A stretch of DNA of 64,000 bases, taken from an uncultured Dehalococcoidales bacterium. Its GTDB lineage: Bacteria > Chloroflexota > Dehalococcoidia > Dehalococcoidales > GCA-2688105. The notes under the pieces were generated by a model, which did no database searches, had not been told where the DNA came from, and saw nothing but the letters and a program-made list of their open reading frames with translations. This document shows, piece after piece, positions 1-64,000 of the stretch. Position 1 is the first letter of the stretch. Each line of letters starts with the position of its first letter. The translations under genes were made by a program, and so were the position numbers. The stretch is taken from positions 19,677 through 83,676 of the forward strand of contig CAZCLE010000002.1 of assembly GCA_964499445.1 (NCBI GenBank), read 5' to 3'.

Positions 1-663
1 GAAAACAGTCTCCTCAAGCAATCTGGCATCAAGCGATTTTATCCGGTCAAGATTTCTCTCAAGGTAGGCGAAGAACTCTTTATCCCAGATGACGGCACTT
101 TTTATGGCTTCGGCTAATCCGTTAGCCAGTTCTTTGGCGGGAAGGGTTTTTAAGGTGTCGGTGTCCGAGATTACCAAGCTCGGTTGGTAGAATGCCCCAA
201 TTTTATTTTTCAATTGGCCGTGGTTTACTGCCACCTTACCGCCGATACTGCTATCGACTTGTGCCAGCAGGGTGGTTGGTATTTGTACCAGCGGCACCCC
301 CCGTAGATAGGTGGCAGCCACGAACCCGGCTAAGTCGCCAATAACTCCGCCACCTAAGGCTAATATCGGCGTTGTCCGTTCCGCATAGTGATTGGTTAAT
401 TCATGGTATAGCCTGCCCGCGGTGTCTAGTGATTTTTGCTCTTCTCCATCAGGAACCTCCAAGATGATTGCCTTGAAGCCATCCCTGGTGAGGCTCTGCT
501 TCAGGGTATTACCATATAGCTTCTTCACTACGGGGTTGGTGACAATTATTACCTTGCCGGTAAACCCATTTTCTTCTAGCTGGTGTCCGGTATGGTCAAA
601 TATACCTGAACCTATATGGACCTCGTAGCTATTGCTGTTAAGTCTAACCTTAACCTTTCTCAT
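1..663 (-). CDS. aroB: 3-dehydroquinate synthase, 3'-truncated by the window edge
   Basis: My own reverse translation from the ATG at 663 gives MRKVKVRLNSNSYEVHIGSGIF...LALGGGVIGDLAGFVAATYLRGVPLVQIPTTLLAQVDSSIGGKVAVNH, the typical DHQ synthase core. It is absent from the ORF track because it runs off the window. Its start overlaps the aroF stop by 14 nt. Confidence 0.85.
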   Translation of the reverse strand, partial: MRKVKVRLNSNSYEVHIGSGIFDHTGHQLEENGFTGKVIIVTNPVVKKLYGNTLKQSLTRDGFKAIILEVPDGEEQKSLDTAGRLYHELTNHYAERTTPILALGGGVIGDLAGFVAATYLRGVPLVQIPTTLLAQVDSSIGGKVAVNHGQLKNKIGAFYQPSLVISDTDTLKTLPAKELANGLAEAIKSAVIWDKEFFAYLERNLDRIKSLDARLLEETVF

Positions 664-1741
664 CCGATGTTACCTTAGTTTTTGTTGCTCTGGGGTGTAT
701 CAGTTTATGGATTCTCAGGCAGGTTTTGATGGTGTCTTTAAGTTCATCGGCAGTGATTGCCTGTTGAGCATCGACCAGTGCTTCCGCCGGGTCATAGTGC
801 ACCTCAATCATCAAGCCAAGAGCTCCGGCGGCTATAGCAGCGCAGCTCATATTGAAAATAAGGTCTCTGCGCCCGGTGCTATGACTGGGGTCAACGATAA
901 CCGGTAGGTAAGTCTCTTTCTGAATGGCGGGAACAGCGGCCAGGTCAAGGGTATACCTGGTGTATGCCTTACCTTTGCCCAGAGGTAGTATTCCCCTCTC
1001 ACAAAGAATGATATCCTTGTTGCTCTCGGCAGCAATGTATTCAGCAAAGGACAGGAATTCTTCAATACCAGCCCCAAAATGTCTTTTAAGCAGAACCGGT
1101 TTCTTCTTTCTGGCTGCCTTGGTGAGCAGGTCCTGGTCATACATATTTCTGGCTCCTATCTGGAGTATATCAACATAATCTGCCACCAGGTCGACCTGTG
1201 ATTCCCCTCTTATTTCGGTTATTACTGGCATTTGGAACATATCCCCGGCTTGGCGCAACCAGTTTAAGGTTTCCTCGGCTTTTTCCTGATTTATAGCTCC
1301 CAGTCCCTGGAAAGAGTGAACCGAACTCCTCGGTTTAAAAATACCGCCTCTTAGAATGTGAGCCCCAGCCGTCTTCACCTCTTCGGCAATTCTAAATAGC
1401 TGTTTTTTACTCTCCACGGCACAGGGTCCAGCTATGAATACTGGTTCATTGCCACCTATGGTCACGTTCCCCACTTTAATCCTCCGGTACTTATGGGGGC
1501 TTTCAAAGAATTTACCATATTCCCGGCTAACTAGTTTATAGGGTCTCTCCACCCTCATCACCTCTTTTACGCCGGGGAGAATGGCAAAATGGTCAAACGG
1601 TATTTTCATTTCATCTCCGATGAACCCAATCACACTCCTATACTCTCCCTGGCTAACATCGGCTCTTAGTCCCTGTCTCTTTATTTCTTCTATTACGTGA
1701 GCTATTTGTTCTGGTGTGGCATCTTTTTTCATTATTATCAT
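650..1741 (-). CDS. aroF: 3-deoxy-7-phosphoheptulonate (DAHP) synthase, type I-beta with an N-terminal regulatory domain
   Basis: 363 aa. Motifs: PYKLVSRE, IAGPCAVES, LRGGIFKPRSSVHSFQGLG, IQIGARN, KPVLLKR, LCERGI, VDPSH. The architecture resembles Thermotoga-type DAH7PS. Coupled to aroB. Confidence 0.9.
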   Translation of the reverse strand: MIIMKKDATPEQIAHVIEEIKRQGLRADVSQGEYRSVIGFIGDEMKIPFDHFAILPGVKEVMRVERPYKLVSREYGKFFESPHKYRRIKVGNVTIGGNEPVFIAGPCAVESKKQLFRIAEEVKTAGAHILRGGIFKPRSSVHSFQGLGAINQEKAEETLNWLRQAGDMFQMPVITEIRGESQVDLVADYVDILQIGARNMYDQDLLTKAARKKKPVLLKRHFGAGIEEFLSFAEYIAAESNKDIILCERGILPLGKGKAYTRYTLDLAAVPAIQKETYLPVIVDPSHSTGRRDLIFNMSCAAIAAGALGLMIEVHYDPAEALVDAQQAITADELKDTIKTCLRIHKLIHPRATKTKVTSDEKG

Positions 1742-1770
1742 TTTACTCTCCCAATATTATACTCTTACTA

Positions 1771-1806
1771 AAATAGGAAAACCCTCCGTCTGGGAGGGTT
1801 CTTTTT
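1771..1806. terminator. Symmetric terminator-like hairpin in the aroF/hpt divergent region
   Basis: AACCCTCC (1780-1787) and GGAGGGTT (1793-1800) form an 8-bp stem with a 5-nt loop. It is flanked by an A-rich stretch upstream and CTTTTT downstream, so it reads as hairpin plus U-run on either strand. Confidence 0.35.
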
Positions 1807-2133
1807 GAACTTTCTGCTTTAGATTTGTTGCCTTAATAATTGTAGTTACATCTTCATACCAAATCCCCCCAAGCGCACCGTGTGCGCTCCGGAAATATAA
1901 AATAAGTATAGTACCATGCGCCTGAGGTAATATTAATTAACATGCTCTATCTATACCCGGTTTATTTTAAGCTAATATAGCACATGAAATATGGTTTGTC
2001 AACATGTTTTATTGGCGGTCGGGTAGAATATGTTATCACAGCCTTAGCCTGAAGCTGGTTTGCCGAATATGTGGGTTGGGATGAGAGGATGATGTCCGTT
2101 AAACTGAGACGCAGTAACTCCTTCAATCCTGGC

Positions 2134-2162
2134 TGGACAGGGTTAAAGAGAAAGGCTATAAT
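2134..2162 (+). promoter_or_regulatory. Candidate sigma70-type promoter for hpt
   Basis: TGGACA (2134-2139), 17-nt spacer, TATAAT (2157-2162), 27 nt upstream of the hpt ATG, followed by SD AAGGAAGG. Confidence 0.4.
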
Positions 2163-2189
2163 CTCACGGCTGGATTAAGGAAGGTAGAT

Positions 2190-2723
2190 ATGCGTTCTCA
2201 ACCCAAACCCCGCATTCTTTTTACCAGGGGCGAGATAGAAGCCACGGTTAAGAGGCTGGCGGCTGAAATCAAGCGGGATTTTCAGGATAAGCACCCCCTG
2301 TTGATAGGTGTTCTTAAAGGCTCTTTCGTGTTTATGGCTGACCTGGTTCGACGGCTTGATTTCCCGCTGGAGGTGGAGTTTATCAGGCTATCCAGCTATG
2401 GCGGGGCTATGGAGAGTTCGGGGAAGATTAAAGTGGTGCAAGGTCTGCGCACTAAAGTTATAGGCCGGGATGTATTGGTGATTGAGGATATAGTAGATAC
2501 TGGTCTGTCTATTTCTTTCCTTCTGGATTACCTGCGGAAGAAAAAGCCTGCTTCTTTGAAGCTTTGTGCCCTGACCGATAAACCTTCCCGGCGACAGGTT
2601 CCAGTTACTATTGACTATCTGGGGTTCACTGTTCCCAATAAGTTCATAGTGGGCTATGGCTTAGATTGGGACGAGAAGTTTCGCTATCTTCCTGACATCT
2701 GCACTTTAGAGGACGATATATGA
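2190..2723 (+). CDS. hpt: Hypoxanthine(-guanine) phosphoribosyltransferase
   Basis: 177 aa. Motifs: LLIGVLKGSFVFMADL, PRPP-binding loop VLVIEDIVDTGLS, and C-terminal VGYGLDW. Confidence 0.9.
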   Translation: MRSQPKPRILFTRGEIEATVKRLAAEIKRDFQDKHPLLIGVLKGSFVFMADLVRRLDFPLEVEFIRLSSYGGAMESSGKIKVVQGLRTKVIGRDVLVIEDIVDTGLSISFLLDYLRKKKPASLKLCALTDKPSRRQVPVTIDYLGFTVPNKFIVGYGLDWDEKFRYLPDICTLEDDI

Positions 2724-2845
2724 TGTTTTTGTGGAGACATATGCCCTTCCCGGATATCCAGCCGGGAGGCTGACTTCATTGACTCTACATTTTATAGAGT
2801 GGTAAAATTGAATTGAAGGTATAAGAACTAGGAAAGGAGGGAAAT

Positions 2846-3631
2846 ATGGAAGAAGACGTATGCAAGCAGAACCTTAAGGGGTGGAGGGCGGAAGTAGGCA
2901 TGTTAGCCCCGGTGGCGGAAATGTATCGGGAGTATGAAGTCGTGGCTCCAGAGGGAGTCAGGTTCTCCAGGGCACTATTGGGGCTGGAGGCGGTTACTCC
3001 TGAAGCGCTCAGGAAGATGGCTGATAATGTGGTGAGCGAATCCAAAAAGCTGTGTATTGGTCATAAACCTGACCTGATATGCCTCGGCTGCACCTCCGGC
3101 TCATTTGTCGGTGGACCAGGCTATGACGAAGGTCTCATTAAACAGATCGAAGACGCTACCGGTATACCCGCTACAACTACCGCCACCGCATTACGGGTGG
3201 TATTCAAGGAGCTGGGTATTAAGAAAATTGCCATGTGCGGCCCTTATTTGAAGGAAGTCTTTGACATAGCCATAGATTTCTTCAAGGCCTATGGTATTGA
3301 AACCCTTCACCTGGAGTACCTGGGATACAATAAAACTGAGGAGTTCTGGGACTACCGCCACAATCCTTACCCGGTCTACAAATTAATTAAGGATAGTCAC
3401 CAAGCGGCACCCGACGCCGATTGTGTGTTTGTCAGCTGTATGTGGAGTCGTATACTGGGGATAGTGGATACGGCTGAGGAAGAAATCGGGAAGCCAGTCA
3501 TATCAAGTTGCAATGCAGTGCTGTATAATATTTTAAAGATGCTGCAGATTCCCGACCCCGTTTACCATTACGGGCAGCTTTTGCAGAGGCCTCGTCTGGC
3601 GCCGACGCCAGTAGCAGCGGCGGTTAGATAG
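2846..3631 (+). CDS. Asp/Glu/hydantoin racemase superfamily protein (maleate isomerase / arylmalonate decarboxylase-like)
   Basis: 261 aa. Two candidate catalytic Cys contexts (LGCTSGSF and VFVSCMW) and an N-terminal GMLAP motif fit the maleate cis-trans isomerase family layout. Good SD (AGGAAAGGAGGG). Confidence 0.6.
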   Translation: MEEDVCKQNLKGWRAEVGMLAPVAEMYREYEVVAPEGVRFSRALLGLEAVTPEALRKMADNVVSESKKLCIGHKPDLICLGCTSGSFVGGPGYDEGLIKQIEDATGIPATTTATALRVVFKELGIKKIAMCGPYLKEVFDIAIDFFKAYGIETLHLEYLGYNKTEEFWDYRHNPYPVYKLIKDSHQAAPDADCVFVSCMWSRILGIVDTAEEEIGKPVISSCNAVLYNILKMLQIPDPVYHYGQLLQRPRLAPTPVAAAVR

Positions 3632-3786
3632 TGAGTAAGTCTTAGTCAAGATTATATAGGCTATTGAGTTTAAGAGAACTCAGGGAACCGGAATAAAAGA
3701 AGCTGAGAAACGAAGATTTTTATACTGTTGTTGAAATGCCTTTAAGCTCAGAACAGGTAAGTTTATATTATTTTTGAGGGCTTACC

Positions 3787-4677
3787 TTAATTTTTGGCAT
3801 TGGTATGCTGTTCTACCATCTCTCTATAGGCAGCCATTAATCTTCTGGTAACCGGGCCTGGATTTCCTGAACCTATAGATGTGATATTGTCGTTATTCTC
3901 CCTGACCTCAACCAGCGGCATTATCTCAATCAGCGAATTGGTAAGAAAAGCCTCCTCAAATTGCCTCAGGTCGGTCAACTTTACCTCACTCTCGACAGCA
4001 TCTATCCCTAATGAATCGGCAAGCTCCATTACTACCTGGCGGGTAATGCCGGGCAGTAGGCCACTTTCAACCGGAGGCGTAACCAGACTGGGAGCTGGGG
4101 TTACGAAGAAAACGTTACTTATGCTGCCCTCAGTAATACAGCCGTGCTCATTTAGGAACATTGTTTCATCCAGTCCGGCGGCTTCAGCTTCTAGCCTGGC
4201 TCTAATATTAAGTAAATAATTGGTAGATTTCAGCCTGAGTATTGGTGATTGGCTATAGCGAGGAAAGGAGGCGACCCCGGCTCGGGAACCATTAGCGTAG
4301 GTCTCTGGTGGTGGAGGGGAGTAATCGCTCGCCGTAACCAGTACCGTGGGGTTATTACCAACGCCGGGTCCCGGGAAAGAATCTACCTCACCCCTGGAGA
4401 CGGTGAGCCGCAGGCGGGCGTTTTCCAGACCGTTGGCTACTAATGTATCCCTGCAAGCCCTGCCCAGTTCGGCAGCATTAAGCCTTGAGCCCAAGCCGAG
4501 AACCAAAGAGGCGCTTAGCAGGCGATTGAGGTGTCGCTCCAGTAGAAAGATTTTCCCATGATAGGCACGCATGGTCTCAAATAGTCCATATCCATAGAGA
4601 AAGCCGTGGTCAAAAACCGAGATGTGCGCTTGAGAGCGGGGGAGCAGGGAGCCATTCAAATAGACAAGCTCTTCCAT
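3787..4677 (-). CDS. pabC: Class IV aminotransferase fold, probable aminodeoxychorismate lyase
   Basis: 296 aa. Motifs: DHGFLYGYGLFET, ERHLNRL and the class IV PLP fold. It is the last gene of a tightly coupled pabB-pabA-pabC string, divergent from folP. Confidence 0.7.
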   Translation of the reverse strand: MEELVYLNGSLLPRSQAHISVFDHGFLYGYGLFETMRAYHGKIFLLERHLNRLLSASLVLGLGSRLNAAELGRACRDTLVANGLENARLRLTVSRGEVDSFPGPGVGNNPTVLVTASDYSPPPPETYANGSRAGVASFPRYSQSPILRLKSTNYLLNIRARLEAEAAGLDETMFLNEHGCITEGSISNVFFVTPAPSLVTPPVESGLLPGITRQVVMELADSLGIDAVESEVKLTDLRQFEEAFLTNSLIEIMPLVEVRENNDNITSIGSGNPGPVTRRLMAAYREMVEQHTNAKN

Positions 4678-4679
4678 TA

Positions 4680-5270
4680 TTACTTCCTCACCTTTAGCGA
4701 CGGCTTGGGTAAGTTCAGGAAGTTGGTCAATATGTCATGACCACTATCGGTTAGTATCGACTCCGGGTGAACTTGGGTTCCCTCTACCACGTGTTCCCGG
4801 TTTCTCACTCCCATAATTATTCCGTCCTCCGTCCTGGCAGAAACCTCAAGAGAAGCCGGGATGGTCCCGGCGTCTATTATTAGGGAGTGATAGCGACCAC
4901 CAAGCAGGGGGGATGGTAAACCTTTAAAGATGGTTTCACCGTCGTGGAAGACAAGAGACTGCTTACCATGTACCGGCACTGCGGCTCGCTTTATGGTACC
5001 GCCATATACATACCCGATGCATTGATGTCCCAGGCATACCCCCAAAATGGGAATCTTTCCCCTGAAGTAACGAACTACATCATTGGAAATCCCGGCTTCC
5101 AGTGGAGTACAAGGCCCGGGGGAGATTACTATGTGGCTCGGAGCTAAAGCTTCAATCTGCTCCAGGGTTATACAATCATTCCGGTAGACTACTGGTTCGC
5201 CGCCCAGCTCGCCCAGATATTGAACCAGGTTATAAGCAAATGAATCATAGTTATCTATAACCAGAATCAC
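4680..5270 (-). CDS. pabA: Glutamine amidotransferase component II (PabA/TrpG type)
   Basis: 196 aa. Motifs: MILVIDNYDSFAYNLVQYL, GVCLGHQ (catalytic Cys), HPES. Its GTG start overlaps the pabB TAG by 1 nt. Confidence 0.8.
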   Translation of the reverse strand: MILVIDNYDSFAYNLVQYLGELGGEPVVYRNDCITLEQIEALAPSHIVISPGPCTPLEAGISNDVVRYFRGKIPILGVCLGHQCIGYVYGGTIKRAAVPVHGKQSLVFHDGETIFKGLPSPLLGGRYHSLIIDAGTIPASLEVSARTEDGIIMGVRNREHVVEGTQVHPESILTDSGHDILTNFLNLPKPSLKVRK

Positions 5271-6718
5271 TACCTCGCCTCCACCGTAACTTGAGTCGAC
5301 AGGTTAAGCGCCTGAATTAGCGCCCTGGCTTTGTCCAGTGTTTCCTCATACTCTGCCTCCGGTTCCGAATCATAGACGATACCACCCCCTACCTGAAAGT
5401 AAGCCCGGCCATCTTTAATAATAAAGGTTCGAATAACTATGTCTATGTCCATTTCCCCACTGAAGCTGAGGTAGCCGAGTGAGCCGGTGTAGATGCTCCT
5501 CCGGGTAGGTTCCAGCTCGTCAATAATTTCCATCGCCCGCACCTTCGGGGCTCCGGTTATGGAACCGCCGGGAAAGGTGGCTTTGAGAAGGTCAATTCGG
5601 TTTTTCCCCGGGCGCAGTTTACCCTCGACAGTGGAGGTCAGGTGAAAGACGGTGGGATAGGTCTCAAGGATAGCCAGTTCAGTAACCTTCACTGTTCCAT
5701 ATCGGCATACGCGCCCTAAATCGTTCCGTTCAAGGTCAACTATCATAATATTCTCCGCCCGGTCCTTAATACTCGACAATAATTCTTGCGCCAGGGCTTC
5801 ATCTTGGACTGCAGATTTACCGCGCGGTCGAGTTCCCTTGACGGGTCGGGTTTGAACCCAATCCCCTTTAACTCTGAGAAATCTCTCAGGAGAAGCACCG
5901 ACCACACTTACCCCATCAAAGTTGAAGTAGTTGGCGAAAGGAGCCGGATTGATGTTGCGTAATTGCCGGTAGAGTTCGTAGGGGGAAACCGGCAGGTCGG
6001 CTTCAAATCTCTGGGATAGGTTTACCTGGAAGATGTCCCCGGCACATATGTATTCCCTGACGGCGGCTACAGCCTTGAGGTATTCCTCTCGGGTAAAATT
6101 TGATTTGAGCACAACGTCTTGTCTAACTGTAGCCGTTGTCAATAGCTCTTCGGCATTAGGAACCCAGGGCTTATTCAGAAGTTTGGTCTTCATCTCCTCA
6201 AGTTTTTCTTCTGCCTGATGCTTTCTTTTTCCCTCTTCCAGTTCGGGAAATCCGGTGGCGACCAAATATGTCTTCCCGGTTAGGTTGTCAAAGGCAACAA
6301 CCGTGTCATAGAAGGCCAGGTAGCATTCGGGGAGGTTCAAATCATCAACCGCCGTTGACGGCAGGCGCTCGATAAAATGGCACAGGTCATAGCTGAAATA
6401 GCCTACCGCCCCACCCACCAGGGGAATGCCCGCCGGGGGGGCATCCAGGGAATAGAGCTCCAGTAACTCATTGACCACATCAAAAGGGTTGCCCTGAATA
6501 ATTTTTTGTTTCTCATTACTGTGGCTGAGCGAGATTTCTTTGCCCCGGCTTTGCAGCACCAGAAAGGGGTCGCTGCCCATAAAGGAGTAACGCCCCAGCT
6601 TACCCGGGTCCATGCCACTATCCAGAAAAAAGCTGAAGGGACGGTCTTTGAATAGCTCAAAGCACTGGGGTGCGGTGAGTGGAGTATATATCTCTTCCAG
6701 TAGGGGATAGCGTTTCAC
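5270..6718 (-). CDS. pabB: Aminodeoxychorismate synthase component I (chorismate-binding enzyme)
   Basis: 482 aa. Motifs: SPERFL, GGSITGAPKVRAMEII, PRGIYTG-like SIYTGSLGY. The context with a class IV lyase and folP favours PabB over TrpE. Confidence 0.75.
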   Translation of the reverse strand: MKRYPLLEEIYTPLTAPQCFELFKDRPFSFFLDSGMDPGKLGRYSFMGSDPFLVLQSRGKEISLSHSNEKQKIIQGNPFDVVNELLELYSLDAPPAGIPLVGGAVGYFSYDLCHFIERLPSTAVDDLNLPECYLAFYDTVVAFDNLTGKTYLVATGFPELEEGKRKHQAEEKLEEMKTKLLNKPWVPNAEELLTTATVRQDVVLKSNFTREEYLKAVAAVREYICAGDIFQVNLSQRFEADLPVSPYELYRQLRNINPAPFANYFNFDGVSVVGASPERFLRVKGDWVQTRPVKGTRPRGKSAVQDEALAQELLSSIKDRAENIMIVDLERNDLGRVCRYGTVKVTELAILETYPTVFHLTSTVEGKLRPGKNRIDLLKATFPGGSITGAPKVRAMEIIDELEPTRRSIYTGSLGYLSFSGEMDIDIVIRTFIIKDGRAYFQVGGGIVYDSEPEAEYEETLDKARALIQALNLSTQVTVEAR

Positions 6719-6863
6719 TCTTTAAAACTCATTATTAAAAGTGTTTTGACCAAGAAGACGGTGCTTAAGTATGGAAAGAAGCCAGCATTAATTATATACT
6801 ATCCCGATAAAATAGGGAATTCAAGACTTAGAGAGACTTCAGGTAATGTGGTAGAATCTAGTC

Positions 6864-7724
6864 ATGAATCAATCGGGTATTACTCAATGTGGCAATACCG
6901 AGTTCCGCTGGGGGGAACGAACCTATGTTATGGGCATCATCAACCTATCCCCCGATTCTTTCTCCGGGGACGGAATTAGCGACCTCGAGTCAGCGGTGGC
7001 TCAGGCGCATCGCCTGGTTGCTGAAGGTGCTGACATTATAGATGTTGGTGGAGAATCCACCCGTCCTAATTCAGCTCCGGTCTCAGTTGACGAGGAAATT
7101 AAGCGGGTAATTCCGGTTATAGAGCGGATGGTTTCTGAGGTGCCTGTCCCCCTGAGCATTGATACCTATAAGTCGGAGGTGGCACGCCGGGCACTTGAGG
7201 CTGGTGCCGTCATGCTCAATGACCAGTGGGGTTTGAAACGAGACTCAAAGCTAGCCGAGCTGGCTGCCGAAAAGGGTGTTCCTCTTATTTTGATGAGTAA
7301 CCAGCGGGACAAGGGTGGTTATGATGCCGGCGTCCGGCGTGATACCGCTTACTACGGGGATGTTATAGCTGAGGTGACTGCTTCCCTTCAAAATAGTCTG
7401 GACCTGGCATTGAAACTGGGCGTACCCGGGGAGAGCATTATTCTCGACCCCGGCATCGGGTTCGGCAAGACCTGGCGGCAGGAGTTAGAAATCATCCGCC
7501 GCTTAGGCGAACTGAAGTCATTGGGAAGACCCATTTTAATTGGTACTTCCCGTAAGTCCTTCATTGGTCTGGTGCTGGACCTCCCCGCCGACCAGCGCGT
7601 TGAGGGTACTGCGGCGACTATATCTATTGCTATCGCCAATGGTGCTGACATAGTGCGGGTTCACGATGTTAAGCAGATGGTGCGAGTGTGCCGGATGAGT
7701 GATGCCATTGTGCGCTCGTCCTGA
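6864..7724 (+). CDS. folP: Dihydropteroate synthase
   Basis: 286 aa. Motifs: MGIINLSPDSFSGDG, ADIIDVGGESTRP, SIDTYK, DPGIGFGKT, GTSRKSFIG. Confidence 0.9.
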   Translation: MNQSGITQCGNTEFRWGERTYVMGIINLSPDSFSGDGISDLESAVAQAHRLVAEGADIIDVGGESTRPNSAPVSVDEEIKRVIPVIERMVSEVPVPLSIDTYKSEVARRALEAGAVMLNDQWGLKRDSKLAELAAEKGVPLILMSNQRDKGGYDAGVRRDTAYYGDVIAEVTASLQNSLDLALKLGVPGESIILDPGIGFGKTWRQELEIIRRLGELKSLGRPILIGTSRKSFIGLVLDLPADQRVEGTAATISIAIANGADIVRVHDVKQMVRVCRMSDAIVRSS

Positions 7725-7750
7725 CCACGCTTACCCGACGTCCTCTGGAG

Positions 7751-8296
7751 TTAGTAAGAATTAAAGGATGCGATTTCATCCATCGGCTCCCTGTCATGTT
7801 CTGAACGTACCGTTTCCCTATCGTAATAGCCTAAACTTATCAGGATGTCTACCTTTTTATTCGGTGGTATGTTCAAGATTGCTTTTATCGCCCGTTCGTT
7901 AAACCAGCCTATCCAGCATGTCCCTAGGCCTAATTCCTCAGCCTGCAACACGAAATGCTCACCGGCTATCCCGATATCTATGAGGTAATATTTGGTGCTC
8001 CGAAACATACCGCCTATTCTAGCTAAGAACTTGGACTTTTCGGAAATGACGGCGACGATAACCGGTGCCGTTTTGCCAAAAGAGTTTATCGAATATATCC
8101 CTCTAAAGGCCGCATCGCAGAGTTTATTCTTTAATTCCCGGTCATCTACGACTATGAATTTCCACGGCTGTGAATTGCAGGCGGAAGGAGCCACTCTGGC
8201 TGCCTCAAGACACATCATAATCTTTTCTCTCTCAACGGCTCTATCTAAGTAACCCCTGATGCTTTTTCTGTGTTTTACCAGGTCTAGTAAGTCCAT
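7751..8296 (-). CDS. Nitroreductase family (FMN) protein
   Basis: 181 aa. Motifs: RKSIRGY, APSACNSQPW, and a C-terminal GY...R pattern typical of the nitroreductase fold. Confidence 0.75.
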   Translation of the reverse strand: MDLLDLVKHRKSIRGYLDRAVEREKIMMCLEAARVAPSACNSQPWKFIVVDDRELKNKLCDAAFRGIYSINSFGKTAPVIVAVISEKSKFLARIGGMFRSTKYYLIDIGIAGEHFVLQAEELGLGTCWIGWFNERAIKAILNIPPNKKVDILISLGYYDRETVRSEHDREPMDEIASFNSY

Positions 8297-8400
8297 ATTT
8301 CACTCCTTAGGGACAGTTTAGATGGATATGCCCTAAGGCAAATCCTAGTGCTGAATTATGTCTTTGTCAATATAGCCGTAAGGGGAAAGGGGGTTGGTAG

Positions 8401-9669
8401 TTAGTGTCCCGATAGTGTTTGTGCCCCTCGCTTGGGTTGTGTTACCAGCAGAATTAACACGGCTGCTATCAGCATGGCTATCATCCCGGCTAGGAAAGCA
8501 AAAGCATAGTTACCGCTAACATCAAAAATATAGCCAGCTAGAACTGGACCGATGGCGGCACCAGAGTTCCAGCCCACTACCAATACCCCTATAATTACTC
8601 CGATATGACGCATCCCGAAGACATCTCCAATCAGGGCGATAAGGGGAGGGTCAAGCCCTCCAAAGGACAGGCCGAAGATGATACCAAATAGGTATAACAT
8701 CCACAAATTTGACCCTCCAGCCAGCAGCAACATTGCCCCCGCCATTAACAGCGCGCTGACTATAGCCGTCTGTTTCCGGCCAATAGCGTCTGACAGCCTA
8801 CCCGTAAGTAGCCTGCCGGGAATACTTGTGCCCCCTACTAAGCTAAGTATTGCTGCCGCCTCGATTGGACTGATACCCAAATCAATAGCATGCGGCACCA
8901 GATGGATGAGCACTGAATGTAAACAGAAGGAATACAGTAGCCACACCAGAGACAGCAACCAGAAGTTCTTGGTCTTAGCTGCCTGGGGCAGCGAAAAACC
9001 CTCTGGCTCATTCGGGGGTTGTTCCTGGAGTGCAGTGGGAGCAGGGGTTGCCCACTTCTCTGCATTGGCTAACGGTGCTACCGCGGTGGGAGCCTTTCTC
9101 AGCGGCAGTGCACATGGGATTATGGTGAACCAGGCTACAATACCAATAATGAAATAAGCAGTTTGCCAGCCGTAGCCGGAAATAAGGTAGGCAGCAATTG
9201 GCGCCATGACTATCATTCCCAAACCGGATCCAGAACCGACAATAGCCAACGCTAACCCTCGCCCTTTGGCGAACCACCTTGAAGCGGTTGCCATGGTAAC
9301 CGTGTAAGTGGGTCCAATGCCTATCGCCAATAATAGGCTGTAAGTGATAAATAGATGCCCCAGCGAGTTAGCATAGCTGGTCAGTAACAGGCTTAACCCG
9401 GCAAAAAAGCCCATGATGATGATAACTATCCTCGGTCCATACCGGTCTAGAGCCCAGCCTCCTAAAATGGCGAACACACAGCCGAGCGACACGTAAACTG
9501 AAAAAATCCCCGAGGTTAGGGTTCGGCTCCAGATGAAGTGTTGCTCCAGGGAGGTAAAGAACACGCCGTAAGAGAAGTGTATGCCATAACTAATAATCCC
9601 AATAGAAAAGCAGGCTGCCACCACTATCCAGCCATAGTATAGCCGGTCTTTTTTCACCTTATTTACCAT
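8401..9669 (-). CDS. MFS transporter (about 12 TM)
   Basis: 422 aa. Hydrophobic throughout, with a GGWALDRYGPR-type loop between TM2 and TM3 and a central hydrophilic loop. Confidence 0.8.
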   Translation of the reverse strand: MVNKVKKDRLYYGWIVVAACFSIGIISYGIHFSYGVFFTSLEQHFIWSRTLTSGIFSVYVSLGCVFAILGGWALDRYGPRIVIIIMGFFAGLSLLLTSYANSLGHLFITYSLLLAIGIGPTYTVTMATASRWFAKGRGLALAIVGSGSGLGMIVMAPIAAYLISGYGWQTAYFIIGIVAWFTIIPCALPLRKAPTAVAPLANAEKWATPAPTALQEQPPNEPEGFSLPQAAKTKNFWLLSLVWLLYSFCLHSVLIHLVPHAIDLGISPIEAAAILSLVGGTSIPGRLLTGRLSDAIGRKQTAIVSALLMAGAMLLLAGGSNLWMLYLFGIIFGLSFGGLDPPLIALIGDVFGMRHIGVIIGVLVVGWNSGAAIGPVLAGYIFDVSGNYAFAFLAGMIAMLIAAVLILLVTQPKRGAQTLSGH

Positions 9670-10006
9670 GTCCCTCCAACGAGGAATAAAGACTCTTCAT
9701 GCCTAGTCAGGTTACGAGTGCAGCTAGAGCCCTATTATACCGGTTGCTTTCCCCCGGTTGCATAGAGCCCTCTCGGTTTCAGGTATTTTACATAACTTTT
9801 TAGGAGGAAGCAAAGTTTTCCTCTTTATCGGCTGCCGAGCCATCGGCACGCAAGCGATGGAAAATGCCCGAGACAGCTTGGGGGAAACATATATTTTGCG
9901 GAGCAGAGGCTGAAGTCTTAGCATGCTCATCGGTGATATGGCGGGTGCCAGGACACTGTTAGGGGTAGACTTTTTATCGCTACGTTTTGGTCTCTCACCT
10001 CTTCCT

Positions 10007-10981
10007 TCACACCAGCCCCTGCTTTTTGAAGTAGAAGATAAATCCCTCGACAATCATCCCCATCTCCAACCCCTCCCCACTGGCACCAAGCTGGCGGGAA
10101 ATGTATTCCTGGATTCGGTGAGTAATAGCCTCAGTAGTCTCCCCGCTCCTCAGGGCTTTCAGGATTATATCACCAAAAATCCTGGTGTTTTCGGCGGCAG
10201 TGGAGATGAGCTCCTCCGGCTGGTTACCTACTCCGTCGTGCGAATAGAAAAGAACCCGGGGATGGAGTTCCCTTAATCTTTCCATAGTCTCCAGGTAGAC
10301 CTCTATATCAAAGCTTGGTGGGGCGGCAACCGGTACTGGTGATGATTCTGCCCCCGGCATTGGCACCCCGAGGGCTTCTCCACAAAAAAGACCCCTTGTC
10401 TTCCTATCGAAGATAGCCATGTGATGGCTGGCATGGCCTGGGGCATAGATTATCTGGAGTTCCCTACCATCAACGGAAATTGTCTCCCCATCTTCAGGAA
10501 TCTTTAACTGGGATTCGGGGACGGGGAGAATGGAGCCGTAGTAGACCTCAAAATCATCGCCAAAGGACATTCTGGAACTCTCAATCAAGCGGGAGGGATT
10601 GACCACGTGCTTTGCTCCCCGGGGATGAATCACTACTTTAGCCTGAGGAAAAAGTTGAGCCAGGCTGCCTATCGCCCCGGCGTGGTCTAGGTGAATATGG
10701 GTGGGGATAATATAAGCCGGCTCTTTCATCCCCAATTGTTTCATCGCCTCCTGAATTGAAGGAAGAATGGCTGTGGGACCGGGCTCTATCACTACCCCTC
10801 TTGTCTCATGGATGAGATACGCTGCAAAGATAGTATTAACCTTGGGTATCCATACTTCTACTCGGTATGTCCCTTCGGCTACTTCCTCCATTTTTATCAT
10901 TACCTCCTCTGCTTTGGTGGTATGGAAGCTTGATAAATTTTTGGCTTCAACTGGAGTTGCGTAATGGGCGTAGCTAAACAA
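10007..10981 (-). CDS. MBL-fold metallo-hydrolase
   Basis: 324 aa. Contains the HxHxDH motif (PTHIHLDHAG) and downstream HASHH and D/H ligands. Confidence 0.8.
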   Translation of the reverse strand: MFSYAHYATPVEAKNLSSFHTTKAEEVMIKMEEVAEGTYRVEVWIPKVNTIFAAYLIHETRGVVIEPGPTAILPSIQEAMKQLGMKEPAYIIPTHIHLDHAGAIGSLAQLFPQAKVVIHPRGAKHVVNPSRLIESSRMSFGDDFEVYYGSILPVPESQLKIPEDGETISVDGRELQIIYAPGHASHHMAIFDRKTRGLFCGEALGVPMPGAESSPVPVAAPPSFDIEVYLETMERLRELHPRVLFYSHDGVGNQPEELISTAAENTRIFGDIILKALRSGETTEAITHRIQEYISRQLGASGEGLEMGMIVEGFIFYFKKQGLV

Positions 10982-11239
10982 CTTAGGCTCAACTTATTCA
11001 ATGGGCACTATAAGCCAGCGGTGGCATCTTGTCAATCCGTCTCAGGAGCTTTTATGGTCCGCTGCTTTCTTCCCAGCCTCAGTCCTTGGGGCGGTGAAAC
11101 CAGGCCTCGTCTGTTTAGGGCTCAATATAGTAAATATCATCCCTTACCTATTACTTAACATTTTGTCACAATAGGGTTATTATAAACGCTGAAACTGGCA
11201 TTGCCAGACTTTTGATGAGCAGGTAGAGGCAAAGCTGAG

Positions 11240-12472
11240 TTGAAGATAAAATTGATTACCCTGGCCAGTCTAGCATTAGTTTGTTTCCTTGGCGGAGGTT
11301 GTGCTCATTCCCTGGATTTCGATAATCGCCTGAGCTCAATCGTCGAACCATATAGCTTTAGTATTGTGGAATGGGAGTCAAGGGCTATATCACGGGAAGC
11401 AAATCAATGGCTTTTCGGTAAGGATGAAAAGATTGATGATGAAATCCACGTAGTCATGGAGTATTTCTCCTCTGGTGAGCGGATAAAAACCCTGGAATCC
11501 GAATTAGAAGCCATCAATGCCGGTGAAGGGCAGGGCAACCCGACTTCAATCGAAGCCGAGCTAAATATATTACAAGAGCGAAGGATAGCTTTAAAGGAAA
11601 TGGTGGAGAGGATAATAGAGAAGCAGGTAAAAGAAACGCTGGTTCAAGAGGGCATCTTCCATCCAATAGATGAATACATAAGGTTAAAGGTTAGCTTTCC
11701 GCCAATAAATTTCAAGCTGGAGAAACCACCCCATTTGCTGGTGATTTCACCTAGGGAAAAAATAGAGAGCATGAGAGAAATTACCCTGCAGACGAACATT
11801 AGCCTGGAGGAAATAGAGGGGATTGAATCCGAGGCTGATAAGTTAGGCGTCTCATCACTGGTGGTAGAACTCGGTGGTCTGGGAGCGACATATCCCAGCT
11901 TGGTTACCACTGACGCTGACCTGGAGTTTACTATTGATACGGCGACTGAGGAGTGGCTGCATCAATATCTGGTTTTCAAGCCGTTAGGTTTTCTATACTT
12001 ACTGGATTTAATCGGTGTGTCCAGAAATTATGAAATTGCCACCATAAATGAGACCTTAGCCAGTATGGTCAGCGATGAAATTGGGTCTATCGTATGCCAG
12101 AAATACTACTCTCAGTATGAAAATAACGGTGCTCGCCAGAACCAGGAAGCAGAGGCAGGATTTGACTTCAACCGGGAAATGAGGGAGATAAGACGGGCGG
12201 TTGACAATTACCTAGCCCAGGGAGAAATTGAGCAGGCTGAAGAATTTATGGAACAGAAACGGCAATATTTAGCTTCAAGGGGCTATTATATTAGGAAACT
12301 AAATCAAGCCTATTTTGCCTTTCACGGGACATATGCTGATGACCCAACCTCTATTAGCCCCATCGGGCTTGAGTTAAAGGAATTAAGAAGTCGGAGTGCC
12401 TCACTCAAGGATTTTCTAAATACGGTCGCCGCTATGACCAGCCGCCAGGACCTGATAGACAGCATCAAATAA
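11240..12472 (+). CDS. Hypothetical lipoprotein
   Basis: 410 aa with a TTG start. Signal peptide with lipobox: MKIKLITLASLALVCFLGGGC. I recognise no other domain. Confidence 0.55.
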   Translation: MKIKLITLASLALVCFLGGGCAHSLDFDNRLSSIVEPYSFSIVEWESRAISREANQWLFGKDEKIDDEIHVVMEYFSSGERIKTLESELEAINAGEGQGNPTSIEAELNILQERRIALKEMVERIIEKQVKETLVQEGIFHPIDEYIRLKVSFPPINFKLEKPPHLLVISPREKIESMREITLQTNISLEEIEGIESEADKLGVSSLVVELGGLGATYPSLVTTDADLEFTIDTATEEWLHQYLVFKPLGFLYLLDLIGVSRNYEIATINETLASMVSDEIGSIVCQKYYSQYENNGARQNQEAEAGFDFNREMREIRRAVDNYLAQGEIEQAEEFMEQKRQYLASRGYYIRKLNQAYFAFHGTYADDPTSISPIGLELKELRSRSASLKDFLNTVAAMTSRQDLIDSIK

Positions 12473-12486
12473 TCATAGCCATGTTC

Positions 12487-12891
12487 TTATTTTCCCACGA
12501 CTTCAATGATGCCGGCGGTGGCATCGACCTTTACATAATCCCCGGTTTTTATCAGCTCAAATACATTCTTCTCCGGTCTATCCACAGTAGGAATCTTGGT
12601 AATGATAACCGCGCCCGATAAGATGGGCTCACTCTCCAGGCATATCATAGCCGCGGGTGCGTTATTGTTTTGTTTTGCCGCCCAGGCGGCAGAATCACCG
12701 GCACTGGACCCCTTGCCGGTAGTGAACACAAACACCTTACCGACCAGGCTTGTACCCTCTAATTGGTGCCGCGGCATAGGAACCTTACCGGTAGCCGGGT
12801 CTAAATCACCGAGGAAGGAGAACGGCCCGTTATAGACCACCGCTTCCCCTTCTGCCTTACCAGCGCTTATCATGTGAGCTTTTATTTCCAT
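12487..12891 (-). CDS. Aconitase X swivel-domain subunit (DUF126), copy 1
   Basis: I prefer the ATG at 12891 (MEIKAHMISAGKAEGEAVVYNGPFSFLGDLDP...). That start overlaps the large-subunit stop in ATGGAAATAA. TGKGSS and EPILSGA motifs are shared with the second copy at 51728. Confidence 0.75.
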   Translation of the reverse strand: MEIKAHMISAGKAEGEAVVYNGPFSFLGDLDPATGKVPMPRHQLEGTSLVGKVFVFTTGKGSSAGDSAAWAAKQNNNAPAAMICLESEPILSGAVIITKIPTVDRPEKNVFELIKTGDYVKVDATAGIIEVVGK

Positions 12892-14141
12892 TTTGGTATC
12901 TCTCCTTTCCATTTACCGGTGATGGCAGCATTGACGCATTCTTCGTCGGTACCAAAAAAGACTTTGACCTTGCTTACCGTGGCTAGGTAGTGAGCACTTC
13001 GGGCTGAGTTGGTAGCGGCGCTCTTCGCCTGCTTATCGCCGGCGATATCACTGCGGGTGAAGGGATTGTTTATAGATGGGCAGACACATTGGAAATACCC
13101 ACCGGCTTTTTCGATAATGTCGGCCCAACCTTGCCGTCTGGCTAGAGCTTCAACCGGCGCTGAAGCTCCTATTATCATTGTGGTCTTGATTTTTTTGCCC
13201 TCTAATAACTCGGCAACTCGACCTATCTCATCAATGGTGGCATGAGGGCAACCGAAAGCCACGTGCTCCACTATATCATTATCCCAGACGTTTAACCTTT
13301 CCCAGGTTTTGGTCATCTCCTGTTTCCCCACCTTTATCACCTGCTCAGGCCTCTTTTTCCCCAGAGCTGCCTCTAAGGTGGGAGCCTCCGGGGTAGTCCC
13401 TACTATATGAGCCAGGGTTACTGCTCCTGATGTCGGCATTGAGACCACCAGTGCCCGGGCAAAATCGAAAGGAAGGTTAGACGGCAGCCCAGTTATCGCC
13501 ACGGGTTTGAACCCGGGTATCTGGTCGCCAATGTAGTAGCCCAGGCAGTGATAATGAGGAATACCCCAATCGCTTATATCCAGACCATCCAGCTCCGCCA
13601 GGTGACTAGCATATCTATTCTCGGGCAATAGTATGCCCATCAGCGGTGTCCGTCCGCAGACCGCCGCCGCCAGGGAAATCAAAATACCCATCCTGTCTAC
13701 CCTTGCCCCGAACAGGCTGTTATTGGTAACCTGCATACAACTGCCACCCATGGAGACGATATCACCCTTGCGTGGCATGATGCCAATGAGATACTCGGCA
13801 CAGGTCTCGGTGCGCAGCCAGCCCAACTCCAAGTATTTCTTAAGCTTCTTCTCATGTGGGCCTAGCCAGTTGTCAGCCAGGGGTAGTCCCCATTTTTTCC
13901 ATTCTTCGGGGTCGAAGGAAGGATGAGTGGTAACCCGGTGTGGTGTTTTTTTAACCCCCTCAGTCAAAAGGTCCCAGTAATCCACAGGAGAAAAATCGTA
14001 GCTAGTGTGAGCATAAGCGGTTTGAACCAGCTTTTCGGCATCGGCTGATTCGCCTAACTTTATTAATAGGTCTATAGACCTCTGTGTCCCGGGGCCATAT
14101 TCCCCGGCCAGCATCCTTGTCTCTTCATCAGTGAGTAGCAT
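12882..14141 (-). CDS. Aconitase X catalytic subunit (DUF521), copy 1
   Basis: 419 aa. Motifs: LTDEETRMLAGEYG, FGCPH, ATNSARSAHY, AITGKW. It is paralogous to 50453-51727. Confidence 0.8.
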   Translation of the reverse strand: MLLTDEETRMLAGEYGPGTQRSIDLLIKLGESADAEKLVQTAYAHTSYDFSPVDYWDLLTEGVKKTPHRVTTHPSFDPEEWKKWGLPLADNWLGPHEKKLKKYLELGWLRTETCAEYLIGIMPRKGDIVSMGGSCMQVTNNSLFGARVDRMGILISLAAAVCGRTPLMGILLPENRYASHLAELDGLDISDWGIPHYHCLGYYIGDQIPGFKPVAITGLPSNLPFDFARALVVSMPTSGAVTLAHIVGTTPEAPTLEAALGKKRPEQVIKVGKQEMTKTWERLNVWDNDIVEHVAFGCPHATIDEIGRVAELLEGKKIKTTMIIGASAPVEALARRQGWADIIEKAGGYFQCVCPSINNPFTRSDIAGDKQAKSAATNSARSAHYLATVSKVKVFFGTDEECVNAAITGKWKGEIPKWK

Positions 14142-14426
14142 GGTAACTCTCCTTTCCTCGCATTATGTTCGTTCGCATGATTAGCCACGCATTATACCAC
14201 CCGCTCGTTATTAAGTTTTTGTTTCCTCTCAACCTTTTCCAGTATTGCCTATTCCAGCCGCTGCTCTGGGGTCTTCTTCTGGATGACGGCAGTCACGAAA
14301 ACAACTGTAGCGCCTGGCTAGAGAAATGTCAACGGGTGCAGGGGTCAAAAGGGGGGAACTTTTAAGAATGGAGTTCCTACCACCTTATCATTTACCATAA
14401 AATTCGGTATAGAGTCAACAAACTCC

Positions 14427-14466
14427 TGACAAGCTCTTGACAAACTTTTGACAAATCCCCTATAAT
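14427..14466 (+). promoter_or_regulatory. Consensus promoter preceded and overlapped by three phased TGACAA repeats
   Basis: TTGACA (14437-14442), 18-nt spacer, TATAAT (14461-14466). TGACAA occurs at 14427, 14438 and 14449, which is exactly 11-bp phasing. Confidence 0.55.
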
Positions 14467-14529
14467 TACGGAAAGGTCAAGGATTTCCAACATCAAGTAA
14501 GGAGAGTTAACATAAACGCTAAAGAACGT

Positions 14530-15519
14530 GTGATGGCGGTATTGAACCGTCAAAAACCGGACCGTATGCCCTGCTTTACTGCCAACTCGACTATAACCTA
14601 CGACCAAATGGAAAAGGTGGGCGCCTTCTGGCCGGAAGGGCATGAAAAGGCAGAAGCCATGGCTAAACAGGCTATGGCTGCCTATACCGTACTAGGCTTT
14701 GATGTGGTAAGGGCCCCCTTCTGTCAGACCATGGAGGCTGAGGCTCTTGGTTGTCCCATAAAGTCCGGCGGCGAGAAAGGTATCCCCGGTATGGCACATC
14801 CAGAGGCATATTCACTAGATGATACCCCGGTGATTCCCGACGACTTTCTGTCACGGGGGAGAATACCGGAACTACTCAAGGCAATTACAATAATGAAGAA
14901 GGAACTGGGGGATGAGGTACTCATTGAGGGTGGAATTATCGGACCCTTCTCCATTGCCGCTTCTATGTTAGGGGTGACAAAAACACTGAAAGCTACCGTT
15001 AAGGCACCGGATAAGCTTCTCCCCTTCCTGGATGTAGCCGAAAGGGCAGGAACCATGTTAGCCCATGCCCTTATTGATGCCGGCGCCGACATCATCTCCA
15101 ATGAGGATATGAGTGCTTCTCCCGCTATTATAATGCCTAATAGTTACCATGACTTGGTATATGAATTCCAAGTCAAGCAGTTTGCGGAGATAAAGGTTCC
15201 CAAGATACTTCATATCTGTGGTGACGTGGGGCAGACCATAGAGTGGGAGGCGAAGAGCGGCCCCGAAATTTTGAGTATAGAACCTGCCACTGACCTAAAG
15301 AAAGCCAGAGAAAAAGTTGGAGAGAAGCCCATCTTTATGGGCGGGGTAGACACGGCTAATGTATTGTTTATGAAAGATGTAGAAACAGTAAAAGCGGAAT
15401 GCAGAAAGTCTATAGAGGCGGGTATTCAGATATTGGCTCCGGGCTGCGCCGTAGCCCCGGGTACACCCATAGAAAACCTTATGGCTATGGTGGAAGTAGC
15501 CAAAAGTTATACAAGTTAA
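14530..15519 (+). CDS. MtaA/CmuA-type corrinoid methyltransferase (URO-D family), paralog 1
   Basis: 329 aa. Motifs: DRMPCF, Zn ligands LHICGD and APGCAV. The conserved N-terminal KERV motif lies upstream of the called GTG, so the real start may be a non-canonical ATA at 14512 (see findings). Confidence 0.8.
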   Translation: MMAVLNRQKPDRMPCFTANSTITYDQMEKVGAFWPEGHEKAEAMAKQAMAAYTVLGFDVVRAPFCQTMEAEALGCPIKSGGEKGIPGMAHPEAYSLDDTPVIPDDFLSRGRIPELLKAITIMKKELGDEVLIEGGIIGPFSIAASMLGVTKTLKATVKAPDKLLPFLDVAERAGTMLAHALIDAGADIISNEDMSASPAIIMPNSYHDLVYEFQVKQFAEIKVPKILHICGDVGQTIEWEAKSGPEILSIEPATDLKKAREKVGEKPIFMGGVDTANVLFMKDVETVKAECRKSIEAGIQILAPGCAVAPGTPIENLMAMVEVAKSYTS

Positions 15520-15891
15520 TCAAAACCTTCACCGGTTTTGCCGAGATTAATTTATTGATAATCTATAATAACATTGCCAGAAGGAGGTAAGGCAGGGAAA
15601 AGAAGAGTATAAAGCGTGGGTCAAAAATACATGACTAAACCGGTAAGTTGACCTGTATATTAAGAATAGCAATGGCTATAATGTCTATATAGAACCCAGG
15701 TAAACGTGCTCTAATATATAATAAGAAACAAGAAGAATTTTGGACATAGTCTACAGGTAGTAAAAAGATTTTTGAGCAGAAAGGTATCATGTAGGCGAAA
15801 ACCTTAAGCGGATTTTTGGGTTATTAAGTACTTTAATATTTAGTACTTAGTTTACATAAATCCGCTCGTTGTTTATTATGGGCCAGAATAA

Positions 15892-16071
15892 TGGCTTGAC
15901 AAAAATTTAAGATGTGGTAAAGTAATATACAATTCGCCATCTGACAAAGAATTGAAATGTGGTAGAGTAATATAAAATTAGCCACTTGACAAAAAACTGA
16001 GGTATGGTAAAATAGCGCACAATTTGCCGCTTAACAAAAAACTGAGGTGTGACAGGTTAACATAAGTTTAT
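15892..16071 (+). repeat. Four tandem 45-bp direct repeats, each a -35 / extended -10 promoter-like module
   Basis: The hexamers TTGACA 15896, CTGACA 15941, TTGACA 15986 and TTAACA 16031 have a period of exactly 45 bp. Each is followed after 16 nt by TAAAGT, TAGAGT, TAAAAT or CAGGTT, and these are preceded by TGg (TGa in unit 4). Confidence 0.8.
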
Positions 16072-16169
16072 TCTCTAAAGCCATAATTAAACACGAAAGG
16101 AGGTGATACCCAAGAAGATAAATTTAAAGATAAATAGGAGCAAGCTATTTATTAAAAAGGAGGAAAAAA

Positions 16170-17552
16170 ATGGCTAGAAAACCAACTACTGCAATGGCAT
16201 ATAAGAGCGGCGATGAGATGATTTTCGGAACTACCAAGTTCCCGGTTACCAGCAAGAGGGGAATTAAGTACGGTGGAGGCTATGTCCATCCTACGATAAA
16301 ACCTCATCCCAGACCGGGCACCGAAAAGACCAAGAAGACCCTGATGCGGGAGTATGAAAAGATGAACTTCGATGCCCTGGAAAGAATGGTCATCGTGGGA
16401 CATCCTACTCTTGTGGTCGAGAATGAGCACGTCTTCCAGATGACTCATACCCCCGACTGGGGTGCCGATATCGCCGCCCTGACAGCTAGGATGATGGACG
16501 ATTTGCAGGCTAAATATGGGCTGAAGTCCGCTTATACGGCGACTATAGCCGACCTGCGCAGGCCAGAGAGCGTACACATGCGGACAAGCGATTATACCAA
16601 GGAAATCATTGAATCCTTTAAGGCGTGCTCCAAGTATGCCGACCATGTTTCCATTGAGTCCATGGGTGGTAAGGAAGTATTTGACTATGCCCTCATCCGC
16701 CAGGATATGGCGGGTATTTTATTTGGCATAGGTTATCTGGGCTCTAGAGACATGGAGTGGATGTGGGACCAGATTGTGGCTATTTGTAAGCAGAATAACT
16801 GCATTCCCGGCGGGGACACCAACTGCTCAGAGGCTAACACTGCCATGTTCATGGCAGGGGGTATGACATCCAAGGATGTGCCTCATGTATATGCCGCTCT
16901 AGCCCGTGCTATTTCGGCGGCAAGGACTATGGTAGCCTATGAGTGTGGTGCTACTGGACCTACCAAGGACTGTGCCTATGAGGATCCCATTGTCAAAGCC
17001 ATGACTGGAGTTCCTATCACCACCGAGGGCAAAACTAGTGCTTGCGGGCACTCCGACTTGGCCAGCAACCTGATTGCTGCCGTATGTGACCTTTGGAGCA
17101 ACGAGGCCGTGGAATATCACGATATGTTCGGTGCTACCACTACCTCGGTCTTCGCCGAGATACTCGGTTATGATTGCGCTCAGTTCAACTGCGCCATCGA
17201 CTTGGGTTTGGCGAAAGAGATGCAAACTATCCTGGTCAACTCTGACGCATATCGGGATTCCCACAGCCTGATTCTGGTGCCCGATAATGCCTGGGCGATA
17301 GGTAACGCCATCGTCAGCAACACGGCTAAGGGATACTACACCAGAGCCAGAGCCGGAGCCATGAAGGCAGGTAGTATCATCCTGGCTGATGCCAAGATGA
17401 AATTGACCGCCTTTGAAAAAGATGCCCTAGAGGATGCAATGAAGCAGATGGAGGCTCTGCCCGAGGATGAAGGAACCTTTGTCGATATGTGTATGAAGAA
17501 ATACACGAAGTTAGTGCCAGGCTTTAATCCTGATTCCTATGGATTGAAATAG
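16170..17552 (+). CDS. mtaB: Methanol:corrinoid methyltransferase
   Basis: 460 aa and collinear with my recollection of Methanosarcina MtaB. Motifs: AYKSGDEMIFG, SIESMGGKEVFDYA, GGDTNCSEANTAMF, GPTKDCAYED, EGKTSACGHSD, WSNEAVEYH, NPDSYGL. The Glu/Cys/Cys zinc-ligand contexts are conserved. Strong SD. Confidence 0.9.
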   Translation: MARKPTTAMAYKSGDEMIFGTTKFPVTSKRGIKYGGGYVHPTIKPHPRPGTEKTKKTLMREYEKMNFDALERMVIVGHPTLVVENEHVFQMTHTPDWGADIAALTARMMDDLQAKYGLKSAYTATIADLRRPESVHMRTSDYTKEIIESFKACSKYADHVSIESMGGKEVFDYALIRQDMAGILFGIGYLGSRDMEWMWDQIVAICKQNNCIPGGDTNCSEANTAMFMAGGMTSKDVPHVYAALARAISAARTMVAYECGATGPTKDCAYEDPIVKAMTGVPITTEGKTSACGHSDLASNLIAAVCDLWSNEAVEYHDMFGATTTSVFAEILGYDCAQFNCAIDLGLAKEMQTILVNSDAYRDSHSLILVPDNAWAIGNAIVSNTAKGYYTRARAGAMKAGSIILADAKMKLTAFEKDALEDAMKQMEALPEDEGTFVDMCMKKYTKLVPGFNPDSYGLK

Positions 17553-17690
17553 AAGTAGAGGACATTAGAAACATTGGTTCTGGGCCCACCCGGTAAAACT
17601 TTTGGTTATGTGAAAGTAGTCAAAAAGAAGCAGAATTAGGGGTGGCTTTCCTAGAATCACTTAGAATCAATTGATAAAAAGGAGGGAAGC

Positions 17691-18440
17691 ATGAAATTCT
17701 TGGCTGATTATTCTAATATTTTCAGACGCTACGACCTTGAGACTGAGGTGAAAAAGGAAGCGGCACGTAAAATCTCCAGTGACGCTGCTTTACAAGGGGT
17801 TGGCACTTTAGTTGTTGAAGGCGAAGCGGAAGACATTGAGCCAGCAGTCAAAAAGGCATTAGAGTCCAAAGACCCCATGACTGTTATTACTGATGGACTT
17901 ATCGCTGGCATGAATGAAGTGAGCCGTCTGTGGGATGAGGGCGTTTATTTTCTGCCCCAGGTTATTCTGGCCGCGGATGCCATGAACGCCGGCATCGTCC
18001 TATGCGAGAAGAAGATGGGCAAGCCCATGGCGAGGAAGGGTAAAGTGGTTACCCACACTGCTGAGGGTGATATTCACGACATCGGTCAGATTATCGCCAA
18101 CGCCCTTTTCAATGCTGGTGGTTTTGAAGTTATCAATCTGGGGTGTGATTGTCCGGTAGATACGGTTGTAGCCACAGTTAAGAAGGAGAAACCGCTTCTG
18201 GTTACCGGAACAGCCCTGATGACCACCACTATGACTGCTTTTCCGAAGATTTGCCACCAGCTTCAGGAAGCGGGGATAAACACCCCCTTTATCAGTGCTG
18301 GGGGAGCAGTCGCCGAAGAATGGTCAACCTCTTTTCCGCTGAGTATTTGGGGCAAAGAGGATTCCCAGTCAGTGCCACTGGCTGAAGATGCCCTAGGCGG
18401 TATGAGTTGGGAGGATATGCGGTCAAAGTGGAACGGATAA
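17691..18440 (+). CDS. mtaC: Methanol-type corrinoid protein (B12-binding, His-on)
   Basis: 249 aa. A helical cap domain precedes a Rossmann domain carrying the DxHxxG motif (EGDIHDIGQ). It lies immediately downstream of mtaB. Confidence 0.85.
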   Translation: MKFLADYSNIFRRYDLETEVKKEAARKISSDAALQGVGTLVVEGEAEDIEPAVKKALESKDPMTVITDGLIAGMNEVSRLWDEGVYFLPQVILAADAMNAGIVLCEKKMGKPMARKGKVVTHTAEGDIHDIGQIIANALFNAGGFEVINLGCDCPVDTVVATVKKEKPLLVTGTALMTTTMTAFPKICHQLQEAGINTPFISAGGAVAEEWSTSFPLSIWGKEDSQSVPLAEDALGGMSWEDMRSKWNG

Positions 18441-18461
18441 CGAGATAAAGAAAGGCAGAGG

Positions 18462-19442
18462 ATGATTGCAGATATTATCTTTGGTTTCTTAGGTTCCGGC
18501 AAAACCACTGTTATCGCCAATATCCTTAAGGAATGGGGGCGGGATGAAAAAATTGTAGTGTTGGTAAATGAGTTCGGCGAGGTGGGCATAGATGGGGACC
18601 TGTTAGCCAGTCAGCACGGTGATGTAGTAGAAATGCCCGCCGGCTGTATCTGCTGCACCCTTCAAGTGGACTTTAGACGCCAAATGCTGGAGATAAGTGA
18701 AACCATCAATCCGCAGAGGGTACTAATTGAGCCCACTGGTGTAGCTCAAATAACCCAAATAATGTACATCATACACGCCGAATTATTCAAGGATAGAATC
18801 GAAGAAATCCATAATATCCTGATTACCGATGCTACCAATTTCATCAATTTTTATCGGCTCAACCGAAATTTCGTTGAGTCGCAGGTAAAAAATGCACATG
18901 TGGTCTTGCTGAACAAATGCGATAGAGTCAAAAAAATACAAGCCGAGGTTACCAAAAACGCTATATCTGCAATCAATCCTCAAGTTCCTGTTCTTTTGAC
19001 TGAGTTTGGGGCAGTGGAGTGGGGCGAATACAAATCAGCCCTCTCCGCTGTCCCTTGTTTGTCAGCGGATTTTGAAGCGGAACCGTCTTCCCCGACAGGG
19101 GAAGTTGAAGAAGAGGGACTTATCCATCTCCACGAGGAGGAAGATACATTAGGCTATGAATCTTTTGGTTGTACTTATGAACTTTCTTTTGATAGGCAGG
19201 AACTGGAAAAGCTGTTTCAAGAGTTGTTAAATTCTACCCTTTTGGGCGAGGAAATAGTTAGAGCCAAAGGAATATTCAGGGTAGATAACAAATGGGTAGT
19301 GGGACAACTCGCCTCAGGAGAAGTTTCCTGGCAAGAAGTTAAAGGTGTCAAACAGAGTAAAATCTCAATAGTCGGGAGAAACCTAAAAAGGGAACTGATT
19401 GGGACCGCGGTCAACCGATGTTTAGCCGGGATTAGCGGTTAG
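18462..19442 (+). CDS. CobW/COG0523-family G3E GTPase (metallochaperone-like)
   Basis: 326 aa. P-loop GFLGSGKTT, the CxCC motif in AGCICCTL, NKCD, and a C-terminal CobW_C-like domain. It starts 21 nt after mtaC. Confidence 0.85.
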   Translation: MIADIIFGFLGSGKTTVIANILKEWGRDEKIVVLVNEFGEVGIDGDLLASQHGDVVEMPAGCICCTLQVDFRRQMLEISETINPQRVLIEPTGVAQITQIMYIIHAELFKDRIEEIHNILITDATNFINFYRLNRNFVESQVKNAHVVLLNKCDRVKKIQAEVTKNAISAINPQVPVLLTEFGAVEWGEYKSALSAVPCLSADFEAEPSSPTGEVEEEGLIHLHEEEDTLGYESFGCTYELSFDRQELEKLFQELLNSTLLGEEIVRAKGIFRVDNKWVVGQLASGEVSWQEVKGVKQSKISIVGRNLKRELIGTAVNRCLAGISG

Positions 19443-19658
19443 AAGGTCATTTCCTAATCTGTTACCACTCTGTGTTGCCGACGGGATAGGAGCGGCAAGC
19501 TTGCTCGGAGGAATCTTTAGAGGATTCAAAGCAAAGTTCGAGCAAGGACAGGGTTGTTTATTATAAGTACTCAGTTGGATTGAGGTTCGTCACTGGTTTG
19601 GAATTGAAAGTCAAGTGACATAAAATTTTCAATCCAACAAGAAAAGGAGGGAAGGAAA

Positions 19659-20168
19659 ATGGCAATACCAGTACTTATGGCAATTAGCCTTATGTGGATA
19701 CCTGTAGGATTGCTTAACCTGGGTAAAGGAGAAGCCAAGGGGACAGGTGCCCTTACCCTTATGGTGGGCACAGTCGTGATCATAGGCGCAATCATTCAGG
19801 CAACCATTTTCAAGGATCCGTGGATTGGCGCCCTGCTCTTCACATACGGCCTCTTTTACAGTATCGTCGGTTACGCCCTATTTACCGAACAGAAAGACAT
19901 TAAGTTCGTAGGCAACGCCAGTATTACGGTAGGACTAATATCCATTGGCTACATAATTCTCTGTTTAGCCGGCCCCGCTGCTTTAAGAAGCAACTTCCTG
20001 GCGCTGGCTTGCGCTGGATACCTGGTCCTCTATATCATGGTCTGGGGCAACGCATACGGCTGGCTCTCGGGCAAGATCACAGGTGTGTCACTCATCGTGT
20101 GGACGTTTGTGGGTCTCTTTGTCCCTGCCTTCTGGCTGGTGGCTACGGGTCAGTTGCCGTGGGCATAA
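19659..20168 (+). CDS. Small six-helix membrane protein, AmiS/UreI-like channel family (tentative)
   Basis: 169 aa. Helix pattern and segments (LLNLGKGEAKGTGALTLMVG, GALLFTYGLFY, GKITGVSLIVWTFVGLFVPAFWLVATGQ) resemble my recollection of the AmiS and UreI sequences. Strong SD. Confidence 0.5.
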   Translation: MAIPVLMAISLMWIPVGLLNLGKGEAKGTGALTLMVGTVVIIGAIIQATIFKDPWIGALLFTYGLFYSIVGYALFTEQKDIKFVGNASITVGLISIGYIILCLAGPAALRSNFLALACAGYLVLYIMVWGNAYGWLSGKITGVSLIVWTFVGLFVPAFWLVATGQLPWA

Positions 20169-20209
20169 GCGGCGGATTTGTTCTTATTTAGAGCAACAAG
20201 TGTAACAAG

Positions 20210-20280
20210 AGGAGGTTCACCGAATCACCTTATTGTTCGGGGAAGCAGTGAAATACGAGCATTCGGTGCGCCTCCTTTTG
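20210..20280 (+). terminator. Long terminator-like hairpin after the AmiS/UreI-like gene
   Basis: AGGAGGTTCACCGAAT (20210-20225) pairs with ATTCGGTGCGCCTCCT (20261-20276), followed by TTTG. The 35-nt loop contains an alternative TTCGG partner. Confidence 0.35.
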
Positions 20281-20570
20281 TATGTGCGTATGGTTACCCG
20301 ATTCATTTACCTTGGACTGAGAGGGTAATTACCAAATCATCATCCTAAGGTTCCCAAGGTAATAGTGGGCAAAGCGAAGCTAGCGATTGTTAGTAAACAG
20401 TATTGTGTCGGTCAGAGATTGCTATAATTCAGTATGAAGGTTTAGGATTTCCATCCCACCTTCTTATAGTGCTCTGTGAATGTTGGTTTGCTTGAGGTGA
20501 AAATTCGCCATATATGATAAAATCCTGTTAACGCTTAACTAATTCTTAGTCTTGAAGGAGAAATAATAAG

Positions 20571-21206
20571 ATGGCTGGAGAACAAAAATATGAAGAGTTC
20601 CGTCCCCTTGAAGAGGAAGATTTGCTTAATTATCTTCCAGATGTGAGCTACAGTGAATGTGGGGCGGACAGCGATGTGGAATATGCCGAACTGGTAATTG
20701 AAGGCAAAGCCATGCCTTCTAAATGTCCCATACTGGACGAAAAAATTGCGGCCGCGATGGAAAAAGTGTTTAAGCTTGAACTCCCTTCAATACCCGATAC
20801 CGCACCAGGGACACCGGTCAACTGTGGTATCATAAAAGTTGGAAATCCAACCGCTGATTCTATGGTACTGATAAACGGAAATTGTCAGGAAACTATTTCC
20901 GTCATAAAGTTTATCCTTGAAGAAACTCAAACCGATGCCTTTTTATTAGCCATAGATACCCAGGGCTACAGCATAGAGAATGCGCTGGCGGCAGGAATCT
21001 TTCAGCCTTCCGAAGTTTTTAAATCACTCGGCGAATCAGGGCTAGCCAATGAAATTAGCCATCGGAAGGTCATTCTTCCCGGATTGTGCGAGCCTTTGGC
21101 TGCGGATATTAAAAGGTTAGCCTCGTGGGATTGGGAGGTCACATTAGGTCCGGTTAGCGCCCTTGAATTGCCACTCTATCTCATAAAAATGGCTCAAGAG
21201 GCTTAA
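20571..21206 (+). CDS. Truncated CFeSP large-subunit (AcsC/CdhE)-like corrinoid-binding protein with a degenerate N-terminal Fe-S motif
   Basis: 211 aa. The N-terminus LPDVSYSECGADSDVEYAELVIEGKAMPSKCP parallels the LPxxNCGxCGxxTCxxFA...CP Fe-S domain but keeps only 2 of 4 Cys. The C-terminus FLLAIDTQGYSIENALAAGIF...SHRKVILPGL...WEVTLGPVSALELPLYL parallels the AcsC/HgcA corrinoid domain. No TIM-barrel middle domain is present. Confidence 0.6.
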   Translation: MAGEQKYEEFRPLEEEDLLNYLPDVSYSECGADSDVEYAELVIEGKAMPSKCPILDEKIAAAMEKVFKLELPSIPDTAPGTPVNCGIIKVGNPTADSMVLINGNCQETISVIKFILEETQTDAFLLAIDTQGYSIENALAAGIFQPSEVFKSLGESGLANEISHRKVILPGLCEPLAADIKRLASWDWEVTLGPVSALELPLYLIKMAQEA

Positions 21207-21337
21207 ATCTGTCACTTAACAATTAAGCAGAAATCAAGAATTAGTCCGACTCTTATAAAGGTCTAGATGAGTGGGTGCTTATTCGCCGAAATGGCTAAAC
21301 GAGCAATGATATGCCCGTAGTCGAATAAACTTCGTGG

Positions 21338-21928
21338 TTACAATTTGACCCCGATGAGAATAGTCCCCAAGCCTCGCTGATCAAGCCCTTCAAAATAGCC
21401 TTTCTTCAAAAATATATCACAAGGCGTGGTAGGCGTACCGTAAGTAATAGAATGATATGAAAAATCGCTTTCTTCCAGGACACGCCATTCTGCCGAGCCG
21501 CACGGAATCTCAAAATGGCACAACTTTTTCATGATATCCTGGGGGAAAGATATCTTGTCCTTGTAAATAACAAAATTTTTGTGCATAAACCAGACATTTT
21601 CCTTTTGGGACAGACTGGCGATGGTTTCTTCATCATGAACCTCTTCGCCCACCACCTCATCGCCCTTTCTTAAAATCAGGGAACAAGAGCCCCACTCAAA
21701 CTCCATGTCAGTTAGGGCTACATAGATTAAATCATAAGTTAAGACTTCTCTTACCCCGACGTTGACGACCTTACCCATACCCATCAAGGAGTGCTTTTCG
21801 GCATCCTCCTCGATGCCAAGGACCTCCTGCCTGTCTTTTTCGAGAAGAGGGCTGACGTCCACAATCCCCTTCACCTTTTTCAAGGCGGCTATCATCAGGG
21901 TATTTGCCCTCATCCGGTCTATGGTCAT
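21338..21928 (-). CDS. Hypothetical protein, no recognised domain, coupled to the RamA-like activase
   Basis: I prefer the ATG at 21928 (MTIDRMRANTL...), which is preceded by GGAGGAGAA. That start lies 26 nt downstream of the activase stop. Cys pattern CHFEIPCG...PCD. Confidence 0.55.
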   Translation of the reverse strand: MTIDRMRANTLMIAALKKVKGIVDVSPLLEKDRQEVLGIEEDAEKHSLMGMGKVVNVGVREVLTYDLIYVALTDMEFEWGSCSLILRKGDEVVGEEVHDEETIASLSQKENVWFMHKNFVIYKDKISFPQDIMKKLCHFEIPCGSAEWRVLEESDFSYHSITYGTPTTPCDIFLKKGYFEGLDQRGLGTILIGVKL

Positions 21929-21954
21929 TTCTCCTCCGACGCTGAACATCTACT

Positions 21955-23619
21955 TTATCGGACTTTAACTCCAGAGGTAAGCAGTTTAGTCAGGTCGAAC
22001 ACCTTTTCACTACAGGCCTGTTCACATCTACTACAGCCCATACCATCACATAGAGCCAGGTCAATGGTGATGCTAAAACCCTCCTCTTGCTCATCCTGGG
22101 AGAGGGCGTTCTCGGGGCATCTCTCGATGCACTCCTCGCAGCCGATACAGCCCTCGAAAATGATTCTTTTCAGTTCTCCGATGTCGGGAATAATCTTCAG
22201 TCCTTTAACCCCTAAATCGGGTATGTCTCTCTCCACAGTCTTAATAACCTGGGGAAGCTCACTGACCTCCTCCAGAGGGGGGAGCCCGTATCTTTTAAGA
22301 AATTGTTGATAGGTTTTCCAGGGCATACCCTCAGTCCAGAAAGACATTTCAAGCATGTAGACCTGCTTAAAAACTTCGGACTCGGCAAACATGCAGTGGT
22401 TTTGGCGCAGCTCAGTGGCCATCTTTTGCATGTTCCACAGTTCATCCACGTTTTTGACCATATCTCTGGACATAGCTAGAGAGGTATTTCCCACCTGGAA
22501 AACTCTCTTAACACTTGATGGTATCATGCCTATTTGCTGGGACTTCAGGGCATCAACATAGGTTCCGGAGGCGCCAGACATATAAGCCGTTTCTATTTTA
22601 CTCACATCTATGCCGGCTGCCTGGCAAAGGGCTACATGCCCGGCCCTGACCGCACCAATAGCCTTACCCGCCTCCGTAACATCGTGTTCGGTAAACTTGA
22701 TGCCGTTGGCAAGTTTAATTTCACCGTCTCCGGTACTGATTTTGGGAAGTTTAATCAGACCGGCCTTTAGTCCCTGGCTGAGTAAGGCAACCACTCCAGT
22801 GCCGGTAATGCCCACCGCCTCTAAGTCTCCTTTCTCCAGGACTTTTCCCGAACTGGGGACCACCTTATCCCCTTTTTGGACAAACATATCCTGGTCGAGG
22901 ATATAACACTGAAGTCCGCCTCCAGGAGAGCTTGTGTCGGGGAAATAATACTCGACATCAGAGATGGCGCCGGGGAGAGCTAAAAGCCCGTCTTCAATCT
23001 GTTGCCCTTCCAGGGCAGGCCCGGCAGCCGTGGAGCCGGTATAGACGACTCCCTCTACTATGAGGGACATTTCGTTGTTAGTACCGTAGTCGGTGACAAT
23101 GGAGATTTCCTCTCTTTCCAGCGCACCTGCCTGAATCATCATGGCTAGGGCGTCGGCTCCGATCTCGTGGCGGACCGCCGGTGGCACCAATATGTCTACG
23201 CCGGCTGGCAGGTCAAGACCTCTGATATCCCGGGACTTAAATATTTTGGCGTCTCTATTTGGAGGAACCACCCCCAGAGCTTCCAATTTTCGTTTCCCGG
23301 CATAGGCCAGGTCTCTTATCTCAATTTCCCTGAAAAGAGAAAGCTGGATAGGGTTGCCGCAGACAGCGGCTCGTATCACGTCGTTTTTTTCGATTCTAAG
23401 GTTGTCAATAACCCGGTTGACGGCATGAATAACTACATCGTGGGAGATTTCCAGTCCGACCTCCAGGGCAAAATGTAGGTGGTCGATTACATTGGCTCCT
23501 GGTAGGGGGTGTCGGGTGGTAATGGCAGTAGAGATTATTTTATTCCCGTTCTCCAGATCAATGGCTTGCCCTCTGAAGCCGCTGGTTCCTAAATCAAGGG
23601 CTATACCTAGTTTTCCCAT
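21955..23619 (-). CDS. RamA-type corrinoid reductive activase (ASKHA/DUF4445 with C-terminal 2x[4Fe-4S] ferredoxin domain)
   Basis: 554 aa. ASKHA phosphate-1 motif GIALDLGTSGFRG. The C-terminal CIGCEECIERCP and CDGMGCSRCEQAC motifs match the domain order described for Methanosarcina RamA (COG3894). Confidence 0.8.
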   Translation of the reverse strand: MGKLGIALDLGTSGFRGQAIDLENGNKIISTAITTRHPLPGANVIDHLHFALEVGLEISHDVVIHAVNRVIDNLRIEKNDVIRAAVCGNPIQLSLFREIEIRDLAYAGKRKLEALGVVPPNRDAKIFKSRDIRGLDLPAGVDILVPPAVRHEIGADALAMMIQAGALEREEISIVTDYGTNNEMSLIVEGVVYTGSTAAGPALEGQQIEDGLLALPGAISDVEYYFPDTSSPGGGLQCYILDQDMFVQKGDKVVPSSGKVLEKGDLEAVGITGTGVVALLSQGLKAGLIKLPKISTGDGEIKLANGIKFTEHDVTEAGKAIGAVRAGHVALCQAAGIDVSKIETAYMSGASGTYVDALKSQQIGMIPSSVKRVFQVGNTSLAMSRDMVKNVDELWNMQKMATELRQNHCMFAESEVFKQVYMLEMSFWTEGMPWKTYQQFLKRYGLPPLEEVSELPQVIKTVERDIPDLGVKGLKIIPDIGELKRIIFEGCIGCEECIERCPENALSQDEQEEGFSITIDLALCDGMGCSRCEQACSEKVFDLTKLLTSGVKVR

Positions 23620-24005
23620 AACTCCTCCTGGTAAAAAATCAGTCTTTTACTTTCGCACTTTCCTGCTGCCAATTTGTCAGGGTTAATCGTTCAAAGCCTC
23701 TTCCAGCGCTGCTTATCAGGCTGGTGCTTGAACTATCATGGCGACAACTCTCGCCTGAGAGCAAGTGAAATTCTCGACCCTAATATACTAGACGGTAGCT
23801 TGGATGTCAATAAGTTGGAGTGATATCCGGCGGGGGAAACAAAGAGGTTTTGGAAGCGGGTATTTGGGAAGGTATTGCCGGAGCCCAGAATCTGCTGAAG
23901 CTGGGGATATTGAGATGCTACCACAGAGAGTAGTGGTATAAACTTTTTTCAGGTGGGTTGGAGAAATAATCAACTTTTTAACATAACCAAAGCAATGCAG
24001 AGCTA

Positions 24006-24035
24006 TTGACAATGAAGCTAGAAACAGCTTATAAT
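24006..24035 (+). promoter_or_regulatory. Consensus sigma70-type promoter of the second corrinoid operon
   Basis: TTGACA (24006-24011), 18-nt spacer, TATAAT (24030-24035), 35 nt upstream of the ATG at 24071. Confidence 0.55.
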
Positions 24036-24070
24036 CTCATTATCACTATAAATAAAAGGGAGGAAAAAGA

Positions 24071-24754
24071 ATGGCTTCAGAGGAGAGAGCTAAGGAATTA
24101 TTTAAAGGACTTCAGGAGGCGGTGATAATCTGGGATGAGGACAAAGTAGTGGAGCTTTGCCACGCTGTCATAGATGAAGGCGTAGACCCCTATGACGCCA
24201 CCATGGATGGTCTGGCGGCTGGAATGCAGGCGGTAGGCGACCTGTATGAAAAGAAGGAATACTTTGTCCCAGAACTTCTGATGTGCGCCGATGCGCTGTA
24301 TGCCGGGTTGGACCTCCTAAAGCCGGCTATCGTTGCCTCAGGAAGAAAGTCAAAGGTAAAAGGGTCAGTAGTCATCGGTGTTGTTGAGGGCGATGTTCAC
24401 GACATCGGCAAGAACTTAATCAAGATGATGTTTGATGTTGCCGGCTGGAATGTCTTTGACCTGGGAAAGGACGTAGAACTGAGTAGGTTTGTGGAGGAGC
24501 AAATAAAGACCGATTCTGAAATTGTGGCTATGTCAGCTATGATGACGACCTCCATGATGGGCATGCCCAAGGTCATTGAGATGATAAAGGCGAAAAATCC
24601 CAAGTGTCGCATCATGATAGGTGGCGCTCCGATAACCACCGATGTGGCGAAAAAATATGATGCTGACGGATACGCTGAGAGTGCCGCAACCGCAGTTGAG
24701 GAAGCGATGAAACTGATTGAAATGTTAAGGAAAGAAGAGGCAGCGGCAAAGTAA
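24071..24754 (+). CDS. Cobalamin-binding corrinoid protein (MtxC / O-demethylase CP type)
   Basis: 227 aa. A B12-binding-2 cap helix bundle precedes a Rossmann domain with DxHxxG (EGDVHDIGKN) and MSAMMTTSM. Confidence 0.85.
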   Translation: MASEERAKELFKGLQEAVIIWDEDKVVELCHAVIDEGVDPYDATMDGLAAGMQAVGDLYEKKEYFVPELLMCADALYAGLDLLKPAIVASGRKSKVKGSVVIGVVEGDVHDIGKNLIKMMFDVAGWNVFDLGKDVELSRFVEEQIKTDSEIVAMSAMMTTSMMGMPKVIEMIKAKNPKCRIMIGGAPITTDVAKKYDADGYAESAATAVEEAMKLIEMLRKEEAAAK

Positions 24755-24894
24755 AAAAATAAAATCACAAAAGGCAAAATACAAAGATGATATGGTACTA
24801 AGACAGATATAAAATGAATCAGGGGATTGGATGAGTGCGATGCGTAGTAGTCATCCGCTAGATCGAATCCCCTTTATTTGGAAAGGGAGGAAAT

Positions 24895-26853
24895 ATGGCA
24901 GAAAGCACAAATCAAGAGCATGTGGTCATCTTTCAACCGTCGGGACGTAGAGGCTCCATCAGTGATGGGAAAAACCTCAAGGAGGCTTCCGTAGCACTGG
25001 GTGTGGACATAGAAGGCGTCTGTGGTGAAAAGGCTACCTGCGGCAAGTGTAAGGTTAGGATAGAAGACGGGTTCTTCGAGAAATACGGTGTTGAATCAAA
25101 GATGAGCAATCTCACTCCGCTAACAGAAGCGGAGAGAAAGTTTATCAACGCACATGCGGAGAAAGAAGGTTACCGACTGGCTTGTCAGGCTTGGATTAAA
25201 GGTGATGTTGTGGTCTTCGTCCCTGAGGAGAGCCGAATGGGAAAGCAGGTTGTGCGCAAAGCGGCGAGGGAGATAGACATCGAGCTGAACCCGGCGGTGA
25301 AGAAATACTATGTGGAACTAGCTAAGGCTACCTTGAATGATACCTTGGGCGACTGGGAGCGTATACAGGCCGAGCTTAATAAACGTTTTGGCTTGAGCAA
25401 TCTAACCATTGACTATCAGGTGCTCCTGGAAGAACAGAAAATAGTACGTCAGGGCAATTGGAAGGTGACCGTATCAGTCTGGATGGATAAAGAGGTCATC
25501 AAGATAGAGCCCGGGCTTGTGGAGAAAGGCTATGGTCTGGCAGTCGACATTGGCACCACCACGGTAGCTGGCTACCTCTGCGATCTGTCCAGTGGCGAGA
25601 TAGTAGCCACCGAGTCTATGATGAATCCGCAAGTGCTTTACGGCGAAGATGTGATGTCCCGCATCACTTATAATATGAGCCACGACGACGGCTTGGAGCT
25701 GATGGCCCGGGAGATTATTAAGGGTCTTAATCAGATTGCGGGGCGAGCCGCTGCTCAGGCAAACATCAAGCGGCGGGATATCGTTGACATGACCGTTGTC
25801 GGCAATACTTGCATGCATCATCTCTTTTTAGGTATTGATACCCACCATATCGGTATGGCTCCTTTTCCCCCGAGCCTACATCACTCTATAGATGTTAAGG
25901 CGCGCGACTTGGACCTCAAGATATCTCCAGGGGCTTACGTTCATGTGCTTCCCATTGAGGCTGGTTTCGTAGGGGCTGATAATGTAGGGGTGCTCATCAC
26001 AGAGGCGCCCTATAATCAGGATGCTATGGAGCTTATTATCGACATTGGCACCAATGGTGAGTTAATCCTGGGCAACCGGCAAAAGCTCATTTCTTCCTCC
26101 TGTGCCACCGGCCCAGCCTTCGAGGGAGCCGAGATGAAATACGGAATGCGCGCCGCCCCGGGGGCTATCGAAAGGATAGCGATAGACCCGGATACTAAAG
26201 AGGTGAGCTTCAAGGTTATCGGTAAGGAGGAGTGGAGCACGGAGTCGGAGGATATGGGGGCTAACGGTATTTGCGGCTCAGGGATAATTGATGTCGTCCC
26301 CCAATTGTTCAAGGCGGGTATTATCAACCACACCGGTCGCTTCAACAAGGATTTGACTACCCCCCGTTTCCGTGAGACTGAAGAGGGAGGAGAATTCATA
26401 ATCGCTTGGGCAAATGAAACCTCCATTAGCCAAGATATCGTAATTTGCCAGAGTGACATAAGGAACATACAGCTAGCCAAAGGGGCTATGTATGCCGGAG
26501 CCAAGCTGATGATGCGTCACCTGGGTCTGGAGAAAGTGGACAAGGTTATTCTAGCCGGAGCCTTCGGCAGCTACATCGATAAGGAATCAGCGGCATGCTT
26601 GGGTCTTTTCCCTGATTGTGATTTAGAGAATGTCTACGCTGTGGGTAACGCCGCCGGTGATGGCGCCCGCATAGCCCTCCTCAATGTGGATAAACGAAGG
26701 GAAGCTGACGAAATGGCAAGGCAGGTGGAATACATAGAATTAACTGTGGAACCGGATTTTGACAAGGTTTTTGGCGAAGCTATGTGGCTACCTCACATGA
26801 AGGACAAGTTCCCTCACATTGAGCACCTTCTCCCTGAGAAGGCGGTGAAATAA
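24895..26853 (+). CDS. RACo-type corrinoid reductive activase (N-terminal plant-type [2Fe-2S] ferredoxin plus ASKHA/DUF4445)
   Basis: 652 aa. Motifs: CGEKATCGKCKV...LACQA (2Fe-2S), GLAVDIGTTTVAGYL, and ASKHA motifs further on. Confidence 0.85.
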   Translation: MAESTNQEHVVIFQPSGRRGSISDGKNLKEASVALGVDIEGVCGEKATCGKCKVRIEDGFFEKYGVESKMSNLTPLTEAERKFINAHAEKEGYRLACQAWIKGDVVVFVPEESRMGKQVVRKAAREIDIELNPAVKKYYVELAKATLNDTLGDWERIQAELNKRFGLSNLTIDYQVLLEEQKIVRQGNWKVTVSVWMDKEVIKIEPGLVEKGYGLAVDIGTTTVAGYLCDLSSGEIVATESMMNPQVLYGEDVMSRITYNMSHDDGLELMAREIIKGLNQIAGRAAAQANIKRRDIVDMTVVGNTCMHHLFLGIDTHHIGMAPFPPSLHHSIDVKARDLDLKISPGAYVHVLPIEAGFVGADNVGVLITEAPYNQDAMELIIDIGTNGELILGNRQKLISSSCATGPAFEGAEMKYGMRAAPGAIERIAIDPDTKEVSFKVIGKEEWSTESEDMGANGICGSGIIDVVPQLFKAGIINHTGRFNKDLTTPRFRETEEGGEFIIAWANETSISQDIVICQSDIRNIQLAKGAMYAGAKLMMRHLGLEKVDKVILAGAFGSYIDKESAACLGLFPDCDLENVYAVGNAAGDGARIALLNVDKRREADEMARQVEYIELTVEPDFDKVFGEAMWLPHMKDKFPHIEHLLPEKAVK

Positions 26854-26871
26854 GCTCCGGGAGGTATATTA

Positions 26872-27807
26872 TTGATGCTTAAATATGACTTGAAACAAAA
26901 GGTCTGTAACATTGGTGGTGTGAAAGTAGGCGGTCAGCCGGGAGAGAATCCCCCTCTTCTAATCGGCAATATGTTCCAGAAGGGGGACATACTCATTGAG
27001 AGCCGGAAGGAGCGCAAGTTCAACAAGGAGGGAGCTAAGGAGCGCATCCACGAGATGGAGCGCCTCTCCCAGGAGACAGGTGTGCCCGGCTTGGTAGGCA
27101 TGGTCGCTAACGCTCTAGATGAAGTAAAGACTTATGTGGACTTTTTTACCAGCGTGACCAAGATGCCTTTTGCCATTGATATCTGGGTGCAGAAGACGAG
27201 ACTAGCCGCAGCCCGCTATGTGGCTGAGCTAGGGCTCCAGGACCGATTACTTTACAACAGCATCACCCCCTGGGACGAGGACATCGAAGCCCAGGTGGCG
27301 GAACTCAAGGAACTGGGTATCAAGCATGTTGTAATTCAGGCGTTTGATGTAGAGGATATGGGGCCCCGAGGCAGGGTCTCGTCACTCAAGAAGTTGCTAC
27401 CTATGGTGGAGAAGGGGAATTTTGAGAGCATCTTGGTGGACACAGCGGTAATGGGCTTACCGCTGACCGCCTTCTCGTTGATAGGCAATCGTCTGGTCAA
27501 GGAGGAGTTTGGACTACCGGTGGGCTGTGCTCCCTCCAACGGCACCTACATGTGGAAGAAAGCTGTGGGAGCGGAGGGCGCAAGCAAGTTCCCGCCTGTG
27601 GATGCTGCTATAGAGGCAATAACCGCTATGGGAAGCGACTTTATTTTCTATGGTCCCATGACCGGCACCGGCAGGGTCTTCGCTGCGGTGGCTGCCGCTA
27701 TCAGCCTGCTTGCCACCTGGGCTTATGACGAGGGAGCACCCTTACCCACTGAGGGTCACCCTTTGAATCTACTCTTCCCTGAGGTAGTAGAGCAATTATC
27801 AAAATAA
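26872..27807 (+). CDS. mtrH: MtrH-family methyl-corrinoid:pterin methyltransferase
   Basis: 311 aa. N-terminal GGVKVGGQPGENPPLLIGNMF matches the MtrH signature FGGQPGE. The rest is collinear with my recollection of MtrH. The start could instead be the ATG at 26875. Confidence 0.8.
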   Translation: MMLKYDLKQKVCNIGGVKVGGQPGENPPLLIGNMFQKGDILIESRKERKFNKEGAKERIHEMERLSQETGVPGLVGMVANALDEVKTYVDFFTSVTKMPFAIDIWVQKTRLAAARYVAELGLQDRLLYNSITPWDEDIEAQVAELKELGIKHVVIQAFDVEDMGPRGRVSSLKKLLPMVEKGNFESILVDTAVMGLPLTAFSLIGNRLVKEEFGLPVGCAPSNGTYMWKKAVGAEGASKFPPVDAAIEAITAMGSDFIFYGPMTGTGRVFAAVAAAISLLATWAYDEGAPLPTEGHPLNLLFPEVVEQLSK

Positions 27808-27827
27808 GAAGGGGGAAAGAAATAATT

Positions 27828-28916
27828 ATGGGAGCAGAACTTAGTTCCAGAGAGCGAGTGCTTCGATTTCTTAGGAAGGAAAAGGTAGACCGCATCCCCT
27901 GTTTCTCTGGCATGGGGAATGTACTGGTGGAAGAGGTAGAGCGTCTTGGTTGGCGTTTCGGAGATTTGCACCGAGATGCTCATAAGATGGCAATGGCGGC
28001 AGCAGCCACATACCCAGCCACCGGGTTTGAGTGTGCCGTAGTTCCCTATGATTACCACCTAGAGGCTGAATCATTAGGCTCCGTAGTTCGGTTTTACGAG
28101 AAGAAGGAAGGAGAAGAAGAAAGAATCATTTATCCTATCGCATTGCACGAATTGACGGAGAAGCTGGAGGACCTGGACCTTGAGGCGATAAAGAAGAAAA
28201 AGCCATTCGAGTTGGGAAGGATACCTCTAGTAGCTGATGCGATTCGCCTTTTGAAAAAGGAGATAGGCGACCAGGTAGCAGTCGGCGCTTATACCTTGGG
28301 TCCCTACGGCGTAGCCGGGGCAGTAGATTCTGTTGTTGACCTATCTAAGAATGTAGTGAAGAATAGAGACCTGGTGCACAAGCTACTGAAGGTTCTGACT
28401 GACTACATCGCTCAGGAGGTTAAGTTTTTCAGAGAGGCTGGCGCCGACTATGTGTGTATCCGTGAGATGACATGCGCGACAGATCTTTTAAGCCCGAAGA
28501 CGTATGAAGACCTGATTTTGCCTCATTTGCAGGACTTGTTCTCCCAGATAGACCACCCAAGGATTCTGCATACCTGTGGCGACACAGATGACGATATGAT
28601 ATATATGATTAAAACCGGGGCTGATTTCATCTCCGTAGAGCAAAAGAATCATATATGGAAGTCAAGGGAGACGATGAAGGGGACTGATATACGCCTCATG
28701 GGGAACTTGGACGTCTACCAATTGATGGCGATGTCGACACCTGAACAGATTGACCAGCAAGCCAAGCTAGTTATTGGTGAAGGTCTTGACGCATTATGGC
28801 CTGCCTGTGATATATGGCCAGAGGCGCCTGTGAAGAACATAAAAGCGCTGGTGGAAGCAGCCAAGAAATACAGCGACCCTGAGAACCCGGTCCCGGGGAC
28901 TCTCTGGTCCAAGTGA
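27828..28916 (+). CDS. MtaA/CmuA-type corrinoid methyltransferase (URO-D family), paralog 2
   Basis: 362 aa. Motifs: SRERVLRFLRKEKVDRIPCFSGMGN, Zn ligands LHTCGD and WPACD. Confidence 0.8.
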   Translation: MGAELSSRERVLRFLRKEKVDRIPCFSGMGNVLVEEVERLGWRFGDLHRDAHKMAMAAAATYPATGFECAVVPYDYHLEAESLGSVVRFYEKKEGEEERIIYPIALHELTEKLEDLDLEAIKKKKPFELGRIPLVADAIRLLKKEIGDQVAVGAYTLGPYGVAGAVDSVVDLSKNVVKNRDLVHKLLKVLTDYIAQEVKFFREAGADYVCIREMTCATDLLSPKTYEDLILPHLQDLFSQIDHPRILHTCGDTDDDMIYMIKTGADFISVEQKNHIWKSRETMKGTDIRLMGNLDVYQLMAMSTPEQIDQQAKLVIGEGLDALWPACDIWPEAPVKNIKALVEAAKKYSDPENPVPGTLWSK

Positions 28917-28932
28917 AGATAGCTAACGCCTG

Positions 28933-29085
28933 GGGTGTTAATGCTGTCACATGGCCGGAGTGTGATATCGGGTTAACTATGCCCAAGTAAAGCATGGAAG
29001 TGCTAATGGCAGCGATGAGGAAATGCGTTAAGCTCGGGTAATCGCTGCTAAAATTTGCCAGCATTGCTTTAGTCATATTGCCCTA
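28933..29085 (+). pseudogene. 3'-terminal remnant of a URO-D methyltransferase paralog plus its downstream non-coding tail
   Basis: About 150 nt align by eye at roughly 85% to 30067-30215, the last 35 codons of paralog 3 plus 45 nt after its stop. Conceptual translation GVNAV.WPECDIGLTMPK*SMEVLMAAMRKCVKLG* carries an indel and an internal stop. Confidence 0.6.
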
Positions 29086-29134
29086 AGATATGCTAAACCG
29101 CATATTTGAGATATAGTATGCAGAAAGGAATAGT

Positions 29135-30172
29135 ATGGAAACAGAACTTAATTCTAGAGAACGAGTGCTCAGGCTTTTTAGAAGGGAAAAGATAGACCGC
29201 ATTCCTGTCTTCAGTGGTCTGGGGAACATAACCGTAGATGGAATTGAGAAATGTGGTTATAAATTCGTAGGTGTCCATGAAGACGCACGCAAAATGGCGG
29301 ACGTGGCTGCAGCCACGTTCCAGATGTATGGCTTTGAGTGTGCAGTAGTCCCTTTTGACTTCGGGATTGAACCCCAAGCTTTAGGCTGTGAGGTTAATTT
29401 TTACCCTCACCATGAAGATGTTATCTATCCCACCATAAAAAAGAATCTTGCCGAGCATATAGAGGACCTGAATATCCACGTGCCCTCGGATTTAGCCAAC
29501 GCGGGGAGGATACCCGTGGTGACCGAAGCAATTCGTCTCCTGAAAGAGGAAGTAGGCAAGCAAGTGGCAGTGGGAGCCGTGATTCTGGGACCATATACCT
29601 TAGCCGGGCAGATCACCGACCCCGGGAACATGGCTAAGTTGGCGTTTAAGAAGCCAGACATGGTTCATAAGTTGCTGGACATTCTGGATGAGGTTGAAAT
29701 CGAGACCGCCAGGATTTATAAAGAAGCCGGTGCCGATTATGTAACCATCCATGAGATGGCAGCGGGAGGAGATATATTAAGCCCGCGTATGTTTAGATCT
29801 GTAGTACAGCCTCATATAGAACGAATCCTGTCCACTATGCCCTCGCCGAAGGTCCTGCACATGTGTGGCGATACGGATAGCATTGTTGAGGACATGGTAC
29901 TCTGTGGAGCCGATGCCATCAGCGTAGAGCAAAAGAACCATATAGCCGAGACCAGGCAGAAGGTGGGGCCTGATGTGCTCATCTTTGGAAATATTGACAC
30001 TTTCAGGTTGATGGCGACAGGAAAACCTGAAGATGTTGAAAGAGCGGTAAAGCGGGCTATTGACGAGGGTGTCAATGCCGTATGGCCCGGGTGTGATATG
30101 TGGCCAACCGTGCCCAAGGAAAACATGGAAGCGCTAATGGCAGCGACGAAGAAATATGGTAAGCTTGGGTAA
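29135..30172 (+). CDS. MtaA/CmuA-type corrinoid methyltransferase (URO-D family), paralog 3
   Basis: 345 aa. Motifs: SRERVLRLFRREKIDRIPVFSGLGN, Zn ligands LHMCGD and WPGCD. Confidence 0.8.
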   Translation: METELNSRERVLRLFRREKIDRIPVFSGLGNITVDGIEKCGYKFVGVHEDARKMADVAAATFQMYGFECAVVPFDFGIEPQALGCEVNFYPHHEDVIYPTIKKNLAEHIEDLNIHVPSDLANAGRIPVVTEAIRLLKEEVGKQVAVGAVILGPYTLAGQITDPGNMAKLAFKKPDMVHKLLDILDEVEIETARIYKEAGADYVTIHEMAAGGDILSPRMFRSVVQPHIERILSTMPSPKVLHMCGDTDSIVEDMVLCGADAISVEQKNHIAETRQKVGPDVLIFGNIDTFRLMATGKPEDVERAVKRAIDEGVNAVWPGCDMWPTVPKENMEALMAATKKYGKLG

Positions 30173-30433
30173 TCGCTGCTAAAATTTGCCAGCACTGTTT
30201 TAGCCATACTGGCTTCAGACATACTGAACGGCGTGTCGGAGGTATAGGGGTGGCAGAAATGATGGGCGTTAAGAGGGTTCAATAAAGGAGCCCTCCAAGG
30301 CTGGTGTGTGCTGACGTCGGGGCATCGATTTTTAGCTTCCGGTAACGCTTAAAGCCTTTTTTATCGGGTAATCCCAATGTTGACTAATGTGTGGTAAGCT
30401 TATTTAGAATTTCTATGAAGAGGAAGTAGGGAA

Positions 30434-31123
30434 ATGCATGATAAAGCTGAGCTGAGTAAAATAGGAAAGAAATTTTGGTCTTATCTGGAAATCTTGTGCC
30501 AGAAGGCAAAGGAGCTGGGAGCCTCAGAAGCAATAGCAATACCGGTTACTGATATAGTAGTGGATGAGAGAGCAAGGATAAAGTGCCTGGTGCCGGTGTG
30601 TTCTTTCTATGGTAGCAACCTGATGTGTCCCCCCAATGTGATGCCTATATCAGAGTTTAAGGAAATCCTCAAAGACTATCATGGTGCTATTTTAATAAAA
30701 ATAGCCTCGCCATCATCAGGGCCACCTGAGGAGTTGGCAGGTAAAAATGACTTGTCAAAGGCATGGGAGATAGTCATGTCTGCCAGAAGAGAGGATGAGC
30801 AGCTAACGATACCAACAAAAGAATACGCTCATGCTCTCAGAGACAATATGGAGCGACTGTACGAAATAATCAGCCAGATAGAGTCTATCTGCTTGAAAGA
30901 AGGATATTCTTTTGCTGCCGGCTTTTCAGCCGGTGGTTGCCTCTTATGTGACAGATGCGTTGGTATCGAATCCGGGTTACCCTGCCGACATCCTTTTAAA
31001 GCCAGACCGTCAATGGAGGCTATGGGCATAGACGTGGTTGCCACTGCCAAGAAAGCCGGGCTGCGGCTCAACTTTGGCCGGGATGAAGCCAGGGGATGGG
31101 TGGGGCTGATTCTGGTAGATTAA
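30434..31123 (+). CDS. DUF2284-like predicted metal-binding protein
   Basis: 229 aa. Cys clusters CLVPVCSFYGSNLMCPP and GGCLLCDRCVGIESGLPCRHP match my recollection of the DUF2284 pattern, which is often found near corrinoid enzyme genes. Confidence 0.65.
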   Translation: MHDKAELSKIGKKFWSYLEILCQKAKELGASEAIAIPVTDIVVDERARIKCLVPVCSFYGSNLMCPPNVMPISEFKEILKDYHGAILIKIASPSSGPPEELAGKNDLSKAWEIVMSARREDEQLTIPTKEYAHALRDNMERLYEIISQIESICLKEGYSFAAGFSAGGCLLCDRCVGIESGLPCRHPFKARPSMEAMGIDVVATAKKAGLRLNFGRDEARGWVGLILVD

Positions 31124-31283
31124 CCAGGTGGCTTCAACTCTAAAGCTGAGACGGGTAAAATGCATGTAACTTGAGCAAGAGGGAATAGGGACATGCTTGG
31201 TCCCGGGAGCTTTTATTAAAGGTATTGCTAATTTCGTGAGGGGAATTGTAGGCAATAGAAGAGGGCAAAGGTTAAAAGGAAAA

Positions 31284-31820
31284 ATGCCAAAAGGTGACAA
31301 GAAGACCACTGGTCTGGTGATTGTAAATACCGGCAACGGGAAGGGTAAGACTACGGCAGCCCTAGGTATGCTCCTCAGAGGCTGGGGCTGGGAGATGAAG
31401 GTGGTCGTGCTCCAGTTCATAAAACGTTCGGGTGCCAACTGGGGTGAGCACAGAGCAGCAAAACGCATGGGAGTTGAGATATTACCACTGGGAACCGGCT
31501 TTAGTTGGCGAGACAAGGATACCCAGACAAGCAAGTGCCAAGCCATCAAGCTGTGGGACTTGGCAAAGGAGAAAATCACCTCAGGGGCATATGACATGGT
31601 AATACTGGATGAACTCAGCTATCCCCTTCGGTATGGCTGGCTATCTCCTGAAGAAGTGCTTGAGGTATTGAGGAATCGCCCGAAAGAGGTTCACGTAGTT
31701 ATTACCGGTCGGAATATTTCGCAAAGGTGTATTGATTTTGCCGACATGGTGACCGAGATGCGAAAGATAAAGCATCCCCTTCAGAAAGGCATCAAGGCGC
31801 AGCCAGGAATTGAGTTTTAG
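31284..31820 (+). CDS. cobO: Cob(I)yrinic acid a,c-diamide adenosyltransferase (CobO/BtuR type)
   Basis: I prefer the ATG at 31284 (MPKGDKKTTGLVIVNTGNGKGKTTAALG...) over the TTG at 31197 in the track. Motifs: P-loop GNGKGKTTAA, LDEL, and a C-terminal HP...GI segment. Confidence 0.85.
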   Translation: MPKGDKKTTGLVIVNTGNGKGKTTAALGMLLRGWGWEMKVVVLQFIKRSGANWGEHRAAKRMGVEILPLGTGFSWRDKDTQTSKCQAIKLWDLAKEKITSGAYDMVILDELSYPLRYGWLSPEEVLEVLRNRPKEVHVVITGRNISQRCIDFADMVTEMRKIKHPLQKGIKAQPGIEF

Positions 31821-31945
31821 TAAGCAGGGGCGGAATTGAGGGGTGGCATCCCGCTGGTGGAATTAGACTGCTCTGGCACCGCCGGGCAGATGTCTTTGCC
31901 GAACTATCCAGAAGCTTTATTGCTGTTAACACCCTGTCCAAGCAA

Positions 31946-33463
31946 TCAGCCATAATTCTTTCCCAGAGTTATTTTGTAAACCTGAGACATATTGAGGTTT
32001 TGCCTGATTATCTCGGCTAGTTTATCATATTGCGCCTGCTTGTCTATTGATATAGCTGTAGCTAATGGCAACCCCCGGAGCTGTCGCAGCCCGTTCAGGA
32101 AGGCATGGGTGAAGTTGGCGTTGTGAAATAAGCCATGGATGTAAGTGCCGAATATCAAGCGATTACTACTGACAGCGCCGTCAAAATAATCAGCTTTCCC
32201 TTGGGGAGTTTCCAAGACCTGAAACGCAGGCAGGCAGTTTTGATTTCTGGTTTGCCCCATGTGAATCTCGTATCCGGTAATTTCTATTCCCTTCAGTCCC
32301 TCCAGTAAGCCGCCATCGGCAATCACTCGAGCTTTAATTTGAGTAGTCGTTTTGGCGTGATTAAAAGTAGTTTTGTCATCGAGTAAGCCCAGTCCAGCAA
32401 CGCTGGTCTCTTTGGACTCGATTTCATAAGGGTCATCAACCGTTTTGCCCATCATTTGGTAGCCGCCGCAAATACCTATTACCGGTGTGTCAGTCTTAGC
32501 TCGTTGGATAATGGCTTGCGCTAACCCTTGTTGCTTTAGGTAAATTAGGTCGGCTATGGTGCTCTTAGTGCCAGGCAGGATAATCAAGTCTGGATTGCCT
32601 AGCTCAGCGGGATTAGTTATATAGCGAACCGTACAACCTTGTGCCTCCAAAGGGTCAAAATCGTCGTAGTTGGAGATGTGAGGCAAGCGTATGATAGCTA
32701 TATCCACATTCCCATTAGCTGAGTCTACTGGTCTTTCATCCAGGTAGACCGAGTCTTCTTGAGCGATGGCAATGTCCCTGAAGTAAGGAATCACTCCCAA
32801 GACAGGCTTGCCAGTGTTTTTCTCCAGAAAGTGCAGTCCTGGCTTTAGTAACTCAATGTCCCCACGGAACTTATTGATAATAATCCCCTTAATGAGGTCG
32901 CGTTCTTCTTTACTCAGTAGTTCTAGAGTGCCAATGAGGAAAGCGAAAACGCCGCCACGGTCAATATCGCCCACTAGAAGTACAGGAGCGCCGGCCATTC
33001 GTGCTACCCGCATGTTAACTATTTCTCTTTCTTTCAAATTTATTTCAGCCGGACTGCCAGCTCCCTCAATGACCACAATGTCGTAGGCAGAGCGTAGCTG
33101 GTTTAAGGAATCCTCTGTTATCCCTAGCAAATGAGGGGTATAATCGTAATATTGGCTAGCCTTCAGATTTTTAACCACTTTGCCCAGGACAATAACCTGT
33201 GAGCTAGCCTCAGCCTGGGGTTTGAGCAGGACTGGGTTCATATGGACTGAGGGCTCAATGCCGGCTGCCTCAGCTTGAACTGCTTGAGCTCGACCGATTT
33301 CGCCGCCTTCCTTGGTGACAAAGGAATTTAAAGCCATATTTTGGGCTTTAAATGGGGCAACTTTAAAGCCATCCTGATGAAAAATGCGGCATAAGGCAGC
33401 CACAATGATGCTCTTGCCGACTGAAGAGGCTGTGCCCTGTATCATCAAAGTCTTAGCTGTCAT
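31946..33463 (-). CDS. cobQ: Cobyric acid synthase
   Basis: 505 aa. Motifs: MIQGTASSVGKS, EGAGSPAEINL, and a C-terminal GATase domain with GICGGYQMMG and YEIHMG. Confidence 0.9.
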   Translation of the reverse strand: MTAKTLMIQGTASSVGKSIIVAALCRIFHQDGFKVAPFKAQNMALNSFVTKEGGEIGRAQAVQAEAAGIEPSVHMNPVLLKPQAEASSQVIVLGKVVKNLKASQYYDYTPHLLGITEDSLNQLRSAYDIVVIEGAGSPAEINLKEREIVNMRVARMAGAPVLLVGDIDRGGVFAFLIGTLELLSKEERDLIKGIIINKFRGDIELLKPGLHFLEKNTGKPVLGVIPYFRDIAIAQEDSVYLDERPVDSANGNVDIAIIRLPHISNYDDFDPLEAQGCTVRYITNPAELGNPDLIILPGTKSTIADLIYLKQQGLAQAIIQRAKTDTPVIGICGGYQMMGKTVDDPYEIESKETSVAGLGLLDDKTTFNHAKTTTQIKARVIADGGLLEGLKGIEITGYEIHMGQTRNQNCLPAFQVLETPQGKADYFDGAVSSNRLIFGTYIHGLFHNANFTHAFLNGLRQLRGLPLATAISIDKQAQYDKLAEIIRQNLNMSQVYKITLGKNYG

Positions 33464-33588
33464 GATAGTAAACTCCGGCGTCTTCTATAGCTGTGCTTAA
33501 CCTGCGGCATTGTTAACTTTGACCAATAAGAAGTTGGCTGGCGATGGCAATGACAGCAGGCCAAGACATGTCATCTCCTTTACTAAAA

Positions 33589-34569
33589 TTAATCTGAAGC
33601 GAATAGTTCCGGGTGTATCATTTCAGCCAGTTGCTCCAGCGCCTCTACAAACCTGGGTCCAGGGCGTCCAACCAGGTCGGTATATATCTCATATACCCGG
33701 TTGTTAATGCGGGCATCTGTATCCTTCAATCTCGACTCGGTGTTTGCAAATTGAAAAGGCAAATCAGCGCCTCCCCCCATACCGCTGCCGGCGATAATTA
33801 CCTGGGGATTTGCCTGGATGACTGCCTCTAAACTAATCGTCGGATAACCTTCACCGACGTCCTGGGCAATGTTTACCCCGCCAGCTAATTCAATTAGCTC
33901 GTGAATGCGGGTATGGGAACTCACCGTCCTCAATGGCTCATGCCACATAACGTAAAATACCCTCGGCCTTTGAGCCTCGGACAGAGTATCTGTCTTGTCG
34001 GTTACTGCCCTAATCCGATTCCTCATCTCGGTCACCAGCTGGGAAGCCGCCTCTTGCTTACCAGTGCACTTTCCGGTCAGGGTAATAGCTTCCAGTACCT
34101 CGTCAAGGGTTTTTGGGTCCAGGGTAAGGACGGTTAAGCCAAGTCTCTCCAGTACTGGAATGATTTCGTCCTTGTGAATATTAGTGGCTAATATCAGGTC
34201 TGGCTCAATGGCAACCGTCCTCTCTAGGTCAACAGTGCTATAGCCACCTATTTTCGGCTTAGCTTTGGCTGCCTCGGGATAATTGCAAAATTCTGTCACC
34301 CCCACCACTTTATCACCCAAACCCAAGGCAAACAGTACCTCAGTATTGCTTGGGGCAATAGAAACAATCCGTTCCGGGATTTTCTCTAATTTGACTACTC
34401 TACCCGCTTGGTCTGTCACTTCCAGTAGAAATGTTGGCGCCTCTTCGGCAGGCGGTGCGCAAGCTACAATAAGGCTGGCTAGTATTGCTAAAACCAGAGA
34501 GAGTGTCGCTAGCCTCCACAGCTTGCTTTTTATCCTTATCCCAGCAGTAATGCTATGCAATTTCATCAA
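33589..34569 (-). CDS. ABC-transporter periplasmic binding protein, BtuF/cobalamin-siderophore class, lipoprotein
   Basis: 326 aa. Signal peptide with LIVAC lipobox, plus RIVSIAPSNTEVLFALGLGDKVVGVT and a DLILA motif. It is directly preceded by a cobalamin riboswitch. Confidence 0.75.
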   Translation of the reverse strand: MMKLHSITAGIRIKSKLWRLATLSLVLAILASLIVACAPPAEEAPTFLLEVTDQAGRVVKLEKIPERIVSIAPSNTEVLFALGLGDKVVGVTEFCNYPEAAKAKPKIGGYSTVDLERTVAIEPDLILATNIHKDEIIPVLERLGLTVLTLDPKTLDEVLEAITLTGKCTGKQEAASQLVTEMRNRIRAVTDKTDTLSEAQRPRVFYVMWHEPLRTVSSHTRIHELIELAGGVNIAQDVGEGYPTISLEAVIQANPQVIIAGSGMGGGADLPFQFANTESRLKDTDARINNRVYEIYTDLVGRPGPRFVEALEQLAEMIHPELFASD

Positions 34570-34598
34570 GTATTACCTCCTAGCTAATACAATCGGAT

Positions 34599-34820
34599 AA
34601 AAAAACCCCCTCTGCTTAATACAGCAAGGAGGGTCATCACCGTGCTCTGGTCGTTTATCCCACCCCTTTCTCCGCGGAAGTTATAGGATATCCGGAGGCT
34701 CGGCGTTCTGGCTTCTGATAGGGTTTAACTAACAGTCACAGCAAGCGGGTCTGCGTCGGATTCTCACCGACTTGCTCTCCGAGACCTCCAGTAGCCTTGT
34801 TCTTTTTACCACAAACTGGC
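34599..34820 (-). promoter_or_regulatory. Cobalamin riboswitch with an intrinsic-terminator expression platform
   Basis: The minus-strand RNA contains GGAGAGCAAGUCGGUGAGAAUCCGACGCAGACCCGCUUGCUGUGA (conserved core) and a B12-box-like AAGCCAGAACGCCGAGCC. A GC-rich hairpin (34606-34634) plus U7 (34599-34605) follows, just before the SD and ATG at 34569. Confidence 0.7.
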
Positions 34821-34826
34821 ACCCAT

Positions 34827-34855
34827 AGGCTACCACTCTTCCCAAAGGCTGTCAA
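34827..34855 (-). promoter_or_regulatory. Candidate promoter driving the riboswitch leader
   Basis: On the minus strand: TTGACA (34855-34850), 17-nt spacer, TGgTAGCCT extended -10 (hexamer 34832-34827). Confidence 0.4.
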
Positions 34856-34996
34856 GCACCGGATATTTGTGTACCAGGTGGGTTAGTCCGGACTATATGT
34901 GTCCAGGGTGACTCCTATACTGGTGTGGACTAATCTTTTGGAGACTATCTTTGTATGGATACCTACGTCGATGCTTGATTTCTTGTGCCTGTGGTG

Positions 34997-35620
34997 TTAC
35001 CAATATATCTCTACAATTTGCACATGTTGCATCGGCTCCCAACGCCTTTGCGCATCTTGATGATGGGCTAAGTAGTAGTCATATGTGAAGTCCGTAGCTT
35101 CACTTAGGTCGATTCGACCATATACTTTACCTGTTTTTATATAACCGACCGTATCATAATCCCCCGATTCTTCCTTACCGGTGCAATCTATGTAAACTAG
35201 CCCCTTATCAGTTGTCTGGAAGGCATTTACCGCATGGCCGCTACCTTCGTAAAACCCGATTTCCACGAAAGCGGCTTTTATACCCTCTTTCCGGGCATTG
35301 TCTCTGAGGGCTTGAGCAAAACCAGTGCAATCATATTCGCCTGACCTATAAATCCCCCTATCCGTTTTGTCTCTTTCTATGAACTCTTTCAGCTCTGCCC
35401 AGGTGGGGTTCTTGAGTTCAGAAGCGGCTGTAAGCTCAGCATAACGCTTTTCTAGCTCTTCATAATCGAGCCTTCCCAAGTTAAGCTCCTCAGCCAAGGC
35501 CGTGTTTTCTGCTTGCAGGGATTCATATTCAGACGTTGACGCACATCCAGTTAACCAGGTTACGCCCAACAAGCAGGTTATTATACCTACTACTAGCCAA
35601 GTTAAATGCTTTTTCTTCAT
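34997..35620 (-). CDS. Lipoprotein with a coiled-coil linker and a possible transglutaminase/papain-like Cys-His core
   Basis: 207 aa. Lipobox LTGC. Motifs EYDCTGFAQAL, then GSGHAVNAF, then YID are arranged like a Cys-His-Asp triad. Confidence 0.5.
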   Translation of the reverse strand: MKKKHLTWLVVGIITCLLGVTWLTGCASTSEYESLQAENTALAEELNLGRLDYEELEKRYAELTAASELKNPTWAELKEFIERDKTDRGIYRSGEYDCTGFAQALRDNARKEGIKAAFVEIGFYEGSGHAVNAFQTTDKGLVYIDCTGKEESGDYDTVGYIKTGKVYGRIDLSEATDFTYDYYLAHHQDAQRRWEPMQHVQIVEIYW

Positions 35621-35767
35621 TGCTCCGTCCTCCTTTTCTATTACTCAATGCTTGTTTGCGCTTTTAACTTAGCCCTCATTTTCGAGGTTGTCAATCCCCT
35701 ATGAACCCCTGTCCGTGCCGTTATACTTAAGCCCAGGCTGGTTACATGCCTTGAGTCCAGATTCCAG

Positions 35768-38548
35768 TTAGTCAGTAAGTTCCGCCAGCTGTTCCAGCAC
35801 TGCCTTCAGAGCCTCCAGTTCTTTTCCATAGTTAGCCCAATCACCGGCTTTGAGGTACTGCTGAGCCTGGTCATAGTGCCGCTGAGCCTCCTCAATTAGA
35901 TTGGCTATGTCAGCGGCTACCGCCTCCTCCGGTTCTGCTGGAGTTGGCGGTTTAACCACGGGTTCAGTTGGCGGCTCCTCAGCACCAAAGATAGCCGCAA
36001 GACTTTCCTTCAAGGTGGGTTCCATAGCTATCTGGTCACCGGCAGCTACAATAATTCGCTTCAGCTCTGGAAGCCCTCTTTCCTCTGCCTGGAGGAAGAC
36101 CGGCTCCACATACAGGTTGGACTTACCTATGGGAATCAGCAGCAGGTTGCCGCGGATAACGTTTGACCCGCCGCGACCCCACAGGGCAAGCTGCTCGGTG
36201 ATGACGGTGTCCTGCTGGATTCGGTTCTCTATCTGGCTGGGACCGTACACCAGCCGCTCCTTGGGGAAGTGGTAGGCAAGCAGCTTCCCGTAATTATCGC
36301 CATCACAGCGGGCCGCCAGCCAGCCAATGGTATTATCCTTGTTCACTGGGGTGAAGGGCAACATGAGCAGGAACTCCTCTTTATCCTCATCGGGCAGGCG
36401 CATGATAACATAGTAGGGTTCTACAAGCTGTCCTTTGCCAGCATAGACCTCCTTGGGTATGGCCCACAGGTCTTCCTTGTTGTAGAATACCCGGGCATCA
36501 CGCATGTGGTAGCTTTGGTATACCGAGGCCTGGATATTGAACATGTCCTCGGGATATCTCCAGTGGGCTCGCAGATACTCGGGCATCTGGTCTGCGGGGA
36601 CGAAGAGGGTAGGGAAGATAGCCTGGTAGGTTCGAATCAAGGCATCCTCCGGGTCGGTGATATAGAAAGTCACACTGCCATCGTAGGCATCAATAACGGC
36701 TTTAACGCTGTTCCGAATATAGTTTATCCCACCCCCAAGCGGCTCAGAATAGGGATAGCGGTCACTGGTGGTATAGGCGTCCTGTATCCAGAATAACCGT
36801 CCCTCCATCACCACCAGATAGGGGTCACTGTCCAGCTTCAGGAAAGGTGCCAGGTGGTTCACCCTCTCCCTGATGTTCCGATAATAGAGCACCCTGCTCT
36901 CGGGGGTTAGCTCGCCACTGATAAGGATATTAAAGTCACCTAATTGCCAGGCATAGACTAATCGGCGGATGAAACTGTCCAGTCTAACCCCACCCTTGCC
37001 TTCGTAATGACCGTAGACATTCTCATCACCCATAGGATAGTCAAATTCCTGGGTCTTTGTTTTTACGATTACGTAATTATTCGTCTTTTCCCCAAAGTAT
37101 ATCTGAGGCCGCTCTATATTAAAGTCACCAGCGGGGGGTATATCCTTTACCAGCAATACCGGCAGTCCCTCAGCACTGACCTCGTTAACCGGGCTCAGGG
37201 CGATTCCGTAGCCATGAGTAAACTGTAGCCGACGGTTGACCCAGGTTTGCGCCTGCCCGGCTAATTTCTCCGCAGATAGTTCTCGAGCCGATAGCATGAC
37301 CTGCCGGTACTCGCCATCGATGATATAGCGGTCGACATCGACATCATAGAAGTCGTAGTAGAGTCGAATGGACTGGATCTGGTTATAGGTGTCCTTAAGC
37401 GGGCGGTGGTCCCAGAGCCTGATGTTGTTGATGGTCACCTCGTTTTGGACTATATCCTGGAGGCTTGGTGCGTCCTCCGCAGGGAAGGACTGTTCCTCAA
37501 CCCGGTCAAGAGCGAAGGCCTCTCTGGTAAATTCGATGTTATACTCAATGTAGGGCTGCTCTCGAGCTAACTCGCTGGGCTGCACCTGAAAGCGATGTAC
37601 CAGGCTGGGGAAGATGCCCCCGATGATGATGGCAGCCACTATCCATCCCACGATGGCGTAGAGGGGCCAGCGAAGGTTGCGGCGCAATACGGAAACCAGG
37701 AATATCCCCGCACAGATAAGCACTACTGCTAAAAGAATCCACTGTGCAGGAAGCTTGGCATGCATATCAGCATAGCTGGCTCCAAAGATTACCCCCCGTT
37801 CGGAGAAGACCAGTTCCCAGATGCCAAGCCAGTAACCCCAGGCGAAAAGACCCAGGATAGCCATGGCCAGTCCACCAACATGGGCTAAAACCGGCCGAGC
37901 AAGGTCGAACCTAAGCCGCTGCACCGCATAGCTGATAAAGTATACCCCGGCACTGCCAAGAAGGGTGATTATCAGCGCGCCCACGAACCAGCCTTGCAGC
38001 AGGTGCAGGAAAGGCAGTGAGAAGACGTAGAAGCCAATCTCCCTATGGAAAACCGGGTCGGTGATGCCAAAGGGCTGCCCGTTGAAGAACCGAAGCACAA
38101 CCTCCCAGTTGCCCTGGGCCACCAGCCCGAATATTAGACTGAGCAGTGCTGTTCCCAGGATAACGCTCCACTTGAGCCTCTGCTGCAGCCAGTGCACTAT
38201 TGACCAAGGCCAGAAATGTGCCTCCTTCTTGGGTGCCAGGCGCGTAGCCAGCACCAGGTTCCCCAAAAACAGGAGGCAGAAGATGATAGCCGCCGAGAAG
38301 AAGACCAGTACCTTGGTCTTCAGAATAGTGGTGTAGACACTGCCATAACCTAGGCTGCTGAACCAGAGCCACTCACTATAGAGCCCCTTGGTTATATTTA
38401 TAAGAATAAACAGGAACAAAGCCCCGGCCAGTATTAAGAATATCCTGGTAGCCGTCCAGCCGCGCCGGGTGGGCGGTGCCCGCTCTTCGTCTTTACTTTC
38501 GGGAAACCAGCGCTGCCATTGTTTTTCAAATGAATCCATTCTATTCAC
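35768..38548 (-). CDS. UPF0182 (COG1615) family large membrane protein
   Basis: 926 aa. The N-terminal multi-TM region carries the LYSEWLWFSSLGYGSVY signature, followed by a large soluble region with FTHGYG and a C-terminal acidic helix. Confidence 0.8.
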   Translation of the reverse strand: MNRMDSFEKQWQRWFPESKDEERAPPTRRGWTATRIFLILAGALFLFILINITKGLYSEWLWFSSLGYGSVYTTILKTKVLVFFSAAIIFCLLFLGNLVLATRLAPKKEAHFWPWSIVHWLQQRLKWSVILGTALLSLIFGLVAQGNWEVVLRFFNGQPFGITDPVFHREIGFYVFSLPFLHLLQGWFVGALIITLLGSAGVYFISYAVQRLRFDLARPVLAHVGGLAMAILGLFAWGYWLGIWELVFSERGVIFGASYADMHAKLPAQWILLAVVLICAGIFLVSVLRRNLRWPLYAIVGWIVAAIIIGGIFPSLVHRFQVQPSELAREQPYIEYNIEFTREAFALDRVEEQSFPAEDAPSLQDIVQNEVTINNIRLWDHRPLKDTYNQIQSIRLYYDFYDVDVDRYIIDGEYRQVMLSARELSAEKLAGQAQTWVNRRLQFTHGYGIALSPVNEVSAEGLPVLLVKDIPPAGDFNIERPQIYFGEKTNNYVIVKTKTQEFDYPMGDENVYGHYEGKGGVRLDSFIRRLVYAWQLGDFNILISGELTPESRVLYYRNIRERVNHLAPFLKLDSDPYLVVMEGRLFWIQDAYTTSDRYPYSEPLGGGINYIRNSVKAVIDAYDGSVTFYITDPEDALIRTYQAIFPTLFVPADQMPEYLRAHWRYPEDMFNIQASVYQSYHMRDARVFYNKEDLWAIPKEVYAGKGQLVEPYYVIMRLPDEDKEEFLLMLPFTPVNKDNTIGWLAARCDGDNYGKLLAYHFPKERLVYGPSQIENRIQQDTVITEQLALWGRGGSNVIRGNLLLIPIGKSNLYVEPVFLQAEERGLPELKRIIVAAGDQIAMEPTLKESLAAIFGAEEPPTEPVVKPPTPAEPEEAVAADIANLIEEAQRHYDQAQQYLKAGDWANYGKELEALKAVLEQLAELTD

Positions 38549-38617
38549 CCAACCTTTCTTAACCCTGTTTTATAGGGTTACACTGCTCTCTGACTTCTAT
38601 CTCATCGTGGAACCTTC

Positions 38618-39838
38618 TCACCCATTCTGGTGTAATGCCGGTTGCTTTGACCTATCAATCACCTCTTGATAAGCCTTTTCCAGCTTCTCGCAAATTATTT
38701 CCCAGCTATACTTTTGTTCCATCCGTCTCCGCCCTGCCTCTCCCATCTTTTTACCCAATAAGGGATTATTTATAATGGCTTCTATTCTCTTAGCTAAACC
38801 ATCCGCATCTTTTGGCTTTACCAGCCGGCCGGTTTCCCCATCGGCAACAATCTGGGGCACTTCTCCCACGGCGGTGGCAACTACCGGCAGGCCGGAGGCA
38901 CTTGCCTCCATAACCACATTAGCCGCACCCTCTGATAATGATGAAAGGACAGATATATGAGCAATATTCATTAGCTGGGGAACATCATTTCTAAAACCTA
39001 AGAAAATAATGTTGTCCAAAAAGGGGCTGGCCAATTTTTCATATTGTTTCTGTAAACTTCCACCACCAACTATCAGGAATTTGATACTATCGGCATTATC
39101 GTGGTTAGCCAGAATCTCCTTTGCCGCCTGGATAAGATAATTTACCCCTTTAACCAGGTCAAGGCGCCCGACATATAGTATCACAGTATCATTTTCTTTA
39201 ATACCCAGTTCACTTTTCAGGTGTTCATCGCCATCTCTGGGTTGGAACATCTCAGTATCTACACCTCTTGGTATGGTGAAAACTTTATGGTTCTCTATGC
39301 CAAGCTTGGTCACATATTCTCCCAATTGCGAGCTCATTAGTTGTATCCCGTCGGCCAGTTTAAAGACTCTCTTGCCGATAATCATAGAGTATAAATAACC
39401 AATGGTATCGACTACTTTATCACCATAAAACCATGATATACCAGGGAAGCTGTCGGTGGTAACTGCTGAAGGAATTTTTAATCTAGGCTTGAGGTAAAAG
39501 ATGGGCAACACCGTTAGAAAATTTACATGGCTATAAATCAGGAGGTCAGGGTTCCAGTTATCACACAATTTTTTTATCTTATGAGTAAGGGCAAACAGAT
39601 TGGGTATGGGATACCTTATCTGGAGGAATTTAAAAATATAGGGCACTCTATATACTTCAACCCTATCGCTTATTACCTCGTGCTTATCTTGCCCCTTCCA
39701 TTTGAGTGAGATGATTTTAAATTCGTGTCCCCGTTCACTAAGTTTCATTATCTGCCTGTAGCCAAAGATTGCCTGACGAGCTTCTATAGTGCTTACATTT
39801 AAAGATGGGAACCAGGGCACAACGTAACATATTTTCAT
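38618..39838 (-). CDS. Glycosyltransferase family 4 (GT-B)
   Basis: 406 aa. The C-terminal half has the E-x7-E region (SLSEGAANVVMEASASGLPVVAT). Confidence 0.8.
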   Translation of the reverse strand: MKICYVVPWFPSLNVSTIEARQAIFGYRQIMKLSERGHEFKIISLKWKGQDKHEVISDRVEVYRVPYIFKFLQIRYPIPNLFALTHKIKKLCDNWNPDLLIYSHVNFLTVLPIFYLKPRLKIPSAVTTDSFPGISWFYGDKVVDTIGYLYSMIIGKRVFKLADGIQLMSSQLGEYVTKLGIENHKVFTIPRGVDTEMFQPRDGDEHLKSELGIKENDTVILYVGRLDLVKGVNYLIQAAKEILANHDNADSIKFLIVGGGSLQKQYEKLASPFLDNIIFLGFRNDVPQLMNIAHISVLSSLSEGAANVVMEASASGLPVVATAVGEVPQIVADGETGRLVKPKDADGLAKRIEAIINNPLLGKKMGEAGRRRMEQKYSWEIICEKLEKAYQEVIDRSKQPALHQNG

Positions 39839-39880
39839 AATCTACAATGCCTTACTACAAGTTATAGATTTAGGGTATCT

Positions 39881-41269
39881 CTAACCTCCACGTCTCATCT
39901 CCAAAAACATGCCGAGTCCTCTAATATTGGTCTTTAAATCCCTGAGCGACCTTGTCTGTTTCAACCTTTCCCAGATATAGGAGAATCTAAGATAGAATTC
40001 CCGGTATGCCGTTTTACTCCATTTTTTTAAGTCGCCTTTTGACAGTGATGCCGTTTCAAATACCGGTGCGCTTGCTGACCGGAGATTAGCGTAGACAAAA
40101 TTATCCCAACTCTCGTTCCCGATGCCCTGCTTAAGGTATAGGTTGTACAGGTCGGTTCCGGGAAAAGGTATCGTTACTGAAAATTGAGCGAAATCCAGGG
40201 GCAAGTAGTTGGCAAAGTCAATCGTCTGGCGTATGGTAGCTGGCGTCTCTCCAGGAGAACCAAGCATAAAATAGCCAATGCTTTGAATGCCTACGTCGTG
40301 TGTCATCTTAATTGCTTTAGTTACCTGCGCAATGGTTATTTTCTTTCGCAGGTTGTCTAGAATGGTCTGATTTCCCGACTCAATACCATAAGCAATTATA
40401 TAGCAACCAGCCTCTTTCATTGCCTTCAATAACTCTTCGGTGACCAAATCTACCCTGGTTTCACACGTCCAGGGGAGGCTCAGGTTGCGCTGCTTAAACT
40501 CTTCGGCTAGCTTGGCAATTCGTTTCTTGTCGAGGGTGAATATATCATCATAGAAGGCTATTTCCTTAACTTTGAATTTTTCCGCTAAATACTCAACCTC
40601 GCTGGCGATTCTTTGCGGACTTTGTGACCTAACCTTACGACCAAAGATTGGCTTTGAGCAAAAGATGCAATTATAGGGGCACCCCCGGCTGGTTAGCATT
40701 GCCATAAACGGAAGCTTTCTACCATGTGGCGGGTGCAGCTTGTATCTAAGCAGTGGAAGAAGATGATAGGCAGGAAATGGCAAGGAGTCCAAATCAGCGA
40801 TGGGAGGTCTTATCGGAGTGCTTATAACTCTCCCGTTGTCTCGGTAGGTAATGCCACGGACATTTTGCAGGCTGATACCGCTCTTCAGCGCATTGTACAG
40901 TTCTACGACTGTCTCCTCACCTTCACCTCTTACAATTATATCTATCTCCGGGACATTGATTAGTGTCTCTTCGGGAAGAACGGTTACATGGGCTCCGCCT
41001 ACTATTACCGTAGAACCAGGTTTCTCCTTTTTAATCTCCCTGGCTACCTTGATAGCCGAGTTGATAAAGGGAGTCATCGCCGTGATACCAGTAATATCAA
41101 CATTGCCAATTTCCCTGGCTGTCTCAGATTTGGATAGCGGCAAGGCATTGGCATCTAGAATTTCGACTTGATAGTTTTCTGCCTCTAAAACAGCGGCTAT
41201 ACTTGCCAGTCCCAGAGGTGGCTGTGGGTATTTGGTATTCTGTGGCGGGTTGATAAGCACCGTTTTCAC
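39881..41269 (-). CDS. B12-binding domain radical SAM protein (class B)
   Basis: 462 aa. An N-terminal Rossmann B12-binding-like domain (VIVGGAHVT) precedes the CxxxCxxC motif in SRGCPYNCIFCS. Confidence 0.85.
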   Translation of the reverse strand: MKTVLINPPQNTKYPQPPLGLASIAAVLEAENYQVEILDANALPLSKSETAREIGNVDITGITAMTPFINSAIKVAREIKKEKPGSTVIVGGAHVTVLPEETLINVPEIDIIVRGEGEETVVELYNALKSGISLQNVRGITYRDNGRVISTPIRPPIADLDSLPFPAYHLLPLLRYKLHPPHGRKLPFMAMLTSRGCPYNCIFCSKPIFGRKVRSQSPQRIASEVEYLAEKFKVKEIAFYDDIFTLDKKRIAKLAEEFKQRNLSLPWTCETRVDLVTEELLKAMKEAGCYIIAYGIESGNQTILDNLRKKITIAQVTKAIKMTHDVGIQSIGYFMLGSPGETPATIRQTIDFANYLPLDFAQFSVTIPFPGTDLYNLYLKQGIGNESWDNFVYANLRSASAPVFETASLSKGDLKKWSKTAYREFYLRFSYIWERLKQTRSLRDLKTNIRGLGMFLEMRRGG

Positions 41270-41312
41270 TTCTGGTCATTACCCCTCAAGGATAGTAGCT
41301 CGGCCACTTTGG

Positions 41313-42209
41313 TTACGAGCTACCCTTTCGTTTTGATAGTGTATTTAGTATTATCCCGGTGAGTATGCTGAATATACCGATAATAAGGAGAAGGGCTGAT
41401 ACCAGGGCGGTGCCCGTGGCCATTTCTCCCGTCGCCGATAGAGTGTTAAGCACCCTGACGCCGGCAAGAAAGCCGAACACTAACAGGATAATTCCGGATA
41501 TCCCGAAGAAGAAAAGAGGTCTTCTCTCTGAAATCATGGTAATTATCTGGGTAAGGTTCCCCAGTCCATGAGCTACTGGTCTTAGGGTTGAGCCGTCTTT
41601 AGTGTAGATAGCTGAGACGGGAATTTGGGTTACATTGAGACCTTTATCAGCTGCCGCCGCTATCGTCTCGGCAGATATAGCCATTCCCCTTTGCCTCAGT
41701 TTAAGCTCGGTTATTGCTTTGGGGGAGAAAGCCCTGAATCCACATTCTGAGTCAACGACCTTCTTCCCCGAGAGGATATGGGAGAAATGTGAGAGCACCC
41801 TCTGTCCCACTTGGCGGTAGACGGGGATATTGCCCCTTTGCCGCTCCCTTGAGCCGATGACGAGGTCAGAACCGGCTAATATGGACTTGATAAGGTCGGG
41901 GATTTCATCAGGGTTGTGCTGGGCATCGGCGTCAAGCAGCACCAGGACATCAAGGCTCTTTTTCCTTGCCTCGGCTAGGAGTGTTTGAACACTGGCTCCG
42001 TACCCCCTGTTCTGCTGGTGGAGAATAACAGAGGCTCCAGCCAGTCGGGCTATATTCGCCGTCTGGTCGGTGCTGCCATCGTCAACCACTATGACCTCGT
42101 CAACATATTGCCTGGCTTTAAGCACTATGGTGCCGATATATTTCTCCTCGTTATAGGCGGGGATAGCGGCGATAACTTTAGGTCTATTATGAGATTTTGG
42201 TTCGGTCAC
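41313..42209 (-). CDS. Glycosyltransferase family 2 (polyprenyl-phosphate glycosyl synthase-like) with C-terminal TM helices
   Basis: 298 aa. Motifs: IPAYNEE, VVDDGSTD, LDADAQH, followed by a C-terminal hydrophobic tail. Confidence 0.8.
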   Translation of the reverse strand: MTEPKSHNRPKVIAAIPAYNEEKYIGTIVLKARQYVDEVIVVDDGSTDQTANIARLAGASVILHQQNRGYGASVQTLLAEARKKSLDVLVLLDADAQHNPDEIPDLIKSILAGSDLVIGSRERQRGNIPVYRQVGQRVLSHFSHILSGKKVVDSECGFRAFSPKAITELKLRQRGMAISAETIAAAADKGLNVTQIPVSAIYTKDGSTLRPVAHGLGNLTQIITMISERRPLFFFGISGIILLVFGFLAGVRVLNTLSATGEMATGTALVSALLLIIGIFSILTGIILNTLSKRKGSS

Positions 42210-42413
42210 TTAACTACCCTTTAATCTATAGTCGCCTTGCTATTTACTGGGGCTCGGCAATTTTATATAGCCATTGCCTTACATTAGCTTGAATTATGAA
42301 CTATGCACGGGTTAGTGTCAATAGAGCAGCGCTAGGCGGTTTTGATACCGGGCGGAGGGTAGCCCGGCTGGTGAAAGAGAGTCTGAGTCGAATTCCTCGA
42401 CTTAACGAAAATA

Positions 42414-42442
42414 TTGACAATGGGAAAGACTGGGGCTATTAT
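42414..42442 (+). promoter_or_regulatory. Candidate promoter of the oxidative-stress / Fe-S operon
   Basis: TTGACA (42414-42419), 17-nt spacer, TATTAT (42437-42442). The inverted repeat AGTCGAattccTCGACT lies just upstream. Confidence 0.45.
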
Positions 42443-42528
42443 TCGTTGTAGCTCTAATGGGCGTGAGGCGGGACCTTATTGGTAGCAGTAAACTAAATGA
42501 GATTCACCTTGGTAGGAGGAAATTGGCA

Positions 42529-43053
42529 ATGGCAGCGGAGCAGAGCAAAACCTTAGAGGGGCTTCAATTGGCTATCCAGACGGAAATCGATGGCAAGGAG
42601 TATTACCAGAAGGTAGGTCAGAGCAGCGATAACCAACTGGGCAGGCAACTTTTCCAATCTTTAGCTGCTGAGGAAGACACTCACCGGCAGAAGTTTGAGG
42701 AAATATATGAGGCCATCAGTGGTCAAAAGGCTTGGCCCAAGACCGATTTTCAACCTGACGGGGGCAAAGGATTGAGAACCATATTCGTCAGGGTAAGCGA
42801 GGCGATGGGTTCAAACGTAGAAGCTCCACCCACTGAGCTTGAGGCTATAAAGATGGCGATTGATATGGAAGTCAAGAGCTACGAGCTGTATAAAAGCCGA
42901 AGCCAGACCGCTGCCTACGATGCAGAGAGGGATTTCTACGAGACCGTAGCTGCCGAAGAGTGGGAACATCATCTAATCCTGCTTGATTATCAAGAATACC
43001 TCAGTGACCCGGCTGGTTGGTTTGTTACCAAAGAGCATCCGTCTCTGGATTAG
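42529..43053 (+). CDS. Ferritin-like / rubrerythrin-family diiron protein (no rubredoxin domain)
   Basis: I prefer the ATG at 42529 (MAAEQSK...), preceded by GGTAGGAGGA. ExxH-type motifs: AAEEDTHRQKF and AAEEWEHH. Confidence 0.65.
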   Translation: MAAEQSKTLEGLQLAIQTEIDGKEYYQKVGQSSDNQLGRQLFQSLAAEEDTHRQKFEEIYEAISGQKAWPKTDFQPDGGKGLRTIFVRVSEAMGSNVEAPPTELEAIKMAIDMEVKSYELYKSRSQTAAYDAERDFYETVAAEEWEHHLILLDYQEYLSDPAGWFVTKEHPSLD

Positions 43054-43070
43054 AAATAAGGAGGGGAAAC

Positions 43071-43820
43071 ATGTTAGAGATTAAGCATTTAACTGTAGCC
43101 GTGGGAGAGAAGGAAATTCTGCACGGTATAAATTTGACAATAAGAAATGGCGAGACACACGCTCTCTTCGGGCCTAACGGTAGTGGAAAAACCACTCTAC
43201 TTATGGCGATAATGGGCTTCCCCAAGTATCAAGTAATCGAGGGTAGCATCATCTTCAAGGGCAAGGACATAACTAGGCTGCCGCTGGACGAGAGAGCTCG
43301 CTTGGGCATCGGTATGTCTTTTCAGCGGCCACCTGTGGTTCGGGGGGTAAAGACACGTGATATGGTTGACGCCTGTCTCAGAAGGCGAAAAACAAAAGAA
43401 AGTATTGAGCAGCTAGCGGAGAGAGCTGACTTAGCTGATTTTCTGGATAGGGAGATAAACTACGGGTTTTCCGGAGGTGAGATAAAGCGCTCTGAGTTAA
43501 TGCAGATACTAGCTCAAAAGCCAGAGTTGACTTTACTAGATGAGCCAGAGTCTGGGGTTGACTTGGTAAATATAGTCCTGATAGGTGAACTAATAAACGA
43601 CTTGCTGGAGAAACACTGCCCGATACGTTTCCGACGGTGCTCGGGGTTTATCATTACCCATACCGGTCATATTCTAAACTATGTTGATGCCCGCACCGGC
43701 TATGTTATGTGTGATGGTGTGATAGGCTGTGAGGGTGACCCTCACGAGATATTGAAAACCATTAAGGAAAAAGGCTATGGGGAGTGTATCAAGTGCATGG
43801 TGAGGAAGGCGTTAAAATGA
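43071..43820 (+). CDS. sufC: SufC-type Fe-S cluster assembly ATPase
   Basis: I prefer the ATG at 43071 (MLEIKHL...), preceded by AAGGAGGGG. Walker A GPNGSGKTT, signature FSGGEIKR, Walker B LLDEPESGVD. Confidence 0.85.
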   Translation: MLEIKHLTVAVGEKEILHGINLTIRNGETHALFGPNGSGKTTLLMAIMGFPKYQVIEGSIIFKGKDITRLPLDERARLGIGMSFQRPPVVRGVKTRDMVDACLRRRKTKESIEQLAERADLADFLDREINYGFSGGEIKRSELMQILAQKPELTLLDEPESGVDLVNIVLIGELINDLLEKHCPIRFRRCSGFIITHTGHILNYVDARTGYVMCDGVIGCEGDPHEILKTIKEKGYGECIKCMVRKALK

Positions 43821-45052
43821 GTGAAGTGAAATCCGCTAAAACGTATAAAGATAAAGCTAAAGCGGCAATAGCTAAATCAGCTGCCCTTGGTGATGATATA
43901 GATTTGGCTGTTTATGCTGACTCGGCTGAGGAGCAGCCATACCAGACTGACCCGTCAAAACTTCCCACCCGAGCCAAGGAGCAGATGCTGGAAGCCGGAG
44001 TCATTTTGGATGATGTGAGCCAGAGGTCAGGAACCTTTATCCAGATGGATAATACCCCGGTTCACAGTTCAACCAGGCAAGAGGGTATAGAAGTAATGGC
44101 GACCAGCCAAGCTTTAGAAAAGTATGACTGGATGTCAGACTACTGGTGGCAGGCAGTAGCCGTAGATACCGATAAGTACACCGCCAACATAGAGTTGAAT
44201 CAGAACAATGGTTACTTTATCAGAGCTCTACCTGGGTATAAAACTGTTTTCCCGGTTCAGGCTTGCCTCTATCTGGCAAAAGCGCGGCTAGCTCAGAATG
44301 TGCACAATATCATCATTGCTGAAGAGAACTCAGAATTACATATCATCACCGGATGCACCACTGCCTCCAGAGAGGAACCAGGACTGCACCTGGGGGTTTC
44401 TGAATTTTACATAAAGAGAGGAGCCAAGGTTACCTTCACTATGATACATAGCTGGAATCCAGAGGTAGCGGTTCGTCCCCGCACCGCCGTCATCGTGGAA
44501 GAGGATGGCTTATTTCTTAGTAACTATGTACTTATGAAGCCGGTTCACTCGCTGCAAATGTATCCTGTGGCCAAATGCGTCGGGGAAAATGCAGTGGTCA
44601 GATTTAGTAGTATTCTGGTGGCAGCCCCGGGGTCATCACTGGATGTGGGCTCTCGGGTACTCCTCAATGCTAAAGGCGCCAAGACAGAAATCATATCACG
44701 AGCGATAACTACTGGTGGTGACATAATTGCTCGAGGTTACATAGAAGGTAATGCTCCCGATGTCAAGGGTCACCTTGAATGTCGGGGACTGATTTTACAG
44801 GGAAAAGGCATGATTCATGCCATACCAGAGCTAAAGGGTACACTGGCTGGCATTGACCTGTCCCATGAAGCTGCGGTAGGTAAGATTGCTGAAGAGGAGG
44901 TGGAGTATCTGATGGCTCGGGGACTGGATCGAACTGAGGCTACGGCTACTATAATTAGGGGCTTTCTCAGGGTAGATATTGAGGGACTGCCACCCCTGCT
45001 CAGTGCCGAATTGCAGCAGGCTATTGAAGCCAGCGAAGAAGAGCTCATGTAA
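43817..45052 (+). CDS. sufB: SufB/SufD-family Fe-S scaffold
   Basis: The ATG at 43817 overlaps the sufC TGA (ATGA). The C-terminal beta-helix region ends with the motif LMARGLDRTEATATIIRGF, typical of SufB/D. Confidence 0.8.
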   Translation: MSEVKSAKTYKDKAKAAIAKSAALGDDIDLAVYADSAEEQPYQTDPSKLPTRAKEQMLEAGVILDDVSQRSGTFIQMDNTPVHSSTRQEGIEVMATSQALEKYDWMSDYWWQAVAVDTDKYTANIELNQNNGYFIRALPGYKTVFPVQACLYLAKARLAQNVHNIIIAEENSELHIITGCTTASREEPGLHLGVSEFYIKRGAKVTFTMIHSWNPEVAVRPRTAVIVEEDGLFLSNYVLMKPVHSLQMYPVAKCVGENAVVRFSSILVAAPGSSLDVGSRVLLNAKGAKTEIISRAITTGGDIIARGYIEGNAPDVKGHLECRGLILQGKGMIHAIPELKGTLAGIDLSHEAAVGKIAEEEVEYLMARGLDRTEATATIIRGFLRVDIEGLPPLLSAELQQAIEASEEELM

Positions 45053-45090
45053 TTGAAATTAGTTAACATAATTTGTAGGGGAGGTGGGGA

Positions 45091-45777
45091 ATGAATCTTA
45101 AGGCTTTACACAAGTTAAGTTACGGTCTATATGCGGTAGGCTCAAGAAAGGGAGACAGGCTTAATGGGCAAATTGCCAACGCCGTGTTTCAGGTAACTTC
45201 TGAGCCGCCGACTATTGCCGTAAGTATCAATAAGAATAATTTAACCCACGAGTTTATCACCGAAAGCAAGGTCTTTTCGGCTTCTGTCCTCTCCCGGGAG
45301 ACTCCCCTCTCTTTCATCGGTCACTTTGGCTTCAAGTCAGGTAGGGACATAGATAAACTTGAGGGCATTGATTATAAAATAGGTGAGACCCAAGCCCCGG
45401 TGGTTATTGACCACGCCATCGCCTATCTAGAAGCTAAAGTAATTCAACAGATAGACGTGGGAACTCACACTATTTTTATTGGTGAGCTGGTAGGAGCCGA
45501 TGTTATTAGAGAAGGCGAAATTATGACTTACGACTATTATCATCTGGTTAAGCGGGGCACTACTCCCAAGACTGCCCCAGTTTATGTTGAGGAGAAGAAG
45601 TTAGAAGCTATCAAAGTAGCCAAGTATAGGTGTTCTGTTTGTGGCTATATTTATGACCCGGAACTGGGTGACCCCGATGGGGGTATCAAACCAGGAACGC
45701 CTTTTGAAGAGATACCTGATGACTGGGTATGCCCGGTATGCGGGGCGGCCAAGAGCAAGTTTGAAAAAATAGAATAG
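45091..45777 (+). CDS. Flavin reductase-rubredoxin fusion (high-molecular-weight rubredoxin type)
   Basis: 228 aa. An N-terminal flavin reductase-like domain precedes C-terminal [12 protein letters not shown]...[10 protein letters not shown] rubredoxin motifs. Confidence 0.8.
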
Positions 45778-45792
45778 AGGGGGATAGTAAAA

Positions 45793-46170
45793 ATGACAGC
45801 ACTAAGACAGGTCTACAGGTGTAATGTTTGTGGCAACATTGTTGAAGTGTTGCATACCGGGAAGGGAGAGCTGGTCTGTTGCGGGCAGCCCATGGAGTTA
45901 CTTCAGGAGAAGGCAGCGGATGTCGGTCAGGAAAAGCATGTGCCGGTTATAGAAACAACAGACAGAGGAATGAAGGTCAAGGTTGGCGATGTCCCTCACC
46001 CGATGGAGGGAAAGCACTATATAGAGTGGGTGGAGGTAATCACCGATGGCGACATTTACCGTAAGTTTCTCAAGCCGGGGGATAAGCCAGAAGCAGAGTT
46101 TGAAATTAGACCACAAAAAGTAGTAGCTAGAGAGTATTGCAGTATCCACGGCTTGTGGAAATCCAGCTGA
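45793..46170 (+). CDS. dfx: Desulfoferrodoxin (2Fe superoxide reductase)
   Basis: 125 aa. The N-terminal desulforedoxin motif is [10 protein letters not shown]...CCGQPM. Centre II ligand contexts: [23 protein letters not shown]. Confidence 0.9.
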
Positions 46171-46171
46171 G

Positions 46172-46477
46172 ATGAGGTACTACATAAGGAAGGCGACAAG
46201 AAACTATCTTGTATTCTCCTTAATGTTTCTACTGGCCTTGTTGGAGGTCGTATCTGGCTTTGTTCTGTGGCTGGTTTTGCCTAGAGGAGACGGAGGCTAC
46301 ATGGGGGGCAGGGGTGGATTGGCTACCGAAGCTACCTTCTTGTGGGAAAGACACACCTGGCTTGACCTCCATAACTGGGTTGGGGTGGCACTATTAGTGG
46401 TGGTGGTGATACATGTGATTGTGCACTGGAAGTGGATAGTCCGTATGACCAGGAGTTTGGGCAGACAAGAGGAGTAA
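46172..46477 (+). CDS. Small membrane protein, DUF4405-like
   Basis: 101 aa. Two or three TM helices and a HNWVG...HVIVHWKW His pattern. It starts 1 nt after the dfx stop. Confidence 0.45.
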   Translation: MRYYIRKATRNYLVFSLMFLLALLEVVSGFVLWLVLPRGDGGYMGGRGGLATEATFLWERHTWLDLHNWVGVALLVVVVIHVIVHWKWIVRMTRSLGRQEE

Positions 46478-46492
46478 TTACGGAGGGGTTAG

Positions 46493-47338
46493 ATGGACAA
46501 GGATAAAATTATTAAATTACTAAACCAGGACCTTGAAGGTGAACATGGGGCTATTATTCAGTATTTGACCCATGCTTATGCTATGGGTGAGGGTGAGATG
46601 TCTTGCGAGATTGAAGCACTCGCCCGAGAGGAAATGCGTCATCTGGACTGGCTGGCGGAGACCATAGTTGAACTGGGCGGCACTCCCAGCTTGGAGCGGG
46701 GGAGTATGCGTATGGGTGGCGAGTCAGTGGCTGACTGGATGAACAACGATGTGCTGCTGGAAGAGGATGGCATAAGTCTGTATCGGGAGCATATTAAGCT
46801 CATTGATGACCCTAAAATTAAGCGGTTGCTGGAGCGTATCCTGTCTGATGAAGAATCGCACCACGGCGATTTCAAACACTTTGTAGATAAGGCACGGAGG
46901 GAAAGTGCCAAGGATGTGAGGGGCAGTCGTACCGACAAGCTTGTCCAGACTCTCAACTGGGGCATCGAGCATGAATATACAGTCATCCTCCAGTATCTGT
47001 TTCAATCCTACATGTCACCCAATAAGGACGTTAAGAAGGAGATGGAAGACCAAGCCATCAATGAGATGCAGCACTTGGGCTGGTTGGCAGAAAAGATAGT
47101 CGATATTAGCGGCAATCCAAGGATTGAGCACACCGAGATTGACCAGTCGACCAAGACTGCCGACATGCTCCGAGCTGACATCAAAATTGAGCAAGAGGTA
47201 GCGGTGGCATATGACCGCGCCGCTAAGGAGACTGAAGACCCTGACCTGAAAAAGCTTCTCCTCCGCATAAGGGACCATGAAATATATCATACCAATGTGT
47301 TCAGCGACCTGCTAGAGGAAGAGGAGAAGGGGGACTAA
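46493..47338 (+). CDS. Tandem ferritin-like (bacterioferritin-like) two-domain protein
   Basis: 281 aa. Two internally repeated halves, each carrying LxxDLEGEH/IEHEY..IxQYL and EEMRHLDWLAE / NEMQHLGWLAE motifs. Confidence 0.65.
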   Translation: MDKDKIIKLLNQDLEGEHGAIIQYLTHAYAMGEGEMSCEIEALAREEMRHLDWLAETIVELGGTPSLERGSMRMGGESVADWMNNDVLLEEDGISLYREHIKLIDDPKIKRLLERILSDEESHHGDFKHFVDKARRESAKDVRGSRTDKLVQTLNWGIEHEYTVILQYLFQSYMSPNKDVKKEMEDQAINEMQHLGWLAEKIVDISGNPRIEHTEIDQSTKTADMLRADIKIEQEVAVAYDRAAKETEDPDLKKLLLRIRDHEIYHTNVFSDLLEEEEKGD

Positions 47339-47361
47339 AACGGGATAAACGGGATTAAGAT

Positions 47362-49296
47362 ATGTCACCTTTATCATTGCCTTTTGAAACGAGATATTGG
47401 CCTTTAAAGAAGGTTTTCACTATCTATGAGAGGTCAATAAAAGAGCCGGAGGCATTCTGGGCGGAGCAGGCACGCCAGCTCGATTGGTTTAAGACCTGGG
47501 ACAAGGTACTGGAATGGGAGCCGCCTTTTGCCCGGTGGTTTATCGGTGGGCAACTGAACGCATCCTATATATGCGTTGACCGTCATGTTAAGACCTGGCG
47601 ACGGAGTAAGGTAGCCATATACTGGGAAGGCGAGCCAGGAGATGTCAGGGTTCTTAGCTATTCGACTCTGTACAGCGAGGTCAACAAGTTTGCTTCCTTA
47701 TTGAGACGTGCCGGGGTGACCAAAGGAGATAGAGTAGCCCTGTACCTTCCTATGATACCTGAACTCCCCATATTTATGCTTGCCTGTGCCAGGCTTGGGG
47801 CTATACACACTGTCATTTTTTCCGGTTTCAGTGCTCAGGCTGTGGCCGATAGGGTCAACGATGTACAAGCCAAATTGCTGGTAACCGCCGATGGTGGCTT
47901 CAGAAGGGGGAAGGTGGTGCCACTTAAGGAGATAGCAGATGAGGCTGTTGCCCTGACCCCTTCCGTGGAAAAGACCATCGTGGTCAAGAGAACTGGTGTG
48001 CCGGTTAGTATGAAGCCGTCAAGAGACTTCTGGCTCGATGACCTACTTAGTAAGGCGGCGTCTTTTGTTGAACCTGAGCCAGTTGAGTCGGAGCATCCGC
48101 TCTATATCCTTTACACTTCGGGTACTACAGGCAAGCCTAAAGGAATTATCCAAAGTACCGGTGGCTATCTTGTCTATAATTACTCTACCTATAAGTGGGT
48201 CTTTGACCTGAAGGAAGAATCGGTCTACTGGTGCTCCGCTGATGTGGGCTGGGTTACCGGGCATAGCTCGATAGTATATGCCCCGCTGGCGCACGGGGCA
48301 GCCATAGTTATTTACGAAGGAGCCCCTGATTTTCCGACGGCTGATAGGTGGTGGGATATTATCGAAAAATACGGGGTTACCATATTCTATACCTCCCCCA
48401 CTGCTATAAGGATGTTCATGAGGTATGGCGAGGATTGGCCAAAGAAGCATGACCTGAGCAGCCTGGAGCTGCTGGGGAGTGTTGGTGAAGCCATCGATCC
48501 CGAAGCCTGGCTGTGGTATTACCGGCATATAGGTGGGGAGGGGTGCCCCATAGTTGATACCTGGTGGCAGACAGAAACTGGTGGCATCATGATATCGCCT
48601 GCCCCTGGAATAGAGTGTGTTCCACTGAAGCCCGGCTCAGCAACCTTCCCCCTGCCCGGAGTGGATGCGGCTGTAGTCAACGAAAAGGGTGAGACGGTTG
48701 CCGCCGAAGAGCGAGGGCTACTGGTAATAAGAAAACCATGGCCAGGGATGCTGCTCGGCATCTACGGCAACCCGGAGCGGTATAAGAAAGCCTACTGGTC
48801 AACATTTCCCGGCATGTTCTACACTGGTGACTACGCGGTAAGGGATAAGGATGGATACTTCTGGATTCTGGGGAGGGCTGACGAGGTGCTTAAGGTTGCC
48901 GGGCACAGGATAGGTACGGCTGAACTAGAGGATGCTGCCGTCTCCTACCCTCAGGTCGCTGAGGCGGCGGTGGTGAGCAAGCCACACCCAGTGAAAGGTG
49001 AGAGCATCATAGTTTTTGCCATACCCACAGAGGGAAGCGCTCCTTCAGTGAGCCTGAAGAAGAAGCTGACTGACCACATGCGGCGCGTGGTAGGACCTAT
49101 AGCCACCCCTGAAGAAATATATTTCGTGTCTAAGCTACCTAAGACGAGGAGCGGCAAGATAATGCGGCGGGTGTTGAAGGCGGTAGCTAACGATTTACCG
49201 ATTGGCGATTTAACCACCTTAGAGGATGAAGCCTCTGTGGAGGAGATAGTCAGGAGTTACCATGAACTCAAAATGGAAAGGGAAAAGAAGAAATAG
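47362..49296 (+). CDS. acs: Acetyl-CoA synthetase (AMP-forming)
   Basis: 644 aa. Motifs: YTSGTTGKPKG, WWQTETGG, YFTGDYA-like YTGDYA, LPKTRSGKIMRR. Confidence 0.9.
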   Translation: MSPLSLPFETRYWPLKKVFTIYERSIKEPEAFWAEQARQLDWFKTWDKVLEWEPPFARWFIGGQLNASYICVDRHVKTWRRSKVAIYWEGEPGDVRVLSYSTLYSEVNKFASLLRRAGVTKGDRVALYLPMIPELPIFMLACARLGAIHTVIFSGFSAQAVADRVNDVQAKLLVTADGGFRRGKVVPLKEIADEAVALTPSVEKTIVVKRTGVPVSMKPSRDFWLDDLLSKAASFVEPEPVESEHPLYILYTSGTTGKPKGIIQSTGGYLVYNYSTYKWVFDLKEESVYWCSADVGWVTGHSSIVYAPLAHGAAIVIYEGAPDFPTADRWWDIIEKYGVTIFYTSPTAIRMFMRYGEDWPKKHDLSSLELLGSVGEAIDPEAWLWYYRHIGGEGCPIVDTWWQTETGGIMISPAPGIECVPLKPGSATFPLPGVDAAVVNEKGETVAAEERGLLVIRKPWPGMLLGIYGNPERYKKAYWSTFPGMFYTGDYAVRDKDGYFWILGRADEVLKVAGHRIGTAELEDAAVSYPQVAEAAVVSKPHPVKGESIIVFAIPTEGSAPSVSLKKKLTDHMRRVVGPIATPEEIYFVSKLPKTRSGKIMRRVLKAVANDLPIGDLTTLEDEASVEEIVRSYHELKMEREKKK

Positions 49297-49544
49297 AGTG
49301 CCAGTAAAGTAGCTAGTGATGCTGAAGGACAGTAGCGGAAGGATACGCAATGTTGCCCCCCAACTCCAAAGACGGTATAATCTCCCTCGATAGGATGTAA
49401 CCTCACTAATCGTATAGATGGATACACATTGTTAACCCCAAACCCTGAAGATGGTCTAATCATGTGGAAGGGTAAACAGTCCAGGTTTATCGCTCAGCGG
49501 TTATGACTTGTCTACTATCTAATTAGTAAAGGAATATAGTCAAT

Positions 49545-50390
49545 ATGAGGGAAATTAGTGTTGAAGAAGTGACCAAGACAGTAGCCTGTCTATTTCAAGA
49601 GGCGTGCTATTCTCTCCCCGACGATGTGCTAGTTGCTCTCAAGCAAGCTAGAGAAATTGAGGAATCACCCGTAGGACGCGAGGTTCTGGATAGAATCCTG
49701 GAAAATGCAGACATTGCTCGTCGGGGGGAAGTGCCCCTATGTCAGGACACGGGAGATGCGGTAGTCTTTCTGGAGCTGGGGCAGGATGTCCACATAGTCG
49801 GTGGCGACCTCTACTCGGCGATAAATGAAGGGGTGCGGCTGGCGTATACCGAAGGCTATTTACGTAAGTCTATGGTGCGCCAGCCTTTTTCCGCAAGGGT
49901 CAATACCGGTGATAATACACCGGCTATCATTCATACTGACATTGTCCCCGGCGATAGGCTTAAAATTTCCGTAGTGCCCAAGGGCGGCGGTTGTGAGAAT
50001 CCGTCTCGTCTGGGCATGTTGCTACCCGCCAGTGGTCGTCAGGGAATCATAGACTTCGTGGTCGATACTGTAGATGCGGCTGGACCTAATTCCTGCCCTC
50101 CGGTAATAGTTGGGGTGGGTATCGGGGGGACGGTGGACAAGACTATGCTGATGGCTAAGAAAGCGTTATTACGCCAAGTGGGCGAACCCAGCCCGGATGC
50201 TGAGGCTGCTGGACTGGAGAGGGAAATTTTGCAACGGGTCAATAATCTAGGCGTCGGACCAATGGGATATGGTGGCAGAACTACGGCGCTTGCCGTTCAT
50301 ATTGAGGTTTTCCCTTGCCATATAGCTAGCTTGCCGGTAGCGGTTAACCTGCAATGTCATTCGGCTCGGCATAAGGAGGCAACTATTTGA
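49545..50390 (+). CDS. Class I fumarate hydratase / tartrate dehydratase-type Fe-S hydro-lyase, alpha subunit
   Basis: 281 aa. Motifs: PLCQDTG, VPKGGGCEN, GVGIGG. Confidence 0.8.
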   Translation: MREISVEEVTKTVACLFQEACYSLPDDVLVALKQAREIEESPVGREVLDRILENADIARRGEVPLCQDTGDAVVFLELGQDVHIVGGDLYSAINEGVRLAYTEGYLRKSMVRQPFSARVNTGDNTPAIIHTDIVPGDRLKISVVPKGGGCENPSRLGMLLPASGRQGIIDFVVDTVDAAGPNSCPPVIVGVGIGGTVDKTMLMAKKALLRQVGEPSPDAEAAGLEREILQRVNNLGVGPMGYGGRTTALAVHIEVFPCHIASLPVAVNLQCHSARHKEATI

Positions 50391-50452
50391 GCCGAGGCAA
50401 TAAATAGTTGACATAAGACTCAGCTATAACTCGTTATAGAGGGGGAAGACCG

Positions 50453-51727
50453 ATGTTTTTGACCAAGGAAGAGGAGGGGATGCTTGGTGGGGAATATGGG
50501 TCTGGTATACAAAGGTCAATGGAGCTGCTGGTCAAGCTTGGTGAAGCCTTTGATGCCGAAAGGATGGTTAGGGCGCAGAGTGCTCATATCCATTGTGCCG
50601 TGCCGTATGATATGCTTTTGGAGTTAACCGAAGGCGCTGGTCAGTGCCAGGTAACCACTACTACTCATCCTAATGCCTACCCAGATGTACTCGACCCTGC
50701 GGGCTGTAAGCGGATAGGTCTTCCCGAGAGTTATGATATATACGAGTTTATCCATGGGGGACCTTGGGGCAAAATAGAAGACATATTTAAGAGGCTTGGT
50801 TATTTCCTCACCTATACTTGCATTCCTTTTTACGTTGGTAATTTACCCAAGATGGGAGATGTGATTTCCTGGGGTGGCACCTCGGGGGCGGTTACCTGCA
50901 CCTCAATGTTTGGCGCTTGCGGCAGCCGTGATAGTGTACCGGCCAATGTAGCCACCAGTGTTACCGGTAGGGCTCCCTACATGGGGATGGCAGTTAAGGA
51001 GAACCGGTATGCTCAAGTTTTGGTTGAATTAGATAACCTTGATTTGGAGAATTTTACCAGCACCGACTACGGGGCTCTGGGTTACTATATTGGTGGCAAG
51101 ACGGGAAGTAAAAATGTGGTTATTAATGGTCTGCCCGAGACGCTTACCTTGGAACAATTTAGATATCTTGCCTCACCAATGCCAGTTTCTGGAGCTACTA
51201 ATATATGCCATGTGGTAGGGGTTACCCCGGAGGCTCGAACCTTAGGTGAGGCTTTGGGCGGAGGTAAGCCTGAAGAGGTAATCACCGTAGGCAGAGACCA
51301 TATAAAAGAGGCGGTGGATAGGTTAACTACCGCTGATAGTGATAAAGTTGACCTGGTTAAATTTGGCTGTCCTCATTGCTCAATTACCGAACTCAGGAAT
51401 ATTGCCTTGCTTTTGACCGGGAAGAAGGTTCATCCTGATGTGCGATTATTCGTGGCTACAGCCAAGCAAATGTATGTTCTGGCTGAAGCCATGGGATATG
51501 TAGATATTATTAAACAAGCTGGGGGTGTTTTCACTAACACTTGCCTGGGTTCGCAGGACCCCTTTAACCTGTTAGGTCCCAAGCTGGGGGTGAAGATTAC
51601 CGCCACTAACTCAGCACGGAGTGCTCACTATTCGGCAAGGACGAGCGGGGGCAAAGTCAAACTTCTCTACGGGAGTATGAAGCAGTGTATAGATGCCGCC
51701 ATAACCGGGAAATGGAGGGCTGCTTAG
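50453..51727 (+). CDS. Aconitase X catalytic subunit (DUF521), copy 2
   Basis: 424 aa. Motifs: LTKEEEGMLGGEYG, FGCPH, ATNSARSAHY, AITGKW. By eye it is about one-third identical to copy 1. Confidence 0.8.
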   Translation: MFLTKEEEGMLGGEYGSGIQRSMELLVKLGEAFDAERMVRAQSAHIHCAVPYDMLLELTEGAGQCQVTTTTHPNAYPDVLDPAGCKRIGLPESYDIYEFIHGGPWGKIEDIFKRLGYFLTYTCIPFYVGNLPKMGDVISWGGTSGAVTCTSMFGACGSRDSVPANVATSVTGRAPYMGMAVKENRYAQVLVELDNLDLENFTSTDYGALGYYIGGKTGSKNVVINGLPETLTLEQFRYLASPMPVSGATNICHVVGVTPEARTLGEALGGGKPEEVITVGRDHIKEAVDRLTTADSDKVDLVKFGCPHCSITELRNIALLLTGKKVHPDVRLFVATAKQMYVLAEAMGYVDIIKQAGGVFTNTCLGSQDPFNLLGPKLGVKITATNSARSAHYSARTSGGKVKLLYGSMKQCIDAAITGKWRAA

Positions 51728-52138
51728 GTGAAGCTTAAAGGACATAAAATAAACGGGGGCAGGGTAGAGGGTGAGGCAGTGGTATATAACGGTGCCTTCT
51801 CATTTTTAGGCGATTTTGACCCGGTTACGGGAAATTGCCTGATTAAAACTCCTGGACTTGAGGGGAAGAGCCTGGTTGATAAGATACTGGTATGTGCCAC
51901 CGGAAAAGGCTCGTCACGCGGTCCCTTGAATACCTATCGAGCTATGAAACTCAAGAAGAGCCCCAGGGCAATAGTCTGTATAGAGGCTGAACCGGTTCTG
52001 GCTGCGGCGGCGATGGTAGCCGATATGCCTATGGTGGATAGACTCAATGAAAATCCGCTGGAGGTGATTAAGACCGGGGACCGGGTAAAGGTTGACGGTG
52101 ACAAGGGGACAGTTGAGGTAATAAAGTCAGGTGACTAA
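51728..52138 (+). CDS. Aconitase X swivel-domain subunit (DUF126), copy 2
   Basis: 136 aa. The GTG start directly abuts the large-subunit TAG. Motifs: GEAVVYNGAFSFLGDFDP, TGKGSS, EPVLAAA. Confidence 0.75.
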   Translation: MKLKGHKINGGRVEGEAVVYNGAFSFLGDFDPVTGNCLIKTPGLEGKSLVDKILVCATGKGSSRGPLNTYRAMKLKKSPRAIVCIEAEPVLAAAAMVADMPMVDRLNENPLEVIKTGDRVKVDGDKGTVEVIKSGD

Positions 52139-52162
52139 AGTAATTTAAGATGGAGAGTCAAG

Positions 52163-52714
52163 ATGCCAAAGAGAGTTACCTTACCCCTGGATGATGAGAC
52201 GATACGAGACCTTAGAGCGGGAGATAGTGTTCTGATTAGCGGCGTCGTTTATGTGGCTCGTGATGCCGCTCATAAAAGAATGGTTGAGGCTATGGATAGC
52301 GGGTGCGACCTGCCCTTTGATATCCGGGGACAGACAATATATTTTATGGGTCCCACTCCGCCTAGACCGGGGCGGGTCATCGGCTCGGCTGGTCCTACTA
52401 CCAGTGGTCGGATGGATGCTTACTCGCCACGCCTGATAGCCAGAGGTCTTAAAGGGATGATAGGCAAAGGAGTCCGCTCGCCAGCGGTGAAAGATGCCAT
52501 GAAAGAACACAAGGCGGTTTACTTGGCCGCTATTGGTGGTGCCGGTGCTCTCCTGTCAAAGAGCATCAAGAAGGCAAAGGTAGTAGCTTACGAAGACATT
52601 GGAGCAGAGGCAATCCGACAATTAGAGGTAGAGGATTTCCCTGTCACCGTGGTAAATGATATCTATGGCGGAGACCTCTACCAGGAAGGTAAAGCCGAGT
52701 ATAAGAGAGGATAA
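52163..52714 (+). CDS. Class I fumarate hydratase / tartrate dehydratase-type Fe-S hydro-lyase, beta subunit
   Basis: 183 aa. Motifs: GDSVLISGVVYVARDAAHKR, GPTTSGRMD, GKG. Confidence 0.8.
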   Translation: MPKRVTLPLDDETIRDLRAGDSVLISGVVYVARDAAHKRMVEAMDSGCDLPFDIRGQTIYFMGPTPPRPGRVIGSAGPTTSGRMDAYSPRLIARGLKGMIGKGVRSPAVKDAMKEHKAVYLAAIGGAGALLSKSIKKAKVVAYEDIGAEAIRQLEVEDFPVTVVNDIYGGDLYQEGKAEYKRG

Positions 52715-52761
52715 GAGTTAAATAAAATTCTATTTGCCAGTCTGATAGAAGGAGAGTGAAA

Positions 52762-53916
52762 ATGGAGGTTTATCAGGTTACCTTCCCGAAAGTAATCCGT
52801 TTTGGCGTGGGCGCTCTGGATACCCTTGGGGATGAGGCTAACAAGCTTGGGGCTAAGCAGGCTCTTATTGTTACCGACCCCGGGGTTCATAAAGCCGGGC
52901 TGGTAGACCCGGTGAAGGAGCAGTTGTCCCGGGCTAAGCTTTCGGTGGAGGTTTTCTCTGAGGCGGAACCGGAGCCCACATTGCCCAGGCTGAATGCTAT
53001 AGCTAAGGAACTTGGCAAGAACAGTTACGACCTCTTGGTAGGCGTTGGCGGGGGCTCGAGCATAGACACCGCCAAGGGGCTCTCAGTCCTTTTGGCTCAT
53101 GGTGGAAATGGCCAAGATTATGTTGGAATTGAGAAAGTTCCTGGACCTGGCATCCCTATGTTCCTGCTGCCGACAACGGCGGGAACGGGGAGCGAGGTAA
53201 CTAAGGTCGCCATTTTTGACGACCCAGAGAAAGGGCTTAAAATGGGAATGGTGAGCCACTACCTGCTGGCCCAATTGGCTCTGGTGGACCCCACTCTTAC
53301 CTACGGGTGCCCACCGAAGATTACTGCCGCTGCCGGGATAGATGCCCTCGCTCACGCTATTGAGTCCTATACTAGCATCAACGCCAGCAACTTTACTGAT
53401 GCTCTGGAGCTTGAGGCGATACGACTTATTGCGGGTAGCATCAGGACGGTGGTGGCTGATGGTTCGGATAAGGCGGCACGCAGTCATATGGCTGAGGGGG
53501 CATTCTTCGCCGGCATTGGCATTGCCCACGCTGGTGGAGCCGCTGTCCATGCCCTTGGCCATACCCTTGGTTCGCGGTTTCACGTGCCCCATGGGGTAGC
53601 CATCGGCCTTTTATTACCCTATGTTATGGAGTTTAACCTGCCTGCCAGCCTGCCCAAGTATGCCAACATTGCCCAGATATTGGGAGTGAAGACGCCGGGG
53701 CTCTCTCTTCGAGAGGCAGCCGAGCAGGGAGTAGAAGCGGTTAAGACCCTGACTAAGGATATTGGCATTCCCCTCCATCTACGTGAGCTGGGAGTACCCA
53801 GGGAAGCCTTGGAGGAAATGGCAGCGGCTACCTTAAATGTTACTCGGCTCCTGGCTAATAACCCGAAGCCACTCACCCTGGATGATTCTAGACAGATTTG
53901 GGAGAATGCCTGGTAA
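52762..53916 (+). CDS. Iron-containing (group III) alcohol dehydrogenase
   Basis: I prefer the ATG at 52762 over the GTG at 52756, which abuts the SD. Motifs: GVGGGSSIDTAK, PTTAGTGSE, HAIES, HG. Confidence 0.85.
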   Translation: MEVYQVTFPKVIRFGVGALDTLGDEANKLGAKQALIVTDPGVHKAGLVDPVKEQLSRAKLSVEVFSEAEPEPTLPRLNAIAKELGKNSYDLLVGVGGGSSIDTAKGLSVLLAHGGNGQDYVGIEKVPGPGIPMFLLPTTAGTGSEVTKVAIFDDPEKGLKMGMVSHYLLAQLALVDPTLTYGCPPKITAAAGIDALAHAIESYTSINASNFTDALELEAIRLIAGSIRTVVADGSDKAARSHMAEGAFFAGIGIAHAGGAAVHALGHTLGSRFHVPHGVAIGLLLPYVMEFNLPASLPKYANIAQILGVKTPGLSLREAAEQGVEAVKTLTKDIGIPLHLRELGVPREALEEMAAATLNVTRLLANNPKPLTLDDSRQIWENAW

Positions 53917-53968
53917 GATACTGCCTCAGATAATGCCATAGGGATGATAAAGAAAAGGAGAACAACCG

Positions 53969-55843
53969 ATGAGTGACCGATATGGAGGGTATATAGGGAA
54001 AATCCTTTATGTGGAGCTTTCTAGCCGGAAGATTAACGAGGAAACTCTGGAGGATAAACTTTATGCCGATTTCATCGGTGGCTATGGTATTGGAGCTAGG
54101 ATTATATATAGTCGGCAAAAAGCTAAGGTTGACCCGCTAGGTTCAGGTAACACCCTGGGTTTTGTCACCGGCCCCCTGACCGGGACTCCTGCCCTGACCG
54201 GGACCAGATATACACTGGTGGGCAAATCACCATTAACCGGAACCTGGGGAGATGCCAATAGCGGGGGGCGTTTTGGTACCGTCCTTAAATCTGCCGGGTA
54301 TGATGCCGTCTTCTTTTCGGGCATTTCAGAAAGACCAGTATATTTGCTTATTAGTGATGGCAAGGCGGAGCTAAGAGATGCTGGGTGGCTTTGGGGGAAG
54401 GGTTGTGTTGAGACTGAAGCGTTACTTAAAGCTGAACTGGGGAAGGAGGCGAGCATTGCCGGTATCGGTCAAGCTGGAGAAAATCTTTCACTAATCTCGG
54501 GTGTAGTTAACGATAGTGGAAGAATAGCGGCTCGGTCGGGTTTAGGGGCGGTAATGGGTTCTAAAAAGCTAAAAGCGGTGGCGGTGATTGGGCATAATAA
54601 AATCCCGGTACAAGACCCGAGTAGGGCAAATGAACTGAGAAAGAAATATAGGGATGAGCTGAAGGGACGCCATATACCTGAAGTACTTAGTAAATTTGGC
54701 ACTTGTGGTTTTACCCCGGGGGCGATAAAGAAGGGCGATTCTGCCGTCAAGAACTGGGCTGGTGTTAGTGAGGTTGATTATCCTGACCTTGACCTGTTAA
54801 CTGGCGACACTATTACTAGCTATCAGGTGAGAAGACACGGCTGTTATAGATGCCCCATCGCTTGTGGCGGTATTGTAAAAATAGACAGCGGACCTTATAA
54901 GGTGGACGAATGTGGTAAACCTGAGTATGAAACCCTGGCTGTCTTCGGGCCAATGTGCTTGAACCAGGATAAAGAATCAATAATAAAGCTAAATGCTATG
55001 TGTAACGACTACGGATTGGATACCCTCTCGGTCGGAGGCACCATGGCCTTTGCCATGGAGTGCTACCAAAATGGGATTATCACCAGGGAAGACCTGGGGG
55101 GAATTGAATTAACCTGGGGCAATCCAAAAGCCATGATAGCTATCCTTGAAATGATGGCTAAGAGAGAGGGCTTTGGTGCCATACTTGCTGACGGTAGCCG
55201 GGTCGCCGCCGGGAAGATAGGGAAAGGTGCCGAAAAGTATGCTATGCAGGTTCAGGGGCAGGAATTCCCCATGCATGGTATGAGAAATGCTCCGGGTTAT
55301 GCTACCTCTTATAGTATGGACGCTACGCCGGGCCGGCATACGCAAGGGGGGTTTGCTTATGTTGAAAGATTTACCGGACAAATAACCGGGTTAGATTTCC
55401 CCGACCATGATAGGTATGATTATAGTGGTAAAGGGGAATGGTCGGCCAAAATGCATAACCTTTTTCACATACTTAACTCGTCTGGGATTTGTCTGTTAGG
55501 CTATCTGAATATAGATTTCAATTCTATACCGGAATTTATGAACGCCATTGTTGGGTGGGAATACACCCTGGATGATTTATTTAAGATAGGGGAGAGAATC
55601 GGTAATCTCAGGCAAGCCTTTAATATTCGTGAGGGGTTGAATCCCCTGGAATTTAAGCTTCCGGATAGAGCTATTGGTAAGCCCCCTTTGAAAAGAGGTC
55701 CACTTGCCGGTGTCACCATTGACGTTGATACGCAGGTGAAGGAATATCTTAAGGCAATGGACTGGGATATCAATACCGGGAAACCGAGCCGACAGAAACT
55801 CTTAGAACTAGGTCTTGATGATGTAGCTAATGACCTTTATTGA
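53969..55843 (+). CDS. aor: Aldehyde:ferredoxin oxidoreductase (tungstopterin AOR family)
   Basis: 624 aa. Motifs: GYIGKILYVEL, GGYGIGARI, GPLTGT, and cluster Cys contexts CYRCPIAC and CG. Confidence 0.9.
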   Translation: MSDRYGGYIGKILYVELSSRKINEETLEDKLYADFIGGYGIGARIIYSRQKAKVDPLGSGNTLGFVTGPLTGTPALTGTRYTLVGKSPLTGTWGDANSGGRFGTVLKSAGYDAVFFSGISERPVYLLISDGKAELRDAGWLWGKGCVETEALLKAELGKEASIAGIGQAGENLSLISGVVNDSGRIAARSGLGAVMGSKKLKAVAVIGHNKIPVQDPSRANELRKKYRDELKGRHIPEVLSKFGTCGFTPGAIKKGDSAVKNWAGVSEVDYPDLDLLTGDTITSYQVRRHGCYRCPIACGGIVKIDSGPYKVDECGKPEYETLAVFGPMCLNQDKESIIKLNAMCNDYGLDTLSVGGTMAFAMECYQNGIITREDLGGIELTWGNPKAMIAILEMMAKREGFGAILADGSRVAAGKIGKGAEKYAMQVQGQEFPMHGMRNAPGYATSYSMDATPGRHTQGGFAYVERFTGQITGLDFPDHDRYDYSGKGEWSAKMHNLFHILNSSGICLLGYLNIDFNSIPEFMNAIVGWEYTLDDLFKIGERIGNLRQAFNIREGLNPLEFKLPDRAIGKPPLKRGPLAGVTIDVDTQVKEYLKAMDWDINTGKPSRQKLLELGLDDVANDLY

Positions 55844-55899
55844 GGTTGAAAGACCTCTCAGTATGTAGCCGGTCAGCCACCCGCCTTTCCTAGCTAAAG

Positions 55900-55973
55900 C
55901 GTCCCTGGAGGGATTCGAACCCACGACCCGCTGCTTAGAAGGCAGCTGCTCTGTCCGTCTGAGCTACAGGGAC
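55900..55973 (-). tRNA. tRNA-Arg (anticodon TCT)
   Basis: The minus strand reads GTCCCTGTAGCTCAGACGGACAGAGCAGCTGCCTTCTAAGCAGCGGGTCGTGGGTTCGAATCCCTCCAGGGACG and folds by eye into a cloverleaf. The anticodon loop is CTTCTAA and the T-loop is GTTCGAATC. CCA is not encoded. Confidence 0.9.
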
Positions 55974-56039
55974 AGGCTGTTTACTACTCAAATGTAGCAC
56001 AGGCTTTAAGGTAGGTCAAGGTGGTTTTACCCAGGCTTT

Positions 56040-56525
56040 TCACGAGCCAAAAATAGCCCATCCGAGGCGAGTCGCACAGGTAACAATTGTGCCAGCAATT
56101 AATATCCCGATGAAGATAGACAAGAGAGCATGCTTGAATTTTAGACCGAAAAGGACAGCCAACAGCGAGCCTGTCCAGGCGCCGGTGATTGGGAGAGGGA
56201 TGGCAACAAATAACACCAAGCCAATCCGCTCATATTTCTCCACAATTCTTCCCCGTCGCCTGGTATGTTCAAAGAGCCGATGCAAAAATCGGTCAATAAA
56301 ACCTATCTTGCTTAGCAGTCTGGAAATGGCATTAAGGAATAATAGAATAAAAGGCACCGGCAGCAGATTGCCAATGACAGCTAACACAAAGGCATAATAC
56401 CATGGGAAGTCATGCCAAATAGCCCAAGGTATTGCGACTCGAAGTTCAGCTATAGGTGAAGCGGCAATGCCGATCACTTTCAGGACACTAGAAAGACTAA
56501 AACCGAGAAGCTCTTCAGGGGACAC
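56040..56525 (-). CDS. Small integral membrane protein, COG2426 / putative small multidrug-export family
   Basis: 161 aa with four to five TM helices. The segments PIAELRVAIPWAI and LPITGAWTGSL resemble that family. Confidence 0.55.
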   Translation of the reverse strand: MSPEELLGFSLSSVLKVIGIAASPIAELRVAIPWAIWHDFPWYYAFVLAVIGNLLPVPFILLFLNAISRLLSKIGFIDRFLHRLFEHTRRRGRIVEKYERIGLVLFVAIPLPITGAWTGSLLAVLFGLKFKHALLSIFIGILIAGTIVTCATRLGWAIFGS

Positions 56526-56640
56526 ACTTTTCCTTTACAATTATTATTCAAAAAAGACCCCTGTGGGAGTGTAGCAAATGGGCGTTATAGCGTCAAGCTA
56601 ATTTAGGAGAATGTTCAACTACCTCTTTAGGGGTTGTCTC

Positions 56641-56670
56641 TTGACAATTATTCAACTACATTGCTAGTAT
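56641..56670 (+). promoter_or_regulatory. Candidate promoter of the pgk block
   Basis: TTGACA (56641-56646), 18-nt spacer, TAGTAT (56665-56670). Confidence 0.45.
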
Positions 56671-56678
56671 GTGGTCAA

Positions 56679-56724
56679 CTTTCCCTCTTTGAAGGGGGAG
56701 ATTAAGGGGGTGAGATTAATAAAC
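56679..56724 (+). repeat. Intergenic GC-hairpin repeat, copy A (short form)
   Basis: CTTTCCCTCTTTGAAGGGGGAGATTAAGGGGGTGAGATTAATAAAC shares the hairpin-TTTGAA-hairpin and GGGGGTGAG(G/A)TT(G)AT tail with copies B-D. Confidence 0.7.
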
Positions 56725-56827
56725 GATATTAAAGATATATGGCTCATATATTATAGAAGCCGAGTTAAAATATCAGGTGCTTGAGCTTGTGCCTGATATT
56801 TTTGTATCTGCCTCATAGGAGGGACAA

Positions 56828-58021
56828 GTGGCTAAGATGACAGTCAGAGATGTGGAGGTTAGTGGCAAGAGGGTTTTAGTTAGGGTCGATTTCAACGTTC
56901 CTCTAGATGAAAAAACCGGGGTTATCACTGATGATAGCCGTATCCAGGCAGCACTACCTACTATTAAATACCTTATTGACCAGGGAGCAAAGGTTATCCT
57001 GATTTCTCATCTGGGTCGACCTAAAGGTGAAGTAGTTGATAAGTTACGGCTAACGGTTGTTGCCCAACGTCTATCACAATTATTAGGGCAGCAGGTTGGA
57101 GTTACTAAAGATTGCATTGGTGCTGAAGTGGAGAAGTCGGTAAAAAGCTTGAGGAGTGGTGATGTTTTGCTTCTGGAAAATCTTCGGTTTCATTCTGCTG
57201 AGGAGATGGACAGCCCTCTCTTTGCTCGAGCCTTGGCTAGGTTAGCTGACATATACGTTAATGATGCCTTCGGAACCTCCCATCGAAGCCATGCCTCAAT
57301 AGTTAGGATGGCTGAATATCTTCCTGCGGTATCTGGTCTGCTATTGGAGAAGGAACTTAATACCCTGGGCAGTATTTTAAAAAATCCAGCTCACCCCTTT
57401 GCCGCCATTCTTGGTGGAGCCAAGGTGAGTGACAAGCTGGGCATGCTCGAAAATATTGTGGCTAAGGTGGACTATCTTCTAATCGGTGGTGGTATGGCGG
57501 CTACCTTCCTAAAAGCTAAATCCTGCGAGGTAGGACAATCATTAGTTGAGCCTGACCGTCTGGATACTGTTGCCGGGTTAATGGAAAAGGCGGCAGGAAA
57601 CGGAGTGCAGTTGCTATTACCAGTGGATGTGGTTATTGCTGATGAATTTAGTGCCCAAGCTGAGGTCAAAGTAGTACCTATAAAAAATGTGCCACCTGGC
57701 TGGAGTATTGTAGATATAGGCCCCCAAACCGTTAAGAGCTTCTACAAAGAATTACGCCGGTGTAAAACCGTTTTCTGGAATGGTCCTATGGGCATATACG
57801 AGATACCTCAATTTGCTCAAGGAACGCAGACTATAGCCAAGCTCTTATCCAATCTTAACGCCACTACGATTATGGGGGGAGGCTCTACTGCTGAGGTAGT
57901 GATTGAGTTGGGATTAGCCGATAAGATGACCTTCATCTCTACCGGGGGCGGTGCGTCGCTTATATTTTTAGGTGGCGGAGCACTGCCTGGCGTGGAAGTA
58001 CTGCTTGATAAAAAACCATAA
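56828..58021 (+). CDS. pgk: Phosphoglycerate kinase
   Basis: 397 aa. Motifs: KRVLVRVDFNVP, SHLGRPKG, NDAFGTSHR, GGAKVSDK, STGGGAS. Confidence 0.92.
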   Translation: MAKMTVRDVEVSGKRVLVRVDFNVPLDEKTGVITDDSRIQAALPTIKYLIDQGAKVILISHLGRPKGEVVDKLRLTVVAQRLSQLLGQQVGVTKDCIGAEVEKSVKSLRSGDVLLLENLRFHSAEEMDSPLFARALARLADIYVNDAFGTSHRSHASIVRMAEYLPAVSGLLLEKELNTLGSILKNPAHPFAAILGGAKVSDKLGMLENIVAKVDYLLIGGGMAATFLKAKSCEVGQSLVEPDRLDTVAGLMEKAAGNGVQLLLPVDVVIADEFSAQAEVKVVPIKNVPPGWSIVDIGPQTVKSFYKELRRCKTVFWNGPMGIYEIPQFAQGTQTIAKLLSNLNATTIMGGGSTAEVVIELGLADKMTFISTGGGASLIFLGGGALPGVEVLLDKKP

Positions 58022-58044
58022 TCAGGAGTAAAGTTAAGTAGTAC

Positions 58045-58110
58045 ACCCCCTTCAAAGTGCTCTTCTCCCTTTCCTTTGAAAGAGAGGGGAATACGAAAGG
58101 TGAGGTTGAT
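58045..58110 (+). repeat. Intergenic GC-hairpin repeat, copy B
   Basis: CCCCCTTCAAAGTGCTCTTCTCCCTTTCCTTTGAAAGAGAGGGGAATACGAAAGGTGAGGTTGAT fills the pgk/apgM junction and ends at the apgM ATG. Confidence 0.75.
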
Positions 58111-59316
58111 ATGATTAATCTGGAGTTAATAAAATCCATTTCTAGGCCTTCGCCTACCAAAATTGTGTTATTAGTCATCGACGGCTTAGGTGGATTGCCC
58201 AGTCCAGAAACAGGTGAGACAGAGCTGGAGACGGCTAATACCCCGAATCTCGACCAATTGGCGGCTAAAGGTATATGTGGCCTTATTGACCCGGTGAGCC
58301 CGGGGATAACTCCAGGTAGTGCCCCCGGTCACTTAGCTTTGTTTGGGTATAATCCGGTCAGTTTTAATATTGGTCGGGGGGTATTGGAAGCAATTGGTGT
58401 GGATTTTGACCTTCGGCCGGGGGATGTGGCGGCTCGGGGCAACTTCTGCACTACGGATGAGATGGGTTTAGTTACTGACCGCAGGGCAGGGCGCATCTCT
58501 ACTGAGAAGTGTGCCGAACTGTGCCAATTATTGGATGGACTGGTAATAGATAAGGTCAAAATTCTGGTTTGGCCGGTTAGGGAGCACCGCTTTATAGTGG
58601 TATTTCGGGGGCAGGGTCTTATCCCTGACGTCAGCGGTTCTGACCCCCAGCAGCTAGGAGTAGCTCCGGTGGTGGTTACCGCCCTATGTCCCGAAGCTGA
58701 TGGGATGGCTGGTATTGCCAATCAATTTATAGCCCAGGCGAAGACAGCCCTGGCCGGGCATCATCCCGCCAATATGGTTCTCCTCCGCGGCTTCTCCAGG
58801 CTTCCTCAATTGCCGACTATGGGTGAGGTTTATAAATTGAAGCCGGCAGCCATTGCCAGCTATCCAATGTATCGGGGGTTAGCCAGGTTGGTCGGTATGG
58901 AGATTCTGGAGACAGGAATTAGTATTGAAGATGAATTTATGACACTAAAACAGAACTACGCTAATTATGACTTTTTCTTCTTACATATCAAAGGAACAGA
59001 TAGCGCTGGTGAAGATGGTGACTTTGACCGAAAGGTCAGAATTATAGAACAGGTTGATAACGCTCTATCCGAGCTAATAAGCCTGGAGCCCGATGTCATC
59101 GTGGTTACTGGTGACCATTCCACGCCAGCAGTGCTTAAAGGGCATAGCTGGCACCCGGTACCTATTCTTTTGTATTCTAAATGGTGCCGTCCTGACAAGG
59201 TAAGCCAGTTTTCCGAGTCGGCTTGTGTTTCTGGTGGGCTGGGGCGCTTTCCCGCTACCCAGATTATGCCTTTAGCTATGGCTAACGCTCTGAAGCTAAA
59301 TAAATTCGGGGCTTAG
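58111..59316 (+). CDS. apgM: Cofactor-independent phosphoglycerate mutase, archaeal ApgM type
   Basis: I prefer the ATG at 58111 (MINLELIKS...). The GTG at 58057 in the track lies inside the repeat element. Motifs: VLLVIDGLGG, TGDHSTP. Confidence 0.85.
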   Translation: MINLELIKSISRPSPTKIVLLVIDGLGGLPSPETGETELETANTPNLDQLAAKGICGLIDPVSPGITPGSAPGHLALFGYNPVSFNIGRGVLEAIGVDFDLRPGDVAARGNFCTTDEMGLVTDRRAGRISTEKCAELCQLLDGLVIDKVKILVWPVREHRFIVVFRGQGLIPDVSGSDPQQLGVAPVVVTALCPEADGMAGIANQFIAQAKTALAGHHPANMVLLRGFSRLPQLPTMGEVYKLKPAAIASYPMYRGLARLVGMEILETGISIEDEFMTLKQNYANYDFFFLHIKGTDSAGEDGDFDRKVRIIEQVDNALSELISLEPDVIVVTGDHSTPAVLKGHSWHPVPILLYSKWCRPDKVSQFSESACVSGGLGRFPATQIMPLAMANALKLNKFGA

Positions 59317-59370
59317 TTGTAGTCATCCATAAGCAGATAGGGTCATGAGCAATCTCTTTAGGGGGCTAAA

Positions 59371-60141
59371 ATGCGGGTGCCGATGATTGCTGGTAACTGG
59401 AAGATGAATACCACGGTAAGCCAAGCCGTAGAGTTGGTCAGTGAAATGCGCCACGAACTTGATGAGATAGATAATATTGACAAGGTAATTTGTCCCCCAT
59501 TCATTTCGCTAGTTGCGGTAGGGGAGCTAATTAAAGGCACCTCAATAAAGTTGGGAGCGCAGAATATGTACTTTGAGGAGAAGGGAGCCTATACCGGGGA
59601 GATTTCCCCGCTGATGCTGGCTGACCTGTGTGAATTGGTTATTATCGGGCACTCTGAGCGCAGGCAGTATTTTAACGAAACCGGAGAGATGGTTAATAAA
59701 AAGATTCTGGCCGCGCTGGGGGTTGGGCTGAAGCCTATTTTATGTATTGGGGAGAGGTTGGAGGAAAATGAGGCGGGAAGGACGGAAGAGGTGGTAACCG
59801 GGCAGTTAAGGTCAGCCCTGGCCGGGGTAAATCGCCCCAACGACCTGATTATCGCCTATGAGCCGGTCTGGGCTATTGGCACCGGTAAGGCGGCTACCGG
59901 TAAGCAGGCAAATGAGACCATCGGTTTTATTCGCCGTAATCTGGCTGAATTATATGGTAAAGAAATGGCGCAGGAGGTGCGTATTCTGTACGGGGGCAGT
60001 GTTACTGCGGCCAATACCGGTGAATTCATAAACCAGCCTGAGATAGATGGCGCCCTTGTCGGTGGGGCAAGTCTGAAAGCCAGCGAATTTTTGAGCATTA
60101 TCAGGCTGACCTCGGAAATTAGAGAGCACCTATCGGGGTAG
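59371..60141 (+). CDS. tpiA: Triosephosphate isomerase
   Basis: 256 aa. Motifs: IAGNWKMN, IGHSERR, AYEPVWAIGTG, YGGSV. Confidence 0.92.
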   Translation: MRVPMIAGNWKMNTTVSQAVELVSEMRHELDEIDNIDKVICPPFISLVAVGELIKGTSIKLGAQNMYFEEKGAYTGEISPLMLADLCELVIIGHSERRQYFNETGEMVNKKILAALGVGLKPILCIGERLEENEAGRTEEVVTGQLRSALAGVNRPNDLIIAYEPVWAIGTGKAATGKQANETIGFIRRNLAELYGKEMAQEVRILYGGSVTAANTGEFINQPEIDGALVGGASLKASEFLSIIRLTSEIREHLSG

Positions 60142-60144
60142 ATT

Positions 60145-60290
60145 GAAGGGGTGAAGCCCCTCTAAAAACTATGCTCTCCTTATTAAGAGGAAGGGTTTGA
60201 AGGAGAGTGCAAGAGAGGCGAAGCCTCTCTTGCATAACGAATTCCCCCTCCCTTACAAGGGAGGGGGATAAAGGGGGTAGGTTGCTAAGG
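60145..60290 (+). repeat. Intergenic GC-hairpin repeat, copy C (composite, about 145 nt)
   Basis: It contains GAAGGGGTGAAGCCCCTC, AGAGAGGCGAAGCCTCTCT and CCCCCTCCCTTACAAGGGAGGGGG hairpins and the GATAAAGGGGGTAGGTTGCT tail. It starts 4 nt after the tpiA stop. Confidence 0.75.
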
Positions 60291-60318
60291 AAATATAGAG
60301 GGGATAGGGTTATTAAGA

Positions 60319-61239
60319 ATGAACCGTTTGGTGGCTATAGTTGGTCCGACTGGTGTGGGTAAGAGTAAGCTGGCTCTTGGTCTGGCTCAGACTTTTGATG
60401 GAGAGATAGTAAGCACTGATAGCCGACAAGTGTACTGTCATATGGATATTGGCACGGCTAAACCTAGCCCCCAGGAGCTAGCTCTTGTCCCTCATCACCT
60501 GATTAGCATAGTTAACCCTGACGAAGATTTTAGCCTGGCTCAATATCAGGAGCTAGCTTGCCGAGCTATTGACGCTATTCAGCAGCGTAACAAATTGCCG
60601 TTACTGGTAGGTGGTAGCGGACTGTATGTATGGTCGGTACTGGAAGGCTGGGGAATACCGCAAGTTCCGCCCGACCCAGAATTCAGACGTAGCTTGGAGA
60701 AGAAGGCAACCGATGTCGGTAAGGATGAGGTTTATCAGGAATTGGTGAAAGCTGACCCGGTTGCCGCCCAGAGGATTGACCCGCGTAACATGCGCCGCGT
60801 AATAAGGGCTCTTGAGGTGTGCAGGAGTGCAGGAGCCCCTTTTTCTCAGCTTCAAAATAAAGAGGCACCGCCGTTTAATACGTTGATAATAGGGTTGACC
60901 GCAGACAGGGGAGAGCTATATCGTAGAATTGACCTGAGGGTTGATGAAATGATAAAGCAAGGCCTGGTGGCTGAAGTGGAGAAGCTGGTGAATATGGGCT
61001 ATGACTTTAATCTGCCGGCTATGTCGGGCATTAGTTATAAGCAAATTGGCATGTTCCTTAACCGGGAACTGACCTTGCCGGCTGCCATTCAGCAAATCAA
61101 GTTTGAGACCCATCGGTTTGTTCGTCACCAATACGCCTGGTTTCGGCTGAAGGATGACCGGATAAAGTGGTTTAATATACAGAGCCGGCTGGATTCAGAA
61201 ATCACCGCGCTACTGGCTAGATTTATAAGGGGTGAGTAG
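60319..61239 (+). CDS. miaA: tRNA dimethylallyltransferase
   Basis: 306 aa. Motifs: IVGPTGVGKS, DSRQVY, DIGTAKP, HHLI, LVGGSGLY. Confidence 0.9.
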   Translation: MNRLVAIVGPTGVGKSKLALGLAQTFDGEIVSTDSRQVYCHMDIGTAKPSPQELALVPHHLISIVNPDEDFSLAQYQELACRAIDAIQQRNKLPLLVGGSGLYVWSVLEGWGIPQVPPDPEFRRSLEKKATDVGKDEVYQELVKADPVAAQRIDPRNMRRVIRALEVCRSAGAPFSQLQNKEAPPFNTLIIGLTADRGELYRRIDLRVDEMIKQGLVAEVEKLVNMGYDFNLPAMSGISYKQIGMFLNRELTLPAAIQQIKFETHRFVRHQYAWFRLKDDRIKWFNIQSRLDSEITALLARFIRGE

Positions 61240-61255
61240 ACCCGGTGAGGATTTT

Positions 61256-61933
61256 ATGTCTCTAACAAAATCTATAAAGAATATGTTCCCGGAAGCAATA
61301 CCGATGCCTGGCGCCGTAATTTACAATGCCATACCGGCAAGAATCCTCAAGAAGCCAGAGAGAGAGCTAGCTCAGAATATAGCTGGTAGCATGGAAACCG
61401 GGGTTCTGGTGGATTTAGGCTCAGGCACCGGTTTTTTAGCGATAGAGATTGCTAAAAGGGCACCTCAGCTGAAGGTTTATGGCATTGATTTAAGCCGAGC
61501 AATGGTAAAAATCGCCAGAAGGCATGCCCAAACTACTAAAAATGTTCAATTTGAAGTTTGTAATGCTGCTGAACTTACCTTTAAGGATGATTCAATTGAT
61601 TTTATTGTTAGCACCGGTTCTTTGCATCATTGGAAGAAACCAGTCAAGATATTCAATGAATGTTATCGAGTTCTCAAAAGTGGCAAAGAGGCGTGGATAT
61701 ATGACGGGTGCCCAGATATTCCTAAAGAAGAGGCTGGCAAAGTAGTTAAGAAGTATGGTTTTTTGCGCTACCAGGTTTTGAGAAGACTGGTAAGAATTCA
61801 TGGTTTCACTAGAGATGAGTATGAGAGTGAAATCAGAGGTGTTTTGGAGCAGACAAAATTCAAAGGTCATTATAAAATGGAGCAAACAGACATCTGGATG
61901 AAGATAGTGGCTAGAAAGCATGTCAAATCGTAG
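61256..61933 (+). CDS. Class I SAM-dependent methyltransferase
   Basis: I prefer the ATG at 61256 (MSLTKS...), preceded by GGTGAGGA. SAM motif I VDLGSGTGFLAIE and motif post-I YGIDLS. Confidence 0.75.
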   Translation: MSLTKSIKNMFPEAIPMPGAVIYNAIPARILKKPERELAQNIAGSMETGVLVDLGSGTGFLAIEIAKRAPQLKVYGIDLSRAMVKIARRHAQTTKNVQFEVCNAAELTFKDDSIDFIVSTGSLHHWKKPVKIFNECYRVLKSGKEAWIYDGCPDIPKEEAGKVVKKYGFLRYQVLRRLVRIHGFTRDEYESEIRGVLEQTKFKGHYKMEQTDIWMKIVARKHVKS

Positions 61934-61951
61934 TTTTATTTGGGAAGTAAT

Positions 61952-62836
61952 ATGAACTTTACTAAGCTTCAGGGTGCTGGAAACGATTTTATACTGGTTG
62001 AGGCGGGCGGTGTGGGTCAGGATTGGTCACCATTAGCCATGGCTATGTGCGACCGTCACTTTGGTATCGGCGCTGACGGCTTGCTGCTGTTATTGCCTTC
62101 AGATACTGCTGACTTCCGGATGCGTGTGTTTAACCCCGATGGCTCTGAGACTGAGGCTTGTGGCAACGGGCTAAGATGCTTAGTTAGATATGTTGTCGAT
62201 AAAGGACTTTTACCCAAGAAGCTCGAGGGAGCCGGGGAAATATTAGTCGACACAATGGCTGGTATAAGGAGAGCCAAAATCCATAAGGCCAAGGGTAAAC
62301 TAACTAAAATCCAGGTCGGTATGGGGACACCAAAATTTGAGGCTGAAGATATTCCAGTAGTGGTAGGGCAGGATGTAGTTGACATAAAGTCAATGTTAAG
62401 CTACCATATTTGCGTAAAGGGTAAGGAGTTGCTACTAAACCTGGTGTCTATGGGCAATCCTCATGCCGTTTATTTCTGGCAACATTCGGTATCTGATTTT
62501 CCATTGTCTGAGCTAGGACCAGAAGTTGAGAGACATAGAATGTTTCCCAACCGGACAAACTTTGAAGTAGCCAATGTTATAAGTCGGCAGCAGATAGAAG
62601 CCCGGGTGTGGGAAAGGGGAGTAGGGGAGACACTGGCCTGCGGCAGTGGCGCCTGTGCGGTAGCTGTCGCTGCTCAGCGACACGGTTATATAGATAATAA
62701 AGTTGACATAAAACTGCCGGGTGGTATACTGGGGGTGGAGTGGGATGGGGTAGGCGAAGTATTCCTCAGCGGTCCGGCGGAGATAGTATTTACCGGAGAA
62801 TGGCCAGACGAAGACCGTTTATCACGGGTAGATTAA
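61952..62836 (+). CDS. dapF: Diaminopimelate epimerase
   Basis: I prefer the ATG at 61952 (MNFTKLQGAGNDF...). Catalytic Cys contexts: ETEACGNG and TLACGSG. Confidence 0.9.
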   Translation: MNFTKLQGAGNDFILVEAGGVGQDWSPLAMAMCDRHFGIGADGLLLLLPSDTADFRMRVFNPDGSETEACGNGLRCLVRYVVDKGLLPKKLEGAGEILVDTMAGIRRAKIHKAKGKLTKIQVGMGTPKFEAEDIPVVVGQDVVDIKSMLSYHICVKGKELLLNLVSMGNPHAVYFWQHSVSDFPLSELGPEVERHRMFPNRTNFEVANVISRQQIEARVWERGVGETLACGSGACAVAVAAQRHGYIDNKVDIKLPGGILGVEWDGVGEVFLSGPAEIVFTGEWPDEDRLSRVD

Positions 62837-62912
62837 AGGGGCGAAGCCCCTTCAGAAAATTCTTCCCCATCTCCTTTGAAGGAGAGGGGGATACAGGGGG
62901 TGAGGTTGATTA
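62836..62912 (+). repeat. Intergenic GC-hairpin repeat, copy D (full two-module form)
   Basis: AAGGGGC-GAA-GCCCCTT (62836-62852) begins on the last base of the dapF stop. It is followed by CTTCCCCATCTCCTTTGAAGGAGAGGGGGATACAGGGGGTGAGGTTGATTAAC, which runs into the dapL start region. Confidence 0.8.
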
Positions 62913-64000
62913 ACAATCTCATATCAAAACGGGTGGAAAATCTACCACCTTATCTCTTTGTAGAAATTAGTCGGAAGATTGCCGAGAAAAGGGCGAAGGG
63001 CGAAGAGGTGATTAGCTTCGCTATCGGCGACCCCGATATACCAACGCCATCTCACATAATTAACAGGCTGCTTGAGGCAGCCCAAGACCCGGCTAATCAC
63101 CGCTATCCGGAGACAGCCGGTTTACCCGAGCTGCGTCAGGCTATAGCCGAATGGTATCAAAGACGCTTCGGTGTTTCTCTCAATGCCGATTCAGAGGTAT
63201 TACCCCTTATTGGTGCCAAGGAGGGTATTGCCCATATTGCCCTGTGCTTTATTGACCCCGGGGACATCGCCTTGGTGCCTGACCCGGCCTACCCGGTTTA
63301 TTCGATAAGCACTGCCTTAGCCGGTGGGGAGCCTTACTATATGCCACTTGATGCGGAGAATAATTTTCTGCCTGATTTGAAGGCTGTACCTGATGACATT
63401 TGGAAAAGGGCTAAACTTCTGTGGCTCAGCTATCCTAATAACCCCACCGGCGCCGTGGCTGACCTTGACTTCTTCAATAGGGTAGTTGAACTGGCTCATA
63501 AGCATGACGTTGCTATCTGTCACGATGGTCCATATACAGAAGTTACCTACGATGGCTATCAGCCGGTTAGTTTTATGCAAGCGGATGGAGCCAGGGAAGC
63601 GGGTGTGGAGTTCCACTCTTTATCCAAGAGCTATAATATGACCGGGTGGCGGATAGGAATGGTAGTGGGTAATCCTATTATGGTAGATGCCCTGAAGAGG
63701 GTTAAATCAAATTTGGACTCAGGGATTCCCCAGGCAATTCAATATGCTGCCATTGAGGCTTTGACCGGCTCCCAGGATTGTATCCAGGAGCACAATACCA
63801 TATACCAGAAACGCCGCGACCTGGTTGTTGAGCTGTTAAATAGTATTGGGCTTGAAGCCAAGCCGCCTAAGGCAGGTCTGTATATCTGGGCTAAGGTTCC
63901 TGAAGGCTATACATCGGTTGACTTTGCTACCGATTTGCTGGAGAAGGTGGGGGTAGCCGTTACCCCGGGAGTAGGCTATGGCCAAAATGGTGAGGGTTAT
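62900..64000 (+). CDS. dapL: LL-diaminopimelate aminotransferase (class I aminotransferase), 3'-truncated by the window edge
   Basis: My own translation: (M)RLINNLISKRVENLPPYLFVEISRKIAEKRAKGEEVISFAIGDPDIPTP...SYPNNPTGAV...SLSKSYNMTGWRIG. The start is ambiguous (GTG 62900 or TTG 62906). It is absent from the ORF track because there is no stop in the window. Confidence 0.85.
   Translation, partial: MRLINNLISKRVENLPPYLFVEISRKIAEKRAKGEEVISFAIGDPDIPTPSHIINRLLEAAQDPANHRYPETAGLPELRQAIAEWYQRRFGVSLNADSEVLPLIGAKEGIAHIALCFIDPGDIALVPDPAYPVYSISTALAGGEPYYMPLDAENNFLPDLKAVPDDIWKRAKLLWLSYPNNPTGAVADLDFFNRVVELAHKHDVAICHDGPYTEVTYDGYQPVSFMQADGAREAGVEFHSLSKSYNMTGWRIGMVVGNPIMVDALKRVKSNLDSGIPQAIQYAAIEALTGSQDCIQEHNTIYQKRRDLVVELLNSIGLEAKPPKAGLYIWAKVPEGYTSVDFATDLLEKVGVAVTPGVGYGQNGEGY

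Follow-up and report, generated by a model that had tools for sequence, protein, structure and literature searches.

Cobamide-dependent methanol conversion has a characterised bacterial example in D. kuznetsovii. Its operon Desku_0050-0060 encodes an MtaA/CmuA protein (338 aa), MtaB (457), MtaC (247), CobW (320) and a 4Fe-4S protein (547), then a URO-D protein (354), a B12-cap protein, a 'ferredoxin' (649) and MtrH (311), and finally a PNPOx-like protein (131) and another MtaA/CmuA protein (350). On methanol with cobalt, all of these proteins become more abundant by 1 to 3.7 orders of magnitude, starting near 10^6 LFQ and reaching 10^7 to 10^9.7. The locus examined here lies in a 64,000-nucleotide stretch of contig CAZCLE010000002.1, referred to as the window. 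It has in common with D. kuznetsovii three URO-D proteins, MtaB, MtaC, CobW, RamA-type and RACo-type activases, a second corrinoid protein (CP2) and MtrH (Table 1). Judged from sequence, we consider it probable that an uncultivated Dehalococcoidia bacterium here carries a methanol methyltransferase locus of the D. kuznetsovii type, dependent on cobamide and operating by the mechanism proposed below.

Host and gene content

The host is a Dehalococcoidia MAG and not a methanogen, a possibility that the preliminary description had raised while itself arguing for a bacterial backbone. The bacterial assignment holds: phosphoglycerate kinase in the window is 100% identical to a protein of an NCBI 'Dehalococcoidia bacterium' MAG, and the nearest MtaB loci occur in Dehalococcoidales MAGs. 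The folate genes for DHPS (TIGR01496, 291 bits) and PabB lie 7 kb upstream of the cluster and favour the mechanism proposed below. The G+C content of the cluster resembles that of its flanks and the sole tRNA found is 25 kb away, so that G+C and tRNA scans gave no sign of a mobile island. Within the window, no Wood-Ljungdahl or methylene-THF reductase genes were present. All genes that had been listed are there, with very strong matches in Pfam and NCBIfam profile searches, but the list omitted cobA and a gene for a 196-aa protein next to ramA.

Table 1. Features of the methyltransferase cluster and the adjoining cobamide genes (window coordinates)
Feature	Position	Strand	Evidence
Promoter-like site, 5' of mtaA	14437..14466	+	TTGACA, 18 nt, TATAAT; 12/12 consensus (consensus scan only)
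UROD1, MtaA-type URO-D methyltransferase, His-Cys-Cys zinc site	14530..15519	+	Pfam URO-D 218 bits
Three tandem 45-nt repeats, 5' of mtaB	15897..16031	+	Promoter-like hexamers in each copy
MtaB, methanol:corrinoid methyltransferase (MT1)	16170..17552	+	Pfam MtaB 648 bits
MtaC, methanol-specific corrinoid protein	17691..18440	+	B12-binding_2 + B12-binding; DIHDIG
CobW/COG0523 GTPase metallochaperone	18462..19442	+	cobW 137 bits + CobW_C; GSGKT P-loop, GCICC motif
AmiS/UreI-like membrane protein, 169 aa	19659..20168	+	AmiS_UreI 21.3 bits, below Pfam cutoff 25
Mini CFeSP-like protein	20571..21206	+	Pfam CdhD 44 bits
Unannotated conserved protein	21338..21949	-	5 nt downstream of ramA; probable start 21928, giving 196 aa
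RamA-type reductive activase of corrinoid proteins	21955..23619	-	TIGR04270 762 bits (cutoff 500)
Promoter-like site, 5' of second module	24006..24035	+	12/12 consensus (consensus scan)
CP2, second corrinoid protein	24071..24754	+	B12-binding_2 + B12-binding; DVHDIG
RACo-type reductive activase	24895..26853	+	Four Pfam domains: N-terminal 2Fe-2S (Fer2), linker, middle, C-terminal (ASKHA)
MtrH-family methylcorrinoid:pterin methyltransferase (MT2)	26872..27807	+	Pfam MtrH 170 bits
UROD2, MtaA/CmuA-family URO-D paralog, His-Cys-Cys	27828..28916	+	URO-D 206 bits
URO-D C-terminal remnant, pseudogene fragment	28892..29038	+	tblastn to UROD3 C-terminus; in-frame stop
UROD3, MtaA/CmuA-family URO-D paralog, His-Cys-Cys	29135..30172	+	URO-D 247 bits
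DUF2284 Cys-rich predicted metal-binding protein	30434..31123	+	PF10050 136 bits
ATP:corrinoid adenosyltransferase (CobA/BtuR)	31197..31820	+	PF02572 213 bits
CobQ (cobyric acid synthase type) and BtuF-like periplasmic binding protein; cobamide supply	31946..34569	-	Pfam GATase_3 + CbiA; Peripla_BP_2
Candidate cobalamin riboswitch, 5' of btuF-like gene	34680..34804	-	RF00174 28.1 bits, below gathering score 31.5

In the methanol module, UROD1 scores 302 bits on NCBIfam PRK06252 (cutoff 244) and 303 bits on MtaA_Meth, short of that model's equivalog cutoff of 400; among solved structures it is closest to M. mazei MtaA (4AY7, E = 2.4e-63). MtaB matches M. barkeri MtaB (2I2X) over its full length (E = 9e-134). 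The zinc ligands, which we take from Hagemeier 2006 to be Glu164/Cys220/Cys269 in 2I2X numbering, align to conserved IESMGG, GDTNC and TKDC, and the Glu/Cys/Cys contexts first described as intact are so at all three positions. For MtaC the best NCBIfam match is MtaC2_Meth (241 bits). The reported DxHxxG signature was recovered in both corrinoid proteins. Compared with the reference, the three repeat copies upstream of mtaB show 100, 80 and 69% identity, with promoter-like sites at 15896, 15941 and 15986; the same consensus scan placed an 11/12 site before ramA (23810-23782, minus strand).

The RamA-type activase is an ASKHA ATPase with the Pfam domains Raco_middle and RACo_C_ter and a C-terminal 2x[4Fe-4S] domain. 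The adjacent gene is conserved and encodes proteins of 196-203 aa. Neither this protein nor any of 81 relatives matched a Pfam or NCBIfam family, it has 492 'hypothetical' homologs, and a library of 1.84 billion proteins holds 160 representatives. AlphaFold2 predicts a confident fold (pLDDT 93.5), for which the PDB gave no neighbour (best E = 0.27, TM <= 0.25).

The AmiS/UreI-like label was adopted from the preliminary description with a qualification: the window protein itself scores below threshold, but 10 of its 12 syntenic orthologs match AmiS_UreI (best E = 5.6e-11). The mini CFeSP-like protein combines a degenerate N-terminal FeS motif with a corrinoid-binding C-terminal domain of the CFeSP large subunit/HgcA type; it has no TIM barrel and matches positions 324-448 of the 450 in NF003195 as well as the HgcA corrinoid domain. 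Its orthologs keep CX2CX4CX16C, of which two of the four Cys are lost in the window and in one related locus (L002). Downstream, the riboswitch candidate aligns with the full-length RF00174 model (E = 0.0011).

Zinc sites and the route of the methyl group

In the proposed mechanism, methanol would enter through the AmiS/UreI-like protein, a candidate methanol channel, and be cleaved by the zinc enzyme MtaB, which would methylate Co(I)-MtaC. MtaC-Co(II) would be re-reduced by the RamA-type activase with ATP, possibly with the 196-aa protein as partner, and the RACo-type activase would do the same repair job for CP2. CobW, CobA, CobQ and BtuF are predicted to supply metal and cobamide. Family assignments and active-site conservation support these roles of MtaB, the two activases and the supply proteins; the mini CFeSP and DUF2284 proteins may be cofactor or redox helpers.

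The acceptor of the methyl group is less obvious. UROD1 residues H228, C230 and C306 are invariant across the three URO-D paralogs, and UROD2 aligned to 4AY7 keeps HxC and the distal Cys. UROD1, UROD2 and UROD3 thus all carry a His-Cys-Cys zinc site of the thiol type, a pattern typical of S/Se-methyltransferases in the UroD superfamily (PMC10418091). The host, however, should lack coenzyme M. Earlier doubt about coenzyme M as acceptor was legitimate; the literature assigns MtaA-like proteins no role outside methanogens. The acetogen methanol MT2 named 'MtaA' is only 29.7 kDa, apparently too small for a URO-D protein, and acetogens therefore offer no proof that a URO-D-type MtaA methylates folate. 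To our knowledge, no bacterial URO-D-type MtaA has been characterised biochemically. We also know of no UroD-superfamily enzyme that methylates a pterin. Given this and the thiol-type sites, our preferred reading is that MtrH, not MtaA, would make methyl-tetrahydrofolate. MtrH matches NF002142 (312 bits, cutoff 287), and its closest solved structure is the methylcorrinoid:tetrahydrofolate methyltransferase of D. hafniense (6SJ8, E = 9e-48). It might draw the methyl group straight from methyl-MtaC; alternatively, a methylated thiol could act as relay, with MtaA forming the thioether and UROD2/UROD3 unloading it onto CP2.

Thiol-type sites would also suit a second half running in reverse, as a split cobamide-dependent synthase of methionine or another thiol, in which MtrH would load CP2 with the methyl group of methyl-tetrahydrofolate, homocysteine would be methylated by a URO-D protein and RACo would reactivate. 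A passage of PMC7005905 has the core methionine synthase of Dehalococcoidia using methylcobalamin in place of methyl-folate, and the literature also mentions split MetH-like systems that include a RamA-like activase. The URO-D paralogs match archaeal methionine synthase NCBIfam models weakly (E = 1e-3 to 1e-5, about 20 bits) but reach 200-280 bits on MtaA/CmuA models. The presence of two paralogs and a remnant points to diversification of substrates, and the homologous D. kuznetsovii unit rises about a thousand-fold on methanol. We regard a reversed pathway as very unlikely.

Substrate of the second module

CP2 is nearest to the NCBIfam models pyl_corrinoid, MtgC and MtbC, each below cutoff, and the RACo-type activase scores 468 bits on an AcsV-like model (cutoff 800). 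UROD2 is 47% identical to UROD3 and 30% to UROD1. UROD3 exceeds the cutoffs of PRK06252 (282 bits) and TIGR01463 (245 bits) and Desulfobacterota MAGs contain many of its orthologs (63-69% identity). The URO-D remnant noticed previously is real but small (49 residues, 55% identical to the UROD3 C-terminus, E = 8e-7).

Dozens of MAGs from Desulfobacterota and Dehalococcoidia also carry the methanol half, including CobW and RamA. In 43 mtaB loci with full flanks, one from cultured Desulfospira joergensenii, we found MtaC in 43, RamA in 41, CobW in 34, a URO-D MtaA in 32, the 196-aa gene in 26, adjoining ramA, and the AmiS/UreI-like gene in 13. Another Dehalococcoidales MAG (L003) has the full composite too, rearranged and with identities of 54-85%; it shares the neighbour order UROD3, DUF2284, cobA.

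The two halves could be independent neighbours: one a self-sufficient methanol system whose MtaA would itself hand on the methyl group, the other a methyl-sulfur/methyl-selenium:tetrahydrofolate system with UROD2/3 as substrate-specific MT1 and MtrH as MT2, acting on, e.g., dimethylsulfide, methanethiol or methylmercaptopropionate. The S/Se-methyltransferase pattern of the zinc sites fits this, as does the second module's own perfect promoter-like site. MtrH is absent within 10 kb of mtaB in 38 of the 43 loci, and on Desulfobacterota-type contigs (L086-L089) the entire unit has close orthologs that stand alone. The flanks of the closest orthologs, which span 10 kb in one direction and the 1.7 kb up to the contig end in the other, contained no mtaB, so the second module could serve a substrate other than methanol. 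On the other hand, MtrH/URO-D/CP/RACo units adjoin mtaB clusters in four phyla, and these represent different sublineages (identities of 40-48% for L005/6/8/10 and 49-57% for L077, compared with 64-79% for the stand-alone L088/L089), which argues for repeated, independent joining of the halves. The D. kuznetsovii unit is methanol-induced along with MtaBC, although this co-induction may be an effect of the single transcript only, and a folate-methylating MtaA would be the first such enzyme known in its superfamily. Independent systems are a possible but clearly less favoured explanation than a joint methanol pathway.

An O-demethylase of the Mto/Odm/Mtv type, the role proposed earlier for the extra URO-D proteins, has architecture in its favour, since Methermicoccus MtoC/MtoD/MtoA/MtoB1/MtoB2 likewise comprise a CP, a 2Fe-2S RACo-type activase, an MtrH-type MT2 and two MT1. 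However, MtoB is a 47-kDa MtvB-related protein, and UroD-superfamily O-demethylases have carboxylates or non-ligands in place of the Cys zinc ligands and are about 17% identical to MtaA-like proteins. UROD2/3 (345-362 aa) pass or reach MtaA/CmuA models and keep both Cys, and the cluster has no aromatic-acid transporter. Methoxy-aromatic substrates are therefore improbable, as these paralogs belong to the MtaA/CmuA family and not to the OdmB/MtvB/MtoB type.

Comparison with known systems

In the mec cassettes for anaerobic dichloromethane degradation, MtrH and a RACo-type activase likewise accompany a corrinoid protein, a DUF protein and two or three URO-D proteins, among them an MtaA/CmuA member; a halomethane system akin to these cassettes or to chloromethane CmuA might therefore be considered. 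The MecA/MecD regulator pair and the MecJ antiporter are absent here, however, homologs above 35% identity are reported by the mec authors only from the known degraders, and the mec DUF partner is described as having the domain organisation of methionine-synthase activation proteins, not as DUF2284. This assignment we consider the least probable of all.

The resemblance to Desku_0050-0060 extends to protein lengths, which differ by few residues between counterparts matched on annotation, order and length; CobW, previously counted as an accessory outside the standard scheme, corresponds to Desku_0053. The combination of RamA, MtrH and MtaB with the accessory set had been regarded as potentially new, but its core already exists in this characterised, methanol-induced operon. 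An identical gene set in a characterised locus is thus nearly what D. kuznetsovii provides, the difference being four accessory genes that have no counterpart there: those for the AmiS/UreI-like candidate channel, the mini CFeSP, DUF2284 and the 196-aa protein.

Gene content and active sites

The cluster probably encodes a methyl-transfer pathway from methanol to folate of the type found in Desulfofundulus (Desulfotomaculum) kuznetsovii. An ORF listing combined with profile searches (Pfam and NCBIfam) bore out nearly every item of the preliminary gene list. Apart from the AmiS/UreI match, E-values of the family matches range from 1e-11 to 1e-195, so chance plays no part in these assignments.

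Genes of the methyl-transfer cluster and their positions in the window
Product	Position	Strand	Length (aa)	Remark
UROD1, MtaA-type URO-D	14530-15519	+	329	
MtaB	16170-17552	+	460	Pfam 648 bits
MtaC	17691-18440	+	249	
CobW GTPase	18462-19442	+	326	
Membrane protein	19659-20168	+	169	sub-threshold AmiS/UreI match
Mini CFeSP-like protein	20571-21206	+	211	corrinoid-binding C-terminal domain of CFeSP large subunit/HgcA only
Unannotated gene	21338-21949	-		5 nt downstream of ramA
RamA-type activase	21955-23619	-	554	TIGR04270, 762 bits (cutoff 500)
CP2, second corrinoid protein	24071-24754	+	227	
RACo-type activase	24895-26853	+	652	N-terminal 2Fe-2S domain
MtrH	26872-27807	+	311	
UROD2	27828-28916	+	362	
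URO-D remnant	28892-29038	+	49	C-terminal, in-frame stop; after UROD2
UROD3	29135-30172	+	345	
DUF2284	30434-31123	+		Cys-rich
ATP:corrinoid adenosyltransferase	31197-31820	+		profile search
cobQ and btuF-like gene	downstream of the ATP:corrinoid adenosyltransferase gene	-		

MtaB matched PF12176 (cutoff 25) over residues 5-458 and the Methanosarcina barkeri structure 2I2X with E = 9e-134. Pairwise alignment with chain A of 2I2X showed that the zinc ligands Glu164, Cys220 and Cys269 (M. barkeri numbering) are all kept (VESMGG/IESMGG, GDTDC/GDTNC and GKDC/TKDC), in line with the intact ligand contexts described earlier. Both MtaC and CP2 have a B12-binding_2 cap and a B12-binding Rossmann domain, each above cutoff, as well as the DxHxxG histidine loop (DIHDIG and DVHDIG), which upholds the assignment of a second corrinoid protein. 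Among the URO-D paralogs, UROD1 (246.3) and UROD3 (245.5) scored above the TIGR01463 cutoff for the MtaA/CmuA family (235.4) and UROD2 (215.3) below it; with PRK06252, UROD2 is borderline (243.9, cutoff 244). The HxC motif and the distal cysteine align with those of 4AY7, and this His-Cys-Cys zinc site is invariant among the three paralogs.

The URO-D remnant mentioned in the preliminary description was found as a C-terminal fragment behind UROD2. A remnant in the 650-bp spacer between mtaA and mtaB was rejected, as only short ORFs and a threefold 45-nt repeat are present there. These repeats (15897-16031, + strand) lie head to tail upstream of mtaB, with identities of 100, 80 and 69% to the reference copy; a TTGACA-like hexamer and an extended -10-like one occur in each. 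They may form a repeated operator/promoter array for methanol- or cobalt-dependent control.

The two activases indeed differ in type. The RamA-type enzyme has an ASKHA ATPase core and a C-terminal two-[4Fe-4S] ferredoxin domain (Fer4 matches at residues 486-540), with no Fer2 domain, and the RACo-type enzyme gave four Pfam matches in order (2Fe-2S, RACo linker, middle and C-terminal ASKHA domains) but is not an AcsV equivalog (468 bits, cutoff 800). The pterin methyltransferase was likewise correctly placed in the MtrH family (PF02007, 170 bits; NF002142, 312 bits with a cutoff of 287). Its best solved relative is 6SJ8, the methylcorrinoid:THF methyltransferase of D. hafniense. MtrH is encoded within the unit of the second corrinoid protein, and no further mtr subunits were found within the window.

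Of the accessory proteins, two kept their earlier labels in part. The membrane protein of the window falls below the Pfam AmiS_UreI cutoff, although the family is recognized in 10 of 12 syntenic orthologs (best E-value 5.6e-11). Because the AmiS/UreI family consists of channels that pass small, uncharged polar solutes, a methanol channel is a reasonable inference. The mini CFeSP-like protein matches its model only at positions 324-448 of 450, which covers the C-terminal corrinoid domain; as it has no TIM barrel, it does not have the architecture of the CFeSP large subunit (AcsC/CdhE) and only resembles it. The CFeSP N-terminal cluster motif CX2CX4CX16C is kept by orthologs from further Dehalococcoidia and Desulfobacterota loci (L003, L032 and L039), whereas the proteins of the window and of locus L002 have lost the first and third of the four cysteines, which suggests a recent loss of the iron-sulfur cluster. 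We infer that the protein is a corrinoid-holding or redox helper. For DUF2284, a Cys-rich protein that is rare near mtaB, our literature search yielded no more than two passing mentions.

The gene that follows ramA was absent from the preliminary description. It encodes a 196-aa protein, is translationally coupled to ramA, and has 492 homologs, all annotated as hypothetical; a set of 1.84 billion proteins contains about 160 cluster representatives. No match was obtained in Pfam (E up to 10) or NCBIfam, nor in Pfam for 81 relatives scanned singly. AlphaFold2 gave a pLDDT of 50 with 27 close sequences and of 93.5 with a deeper alignment, and a Foldseek search of the model against the PDB found no neighbour (best E = 0.27, TM at most 0.25). 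The fixed position after ramA suggests that the protein is a RamA partner in corrinoid reactivation, and it may be a distant DUF1638-like activase partner of the kind known from mec/MetH systems. This undescribed family, which is associated with RamA and has no structural relative in the PDB, could be a new component of corrinoid reactivation.

Host, genomic setting and distribution

The bacterial host proposed earlier is well supported. The same sequence as that of the window occurs within an 81-kb JGI metagenome contig and in an NCBI MAG contig. An NCBI protein from a 'Dehalococcoidia bacterium' matches the phosphoglycerate kinase of the window at 100% identity, and the other named relatives are Chloroflexota. 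Within a collection of species-representative genomes, the closest MtaB loci are from Dehalococcoidales/Dehalococcoidia MAGs (80-91% identity). The flanking genes encode bacterial housekeeping proteins (PGK, iPGM, TIM, MiaA-type IPP transferase, DapF, SufBD and UPF0182), and a folate block upstream of the cluster contains DHPS and PabB, both above model cutoffs. A methanogen as the source of the contig is ruled out by the PGK identity together with MiaA-type IPP transferase, DapF and DHPS. The term 'island' is better replaced by 'cluster': neither a compositional break nor a flanking tRNA was seen, and the ORFs scanned included no integrase.

No cobalamin riboswitch in the window reached the gathering score. 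A full-length sub-threshold match (28.1 bits, cutoff 31.5; E = 0.0011) lies at 34680-34804 (- strand), directly upstream of the btuF-like gene. A further cobamide-dependent enzyme near the cluster is a B12-binding radical SAM protein (39881-41269, - strand), flanked by two glycosyltransferase genes. The window also contains an AMP-forming acetyl-CoA synthetase (47362-49296) and two aconitase X large and swivel subunit pairs (within 49545-52714, + strand; 12487-14141, - strand), the copies being 42-49% identical; the second pair (50453-52123) lies between two genes that encode the N-terminal and C-terminal parts of a class I fumarate hydratase. A 410-aa ORF (11240-12472, + strand) without a Pfam or NCBIfam match is kept in the identical contigs L081 and L083, and a 207-aa ORF (34997-35620, - strand) has no Pfam match.

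The distribution of the genes was surveyed with tblastn, using the window proteins against 80 MtaB-bearing loci, 43 of which have full 10-kb flanks. In these 43 loci, the genes found near mtaB were those of MtaC (43), the RamA-type activase (41), CobW (34), a URO-D MtaA (32), the 196-aa protein (26), the membrane protein (13), mini-CFeSP (7), MtrH (5) and DUF2284 (2). The methanol half, comprising UROD1, MtaB, MtaC, CobW and the RamA-type activase, is a widely conserved unit that occurs in Dehalococcoidia and, above all, Desulfobacterota MAGs, and also in the cultured Desulfospira joergensenii. A second Dehalococcoidales MAG (L003) also has the whole composite, DUF2284 and cobA included, at 54-85% identity and with the second half inverted. 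Units of MtrH, URO-D, corrinoid protein and RACo-type activase also lie beside mtaB in several Desulfobacterota MAGs and in an Armatimonadota MAG (L077).

Anoxic sediments and the subsurface, where methanol is a common substrate, harbor abundant Dehalococcoidia, most of them uncultivated. The locus for methanol methyl transfer is complete and seems intact, which suggests methylotrophy in this class. MtaB shares 75-78% identity with its Desulfobacterota counterparts, which points to gene exchange with sulfate reducers. The mta ORFs of Dehalococcoidia MAGs have been listed before at the annotation level; our literature search found no paper linking MtaB with Dehalococcoidia.

Proposed methyl transfer and possible coupling of the two halves

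[quoted passage not shown] MtrH, by family and by similarity to 6SJ8, would pass the methyl group from a corrinoid protein to the pterin, and CobW, CobA, CobQ and BtuF would provide cobamide and metal. The methyl group could reach MtrH either directly from methyl-MtaC or from CP2 after a thiol relay, with MtaA acting in the forward and UROD2/3 in the backward direction.

A His-Cys-Cys site in the UroD superfamily is the mark of S- and Se-methyltransferases, with the cysteines exchanged in O-demethylases (PMC10418091). Outside methanogens, no role has been assigned to MtaA-like proteins. The earlier doubt over coenzyme M as methyl acceptor is upheld by both points, as all three URO-D proteins carry this site; no coenzyme M biosynthesis genes were seen within the 64-kb window. 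The acetogen MT2 named MtaA, a 29.7-kDa protein that methylates tetrahydrofolate (PMC13391211), is from its size probably not a URO-D protein. Because of this, the thiol-type URO-D sites and the lack of an MtaA role outside methanogens, we think that methyl-tetrahydrofolate is made by MtrH and not by MtaA. This sharpens a question that extends to D. kuznetsovii: what a thiol-specific, methanogen-type MtaA does in bacteria without coenzyme M, and why two corrinoid cycles are needed.

An unlikely answer is that the methyl group of methanol travels to folate not straight from MtaC but via a free methylated thiol. MtaA would then methylate a small thiol, which could be a coenzyme-M-like carrier or else sulfide or methanethiol; the thioether formed would be unloaded onto CP2 by the MtsA-like UROD2/UROD3, and MtrH would form methyl-tetrahydrofolate. 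If true, the relay would explain the pairing of two corrinoid proteins with two activases, the co-induction by methanol in D. kuznetsovii and the repeated joining of the halves in four phyla, and would be the first defined role for MtaA-like proteins outside methanogens.

Coupling of the halves is favored by co-induction of the units in D. kuznetsovii and by the fact that differing sublineages of the MtrH unit are joined to mtaB: identity to the window unit is 40-48% in loci L005/6/8/10, 49-57% in L077 and 83-85% in L003. Both observations speak against an independent second half serving a separate methyl-sulfur or methyl-selenium substrate, which we consider possible though doubtful. Independence is favored by the 64-79% identity of the window unit to a stand-alone unit in loci L088/L089, by the many UROD3 orthologs (63-69%) in Desulfobacterota units whose covered flanks (10 kb, and 1.7 kb up to the contig end) contain no mtaB, by a promoter-like site of the second unit that matches the consensus perfectly, and by the absence of an adjacent MtrH at 38 of the 43 full-flank mtaB loci. 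Methyl-sulfur or methyl-selenium chemistry was also proposed for type 1 mlp clusters of non-methanogens, in which several MtaA-like His-Cys-Cys proteins lie beside a corrinoid protein and a bacterial-type activase (Kountz and Balskus, PMC10418091). The window unit is similar in composition but encloses MtrH, whereas type 1 mlp clusters, marked by members of the Mlp2 and Mlp3 clades, characteristically have no folate methylase and no link to MtaB (PMC10418091). That the second half is a split methionine synthase, with MtrH as its pterin enzyme, is highly improbable.

On Desulfobacterota-type contigs, the stand-alone units have a small DUF6951 gene beside the activase (L086, 13238-13606; L087, 13265-13606; L088, 6701-7021). 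An acyl-CoA dehydrogenase gene adjoins the stand-alone unit in both contig types, and genes of the 2-hydroxyacyl-CoA dehydratase type are nearby in L088. These neighbors may hint at the substrate of the unit.

Comparison with known systems

The window shares with Methanosarcina MtaABC (2I2X, 4AY7) a full-length MtaB with zinc ligands, an MtaC with cap, Rossmann domain and DxHxxG motif, a URO-D MtaA with His-Cys-Cys site and a RamA-type activase above the family cutoff. It differs in its bacterial host, its folate genes and the attached second corrinoid cycle with MtrH, and its proteins remain under the cutoffs of the methanogen NCBIfam equivalogs (MtaB 645 bits versus 720 for NF040651, MtaA 303 versus 400, MtaC 241 versus 450). 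The MtaB and MtaC proteins are also homologous to those of the acetogen MtaA1B1C1 systems of Moorella thermoacetica, Acetobacterium woodii and Eubacterium callanderi, which transfer the methyl group to tetrahydrofolate and use a separate activating enzyme (PMC13391211). The three-gene acetogen cluster lacks CobW, a RamA-type activase, MtrH and a second corrinoid protein (PMC13391211).

The layout of the second half resembles that of Mto methoxydotrophy (MtoABCD) and of the mec dichloromethane cassette, both with a corrinoid protein, a 2Fe-2S RACo-type activase, a non-complex MtrH as pterin methylase and UroD-superfamily paralogs. The MT1 component differs, since MtoB is a 47-kDa, MtvB-like protein and UROD2/3 belong to the MtaA/CmuA family with Cys ligands. 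Zinc ligands are carboxylates or absent in the MT1 proteins of O-demethylases (OdmB/VdmB/MtvB/MtoB type), which have masses of about 47 kDa, whereas UROD2 and UROD3, at 362 and 345 aa, keep both cysteines. The methoxy-aromatic role once considered for the URO-D paralogs is therefore unlikely, and an O-demethylase function of the second half has very little probability. The same holds for a halomethane system, as Mec proteins form their own clades and have their own regulators and antiporter.

The closest counterpart is the methanol-induced operon Desku_0050-0060 of D. kuznetsovii 17T (Sousa et al., 2018, PMC5770442; Friedeheim et al., 2024, PMC10907483).

Proteins encoded by the D. kuznetsovii methanol operon
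Gene	Product	Length (aa)
Desku_0050	MtaA/CmuA	338
Desku_0051	MtaB	457
Desku_0052	corrinoid protein	247
Desku_0053	CobW/P47K	320
Desku_0054	4Fe-4S protein	547
Desku_0055	URO-D	354
Desku_0056	B12-binding cap protein	
Desku_0057	'ferredoxin'	649
Desku_0058	tetrahydromethanopterin S-methyltransferase	311
Desku_0059	PNPOx-like FMN protein	131
Desku_0060	MtaA/CmuA	350

With methanol and cobalt, every protein of this operon increased from about 10^6 to 10^7-10^9.7 LFQ units; the rise was about 10^3 for MtaA, MtaC, CP2, MtrH, PNPOx and the second MtaA, and smallest for Desku_0055 (PMC5770442). Compared by annotation, order and length, both loci comprise three URO-D proteins, MtaB, MtaC, CobW, a RamA-type activase, a second corrinoid protein, a RACo-type activase and MtrH in near-identical order, with protein lengths a few residues apart, a bacterial host and cobamide supply genes close by. 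As proxies for the Desku sequences, proteins of the Bacillota/Armatimonadota loci L065, L075 and L077 are 43-60% identical to those of the window. The window also has an iron-type alcohol dehydrogenase gene directly upstream of one for aldehyde:ferredoxin oxidoreductase (52756-55843, + strand); D. kuznetsovii uses this enzyme pair for its second methanol route, which does not depend on cobalt.

The PNPOx-like FMN protein is the sole product of the Desku operon missing from the window, which in turn has the AmiS/UreI-like membrane protein, the mini CFeSP-like protein, the 196-aa protein after ramA and DUF2284 as additions. The window also differs in having ramA and its partner on the opposite strand and both extra URO-D genes after mtrH, and in its host phylum, Chloroflexota instead of Bacillota. 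The combination of two modules, two activases and three URO-D proteins, initially thought to be new, is thus already present in D. kuznetsovii and tied there to methanol by proteomics. The locus is a known kind of operon in a new phylum, with four lineage-specific accessory genes.

Follow-up and report, generated by a model that had tools for sequence, protein, structure and literature searches.

The methanol:corrinoid methyltransferase gene mtaB of an uncultured Dehalococcoidales bacterium is preceded by four contiguous 45-bp units (positions 15895-16074 of the 64-kb window, by which we mean the whole stretch of DNA that was analysed), and we favour, with moderate confidence, the view that this array is an amplified core promoter of mtaBC(-cobW), forming a stacked cluster of sigma-70-type promoters that would drive the operon. 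Among the functions originally proposed for the repeats, stacked promoters boosting expression are the one favoured by the homology of the units, by the consensus found elsewhere in the genome and by the conservation of the key positions; both the start sites and the boost are predicted. Bacterial genes often have more than one promoter, usually of unrelated sequence, and repeated promoters of synthetic origin are in established use. What appears to be new here, and unusual, is that a natural bacterial lineage would have kept, by selection, a regular series of whole promoters that are paralogous to one another. The array suggests that methanol:corrinoid methyl transfer is highly expressed in uncultured Dehalococcoidia; a full-text literature search returned no paper combining Dehalococcoidia, mtaB and methanol.

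The array and its surroundings

The four contiguous units of the mtaB upstream region, and the spacing of exactly 45 bp between their -35 hexamers, were confirmed both by reading of the sequence and by Tandem Repeats Finder. Applied to the 64-kb window, the program reports an array at 15895-16051 (period 45, 3.5 copies, 75% matches, no indels) with a score of 160, approximately three times that of the next best array, which makes it the strongest tandem array in the 64 kb. A repeat search found three 45-nt copies in register, with identities of 100, 80 and 69% and spacings of 45 and 45 nt. Pairwise identity between the array units is 60-80%. For neighbouring units it is 64-80%, with exact matches no longer than 7-15 nt, and units 1 and 2 differ from unit 3 at 27-36% of their positions. 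Units 1-3 share the pattern (T/C)TGACA-16 nt-TRTGgTAnAnT and unit 4 is degenerate (Table 1); sequence reading and a consensus scan here agree with the original prediction, which had described a -35 and an extended -10 in the first three units. When the degenerate unit pattern was run against the window it matched units 1-3 only, with 0.03 matches expected from shuffles, and further copies of the unit, sought across the 64-kb window as the mark of a mobile promoter, were not found.

The array had been placed about 100 nt before the mtaB ATG, at the end of a 650-bp AT-rich gap, and so it proves: 95 nt lie between its end at 16074 and the ATG at 16170, and the gap between mtaA and mtaB (15520-16169, 650 bp) has a GC content of 0.33 as against 0.48 window-wide.

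Table 1. Features of the mtaA-mtaB region and the genes downstream, in window coordinates
Feature	Coordinates	Strand	Elements or basis
MtaA-like URO-D family methyltransferase gene	14530-15519	+	Pfam
Purine-rich 30-nt motif GAGGTAAGGCAGGGAAAAGAAGAGTATAAAG	15584..15614	+	single copy in window
Terminator-like compound hairpin and U-rich tail	15807..15879	+	ends 17 nt before unit 1 -35
Unit 1	15895..15939	+	-35 TTGACA 15896-15901, 16-nt spacer, TGTG 15913-15916, -10 TAAAGT 15918-15923
Unit 2	15940..15984	+	-35 CTGACA 15941-15946, 16-nt spacer, TGTG 15958-15961, -10 TAGAGT 15963-15968
Unit 3	15985..16029	+	-35 TTGACA 15986-15991, 16-nt spacer, TATG 16003-16006, -10 TAAAAT 16008-16013
Unit 4	16030..16074	+	degenerate; TTAACA 16031-16036, 16-nt spacer, TGTG-a, CAGGTT 16053-16058
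Distal Shine-Dalgarno-like element GAAAGGAGGTGAT	16095..16107	+	common 5'UTR, 63-75 nt before ATG
Ribosome-binding site AAGGAGG; mtaB start codon	16157-16163; 16170-16172	+	sequence
mtaB	16170-17552	+	Pfam PF12176, E 1e-194
Corrinoid protein gene mtaC	17691-18440	+	Pfam PF02607/PF02310
cobW-family GTPase gene	18462-19442	+	Pfam PF02492

The gene order mtaB-mtaC-cobW is the same in relatives (synteny of loci L161-L172), and the MtaB proteins closest to that of the window (80-91% identity) come from metagenome-assembled genomes named Dehalococcoidia or Dehalococcoidales, which makes an uncultured member of this class its most likely source. The remainder of the 64-kb window encodes many corrinoid methyl-transfer and cobamide functions. 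The earlier remark that no transcription factor gene can be recognised in the 64 kb holds by Pfam, which assigned transcription-factor domains to none of the 60 window ORFs of at least 70 aa; since eight of the 60 have no Pfam match of any kind, a regulator might be among those eight.

The hairpin directly upstream of the array has a fold energy of -28 kcal/mol (z -3.9), and its homologue in locus L143, which precedes UUAUUUUUU, reaches -43 kcal/mol (z -9); one pair shows a compensatory change. This terminator-like structure probably insulates the array from upstream transcription, and because of its position the operon would need a promoter of its own and would depend on the array. The approximately 270 bp of extra sequence at 15615-15890 were considered as a mobile element and rejected, since no further copy turned up in the window or among the fetched loci. 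L143 and L170 contain a leader-like element to which this stretch is homologous, and in the window the element spans 15689-15879. A Logan contig from SRR6481100, a run for which the literature search gave no mention, begins at 15689.

Two other readings of the region were discarded. The repeat as coding sequence offers only short, non-conserved ORFs, none of at least 60 aa, and the interval 15895-16170 contains neither an ORF of that size nor a terminator-like site. Nor do the array and leader behave as a structured cis-regulatory RNA of the riboswitch or leader type, folding as they do with z values of -0.2 and +0.2 relative to shuffled sequence and belonging to no Rfam family: at the gathering threshold the whole window gave no Rfam match except one tRNA, and at E values up to 10 the segment 15500-16200 gave chance-level matches only.

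The leader that follows the array contains, in addition to the ribosome-binding site of mtaB, the distal Shine-Dalgarno-like element of Table 1. No start codon lies at a usable spacing downstream of it, and the sole ORF at this element is given by an overlapping GTG and is not conserved in relatives. STAB-SD elements are defined as Shine-Dalgarno-like 5'UTR sequences that do not direct translation initiation (PMC4113751), a definition which the element fits, and it is a candidate for an mRNA stabiliser of the STAB-SD type, which would bind the 30S subunit and shield the mRNA from 5'-3' decay, or for a ribosome standby site. A 16S rRNA gene, from which the anti-SD sequence could be read, is absent from the window.

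Predicted promoter elements and their conservation

In the consensus scan units 1-3 were picked independently, with 10, 9 and 11 of 12 matches, respectively, and all with the TG extension, unit 3 being the best match to the consensus (11/12 plus TG). The hexamers at -35 are near TTGACA throughout (TTGACA, CTGACA and TTGACA in units 1-3, TTAACA in unit 4). A spacer of 16-18 bp followed by TAnnnT, the further hallmark of sigma-70/sigma-A promoters, is present in units 1-3 and lost from unit 4, which carries CAGGTT in its place, and units 1-3 also have the TG or TRTG motif one base before the -10. TRTG is the -16 motif of Gram-positive bacteria, and a motif of this type is found in all 12 intact modules of relatives. 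Between these modules, which come from distinct lineages, the near-invariant columns are those of the -35 and of T.TG.TA...T only, and the spacers and flanks drift.

The window was also scanned for TTGACA/16-18/TAnnnT with a bonus for TG. Sixteen of the 18 strong matches fall within the intergenic 11% of the window (binomial P 9e-14), several of these bear the TG extension, and the 16 are correctly oriented upstream of genes including mtaA, a second corrinoid protein, pgk and a tRNA, which indicates that the organism uses the same consensus elsewhere. The arrangement would be that of a tandem promoter cluster, with three intact same-strand modules within 135 bp and no gene or terminator between them, and the period of 45 bp exceeds the 35 bp above which tandem promoters can be occupied independently (PMC8830795). 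Based upon the consensus found elsewhere in the window, the conservation of the module and the conservation of each unit, units 1-3 are most likely sigma-70-type extended -10 promoters, with start sites that are predicted. A sigma-54 promoter in the TTTGCA region of the relatives was considered and rejected by eye, the GG-to-GC spacing being unfit.

Substitutions in the units avoid the positions that matter to a promoter. Within the window 18 of the 45 columns vary among units 1-3, but only one of the 11 key positions does so (P 0.016), this being a T-to-C change in the -35 of unit 2 (CTGACA). The four-unit relative L170 (ENA ERZ23498525; MtaB 98% identical; DNA 94.9% identical over 7.1 kb) differs from the window by 15 substitutions in units 1-3, none of which falls in the 36 key positions (P 0.007), and a 7-nt insertion in its unit 2 lies just after the -10 and leaves the promoter elements unchanged. 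Unit 1 of L170 matches unit 3 of the window at 38 of 45 positions and unit 1 of the window at 34 of 45. Some of its differences were probably acquired together, by gene conversion from unit 3, so that the conservation statistics rest on events that are not fully independent. Each of units 1-3 appears to be under selection, and unit 4 is the picture of an unselected copy.

Copy number among relatives

The mtaB loci came from collections of genomes and metagenomes or were retrieved through exact protein look-up, and the comparison was made on their upstream regions. A single module of the sequence TTGCAA or TTGACA, 16-17 nt, T(G/A)TG(G/A)TAnAnT is found in six related Dehalococcoidia lineages (loci L001/L081, L002/L083, L084, L085, L167/L168, L003, L032/L166), and in the first five of these it is colinear with unit 4 of the window and has the same leader behind it. 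One promoter copy suffices for many relatives. Two units, A and B, are present in L138, L109 and L172; unit A of L138 is 87% identical to unit 1 of the window, and unit B is in all three semi-degenerate and colinear with unit 4. Four units are found in the window and in L170, and of unit B nothing but a remnant survives in L143 and L171. Approximately 125 mtaB upstream regions from outside the Dehalococcoidia lack the module, apart from three weak chance matches.

The existence of one-, two- and four-unit relatives, with the single module at the position of unit 4, indicates that the array arose by stepwise tandem duplication of the mtaB core promoter, and the same comparison identifies unit 4 as the ancestral proximal copy, since decayed. 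The relatives can thus be read as a record of the one-, two- and four-copy stages of promoter duplication. Copy number differs across lineages, which have one, two or four units, but not at close range, where five assemblies and L170 all have four.

Promoter units are not the only elements whose number differs at this locus. The purine-rich motif, single in the window, is present in 2-3 tandem copies directly upstream of the promoter in the single-promoter relatives L001, L002, L084, L085 and L167, and the distal Shine-Dalgarno-like leader element is duplicated in L032/L166 and L169. In the mtaA promoter 11-bp repeats occupy the -35 region (14415-14466 in the window), numbering four in the window and L170, three in L138/L109 and one in L002/L081/L167, and a TTGACAA-like box recurs there at 11-bp spacing. 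Duplications of four elements at one locus suggest that expression may be tuned by amplification of cis-elements. The wider proposition, that methanol methyltransferase expression in this clade is set mainly by cis-element copy number, with dedicated regulators playing a lesser part and duplication having been repeated independently at four levels, is a speculative one that we consider doubtful; if true, promoter-element amplification would be a general, heritable way of hard-wiring the level of expression in these bacteria.

Proposed mechanism, alternatives and precedents

In the mechanism that we propose an ancestral single promoter would have been duplicated once, giving a two-unit state that persists in L138, L109 and L172, and in the branch of the window and L170 further duplication would have brought the number to four. 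The proximal, ancestral unit 4 would then have decayed, with units 1-3 kept promoter-competent by selection. Transcription is predicted to start at approximately 15929-15931 from unit 1, 15974-15976 from unit 2 and 16019-16021 from unit 3, which is 6-8 nt past the -10 of each, with 5'UTRs of approximately 240, 195 and 150 nt, respectively, and these nested mRNAs would all carry the conserved leader, comprising the distal Shine-Dalgarno-like element, a small hairpin and the strong ribosome-binding site. The predicted starts lie 45 bp apart, more than the approximately 35 bp of an open complex, so that no unit should occlude its neighbour, and on that ground the cluster should capture RNA polymerase oftener than one promoter would. 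Transcription of the methanol:corrinoid methyltransferase, an enzyme required in quantity, would thereby become stronger or more robust.

Whereas the repeat, its kinship with single promoters elsewhere, the series of copy numbers, the pattern of conservation and the agreement of assemblies are observed directly, this scheme further presumes that all of units 1-3 are active in vivo and that more copies mean more output, both of which we infer from the sequence comparisons. Tandem promoters of E. coli whose start sites are separated by more than 35 bp are free of mutual occlusion and yield one to two times as much as a single promoter does (PMC8830795), and head-to-tail repeats of a synthetic 41-bp core tac promoter give a stepwise gain in expression up to five copies, amounting to 4.4-fold (PMC3293061). 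Some interference would be expected to persist, in that a polymerase parked on a downstream unit would block those arriving from upstream units, which may leave a small gain. In the two-unit and four-unit lineages alike it is the proximal unit that has decayed, which suggests that the copies are at least partly redundant and not simply additive. Should the units fire as predicted, nature would have reached the design that engineers use for raising chromosomal expression, and the locus would offer a comparative system for relating output, noise and interference to promoter copy number.

Redundancy is also the starting point of an alternative in which one unit alone, most likely unit 3, is active in vivo and the others are leftovers of duplication or a weak reservoir of RNA polymerase. 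The decay of unit 4 and of unit B in L138/L109 makes redundancy after duplication real, the single-copy relatives would express mtaB from one module, and interference between tandem promoters limits what could be gained from more of them (PMC8830795). We nevertheless regard this as unlikely, since units 1 and 2, for all their divergence from unit 3, have kept the key positions except for the one change in unit 2, and have kept them also in L170 through its substitutions and insertion; neutral relics of such age would be expected to resemble unit 4. It is likewise conceivable, and in our estimation rather improbable, that the units are sites for a regulator encoded outside the window, with an array of TTGACAA(A) or AATTnGCC boxes titrating or positioning the protein and the likeness to promoters partly incidental. 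Outside the hexamers, units 1-3 do share a conserved ACAAA behind the -35 and a conserved AATT(n)GCC at their ends. The mtaA promoter, in the lineages with three or four 11-bp repeats, shows TTGACAA again at that spacing, which is compatible with a DNA-binding protein specific to this motif, and other bacteria place their mta operons under dedicated activators, as with the AraC-type MtaR and an upstream activating region in Eubacterium limosum (PMC13602510). But the columns conserved over the 12 modules are exactly the -35, the TRTG and the T-A-T of the -10, the same consensus occurs at other, unrelated promoters of the window, the GCC of the AATTnGCC box is gone in unit 3 of L170, and the Pfam search found no regulator gene among the 60 window ORFs. 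The phased array of activator sites that had been put forward as one possible function of the repeats also lacks support from the geometry: a period of 45 bp corresponds not to a whole number of helical turns but to 4.3 (45/10.5), which would set successive sites off any one face of the DNA, and the positions conserved are those of promoter elements.

The remaining alternatives concern the number of units. That the array is a contingency locus, in which slipped-strand mispairing often alters the number of units and mtaB expression varies from cell to cell, could be suggested by the variation between lineages and by the resemblance of unit 1 of L170 to unit 3 of the window, which hints at recombination within the array. 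Known phase-variable repeats are near-identical, and adjacent units that share 64-80% identity and exact matches of 7-15 nt are a poor substrate for slipped-strand mispairing. No polymorphism in copy number is seen at the level of assemblies, with four units in five from the same population and in L170, so that we consider such a locus very improbable and do not retain the slippage-prone rheostat of the original prediction. The number of units is evidently stable across approximately 5% DNA divergence, and its changes are to be read as slow evolution and not as a switch. Lastly, short-read assemblers can in general miscount tandem repeats, and an assembly artefact had been named from the outset as something that would undo the case; nothing specific to this array points to one. 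The units have diverged enough for reads of 100-150 nt to be placed uniquely, and four other assemblies from three sources (JGI 3300022553, JGI 3300013086, NCBI GCA_007279795.1 and Logan SRR6481100) match the window at 100% identity along 3.7-7.4 kb, the whole array included. Together with the four units of L170, which bear substitutions of their own, these assemblies rule out an artefact, and we give virtually no credence to a mis-assembled or over-expanded repeat.

The amplified promoter that we favour has its closest parallel in an engineered construct. The MCPtacs of Li et al. (2012; PMC3293061) share with the array the head-to-tail repetition, without spacers and in front of one operon, of an entire core promoter of approximately 41-45 bp. 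The MCPtacs units are engineered, identical and tested in E. coli, whereas those of mtaB are natural, have diverged to 64-80% identity, seem to have been kept in evolution with one of the four decayed, and have an activity that is predicted. The native tandem promoters of E. coli (Chauhan et al. 2022; PMC8830795) and multiple promoters of the rrn P1/P2 type likewise place at least two sigma-70 promoters on the same strand before a gene, but such promoters mostly have unrelated sequences and are often under different regulation, and the mtaB units are paralogous 45-bp copies. A natural duplication of promoter motifs, also proposed to raise expression, has been described for cfiA in Bacteroides fragilis (PMC13509656); it involves two motifs of the Bacteroides promoter type in one clinical isolate, is recent and was not validated by its authors. 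The spacer promoters of eukaryotic rDNA intergenic spacers are a classical case (PMC1215480): tandem duplicates of the core promoter, which serves a very highly expressed gene, lie upstream of the true promoter in numbers that vary with lineage. These spacer promoters belong to RNA polymerase I, have larger units, act in an enhancer-like manner and are mechanistically unrelated to the mtaB array.

With respect to function the nearest counterpart is the promoter region of the E. limosum mta operon, that of another bacterial methanol methyltransferase, which differs in having a single promoter, an AraC-type activator with an upstream activating region, and catabolite repression (PMC13602510). 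Neither such a regulator nor cre-like logic is recognisable in the window around the mtaB array. In Vibrio cholerae tandem TTTTGAT heptads upstream of ctxAB are bound by ToxR, and their copy number varies between strains. These too are tandem repeats before a highly expressed operon, differing in number from strain to strain, but they are short transcription-factor sites in front of one promoter, whereas the mtaB units would each hold a whole promoter.

Repeats at the mtaA and mtaB promoters

The promoter of mtaA, the gene for an MtaA-like URO-D family methyltransferase upstream of mtaB, contains 11-bp repeats in which the -35-like hexamers read, in order, TCAACAAACTC, CTGACAAGCTC, TTGACAAACTT and TTGACAAATCC; only the third stands at a workable spacing (18 nt) from the -10. 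There are four such repeats in the window and in L170 (the related locus with a four-unit array) and three each in L138 and L109 (loci with two units), while in L002, L081 and L167, relatives with a single mtaB promoter, the mtaA promoter is single (TTGACA-17-TATAAT). As read from the sequence, a period of one helical turn would fit a binding site of the response-regulator type; alternatively, the repeats may be a product of slippage in the -35 region.

A 30-nt purine-rich unit is found in tandem immediately 5' of the single mtaB promoter of relatives, with three copies in L085 and two each in L001, L002, L084 and L167. The mtaB -35 of the relatives with tandem copies is weaker (TTGCAA), and the 30-nt unit is a candidate for an upstream activating element or an UP-like one. 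The window and L170 each possess a single copy, approximately 280 bp away from the array.

On the 5' side of the array a fifth promoter-like match has its -35 exactly 45 bp 5' of that of unit 1, i.e. the array register is kept. A count by eye puts the identity between unit 1 and the 45 bp around this match at only ca. 36%; these 45 bp extend into the descending arm of the terminator-like hairpin.

The types of promoter behind mtaB appear to differ widely between phyla, since two mtaB loci which are not of the Dehalococcoidia type, L019 (about 2880-2900) and L165 (about 440-460), carry by eye TGGCAC-N5-TTGCA-like sequences of the sigma-54 type. Just 5' of these, again by eye, an NtrC-like activator gene that includes a Fis-type helix-turn-helix comes to an end.

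Features in the window and in related mtaB loci (L-numbers); positions without a locus number are those of the window
Feature	Position	Length or sequence	Remark
AcnX gene pairs (two, separate)	12487-14141; 50453-52138		
mtaA promoter repeats	14415-14466	four tandem 11-bp repeats	-35-like hexamer in each; TATAAT after the last
Purine-rich unit	15584-15614	30 nt, GAGGTAAGGCTGAGAAAAGAAGAGTATAAA	one copy
Purine-rich repeats in relatives	L085 about 570-670; L001 1262-1312; L002 2786-2836; L167 about 1165-1225	30 nt	
Leader-like or small-RNA-like element	15689-15879	about 190 nt	TATAAT at 15677-15682
Fifth promoter-like match	15851-15879	TTTACA-17-TATTAT	consensus score 10/12
Shine-Dalgarno-like sequence	16095-16107	13 nt, GAAAGGAGGTGAT	63-75 nt upstream of the mtaB ATG
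Duplication of Shine-Dalgarno-like element	L169 about 25-110	44 nt, AAAGGAGGTGATAGCCAAGAAGCTTAAATTA...	
Duplication of Shine-Dalgarno-like element	L032 and L166, -90 to -60 before mtaB	14 nt, AGGTGATAGCCTAG / AGGTGATAGCCAAG	

A leader-like element 5' of the array

The leader-like or small-RNA-like element is common to the window, L170 and L143, the last being a locus with only a remnant of a promoter unit. Its conserved blocks are TAGAACC, ACGTGYTCT and GGTATCATGTAGGCGAA, with a variable middle, and its 3' end is formed by the hairpin and a U-rich tail. These three sequences are too few for judging covariation, and the element matched no Rfam family. In L143 it directly precedes the mtaB leader with the remnant unit alone between them, an arrangement in which it might act as an attenuator of mtaB.

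L164, a Logan contig from run SRR6481100, is the equivalent of window 15689-19410 and ends in a Nextera adapter. Its start lies exactly 7 nt downstream of the TATAAT at 15677-15682, the place at which transcription from this -10 would be expected to begin. If the run were RNA-derived this would indicate a transcript that passes the hairpin, crosses the whole array and enters mtaB; the start position may be coincidence.

The mtaB leader

Comparison of the window leader (16054-16170) with those of L138 and L002 reveals a mosaic appearance. From unit 4 to AAACACGAAAGG it is like L138/L109 (92% over 37 nt), and the stretch that begins at GGAGGTGATACCC and runs up to the ATG is nearly identical to L002; this suggests recombination between lineages inside the leader.

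The Shine-Dalgarno-like sequence of this leader has no usable start codon downstream of it. Among 145 distinct mtaB leaders, which come from several phyla, approximately 45 have G(A/G)GGTGA at about -70 to -100 (chance expectation, by our estimate, ca. 3), and the sequence 3' of it is not conserved. The element resembles the STAB-SD of Bacillus thuringiensis cry3A, an mRNA stabiliser (PMC4113751). It is tandemly duplicated in L169 and in L032 and L166.

Gene content

ORFs 392-628, 9724-10053, 11240-12472, 21338-21949, 23788-24012, 34997-35620 and 63317-63616 had no Pfam match. By Pfam, 14530-31820 and 31946-34569 constitute a corrinoid methyl-transfer island. Its genes encode three MtaA-like URO-D proteins, an MtrH-like methyltransferase, two corrinoid proteins, two RACo-type reductive activators, a corrinoid adenosyltransferase, a BtuF-like binding protein, CobW, CobQ and DUF2284.

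What the first reader, a model, noticed from the sequence alone, without database searches (positions are those of the whole stretch)
19659..20168. AmiS/UreI-like six-helix channel inside the methanol operon: candidate pore for methanol or another small uncharged solute
This 169-aa all-helical membrane protein follows mtaB-mtaC-cobW on the same strand and has its own strong SD. Several segments resemble the AmiS/UreI family as I recall it, for example GKITGVSLIVWTFVGLFVPAFWLVATGQ versus the UreI and AmiS C-termini. That family forms channels for urea and short-chain amides. No urease or amidase gene is nearby, while the neighbours metabolise methanol. A repurposed small-solute channel feeding MtaB is a plausible and untested idea.
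Basis: partly seen in the sequence, partly recalled or inferred. Interest (0 to 1): 0.65.

Follow-up and report, generated by a model that had tools for sequence, protein, structure and literature searches.

The report
UreI-fold channel in methanol operons
A small six-helix membrane protein with the fold of the Helicobacter urea channel, but with a rebuilt pore, is a near-constant member of bacterial methanol-methyltransferase gene clusters, which makes it the best current candidate for a dedicated methanol channel in anaerobes, though this is still untested.

Summary
The ORF is real: 19659-20168 (+), 169 aa, GGAGG 8 nt upstream, after mtaB-mtaC-cobW. The AmiS/UreI resemblance holds but is distant. 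The protein scores below Pfam's cut-off (21.3 vs 25 bits), yet 35 of 36 homologues hit PF02293. An AlphaFold model (pLDDT 93) matches only H. pylori UreI (TM 0.84).

It belongs to a compact, isolated clade: 61 hits among 1.84 billion representatives. In this clade the family-wide pore signature is rewritten. The TM5 tryptophans W146/W149/W153 become C118/Y121/Y125 (Y125 is T in most of the clade). L13 and E177 become W13 and W148. Y88 is kept as Y67.

Urease, amidase and dimethylformamidase genes are absent from the window and 160 related loci. The gene lies inside mta clusters in about 24 of 80 species (Chloroflexota, Desulfobacterota, Bacillota), always co-oriented, in four gene orders. In reverse, 18 of 21 long MtaB-selected metagenomic loci carry it. 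Sister clades sit beside an ErcA-like alcohol dehydrogenase and sensor module, or beside an Hdr/molybdoenzyme cluster.

Best reading: a repurposed urea/amide-family channel for methanol or another small alcohol. The substrate is inferred, not shown. It is a new variant of a known kind, of moderately high interest.

The parts
19659..20168 (+). Gene for the 169-aa six-helix UreI-fold channel protein, the subject of the finding.
   Evidence: ORF. Pfam PF02293: 21.3 bits, full length. AF2 model pLDDT 93.4 with six helices. Foldseek match to HpUreI, TM 0.84. 285 homologues.
19646..19650 (+). Shine-Dalgarno GGAGG, 8 nt upstream of the ATG.
   Evidence: Read directly from the sequence.
19598..19626 (+). 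Weak sigma-70-like promoter match (TTGGAA-17-TAAAAT) in the 216-nt cobW-channel spacer. It could be a promoter of the channel gene's own. This is a consensus match only.
   Evidence: 9 of 12 matches. The number of such sites in the region does not exceed the shuffled expectation.
20154..20175 (+). Weak terminator-like hairpin overlapping the stop codon, followed by ATTTGTTCTT. The next gene starts 402 nt downstream.
   Evidence: consensus scan, not above the shuffled expectation.
14530..15519 (+). mtaA-type (URO-D family) methylcobamide methyltransferase. It co-occurs with the channel gene.
   Evidence: PF01208, E 3e-64. On the same strand as the channel in 18 of 18 context-A loci.
16170..17552 (+). 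mtaB, the methanol:corrinoid methyltransferase. This is the enzyme the channel is proposed to feed.
   Evidence: PF12176, E 1e-194. NCBIfam MtaB_Meth 645 bits, below the 720-bit equivalog cut-off. Co-oriented with the channel in 20 of 20 loci.
17691..18440 (+). mtaC-type corrinoid protein.
   Evidence: PF02607 and PF02310. NCBIfam MtaC models score 230-241 bits, below their cut-offs. Co-oriented in 21 of 21 loci.
18462..19442 (+). CobW/COG0523 G3E GTPase, a putative metallochaperone. It is the channel gene's closest conserved neighbour.
   Evidence: PF02492, E 5e-40, plus CobW_C. Median distance to the channel gene is 228 bp, co-oriented in 20 of 20 loci.
20571..21206 (+). Small protein with a CdhD/HgcA-like corrinoid-type domain and an N-terminal Fe-S motif. 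It recurs in some mta clusters.
   Evidence: PF03599, E 1.5e-11. NCBIfam hits are below cut-off. Found in 8 of 80 loci.
21338..21949 (-). Conserved hypothetical protein with no Pfam or NCBIfam match. It travels with the mta/RACo cluster.
   Evidence: No families found. Found in 16 of 80 loci, next to RACo.
21955..23619 (-). RACo-type reductive activase of corrinoid proteins, with a C-terminal 2x[4Fe-4S] domain.
   Evidence: PF14574, E 9e-59, plus PF17651 and Fer4. Found in 20 of 80 loci.

Best explanation
The gene encodes an inner-membrane channel of the urea/amide channel (AmiS/UreI) superfamily. It has a six-helix bundle with the pore running through each protomer, and by analogy with UreI it probably assembles as a hexamer. 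It belongs to a compact, sequence-isolated clade in which the solute-selecting constrictions have been rebuilt. In the window's organism and its relatives the gene is part of the methanol:corrinoid methyltransferase operon (mtaA, mtaB, mtaC, a CobW GTPase and a RACo activase).

The most likely function is passive, bidirectional conduction of methanol, or a similarly small uncharged alcohol or C1 solute, across the cytoplasmic membrane. This would let cytoplasmic MtaB be supplied at the very low ambient methanol concentrations of anoxic sediments.

Status of each step:
- Shown: fold, clade membership, pore substitutions, and conserved co-oriented synteny in both directions.
- Inferred: that it conducts anything, that the solute is methanol, and that it forms a hexamer.

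The confidence of 0.5 is for the whole statement, including the methanol or short-alcohol substrate. The part 'channel of the AmiS/UreI superfamily with an altered filter' alone I rate at about 0.9.
For: Fold and family. 35 of 36 homologues hit PF02293. HpUreI is the best PDB sequence hit for the clade profile. hhalign aligns 144 columns collinearly (E 0.0011). The AF2 model (pLDDT 93.4, pTM 0.87) matches only HpUreI (TM 0.84/0.78).

Pore. The mapping of UreI pore residues is identical in hhalign and in three MAFFT modes. The residues that form the two UreI constrictions are taken from PMC3863980. They are conserved in UreI, in amidase-linked AmiS, in a dimethylformamidase-linked Paracoccus protein and in a Bacillus protein. 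In this clade they are replaced: W146 to C, W149 to Y, W153 to Y or T, L13 to W, and E177 to W. The essential Tyr88 is kept as Y67.

Loss of the canonical partners. There were no tblastn hits for urease, aliphatic amidase or dimethylformamidase in 1.96 Mb, covering the window and 160 related loci.

Forward synteny. mtaB, mtaC and cobW lie near the gene in about 24 of 80 species. These include Dehalococcoidales, Desulfobacteraceae, Desulfatiglandales, Desulfomonilaceae, Syntrophaceae, a Chloroflexia MAG and Dethiobacter. The genes are always on the same strand, and there are four different gene orders.

Reverse synteny. 18 of 21 MtaB-selected loci with at least 4 kb on both sides carry the gene, and 29 of 33 with at least 2.5 kb.

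Tree and signatures. Mta-linked proteins fill the basal clades of the tree. They carry their own signature: F66 in 24 of 24 and M127 in 21 of 24, against L66 and E127 in the other contexts.

Co-evolution. Mirror-tree correlation with MtaB is r = 0.57 and with MtaC r = 0.60, Mantel p <= 0.001.

Independent link to alcohols. A sister clade in Geobacteraceae, Desulfuromonadales, Anaeromyxobacter and Contendobacter sits beside an Fe-ADH. That ADH's best NCBIfam match is the ethanol-sensing ErcA, and its closest solved structure is an NAD-dependent methanol dehydrogenase. A histidine kinase, a sigma-54 regulator and a porin-like protein are also present.

Decayed clusters. In L059, L065 and L007 the channel ORF is intact while mtaB and cobW are reduced to fragments. 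In L059 the ErcA-like module lies directly downstream.
Against: - There is no functional data of any kind.
- Methanol crosses lipid bilayers quickly (general knowledge), so a channel may give little benefit except at very low concentrations.
- The target is below Pfam's gathering score, and the hhalign probability is only 20%.
- A third clade (context B) lies next to an HdrABC-like/molybdopterin oxidoreductase cluster, MoaA and an Amidohydro_2 protein, with no alcohol enzyme in sight. The clade as a whole is therefore not methanol-specific.
- Three long MtaB loci lack the gene (L133, L137, L138).
- Papers on cultured methanol users mention no such gene: D. kuznetsovii and Moorella. A channel is therefore not required for Mta-dependent growth.
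- The mirror-tree correlation can reflect shared history alone.
- The 216-nt gap and the promoter-like site upstream leave co-transcription with mtaBC-cobW unproven in this window.
Confidence: 0.5

Rival explanations
1. It is a general channel for small neutral solutes such as water, ammonia, formamide, urea or formic acid, with no specificity for methanol. It sits in mta clusters only because the whole cluster has been inherited and transferred as a block.
For: HpUreI conducts water about 10,000 times faster than urea in simulations (PMC3863980), so family pores are not strictly selective. Clade members occur in three unrelated contexts and as stand-alone genes, for example in Desulfospira joergensenii among MFS transporters and a porin. 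A mirror-tree correlation is expected from co-inheritance alone.
Against: The gene has been retained through four rearrangements of the cluster and across three phyla, always co-oriented. 86-88% of long MtaB-selected loci carry it. Mta-linked proteins have their own fixed residues, F66 and M127. Both filter constrictions have been rebuilt, which suggests a change of solute and not loss of selectivity.
Confidence: 0.2
2. It works with the neighbouring CobW-type GTPase in metal or cofactor supply (Zn2+ or Co2+ for MtaB, MtaA and MtaC), acting as a metal-conducting pore and not a substrate channel.
For: CobW is the closest conserved neighbour, at a median of 228 bp. In the other contexts the adjacent gene is also metal- or cofactor-related: MoaA in context B and an SCO4226-like nickel-responsive protein in context C. 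Cys118 is nearly invariant, and His63 is present in most of the clade, both at the position of the periplasmic constriction.
Against: The fold is that of a neutral-solute channel. No conserved acidic residue maps to either constriction in Mta-linked proteins, and position 127 is Met where other contexts have Glu. The window's own clade has Tyr in place of His63. Decayed loci keep the channel intact while cobW is reduced to a fragment. In the paradigm Helicobacter operon, ureI also sits with a G3E GTPase of the same Pfam family (UreG, PF02492), yet it carries the substrate and not nickel.
Confidence: 0.1
3. It acts as a sensor or co-sensor, a 'trigger' channel that reports alcohol availability to the adjacent sigma-54 two-component system, and does not supply bulk substrate.
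For: In the Desulfobacteraceae-type arrangement the gene is followed directly by a sigma-54 response regulator (cobW-channel-RR-mtaB). In context C it neighbours an ErcA-like ADH, a histidine kinase and a sigma-54 regulator, which resembles the Pseudomonas ErcA/ErcS ethanol-sensing pair.
Against: The window and the other Dehalococcoidales loci have the channel but no such regulator within the cluster. The protein has only short loops and no extra-membrane domain that could contact a kinase. No member of the family is known to signal.
Confidence: 0.1
4. It is an outward valve for a small toxic or volatile by-product of C1 metabolism, for example formaldehyde, and not an uptake route.
For: Channels are bidirectional. 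Several clusters include oxidative-stress genes such as rubrerythrin and a flavodiiron-like protein. Context B contains a formate-dehydrogenase-like molybdoenzyme.
Against: The MtaB reaction releases only water. Nothing in the mta cluster produces formaldehyde. The synteny is with the substrate-activating enzyme.
Confidence: 0.07

Closest known systems
HpUreI, the acid-gated urea channel of Helicobacter pylori (PDB 3UX4, 6NSJ, 6NSK; Pfam PF02293; Urea/Amide Channel family)
   Same: Six-helix twisted bundle of about the same length. The structures superpose at TM 0.84/0.78. The sequences are collinear over 144 columns. Leu6, Gly17, Gly85 (G64), Tyr88 (Y67), Leu152 (L124) and Pro185 (P156) are conserved. 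The gene sits in an operon with the enzyme that consumes the solute and with a G3E GTPase chaperone.
   Different: Only about 19% identical. It lacks the long histidine-rich periplasmic loop used for acid gating: its loops are 4-8 residues long. The Trp146/Trp149/Trp153 ladder and Glu177 are replaced by Cys, Tyr, Tyr and Trp, and Leu13 becomes Trp. No urease is present.
AmiS, the putative short-chain amide channel of aliphatic amidase operons (Pseudomonas aeruginosa amiEBCRS; here the Mycolicibacterium and Rhodococcus examples)
   Same: Same Pfam family and predicted topology. It has short loops and no acid gate, and it is co-operonic with the cytoplasmic enzyme that uses the solute.
   Different: 17-21% identical. 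AmiS keeps the UreI-type pore (L6, V9, L13, F84, Y88, W146, W149, L152, W153), whereas this clade does not. AmiS is adjacent to an aliphatic amidase, and this clade never is.
EccD-like transmembrane domain (PF19053)
   Same: It gives a slightly better Pfam score for the target than AmiS_UreI: 24.6 bits, E 1.4e-5, over residues 5-158.
   Different: The score is below the cut-off of 30 bits. Only 7 of 36 homologues hit it, against 35 of 36 for PF02293. It matches less than half of a 339-position model. No EccD structure appears among the fold matches. I treat it as a compositional match between hydrophobic helices.
Other channels for small solutes that already cross membranes (Amt/Rh ammonia channels, aquaglyceroporins): a comparison of function only
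   Same: They are precedents for cells investing in channels for small, already membrane-permeant molecules in order to scavenge them at low concentration (general knowledge).
   Different: The folds are unrelated, and no homology is claimed.

Membership tests
AmiS/UreI (Pfam PF02293; Urea/Amide Channel family) | Sequence match to the family HMM at or above the curated gathering score. | tested here: inconclusive
   The target scores 21.3 bits against a cut-off of 25 (E 3.1e-4), covering 5-163 of 166 model positions. 35 of 36 clade members hit at E <= 0.01, best 1.2e-10. Most homologues carry a precomputed PF02293 hit, and NCBI names one of them 'AmiS/UreI family transporter'. In the other direction, the clade profile retrieves no canonical member at E <= 1e-3 from 1.84 billion representatives.
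AmiS/UreI (Pfam PF02293; Urea/Amide Channel family) | Six-transmembrane-helix bundle with the UreI fold. | tested here: met
   AF2 gives pLDDT 93.4 and six helices. Foldseek gives 6nsj_A at TM 0.84/0.78 and 3ux4_A at TM 0.81/0.76. These are the only matches with E <= 0.002, and the next has E 0.27.
AmiS/UreI (Pfam PF02293; Urea/Amide Channel family) | Conserved pore-lining signature: Leu6, Val9, Leu13, Phe84, Tyr88, Trp146, Trp149, Leu152 and Trp153, which form the two constrictions (PMC3863980). | tested here: not met
   Only L6, I9 (for V9), Y67 (for Y88) and L124 (for L152) are retained. F84 becomes Y or H, W146 becomes C, W149 becomes Y, W153 becomes Y or T, and L13 becomes W. The UreI, AmiS, Paracoccus and Bacillus branches all keep the signature.
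AmiS/UreI (Pfam PF02293; Urea/Amide Channel family) | Genomic linkage to a urease or an amidase/formamidase whose substrate the channel carries. | tested here: not met
   tblastn with urease alpha, urease beta-gamma, UreG, two aliphatic amidases and a dimethylformamidase gave no hits in the window plus 160 related loci, 1.96 Mb in all. Positive controls show the linkage in canonical members.
AmiS/UreI (Pfam PF02293; Urea/Amide Channel family) | Homohexameric assembly around a central lipid plug. | not testable with these tools
   Only a monomer could be predicted, and no coordinates or multimer modelling were available.
AmiS/UreI (Pfam PF02293; Urea/Amide Channel family) | Conducts urea or short-chain amides. 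| not testable with these tools
   This needs flux assays.
UreI subfamily (acid-activated urea channels) | Glu177 in the cytoplasmic constriction, and a histidine-bearing periplasmic loop for proton gating. | tested here: not met
   E177 becomes W148, which is invariant across the clade. The periplasmic loops are 4-8 residues long and contain no His.
EccD-like transmembrane domain (PF19053) | HMM match above the gathering score over the roughly 11-TM domain. | tested here: not met
   24.6 bits against a cut-off of 30, covering model positions 7-157 of 339. Only 7 of 36 homologues hit it.

The most novel reading that the evidence does not exclude
This clade would be the first dedicated channel for methanol or other short alcohols. 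It would be a urea/amide-channel fold whose selectivity filter was re-engineered: the TM5 Trp ladder swapped for Cys, Tyr and Tyr, with new Trp residues on TM1 and TM6. It would then have been recruited as a standard component of bacterial methanol:corrinoid methyltransferase operons, with sister clades serving alcohol-dehydrogenase/alcohol-sensing modules. Uptake, and not only enzyme affinity, would then shape competition for methanol in anoxic sediments.
Probability: 0.4. Interest if true: 0.78.

Novelty: new variant of a known kind. Interest (0 to 1): 0.62.

Why it matters
Methanol is a key non-competitive substrate in anoxic sediments. Its uptake is normally assumed to be free diffusion, and a 2021 review of anaerobic methanol conversion never mentions a transporter (PMC8048578). 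A conserved channel gene inside mta operons of Dehalococcoidales, several Desulfobacterota families and some Bacillota would mean that membrane passage is under selection at environmental, sub-micromolar concentrations.

It would also give three practical things:
- A genomic marker that separates this bacterial type of Mta system from others.
- A natural example of how the UreI/AmiS filter can be retuned to a different solute.
- A candidate part for engineering synthetic methylotrophs.

The hypothesis can be tested directly with flux assays already established for HpUreI.

Tried and rejected
- NCBIfam gave no hit for the target.
- Rfam found no known RNA element at 11-30 kb at E <= 0.1, so there is no riboswitch in the 216-nt and 402-nt spacers.
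- The promoter and terminator scans were no better than shuffled sequence.
- The EccD match was rejected as compositional.
- Literature searches for any link between AmiS/UreI and methanol, mta genes, corrinoid proteins, Geobacter or alcohol dehydrogenase found nothing relevant. Papers on methanol metabolism in D. kuznetsovii and Moorella mention no such gene.
- The contexts of the most divergent representatives (P0245, P0248, P0253) were on contigs too short to be informative.
- The 45-bp promoter-like tandem array upstream of mtaB was not found in relatives, so it is not part of the conserved system.
- The idea that CobW adjacency implies metal transport was weighed and down-rated.
- I could not inspect model coordinates. 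Pore-facing assignments therefore rest on homology to the published UreI pore residues, not on geometry in the model.
Full report
**1. Observation**

The window has an ATG ORF at 19659-20168 on the + strand, encoding 169 aa, with GGAGG 8 nt upstream of the start. It follows these genes on the same strand:
- mtaB at 16170-17552 (PF12176, E 1e-194).
- An mtaC-type corrinoid protein at 17691-18440.
- A CobW/COG0523 GTPase at 18462-19442.
- Further upstream, an mtaA-type URO-D methyltransferase at 14530-15519.

Downstream lie a small CdhD/HgcA-like protein, a conserved hypothetical and a RACo-type activase. Between cobW and the ORF there is a 216-nt spacer containing a weak promoter-like site. A weak hairpin overlaps the stop codon, and a 402-nt spacer follows. 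Neither signal exceeds the shuffled expectation, and Rfam finds no known RNA element. The rest of the 64-kb window encodes no urease, aliphatic amidase or formamidase.

**2. Is it AmiS/UreI-like?**

On its own the protein is sub-threshold for PF02293 (21.3 bits against a cut-off of 25; E 3e-4), although the match spans 5-163 of 166 model positions. An equally weak EccD match is also present, and NCBIfam gives nothing.

The protein has 285 homologues at E <= 1e-3. Of 36 aligned members (A1), 35 hit PF02293 (best E 1.2e-10), while only 7 hit EccD. The clade profile's best PDB sequence hit is HpUreI, weakly but collinearly (E 0.2). hhalign against a 24-sequence UreI alignment (A2) aligns 144 columns with E 0.0011 and probability 20%.

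An AlphaFold2 model built on A1 is confident (pLDDT 93.4, pTM 0.87) and has six helices. Its only significant structural matches are HpUreI: 6nsj at TM 0.84/0.78 and 3ux4 at TM 0.81/0.76. The next hit has E 0.27. The fold assignment is therefore secure, and the sequence relationship is real but remote.

An exhaustive hmmsearch of 1.84 billion 50%-identity representatives with the clade profile found only 61 hits at E <= 1e-3, about a dozen of them full-length. No canonical AmiS/UreI protein was among them. The clade is compact and isolated.

**3. The pore is rebuilt**

PMC3863980 lists the residues of the two HpUreI constrictions:
- Periplasmic constriction: Leu6, Val9, Phe84, Trp146, Trp149.
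- Cytoplasmic constriction (the selectivity filter): Val9, Leu13, Tyr88, Trp153, Glu177.

hhalign and three MAFFT strategies give the same mapping onto the window protein:

| HpUreI | Window protein |
|---|---|
| L6 | L6 |
| V9 | I9 |
| L13 | W13 |
| F84 | Y63 |
| Y88 | Y67 |
| W146 | C118 |
| W149 | Y121 |
| L152 | L124 |
| W153 | Y125 |
| E177 | W148 |
| P185 | P156 |

Across 81 clade sequences, W13, Y67, Y121, L124, W148 and P156 are invariant, and C118 is present in 79 of 81. Positions 63 and 125 co-vary: Y/Y in the window's sub-clade and H/T elsewhere.

For comparison I fetched annotated canonical genes:
- AmiS directly upstream of an aliphatic amidase in Mycolicibacterium and in Rhodococcus.
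- A Paracoccus member beside an N,N-dimethylformamidase.
- A Bacillus member.

All of these, like UreI, keep L6, V9 (S in Bacillus), L13, F84, Y88, W146, W149, L152 and W153. Only E177 is specific to UreI. The TM5 Trp ladder is therefore a family-wide hallmark that this clade has lost completely, while gaining Trp on TM1 and TM6. The Tyr that is essential for guiding urea is kept.

The loops are short and carry no histidine gate. Lys residues cluster in the loops that are cytoplasmic in UreI, which is consistent with the same topology (read from the sequence). That these residues face the pore is inferred by homology, because I could not inspect the model's coordinates.

**4. Genomic context, forward direction**

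A scan of one genome per species returned 80 loci. tblastn with the window's proteins found mtaB near the homologue in 24 loci, cobW in 24, mtaC in 22, and mtaA and RACo in 20 each.

After filtering for hits covering at least 50% of the query, every one is on the same strand as the channel gene: mtaB 20 of 20, mtaC 21 of 21, cobW 20 of 20, mtaA 18 of 18. Median distances are 228 bp for cobW, 1.3 kb for mtaC and 1.8 kb for mtaB.

The taxa are Dehalococcoidales (the closest relatives, so the window is probably from that order), Desulfobacteraceae, Desulfatiglandales, Desulfomonilaceae, Syntrophaceae, a Chloroflexia MAG, and Dethiobacter and other Bacillota.

There are four gene orders:
- mtaB-mtaC-cobW-channel.
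- mtaA-mtaC-cobW-channel-sigma54 regulator-mtaB-RACo.
- mtaA-mtaC-mtaB-channel-cobW-hypothetical-RACo.
- mtaB-mtaC-cobW-RACo-channel-mtaA.

In an NJ tree the Mta-linked proteins fill the basal clades almost exclusively. They are set apart by F66 (24 of 24) and M127 (21 of 24), where the other contexts have L66 and E127.

**5. Genomic context, reverse direction**

Eighty metagenomic loci were selected only for encoding an MtaB 69-91% identical to the window's. The channel gene is present in 18 of the 21 with at least 4 kb on both sides of mtaB, and in 29 of the 33 with at least 2.5 kb. It is co-oriented in all 43 loci where it was found. Three long loci lack it, and two show only partial hits.

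Pairwise-distance (mirror-tree) correlations between the channel and MtaB, MtaC, CobW, MtaA and RACo are r = 0.46-0.60, with Mantel p <= 0.001. This is consistent with inheritance and transfer as a unit, but it does not by itself prove functional coupling.

**6. Other contexts in the clade**

Context C covers about 14-21 loci in Geobacteraceae, Desulfuromonadales, Anaeromyxobacter and Ca. Contendobacter. It contains:
- A porin-like protein (signal peptide and C-terminal aromatic residue, no Pfam hit), an SCO4226-like protein, the channel, and a SHOCT-domain protein.
- Beside them, an Fe-dependent alcohol dehydrogenase, a histidine kinase and a sigma-54 response regulator.

The ADH's best NCBIfam match is ErcA, the 'alcohol dehydrogenase-like regulatory protein' (417-482 bits, below the 550-bit cut-off). 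Its closest solved structure is an NAD-dependent methanol dehydrogenase (8zrl, E 6e-81). ErcA and ErcS form an Fe-ADH plus kinase pair in the Pseudomonas ethanol-oxidation regulon (PMC12997753).

Context B covers about 17 Desulfobacterota loci. It contains MoaA, the channel and an Amidohydro_2 protein, lying divergent from an HdrA/HdrB/HdrC-like, ferredoxin and formate-dehydrogenase-like molybdoenzyme cluster. FIST, transglutaminase-like, AAA-ATPase and Pup-ligase genes follow. This context has no evident link to alcohols, which limits how far the clade's substrate can be generalised.

**7. Natural experiments**

In L059 and L065 (Syntrophaceae) an intact channel ORF is flanked by only the last ~85 codons of mtaB and the first ~52 codons of cobW. 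In L059 the ErcA-like ADH, the kinase and the sigma-54 regulator follow directly. In L007 a cobW C-terminal fragment precedes the intact gene and a truncated sigma-54 activator follows it. The channel therefore outlives both MtaB and CobW, and in one case remains next to an alcohol module. That argues against an obligate partnership with CobW.

The canonical Helicobacter operon is ureAB-ureI-ureE-ureF-ureG-ureD, and UreG belongs to the same G3E GTPase Pfam family as CobW. Having a substrate channel, a metalloenzyme and a G3E chaperone in one operon is thus the family's precedent, and it does not point to metal transport.

**8. Mechanism and confidence**

Shown:
- A UreI fold.
- A distinct clade.
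- Both constrictions replaced, with Tyr67 kept.
- Loss of urease and amidase linkage.
- Tight, co-oriented synteny with mta genes in both directions.
- A second, independent linkage to an alcohol dehydrogenase/sensor module.

Inferred:
- That it is an open channel and a hexamer.
- That in mta operons the solute is methanol.

My rough estimate, from general knowledge and not from a tool, is that passive diffusion of methanol into a 1-micrometre cell at or below 1 micromolar gives on the order of 10^4 molecules per second. A channel could therefore matter at sediment concentrations, but the same high bilayer permeability is also the main argument against needing one.

I put about 0.9 on 'channel of the AmiS/UreI superfamily with an altered filter', and about 0.45-0.5 on 'physiological solute is methanol or a short alcohol'.

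**9. Novelty**

Databases already label close homologues 'AmiS/UreI family transporter', so the family assignment is not new. Four full-text searches, including one with 'UreI', 'AmiS', 'methanol' and 'MtaB' and one with 'UreI family' and 'corrinoid', 'methanol', 'alcohol dehydrogenase', 'Geobacter' or 'Desulfobacter', found no paper linking the family to methanol, corrinoid methyltransferases or alcohol genes. A review of anaerobic methanol conversion does not mention a transporter. The library covers only open-access papers and preprints, so prior mention elsewhere cannot be excluded.

I classify this as a new variant of a known kind: the same fold, but a different filter, different enzyme partners and probably a different solute.

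Noticed in passing
window 15895-16051 (+), upstream of mtaB: A 45-bp unit is repeated 3.5 times. Each copy carries a near-consensus TTGACA, a 16-nt spacer and TGgTAAAgT (an extended -10), giving an array of three to four tandem promoter-like units about 120-270 nt upstream of the mtaB start. No comparable array was found upstream of mtaB in about 80 related loci.
   Followed up: partly
window 21338-21949 (-); e.g. L020:15970-16557: A conserved protein of about 200 aa with no Pfam or NCBIfam match travels with the mta/RACo cluster. It was found in 16 of 80 loci, usually directly before or after the RACo-type activase. Its function is unknown.
   Followed up: partly
window 20571-21206 (+); e.g. 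L046:2241-3026: A small protein combines an N-terminal Cys-rich RnfB-like Fe-S motif with a CdhD / ACDS-gamma / HgcA-like corrinoid-binding-type domain. It recurs in several mta clusters (8 of 80 loci), and all family scores are far below the equivalog cut-offs.
   Followed up: partly
L015, L016, L024, L027, L056, L057, L077, L080, L084 and others (context B), around locus position 10001: In about 17 Desulfobacterota species the channel homologue sits between MoaA and an Amidohydro_2 protein. These lie divergent from a cluster of a 1086-aa HdrA-GltD-like fusion, HdrB-like (CCG), HdrC-like, ferredoxin and a cytoplasmic formate-dehydrogenase-like molybdoenzyme. FIST, transglutaminase-like, proteasomal-type AAA ATPase and Pup-ligase genes follow. 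The metabolic role of this conserved cluster is unclear.
   Followed up: partly
L019, L021, L029, L033, L039, L042, L058, L064, L067, L068 and others (context C): In Geobacteraceae and Desulfuromonadales a porin-like protein, an SCO4226-like protein, the channel and a SHOCT-domain protein form an operon. It lies next to an ErcA-like Fe-ADH, a histidine kinase and a sigma-54 regulator. This looks like an alcohol-sensing or uptake module spanning both membranes.
   Followed up: partly
L059:2548-3730, L065:1980-2970, L007:9459-11399: These appear to be decayed mta clusters. Fragments of mtaB (aa 376-459) and cobW (aa 1-52 or 243-326), and a truncated sigma-54 activator, flank an intact channel ORF. 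They could be genuine pseudogenes or MAG assembly artefacts.
   Followed up: partly
window 24071-30172 (+): A second corrinoid methyltransferase system lies a few kb downstream: a corrinoid protein, a full-length RACo with a 2Fe-2S domain, an MtrH-family methyltransferase and three URO-D-type methyltransferases (27828-28916, 29135-30172, plus the mtaA-type at 14530-15519). Its substrate is unknown.
   Followed up: no
window 52756-55843 (+) and 30434-34569: An Fe-dependent alcohol dehydrogenase lies directly upstream of a tungsten-type aldehyde:ferredoxin oxidoreductase (AFOR). Cobalamin salvage and biosynthesis genes are at 31-35 kb (CobA/BtuR, CbiA/CobQ-type amidotransferase, a BtuF-like periplasmic binding protein). 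Two AcnX pairs are at 12487-14141 and about 50453-52140.
   Followed up: no
L022:13931-14158 and six other context-A loci: A 75-aa Cys-rich ORF (CxxC...CxxC, zinc-ribbon-like) with no Pfam hit recurs between mtaB and RACo in Desulfobacteraceae-type clusters.
   Followed up: no
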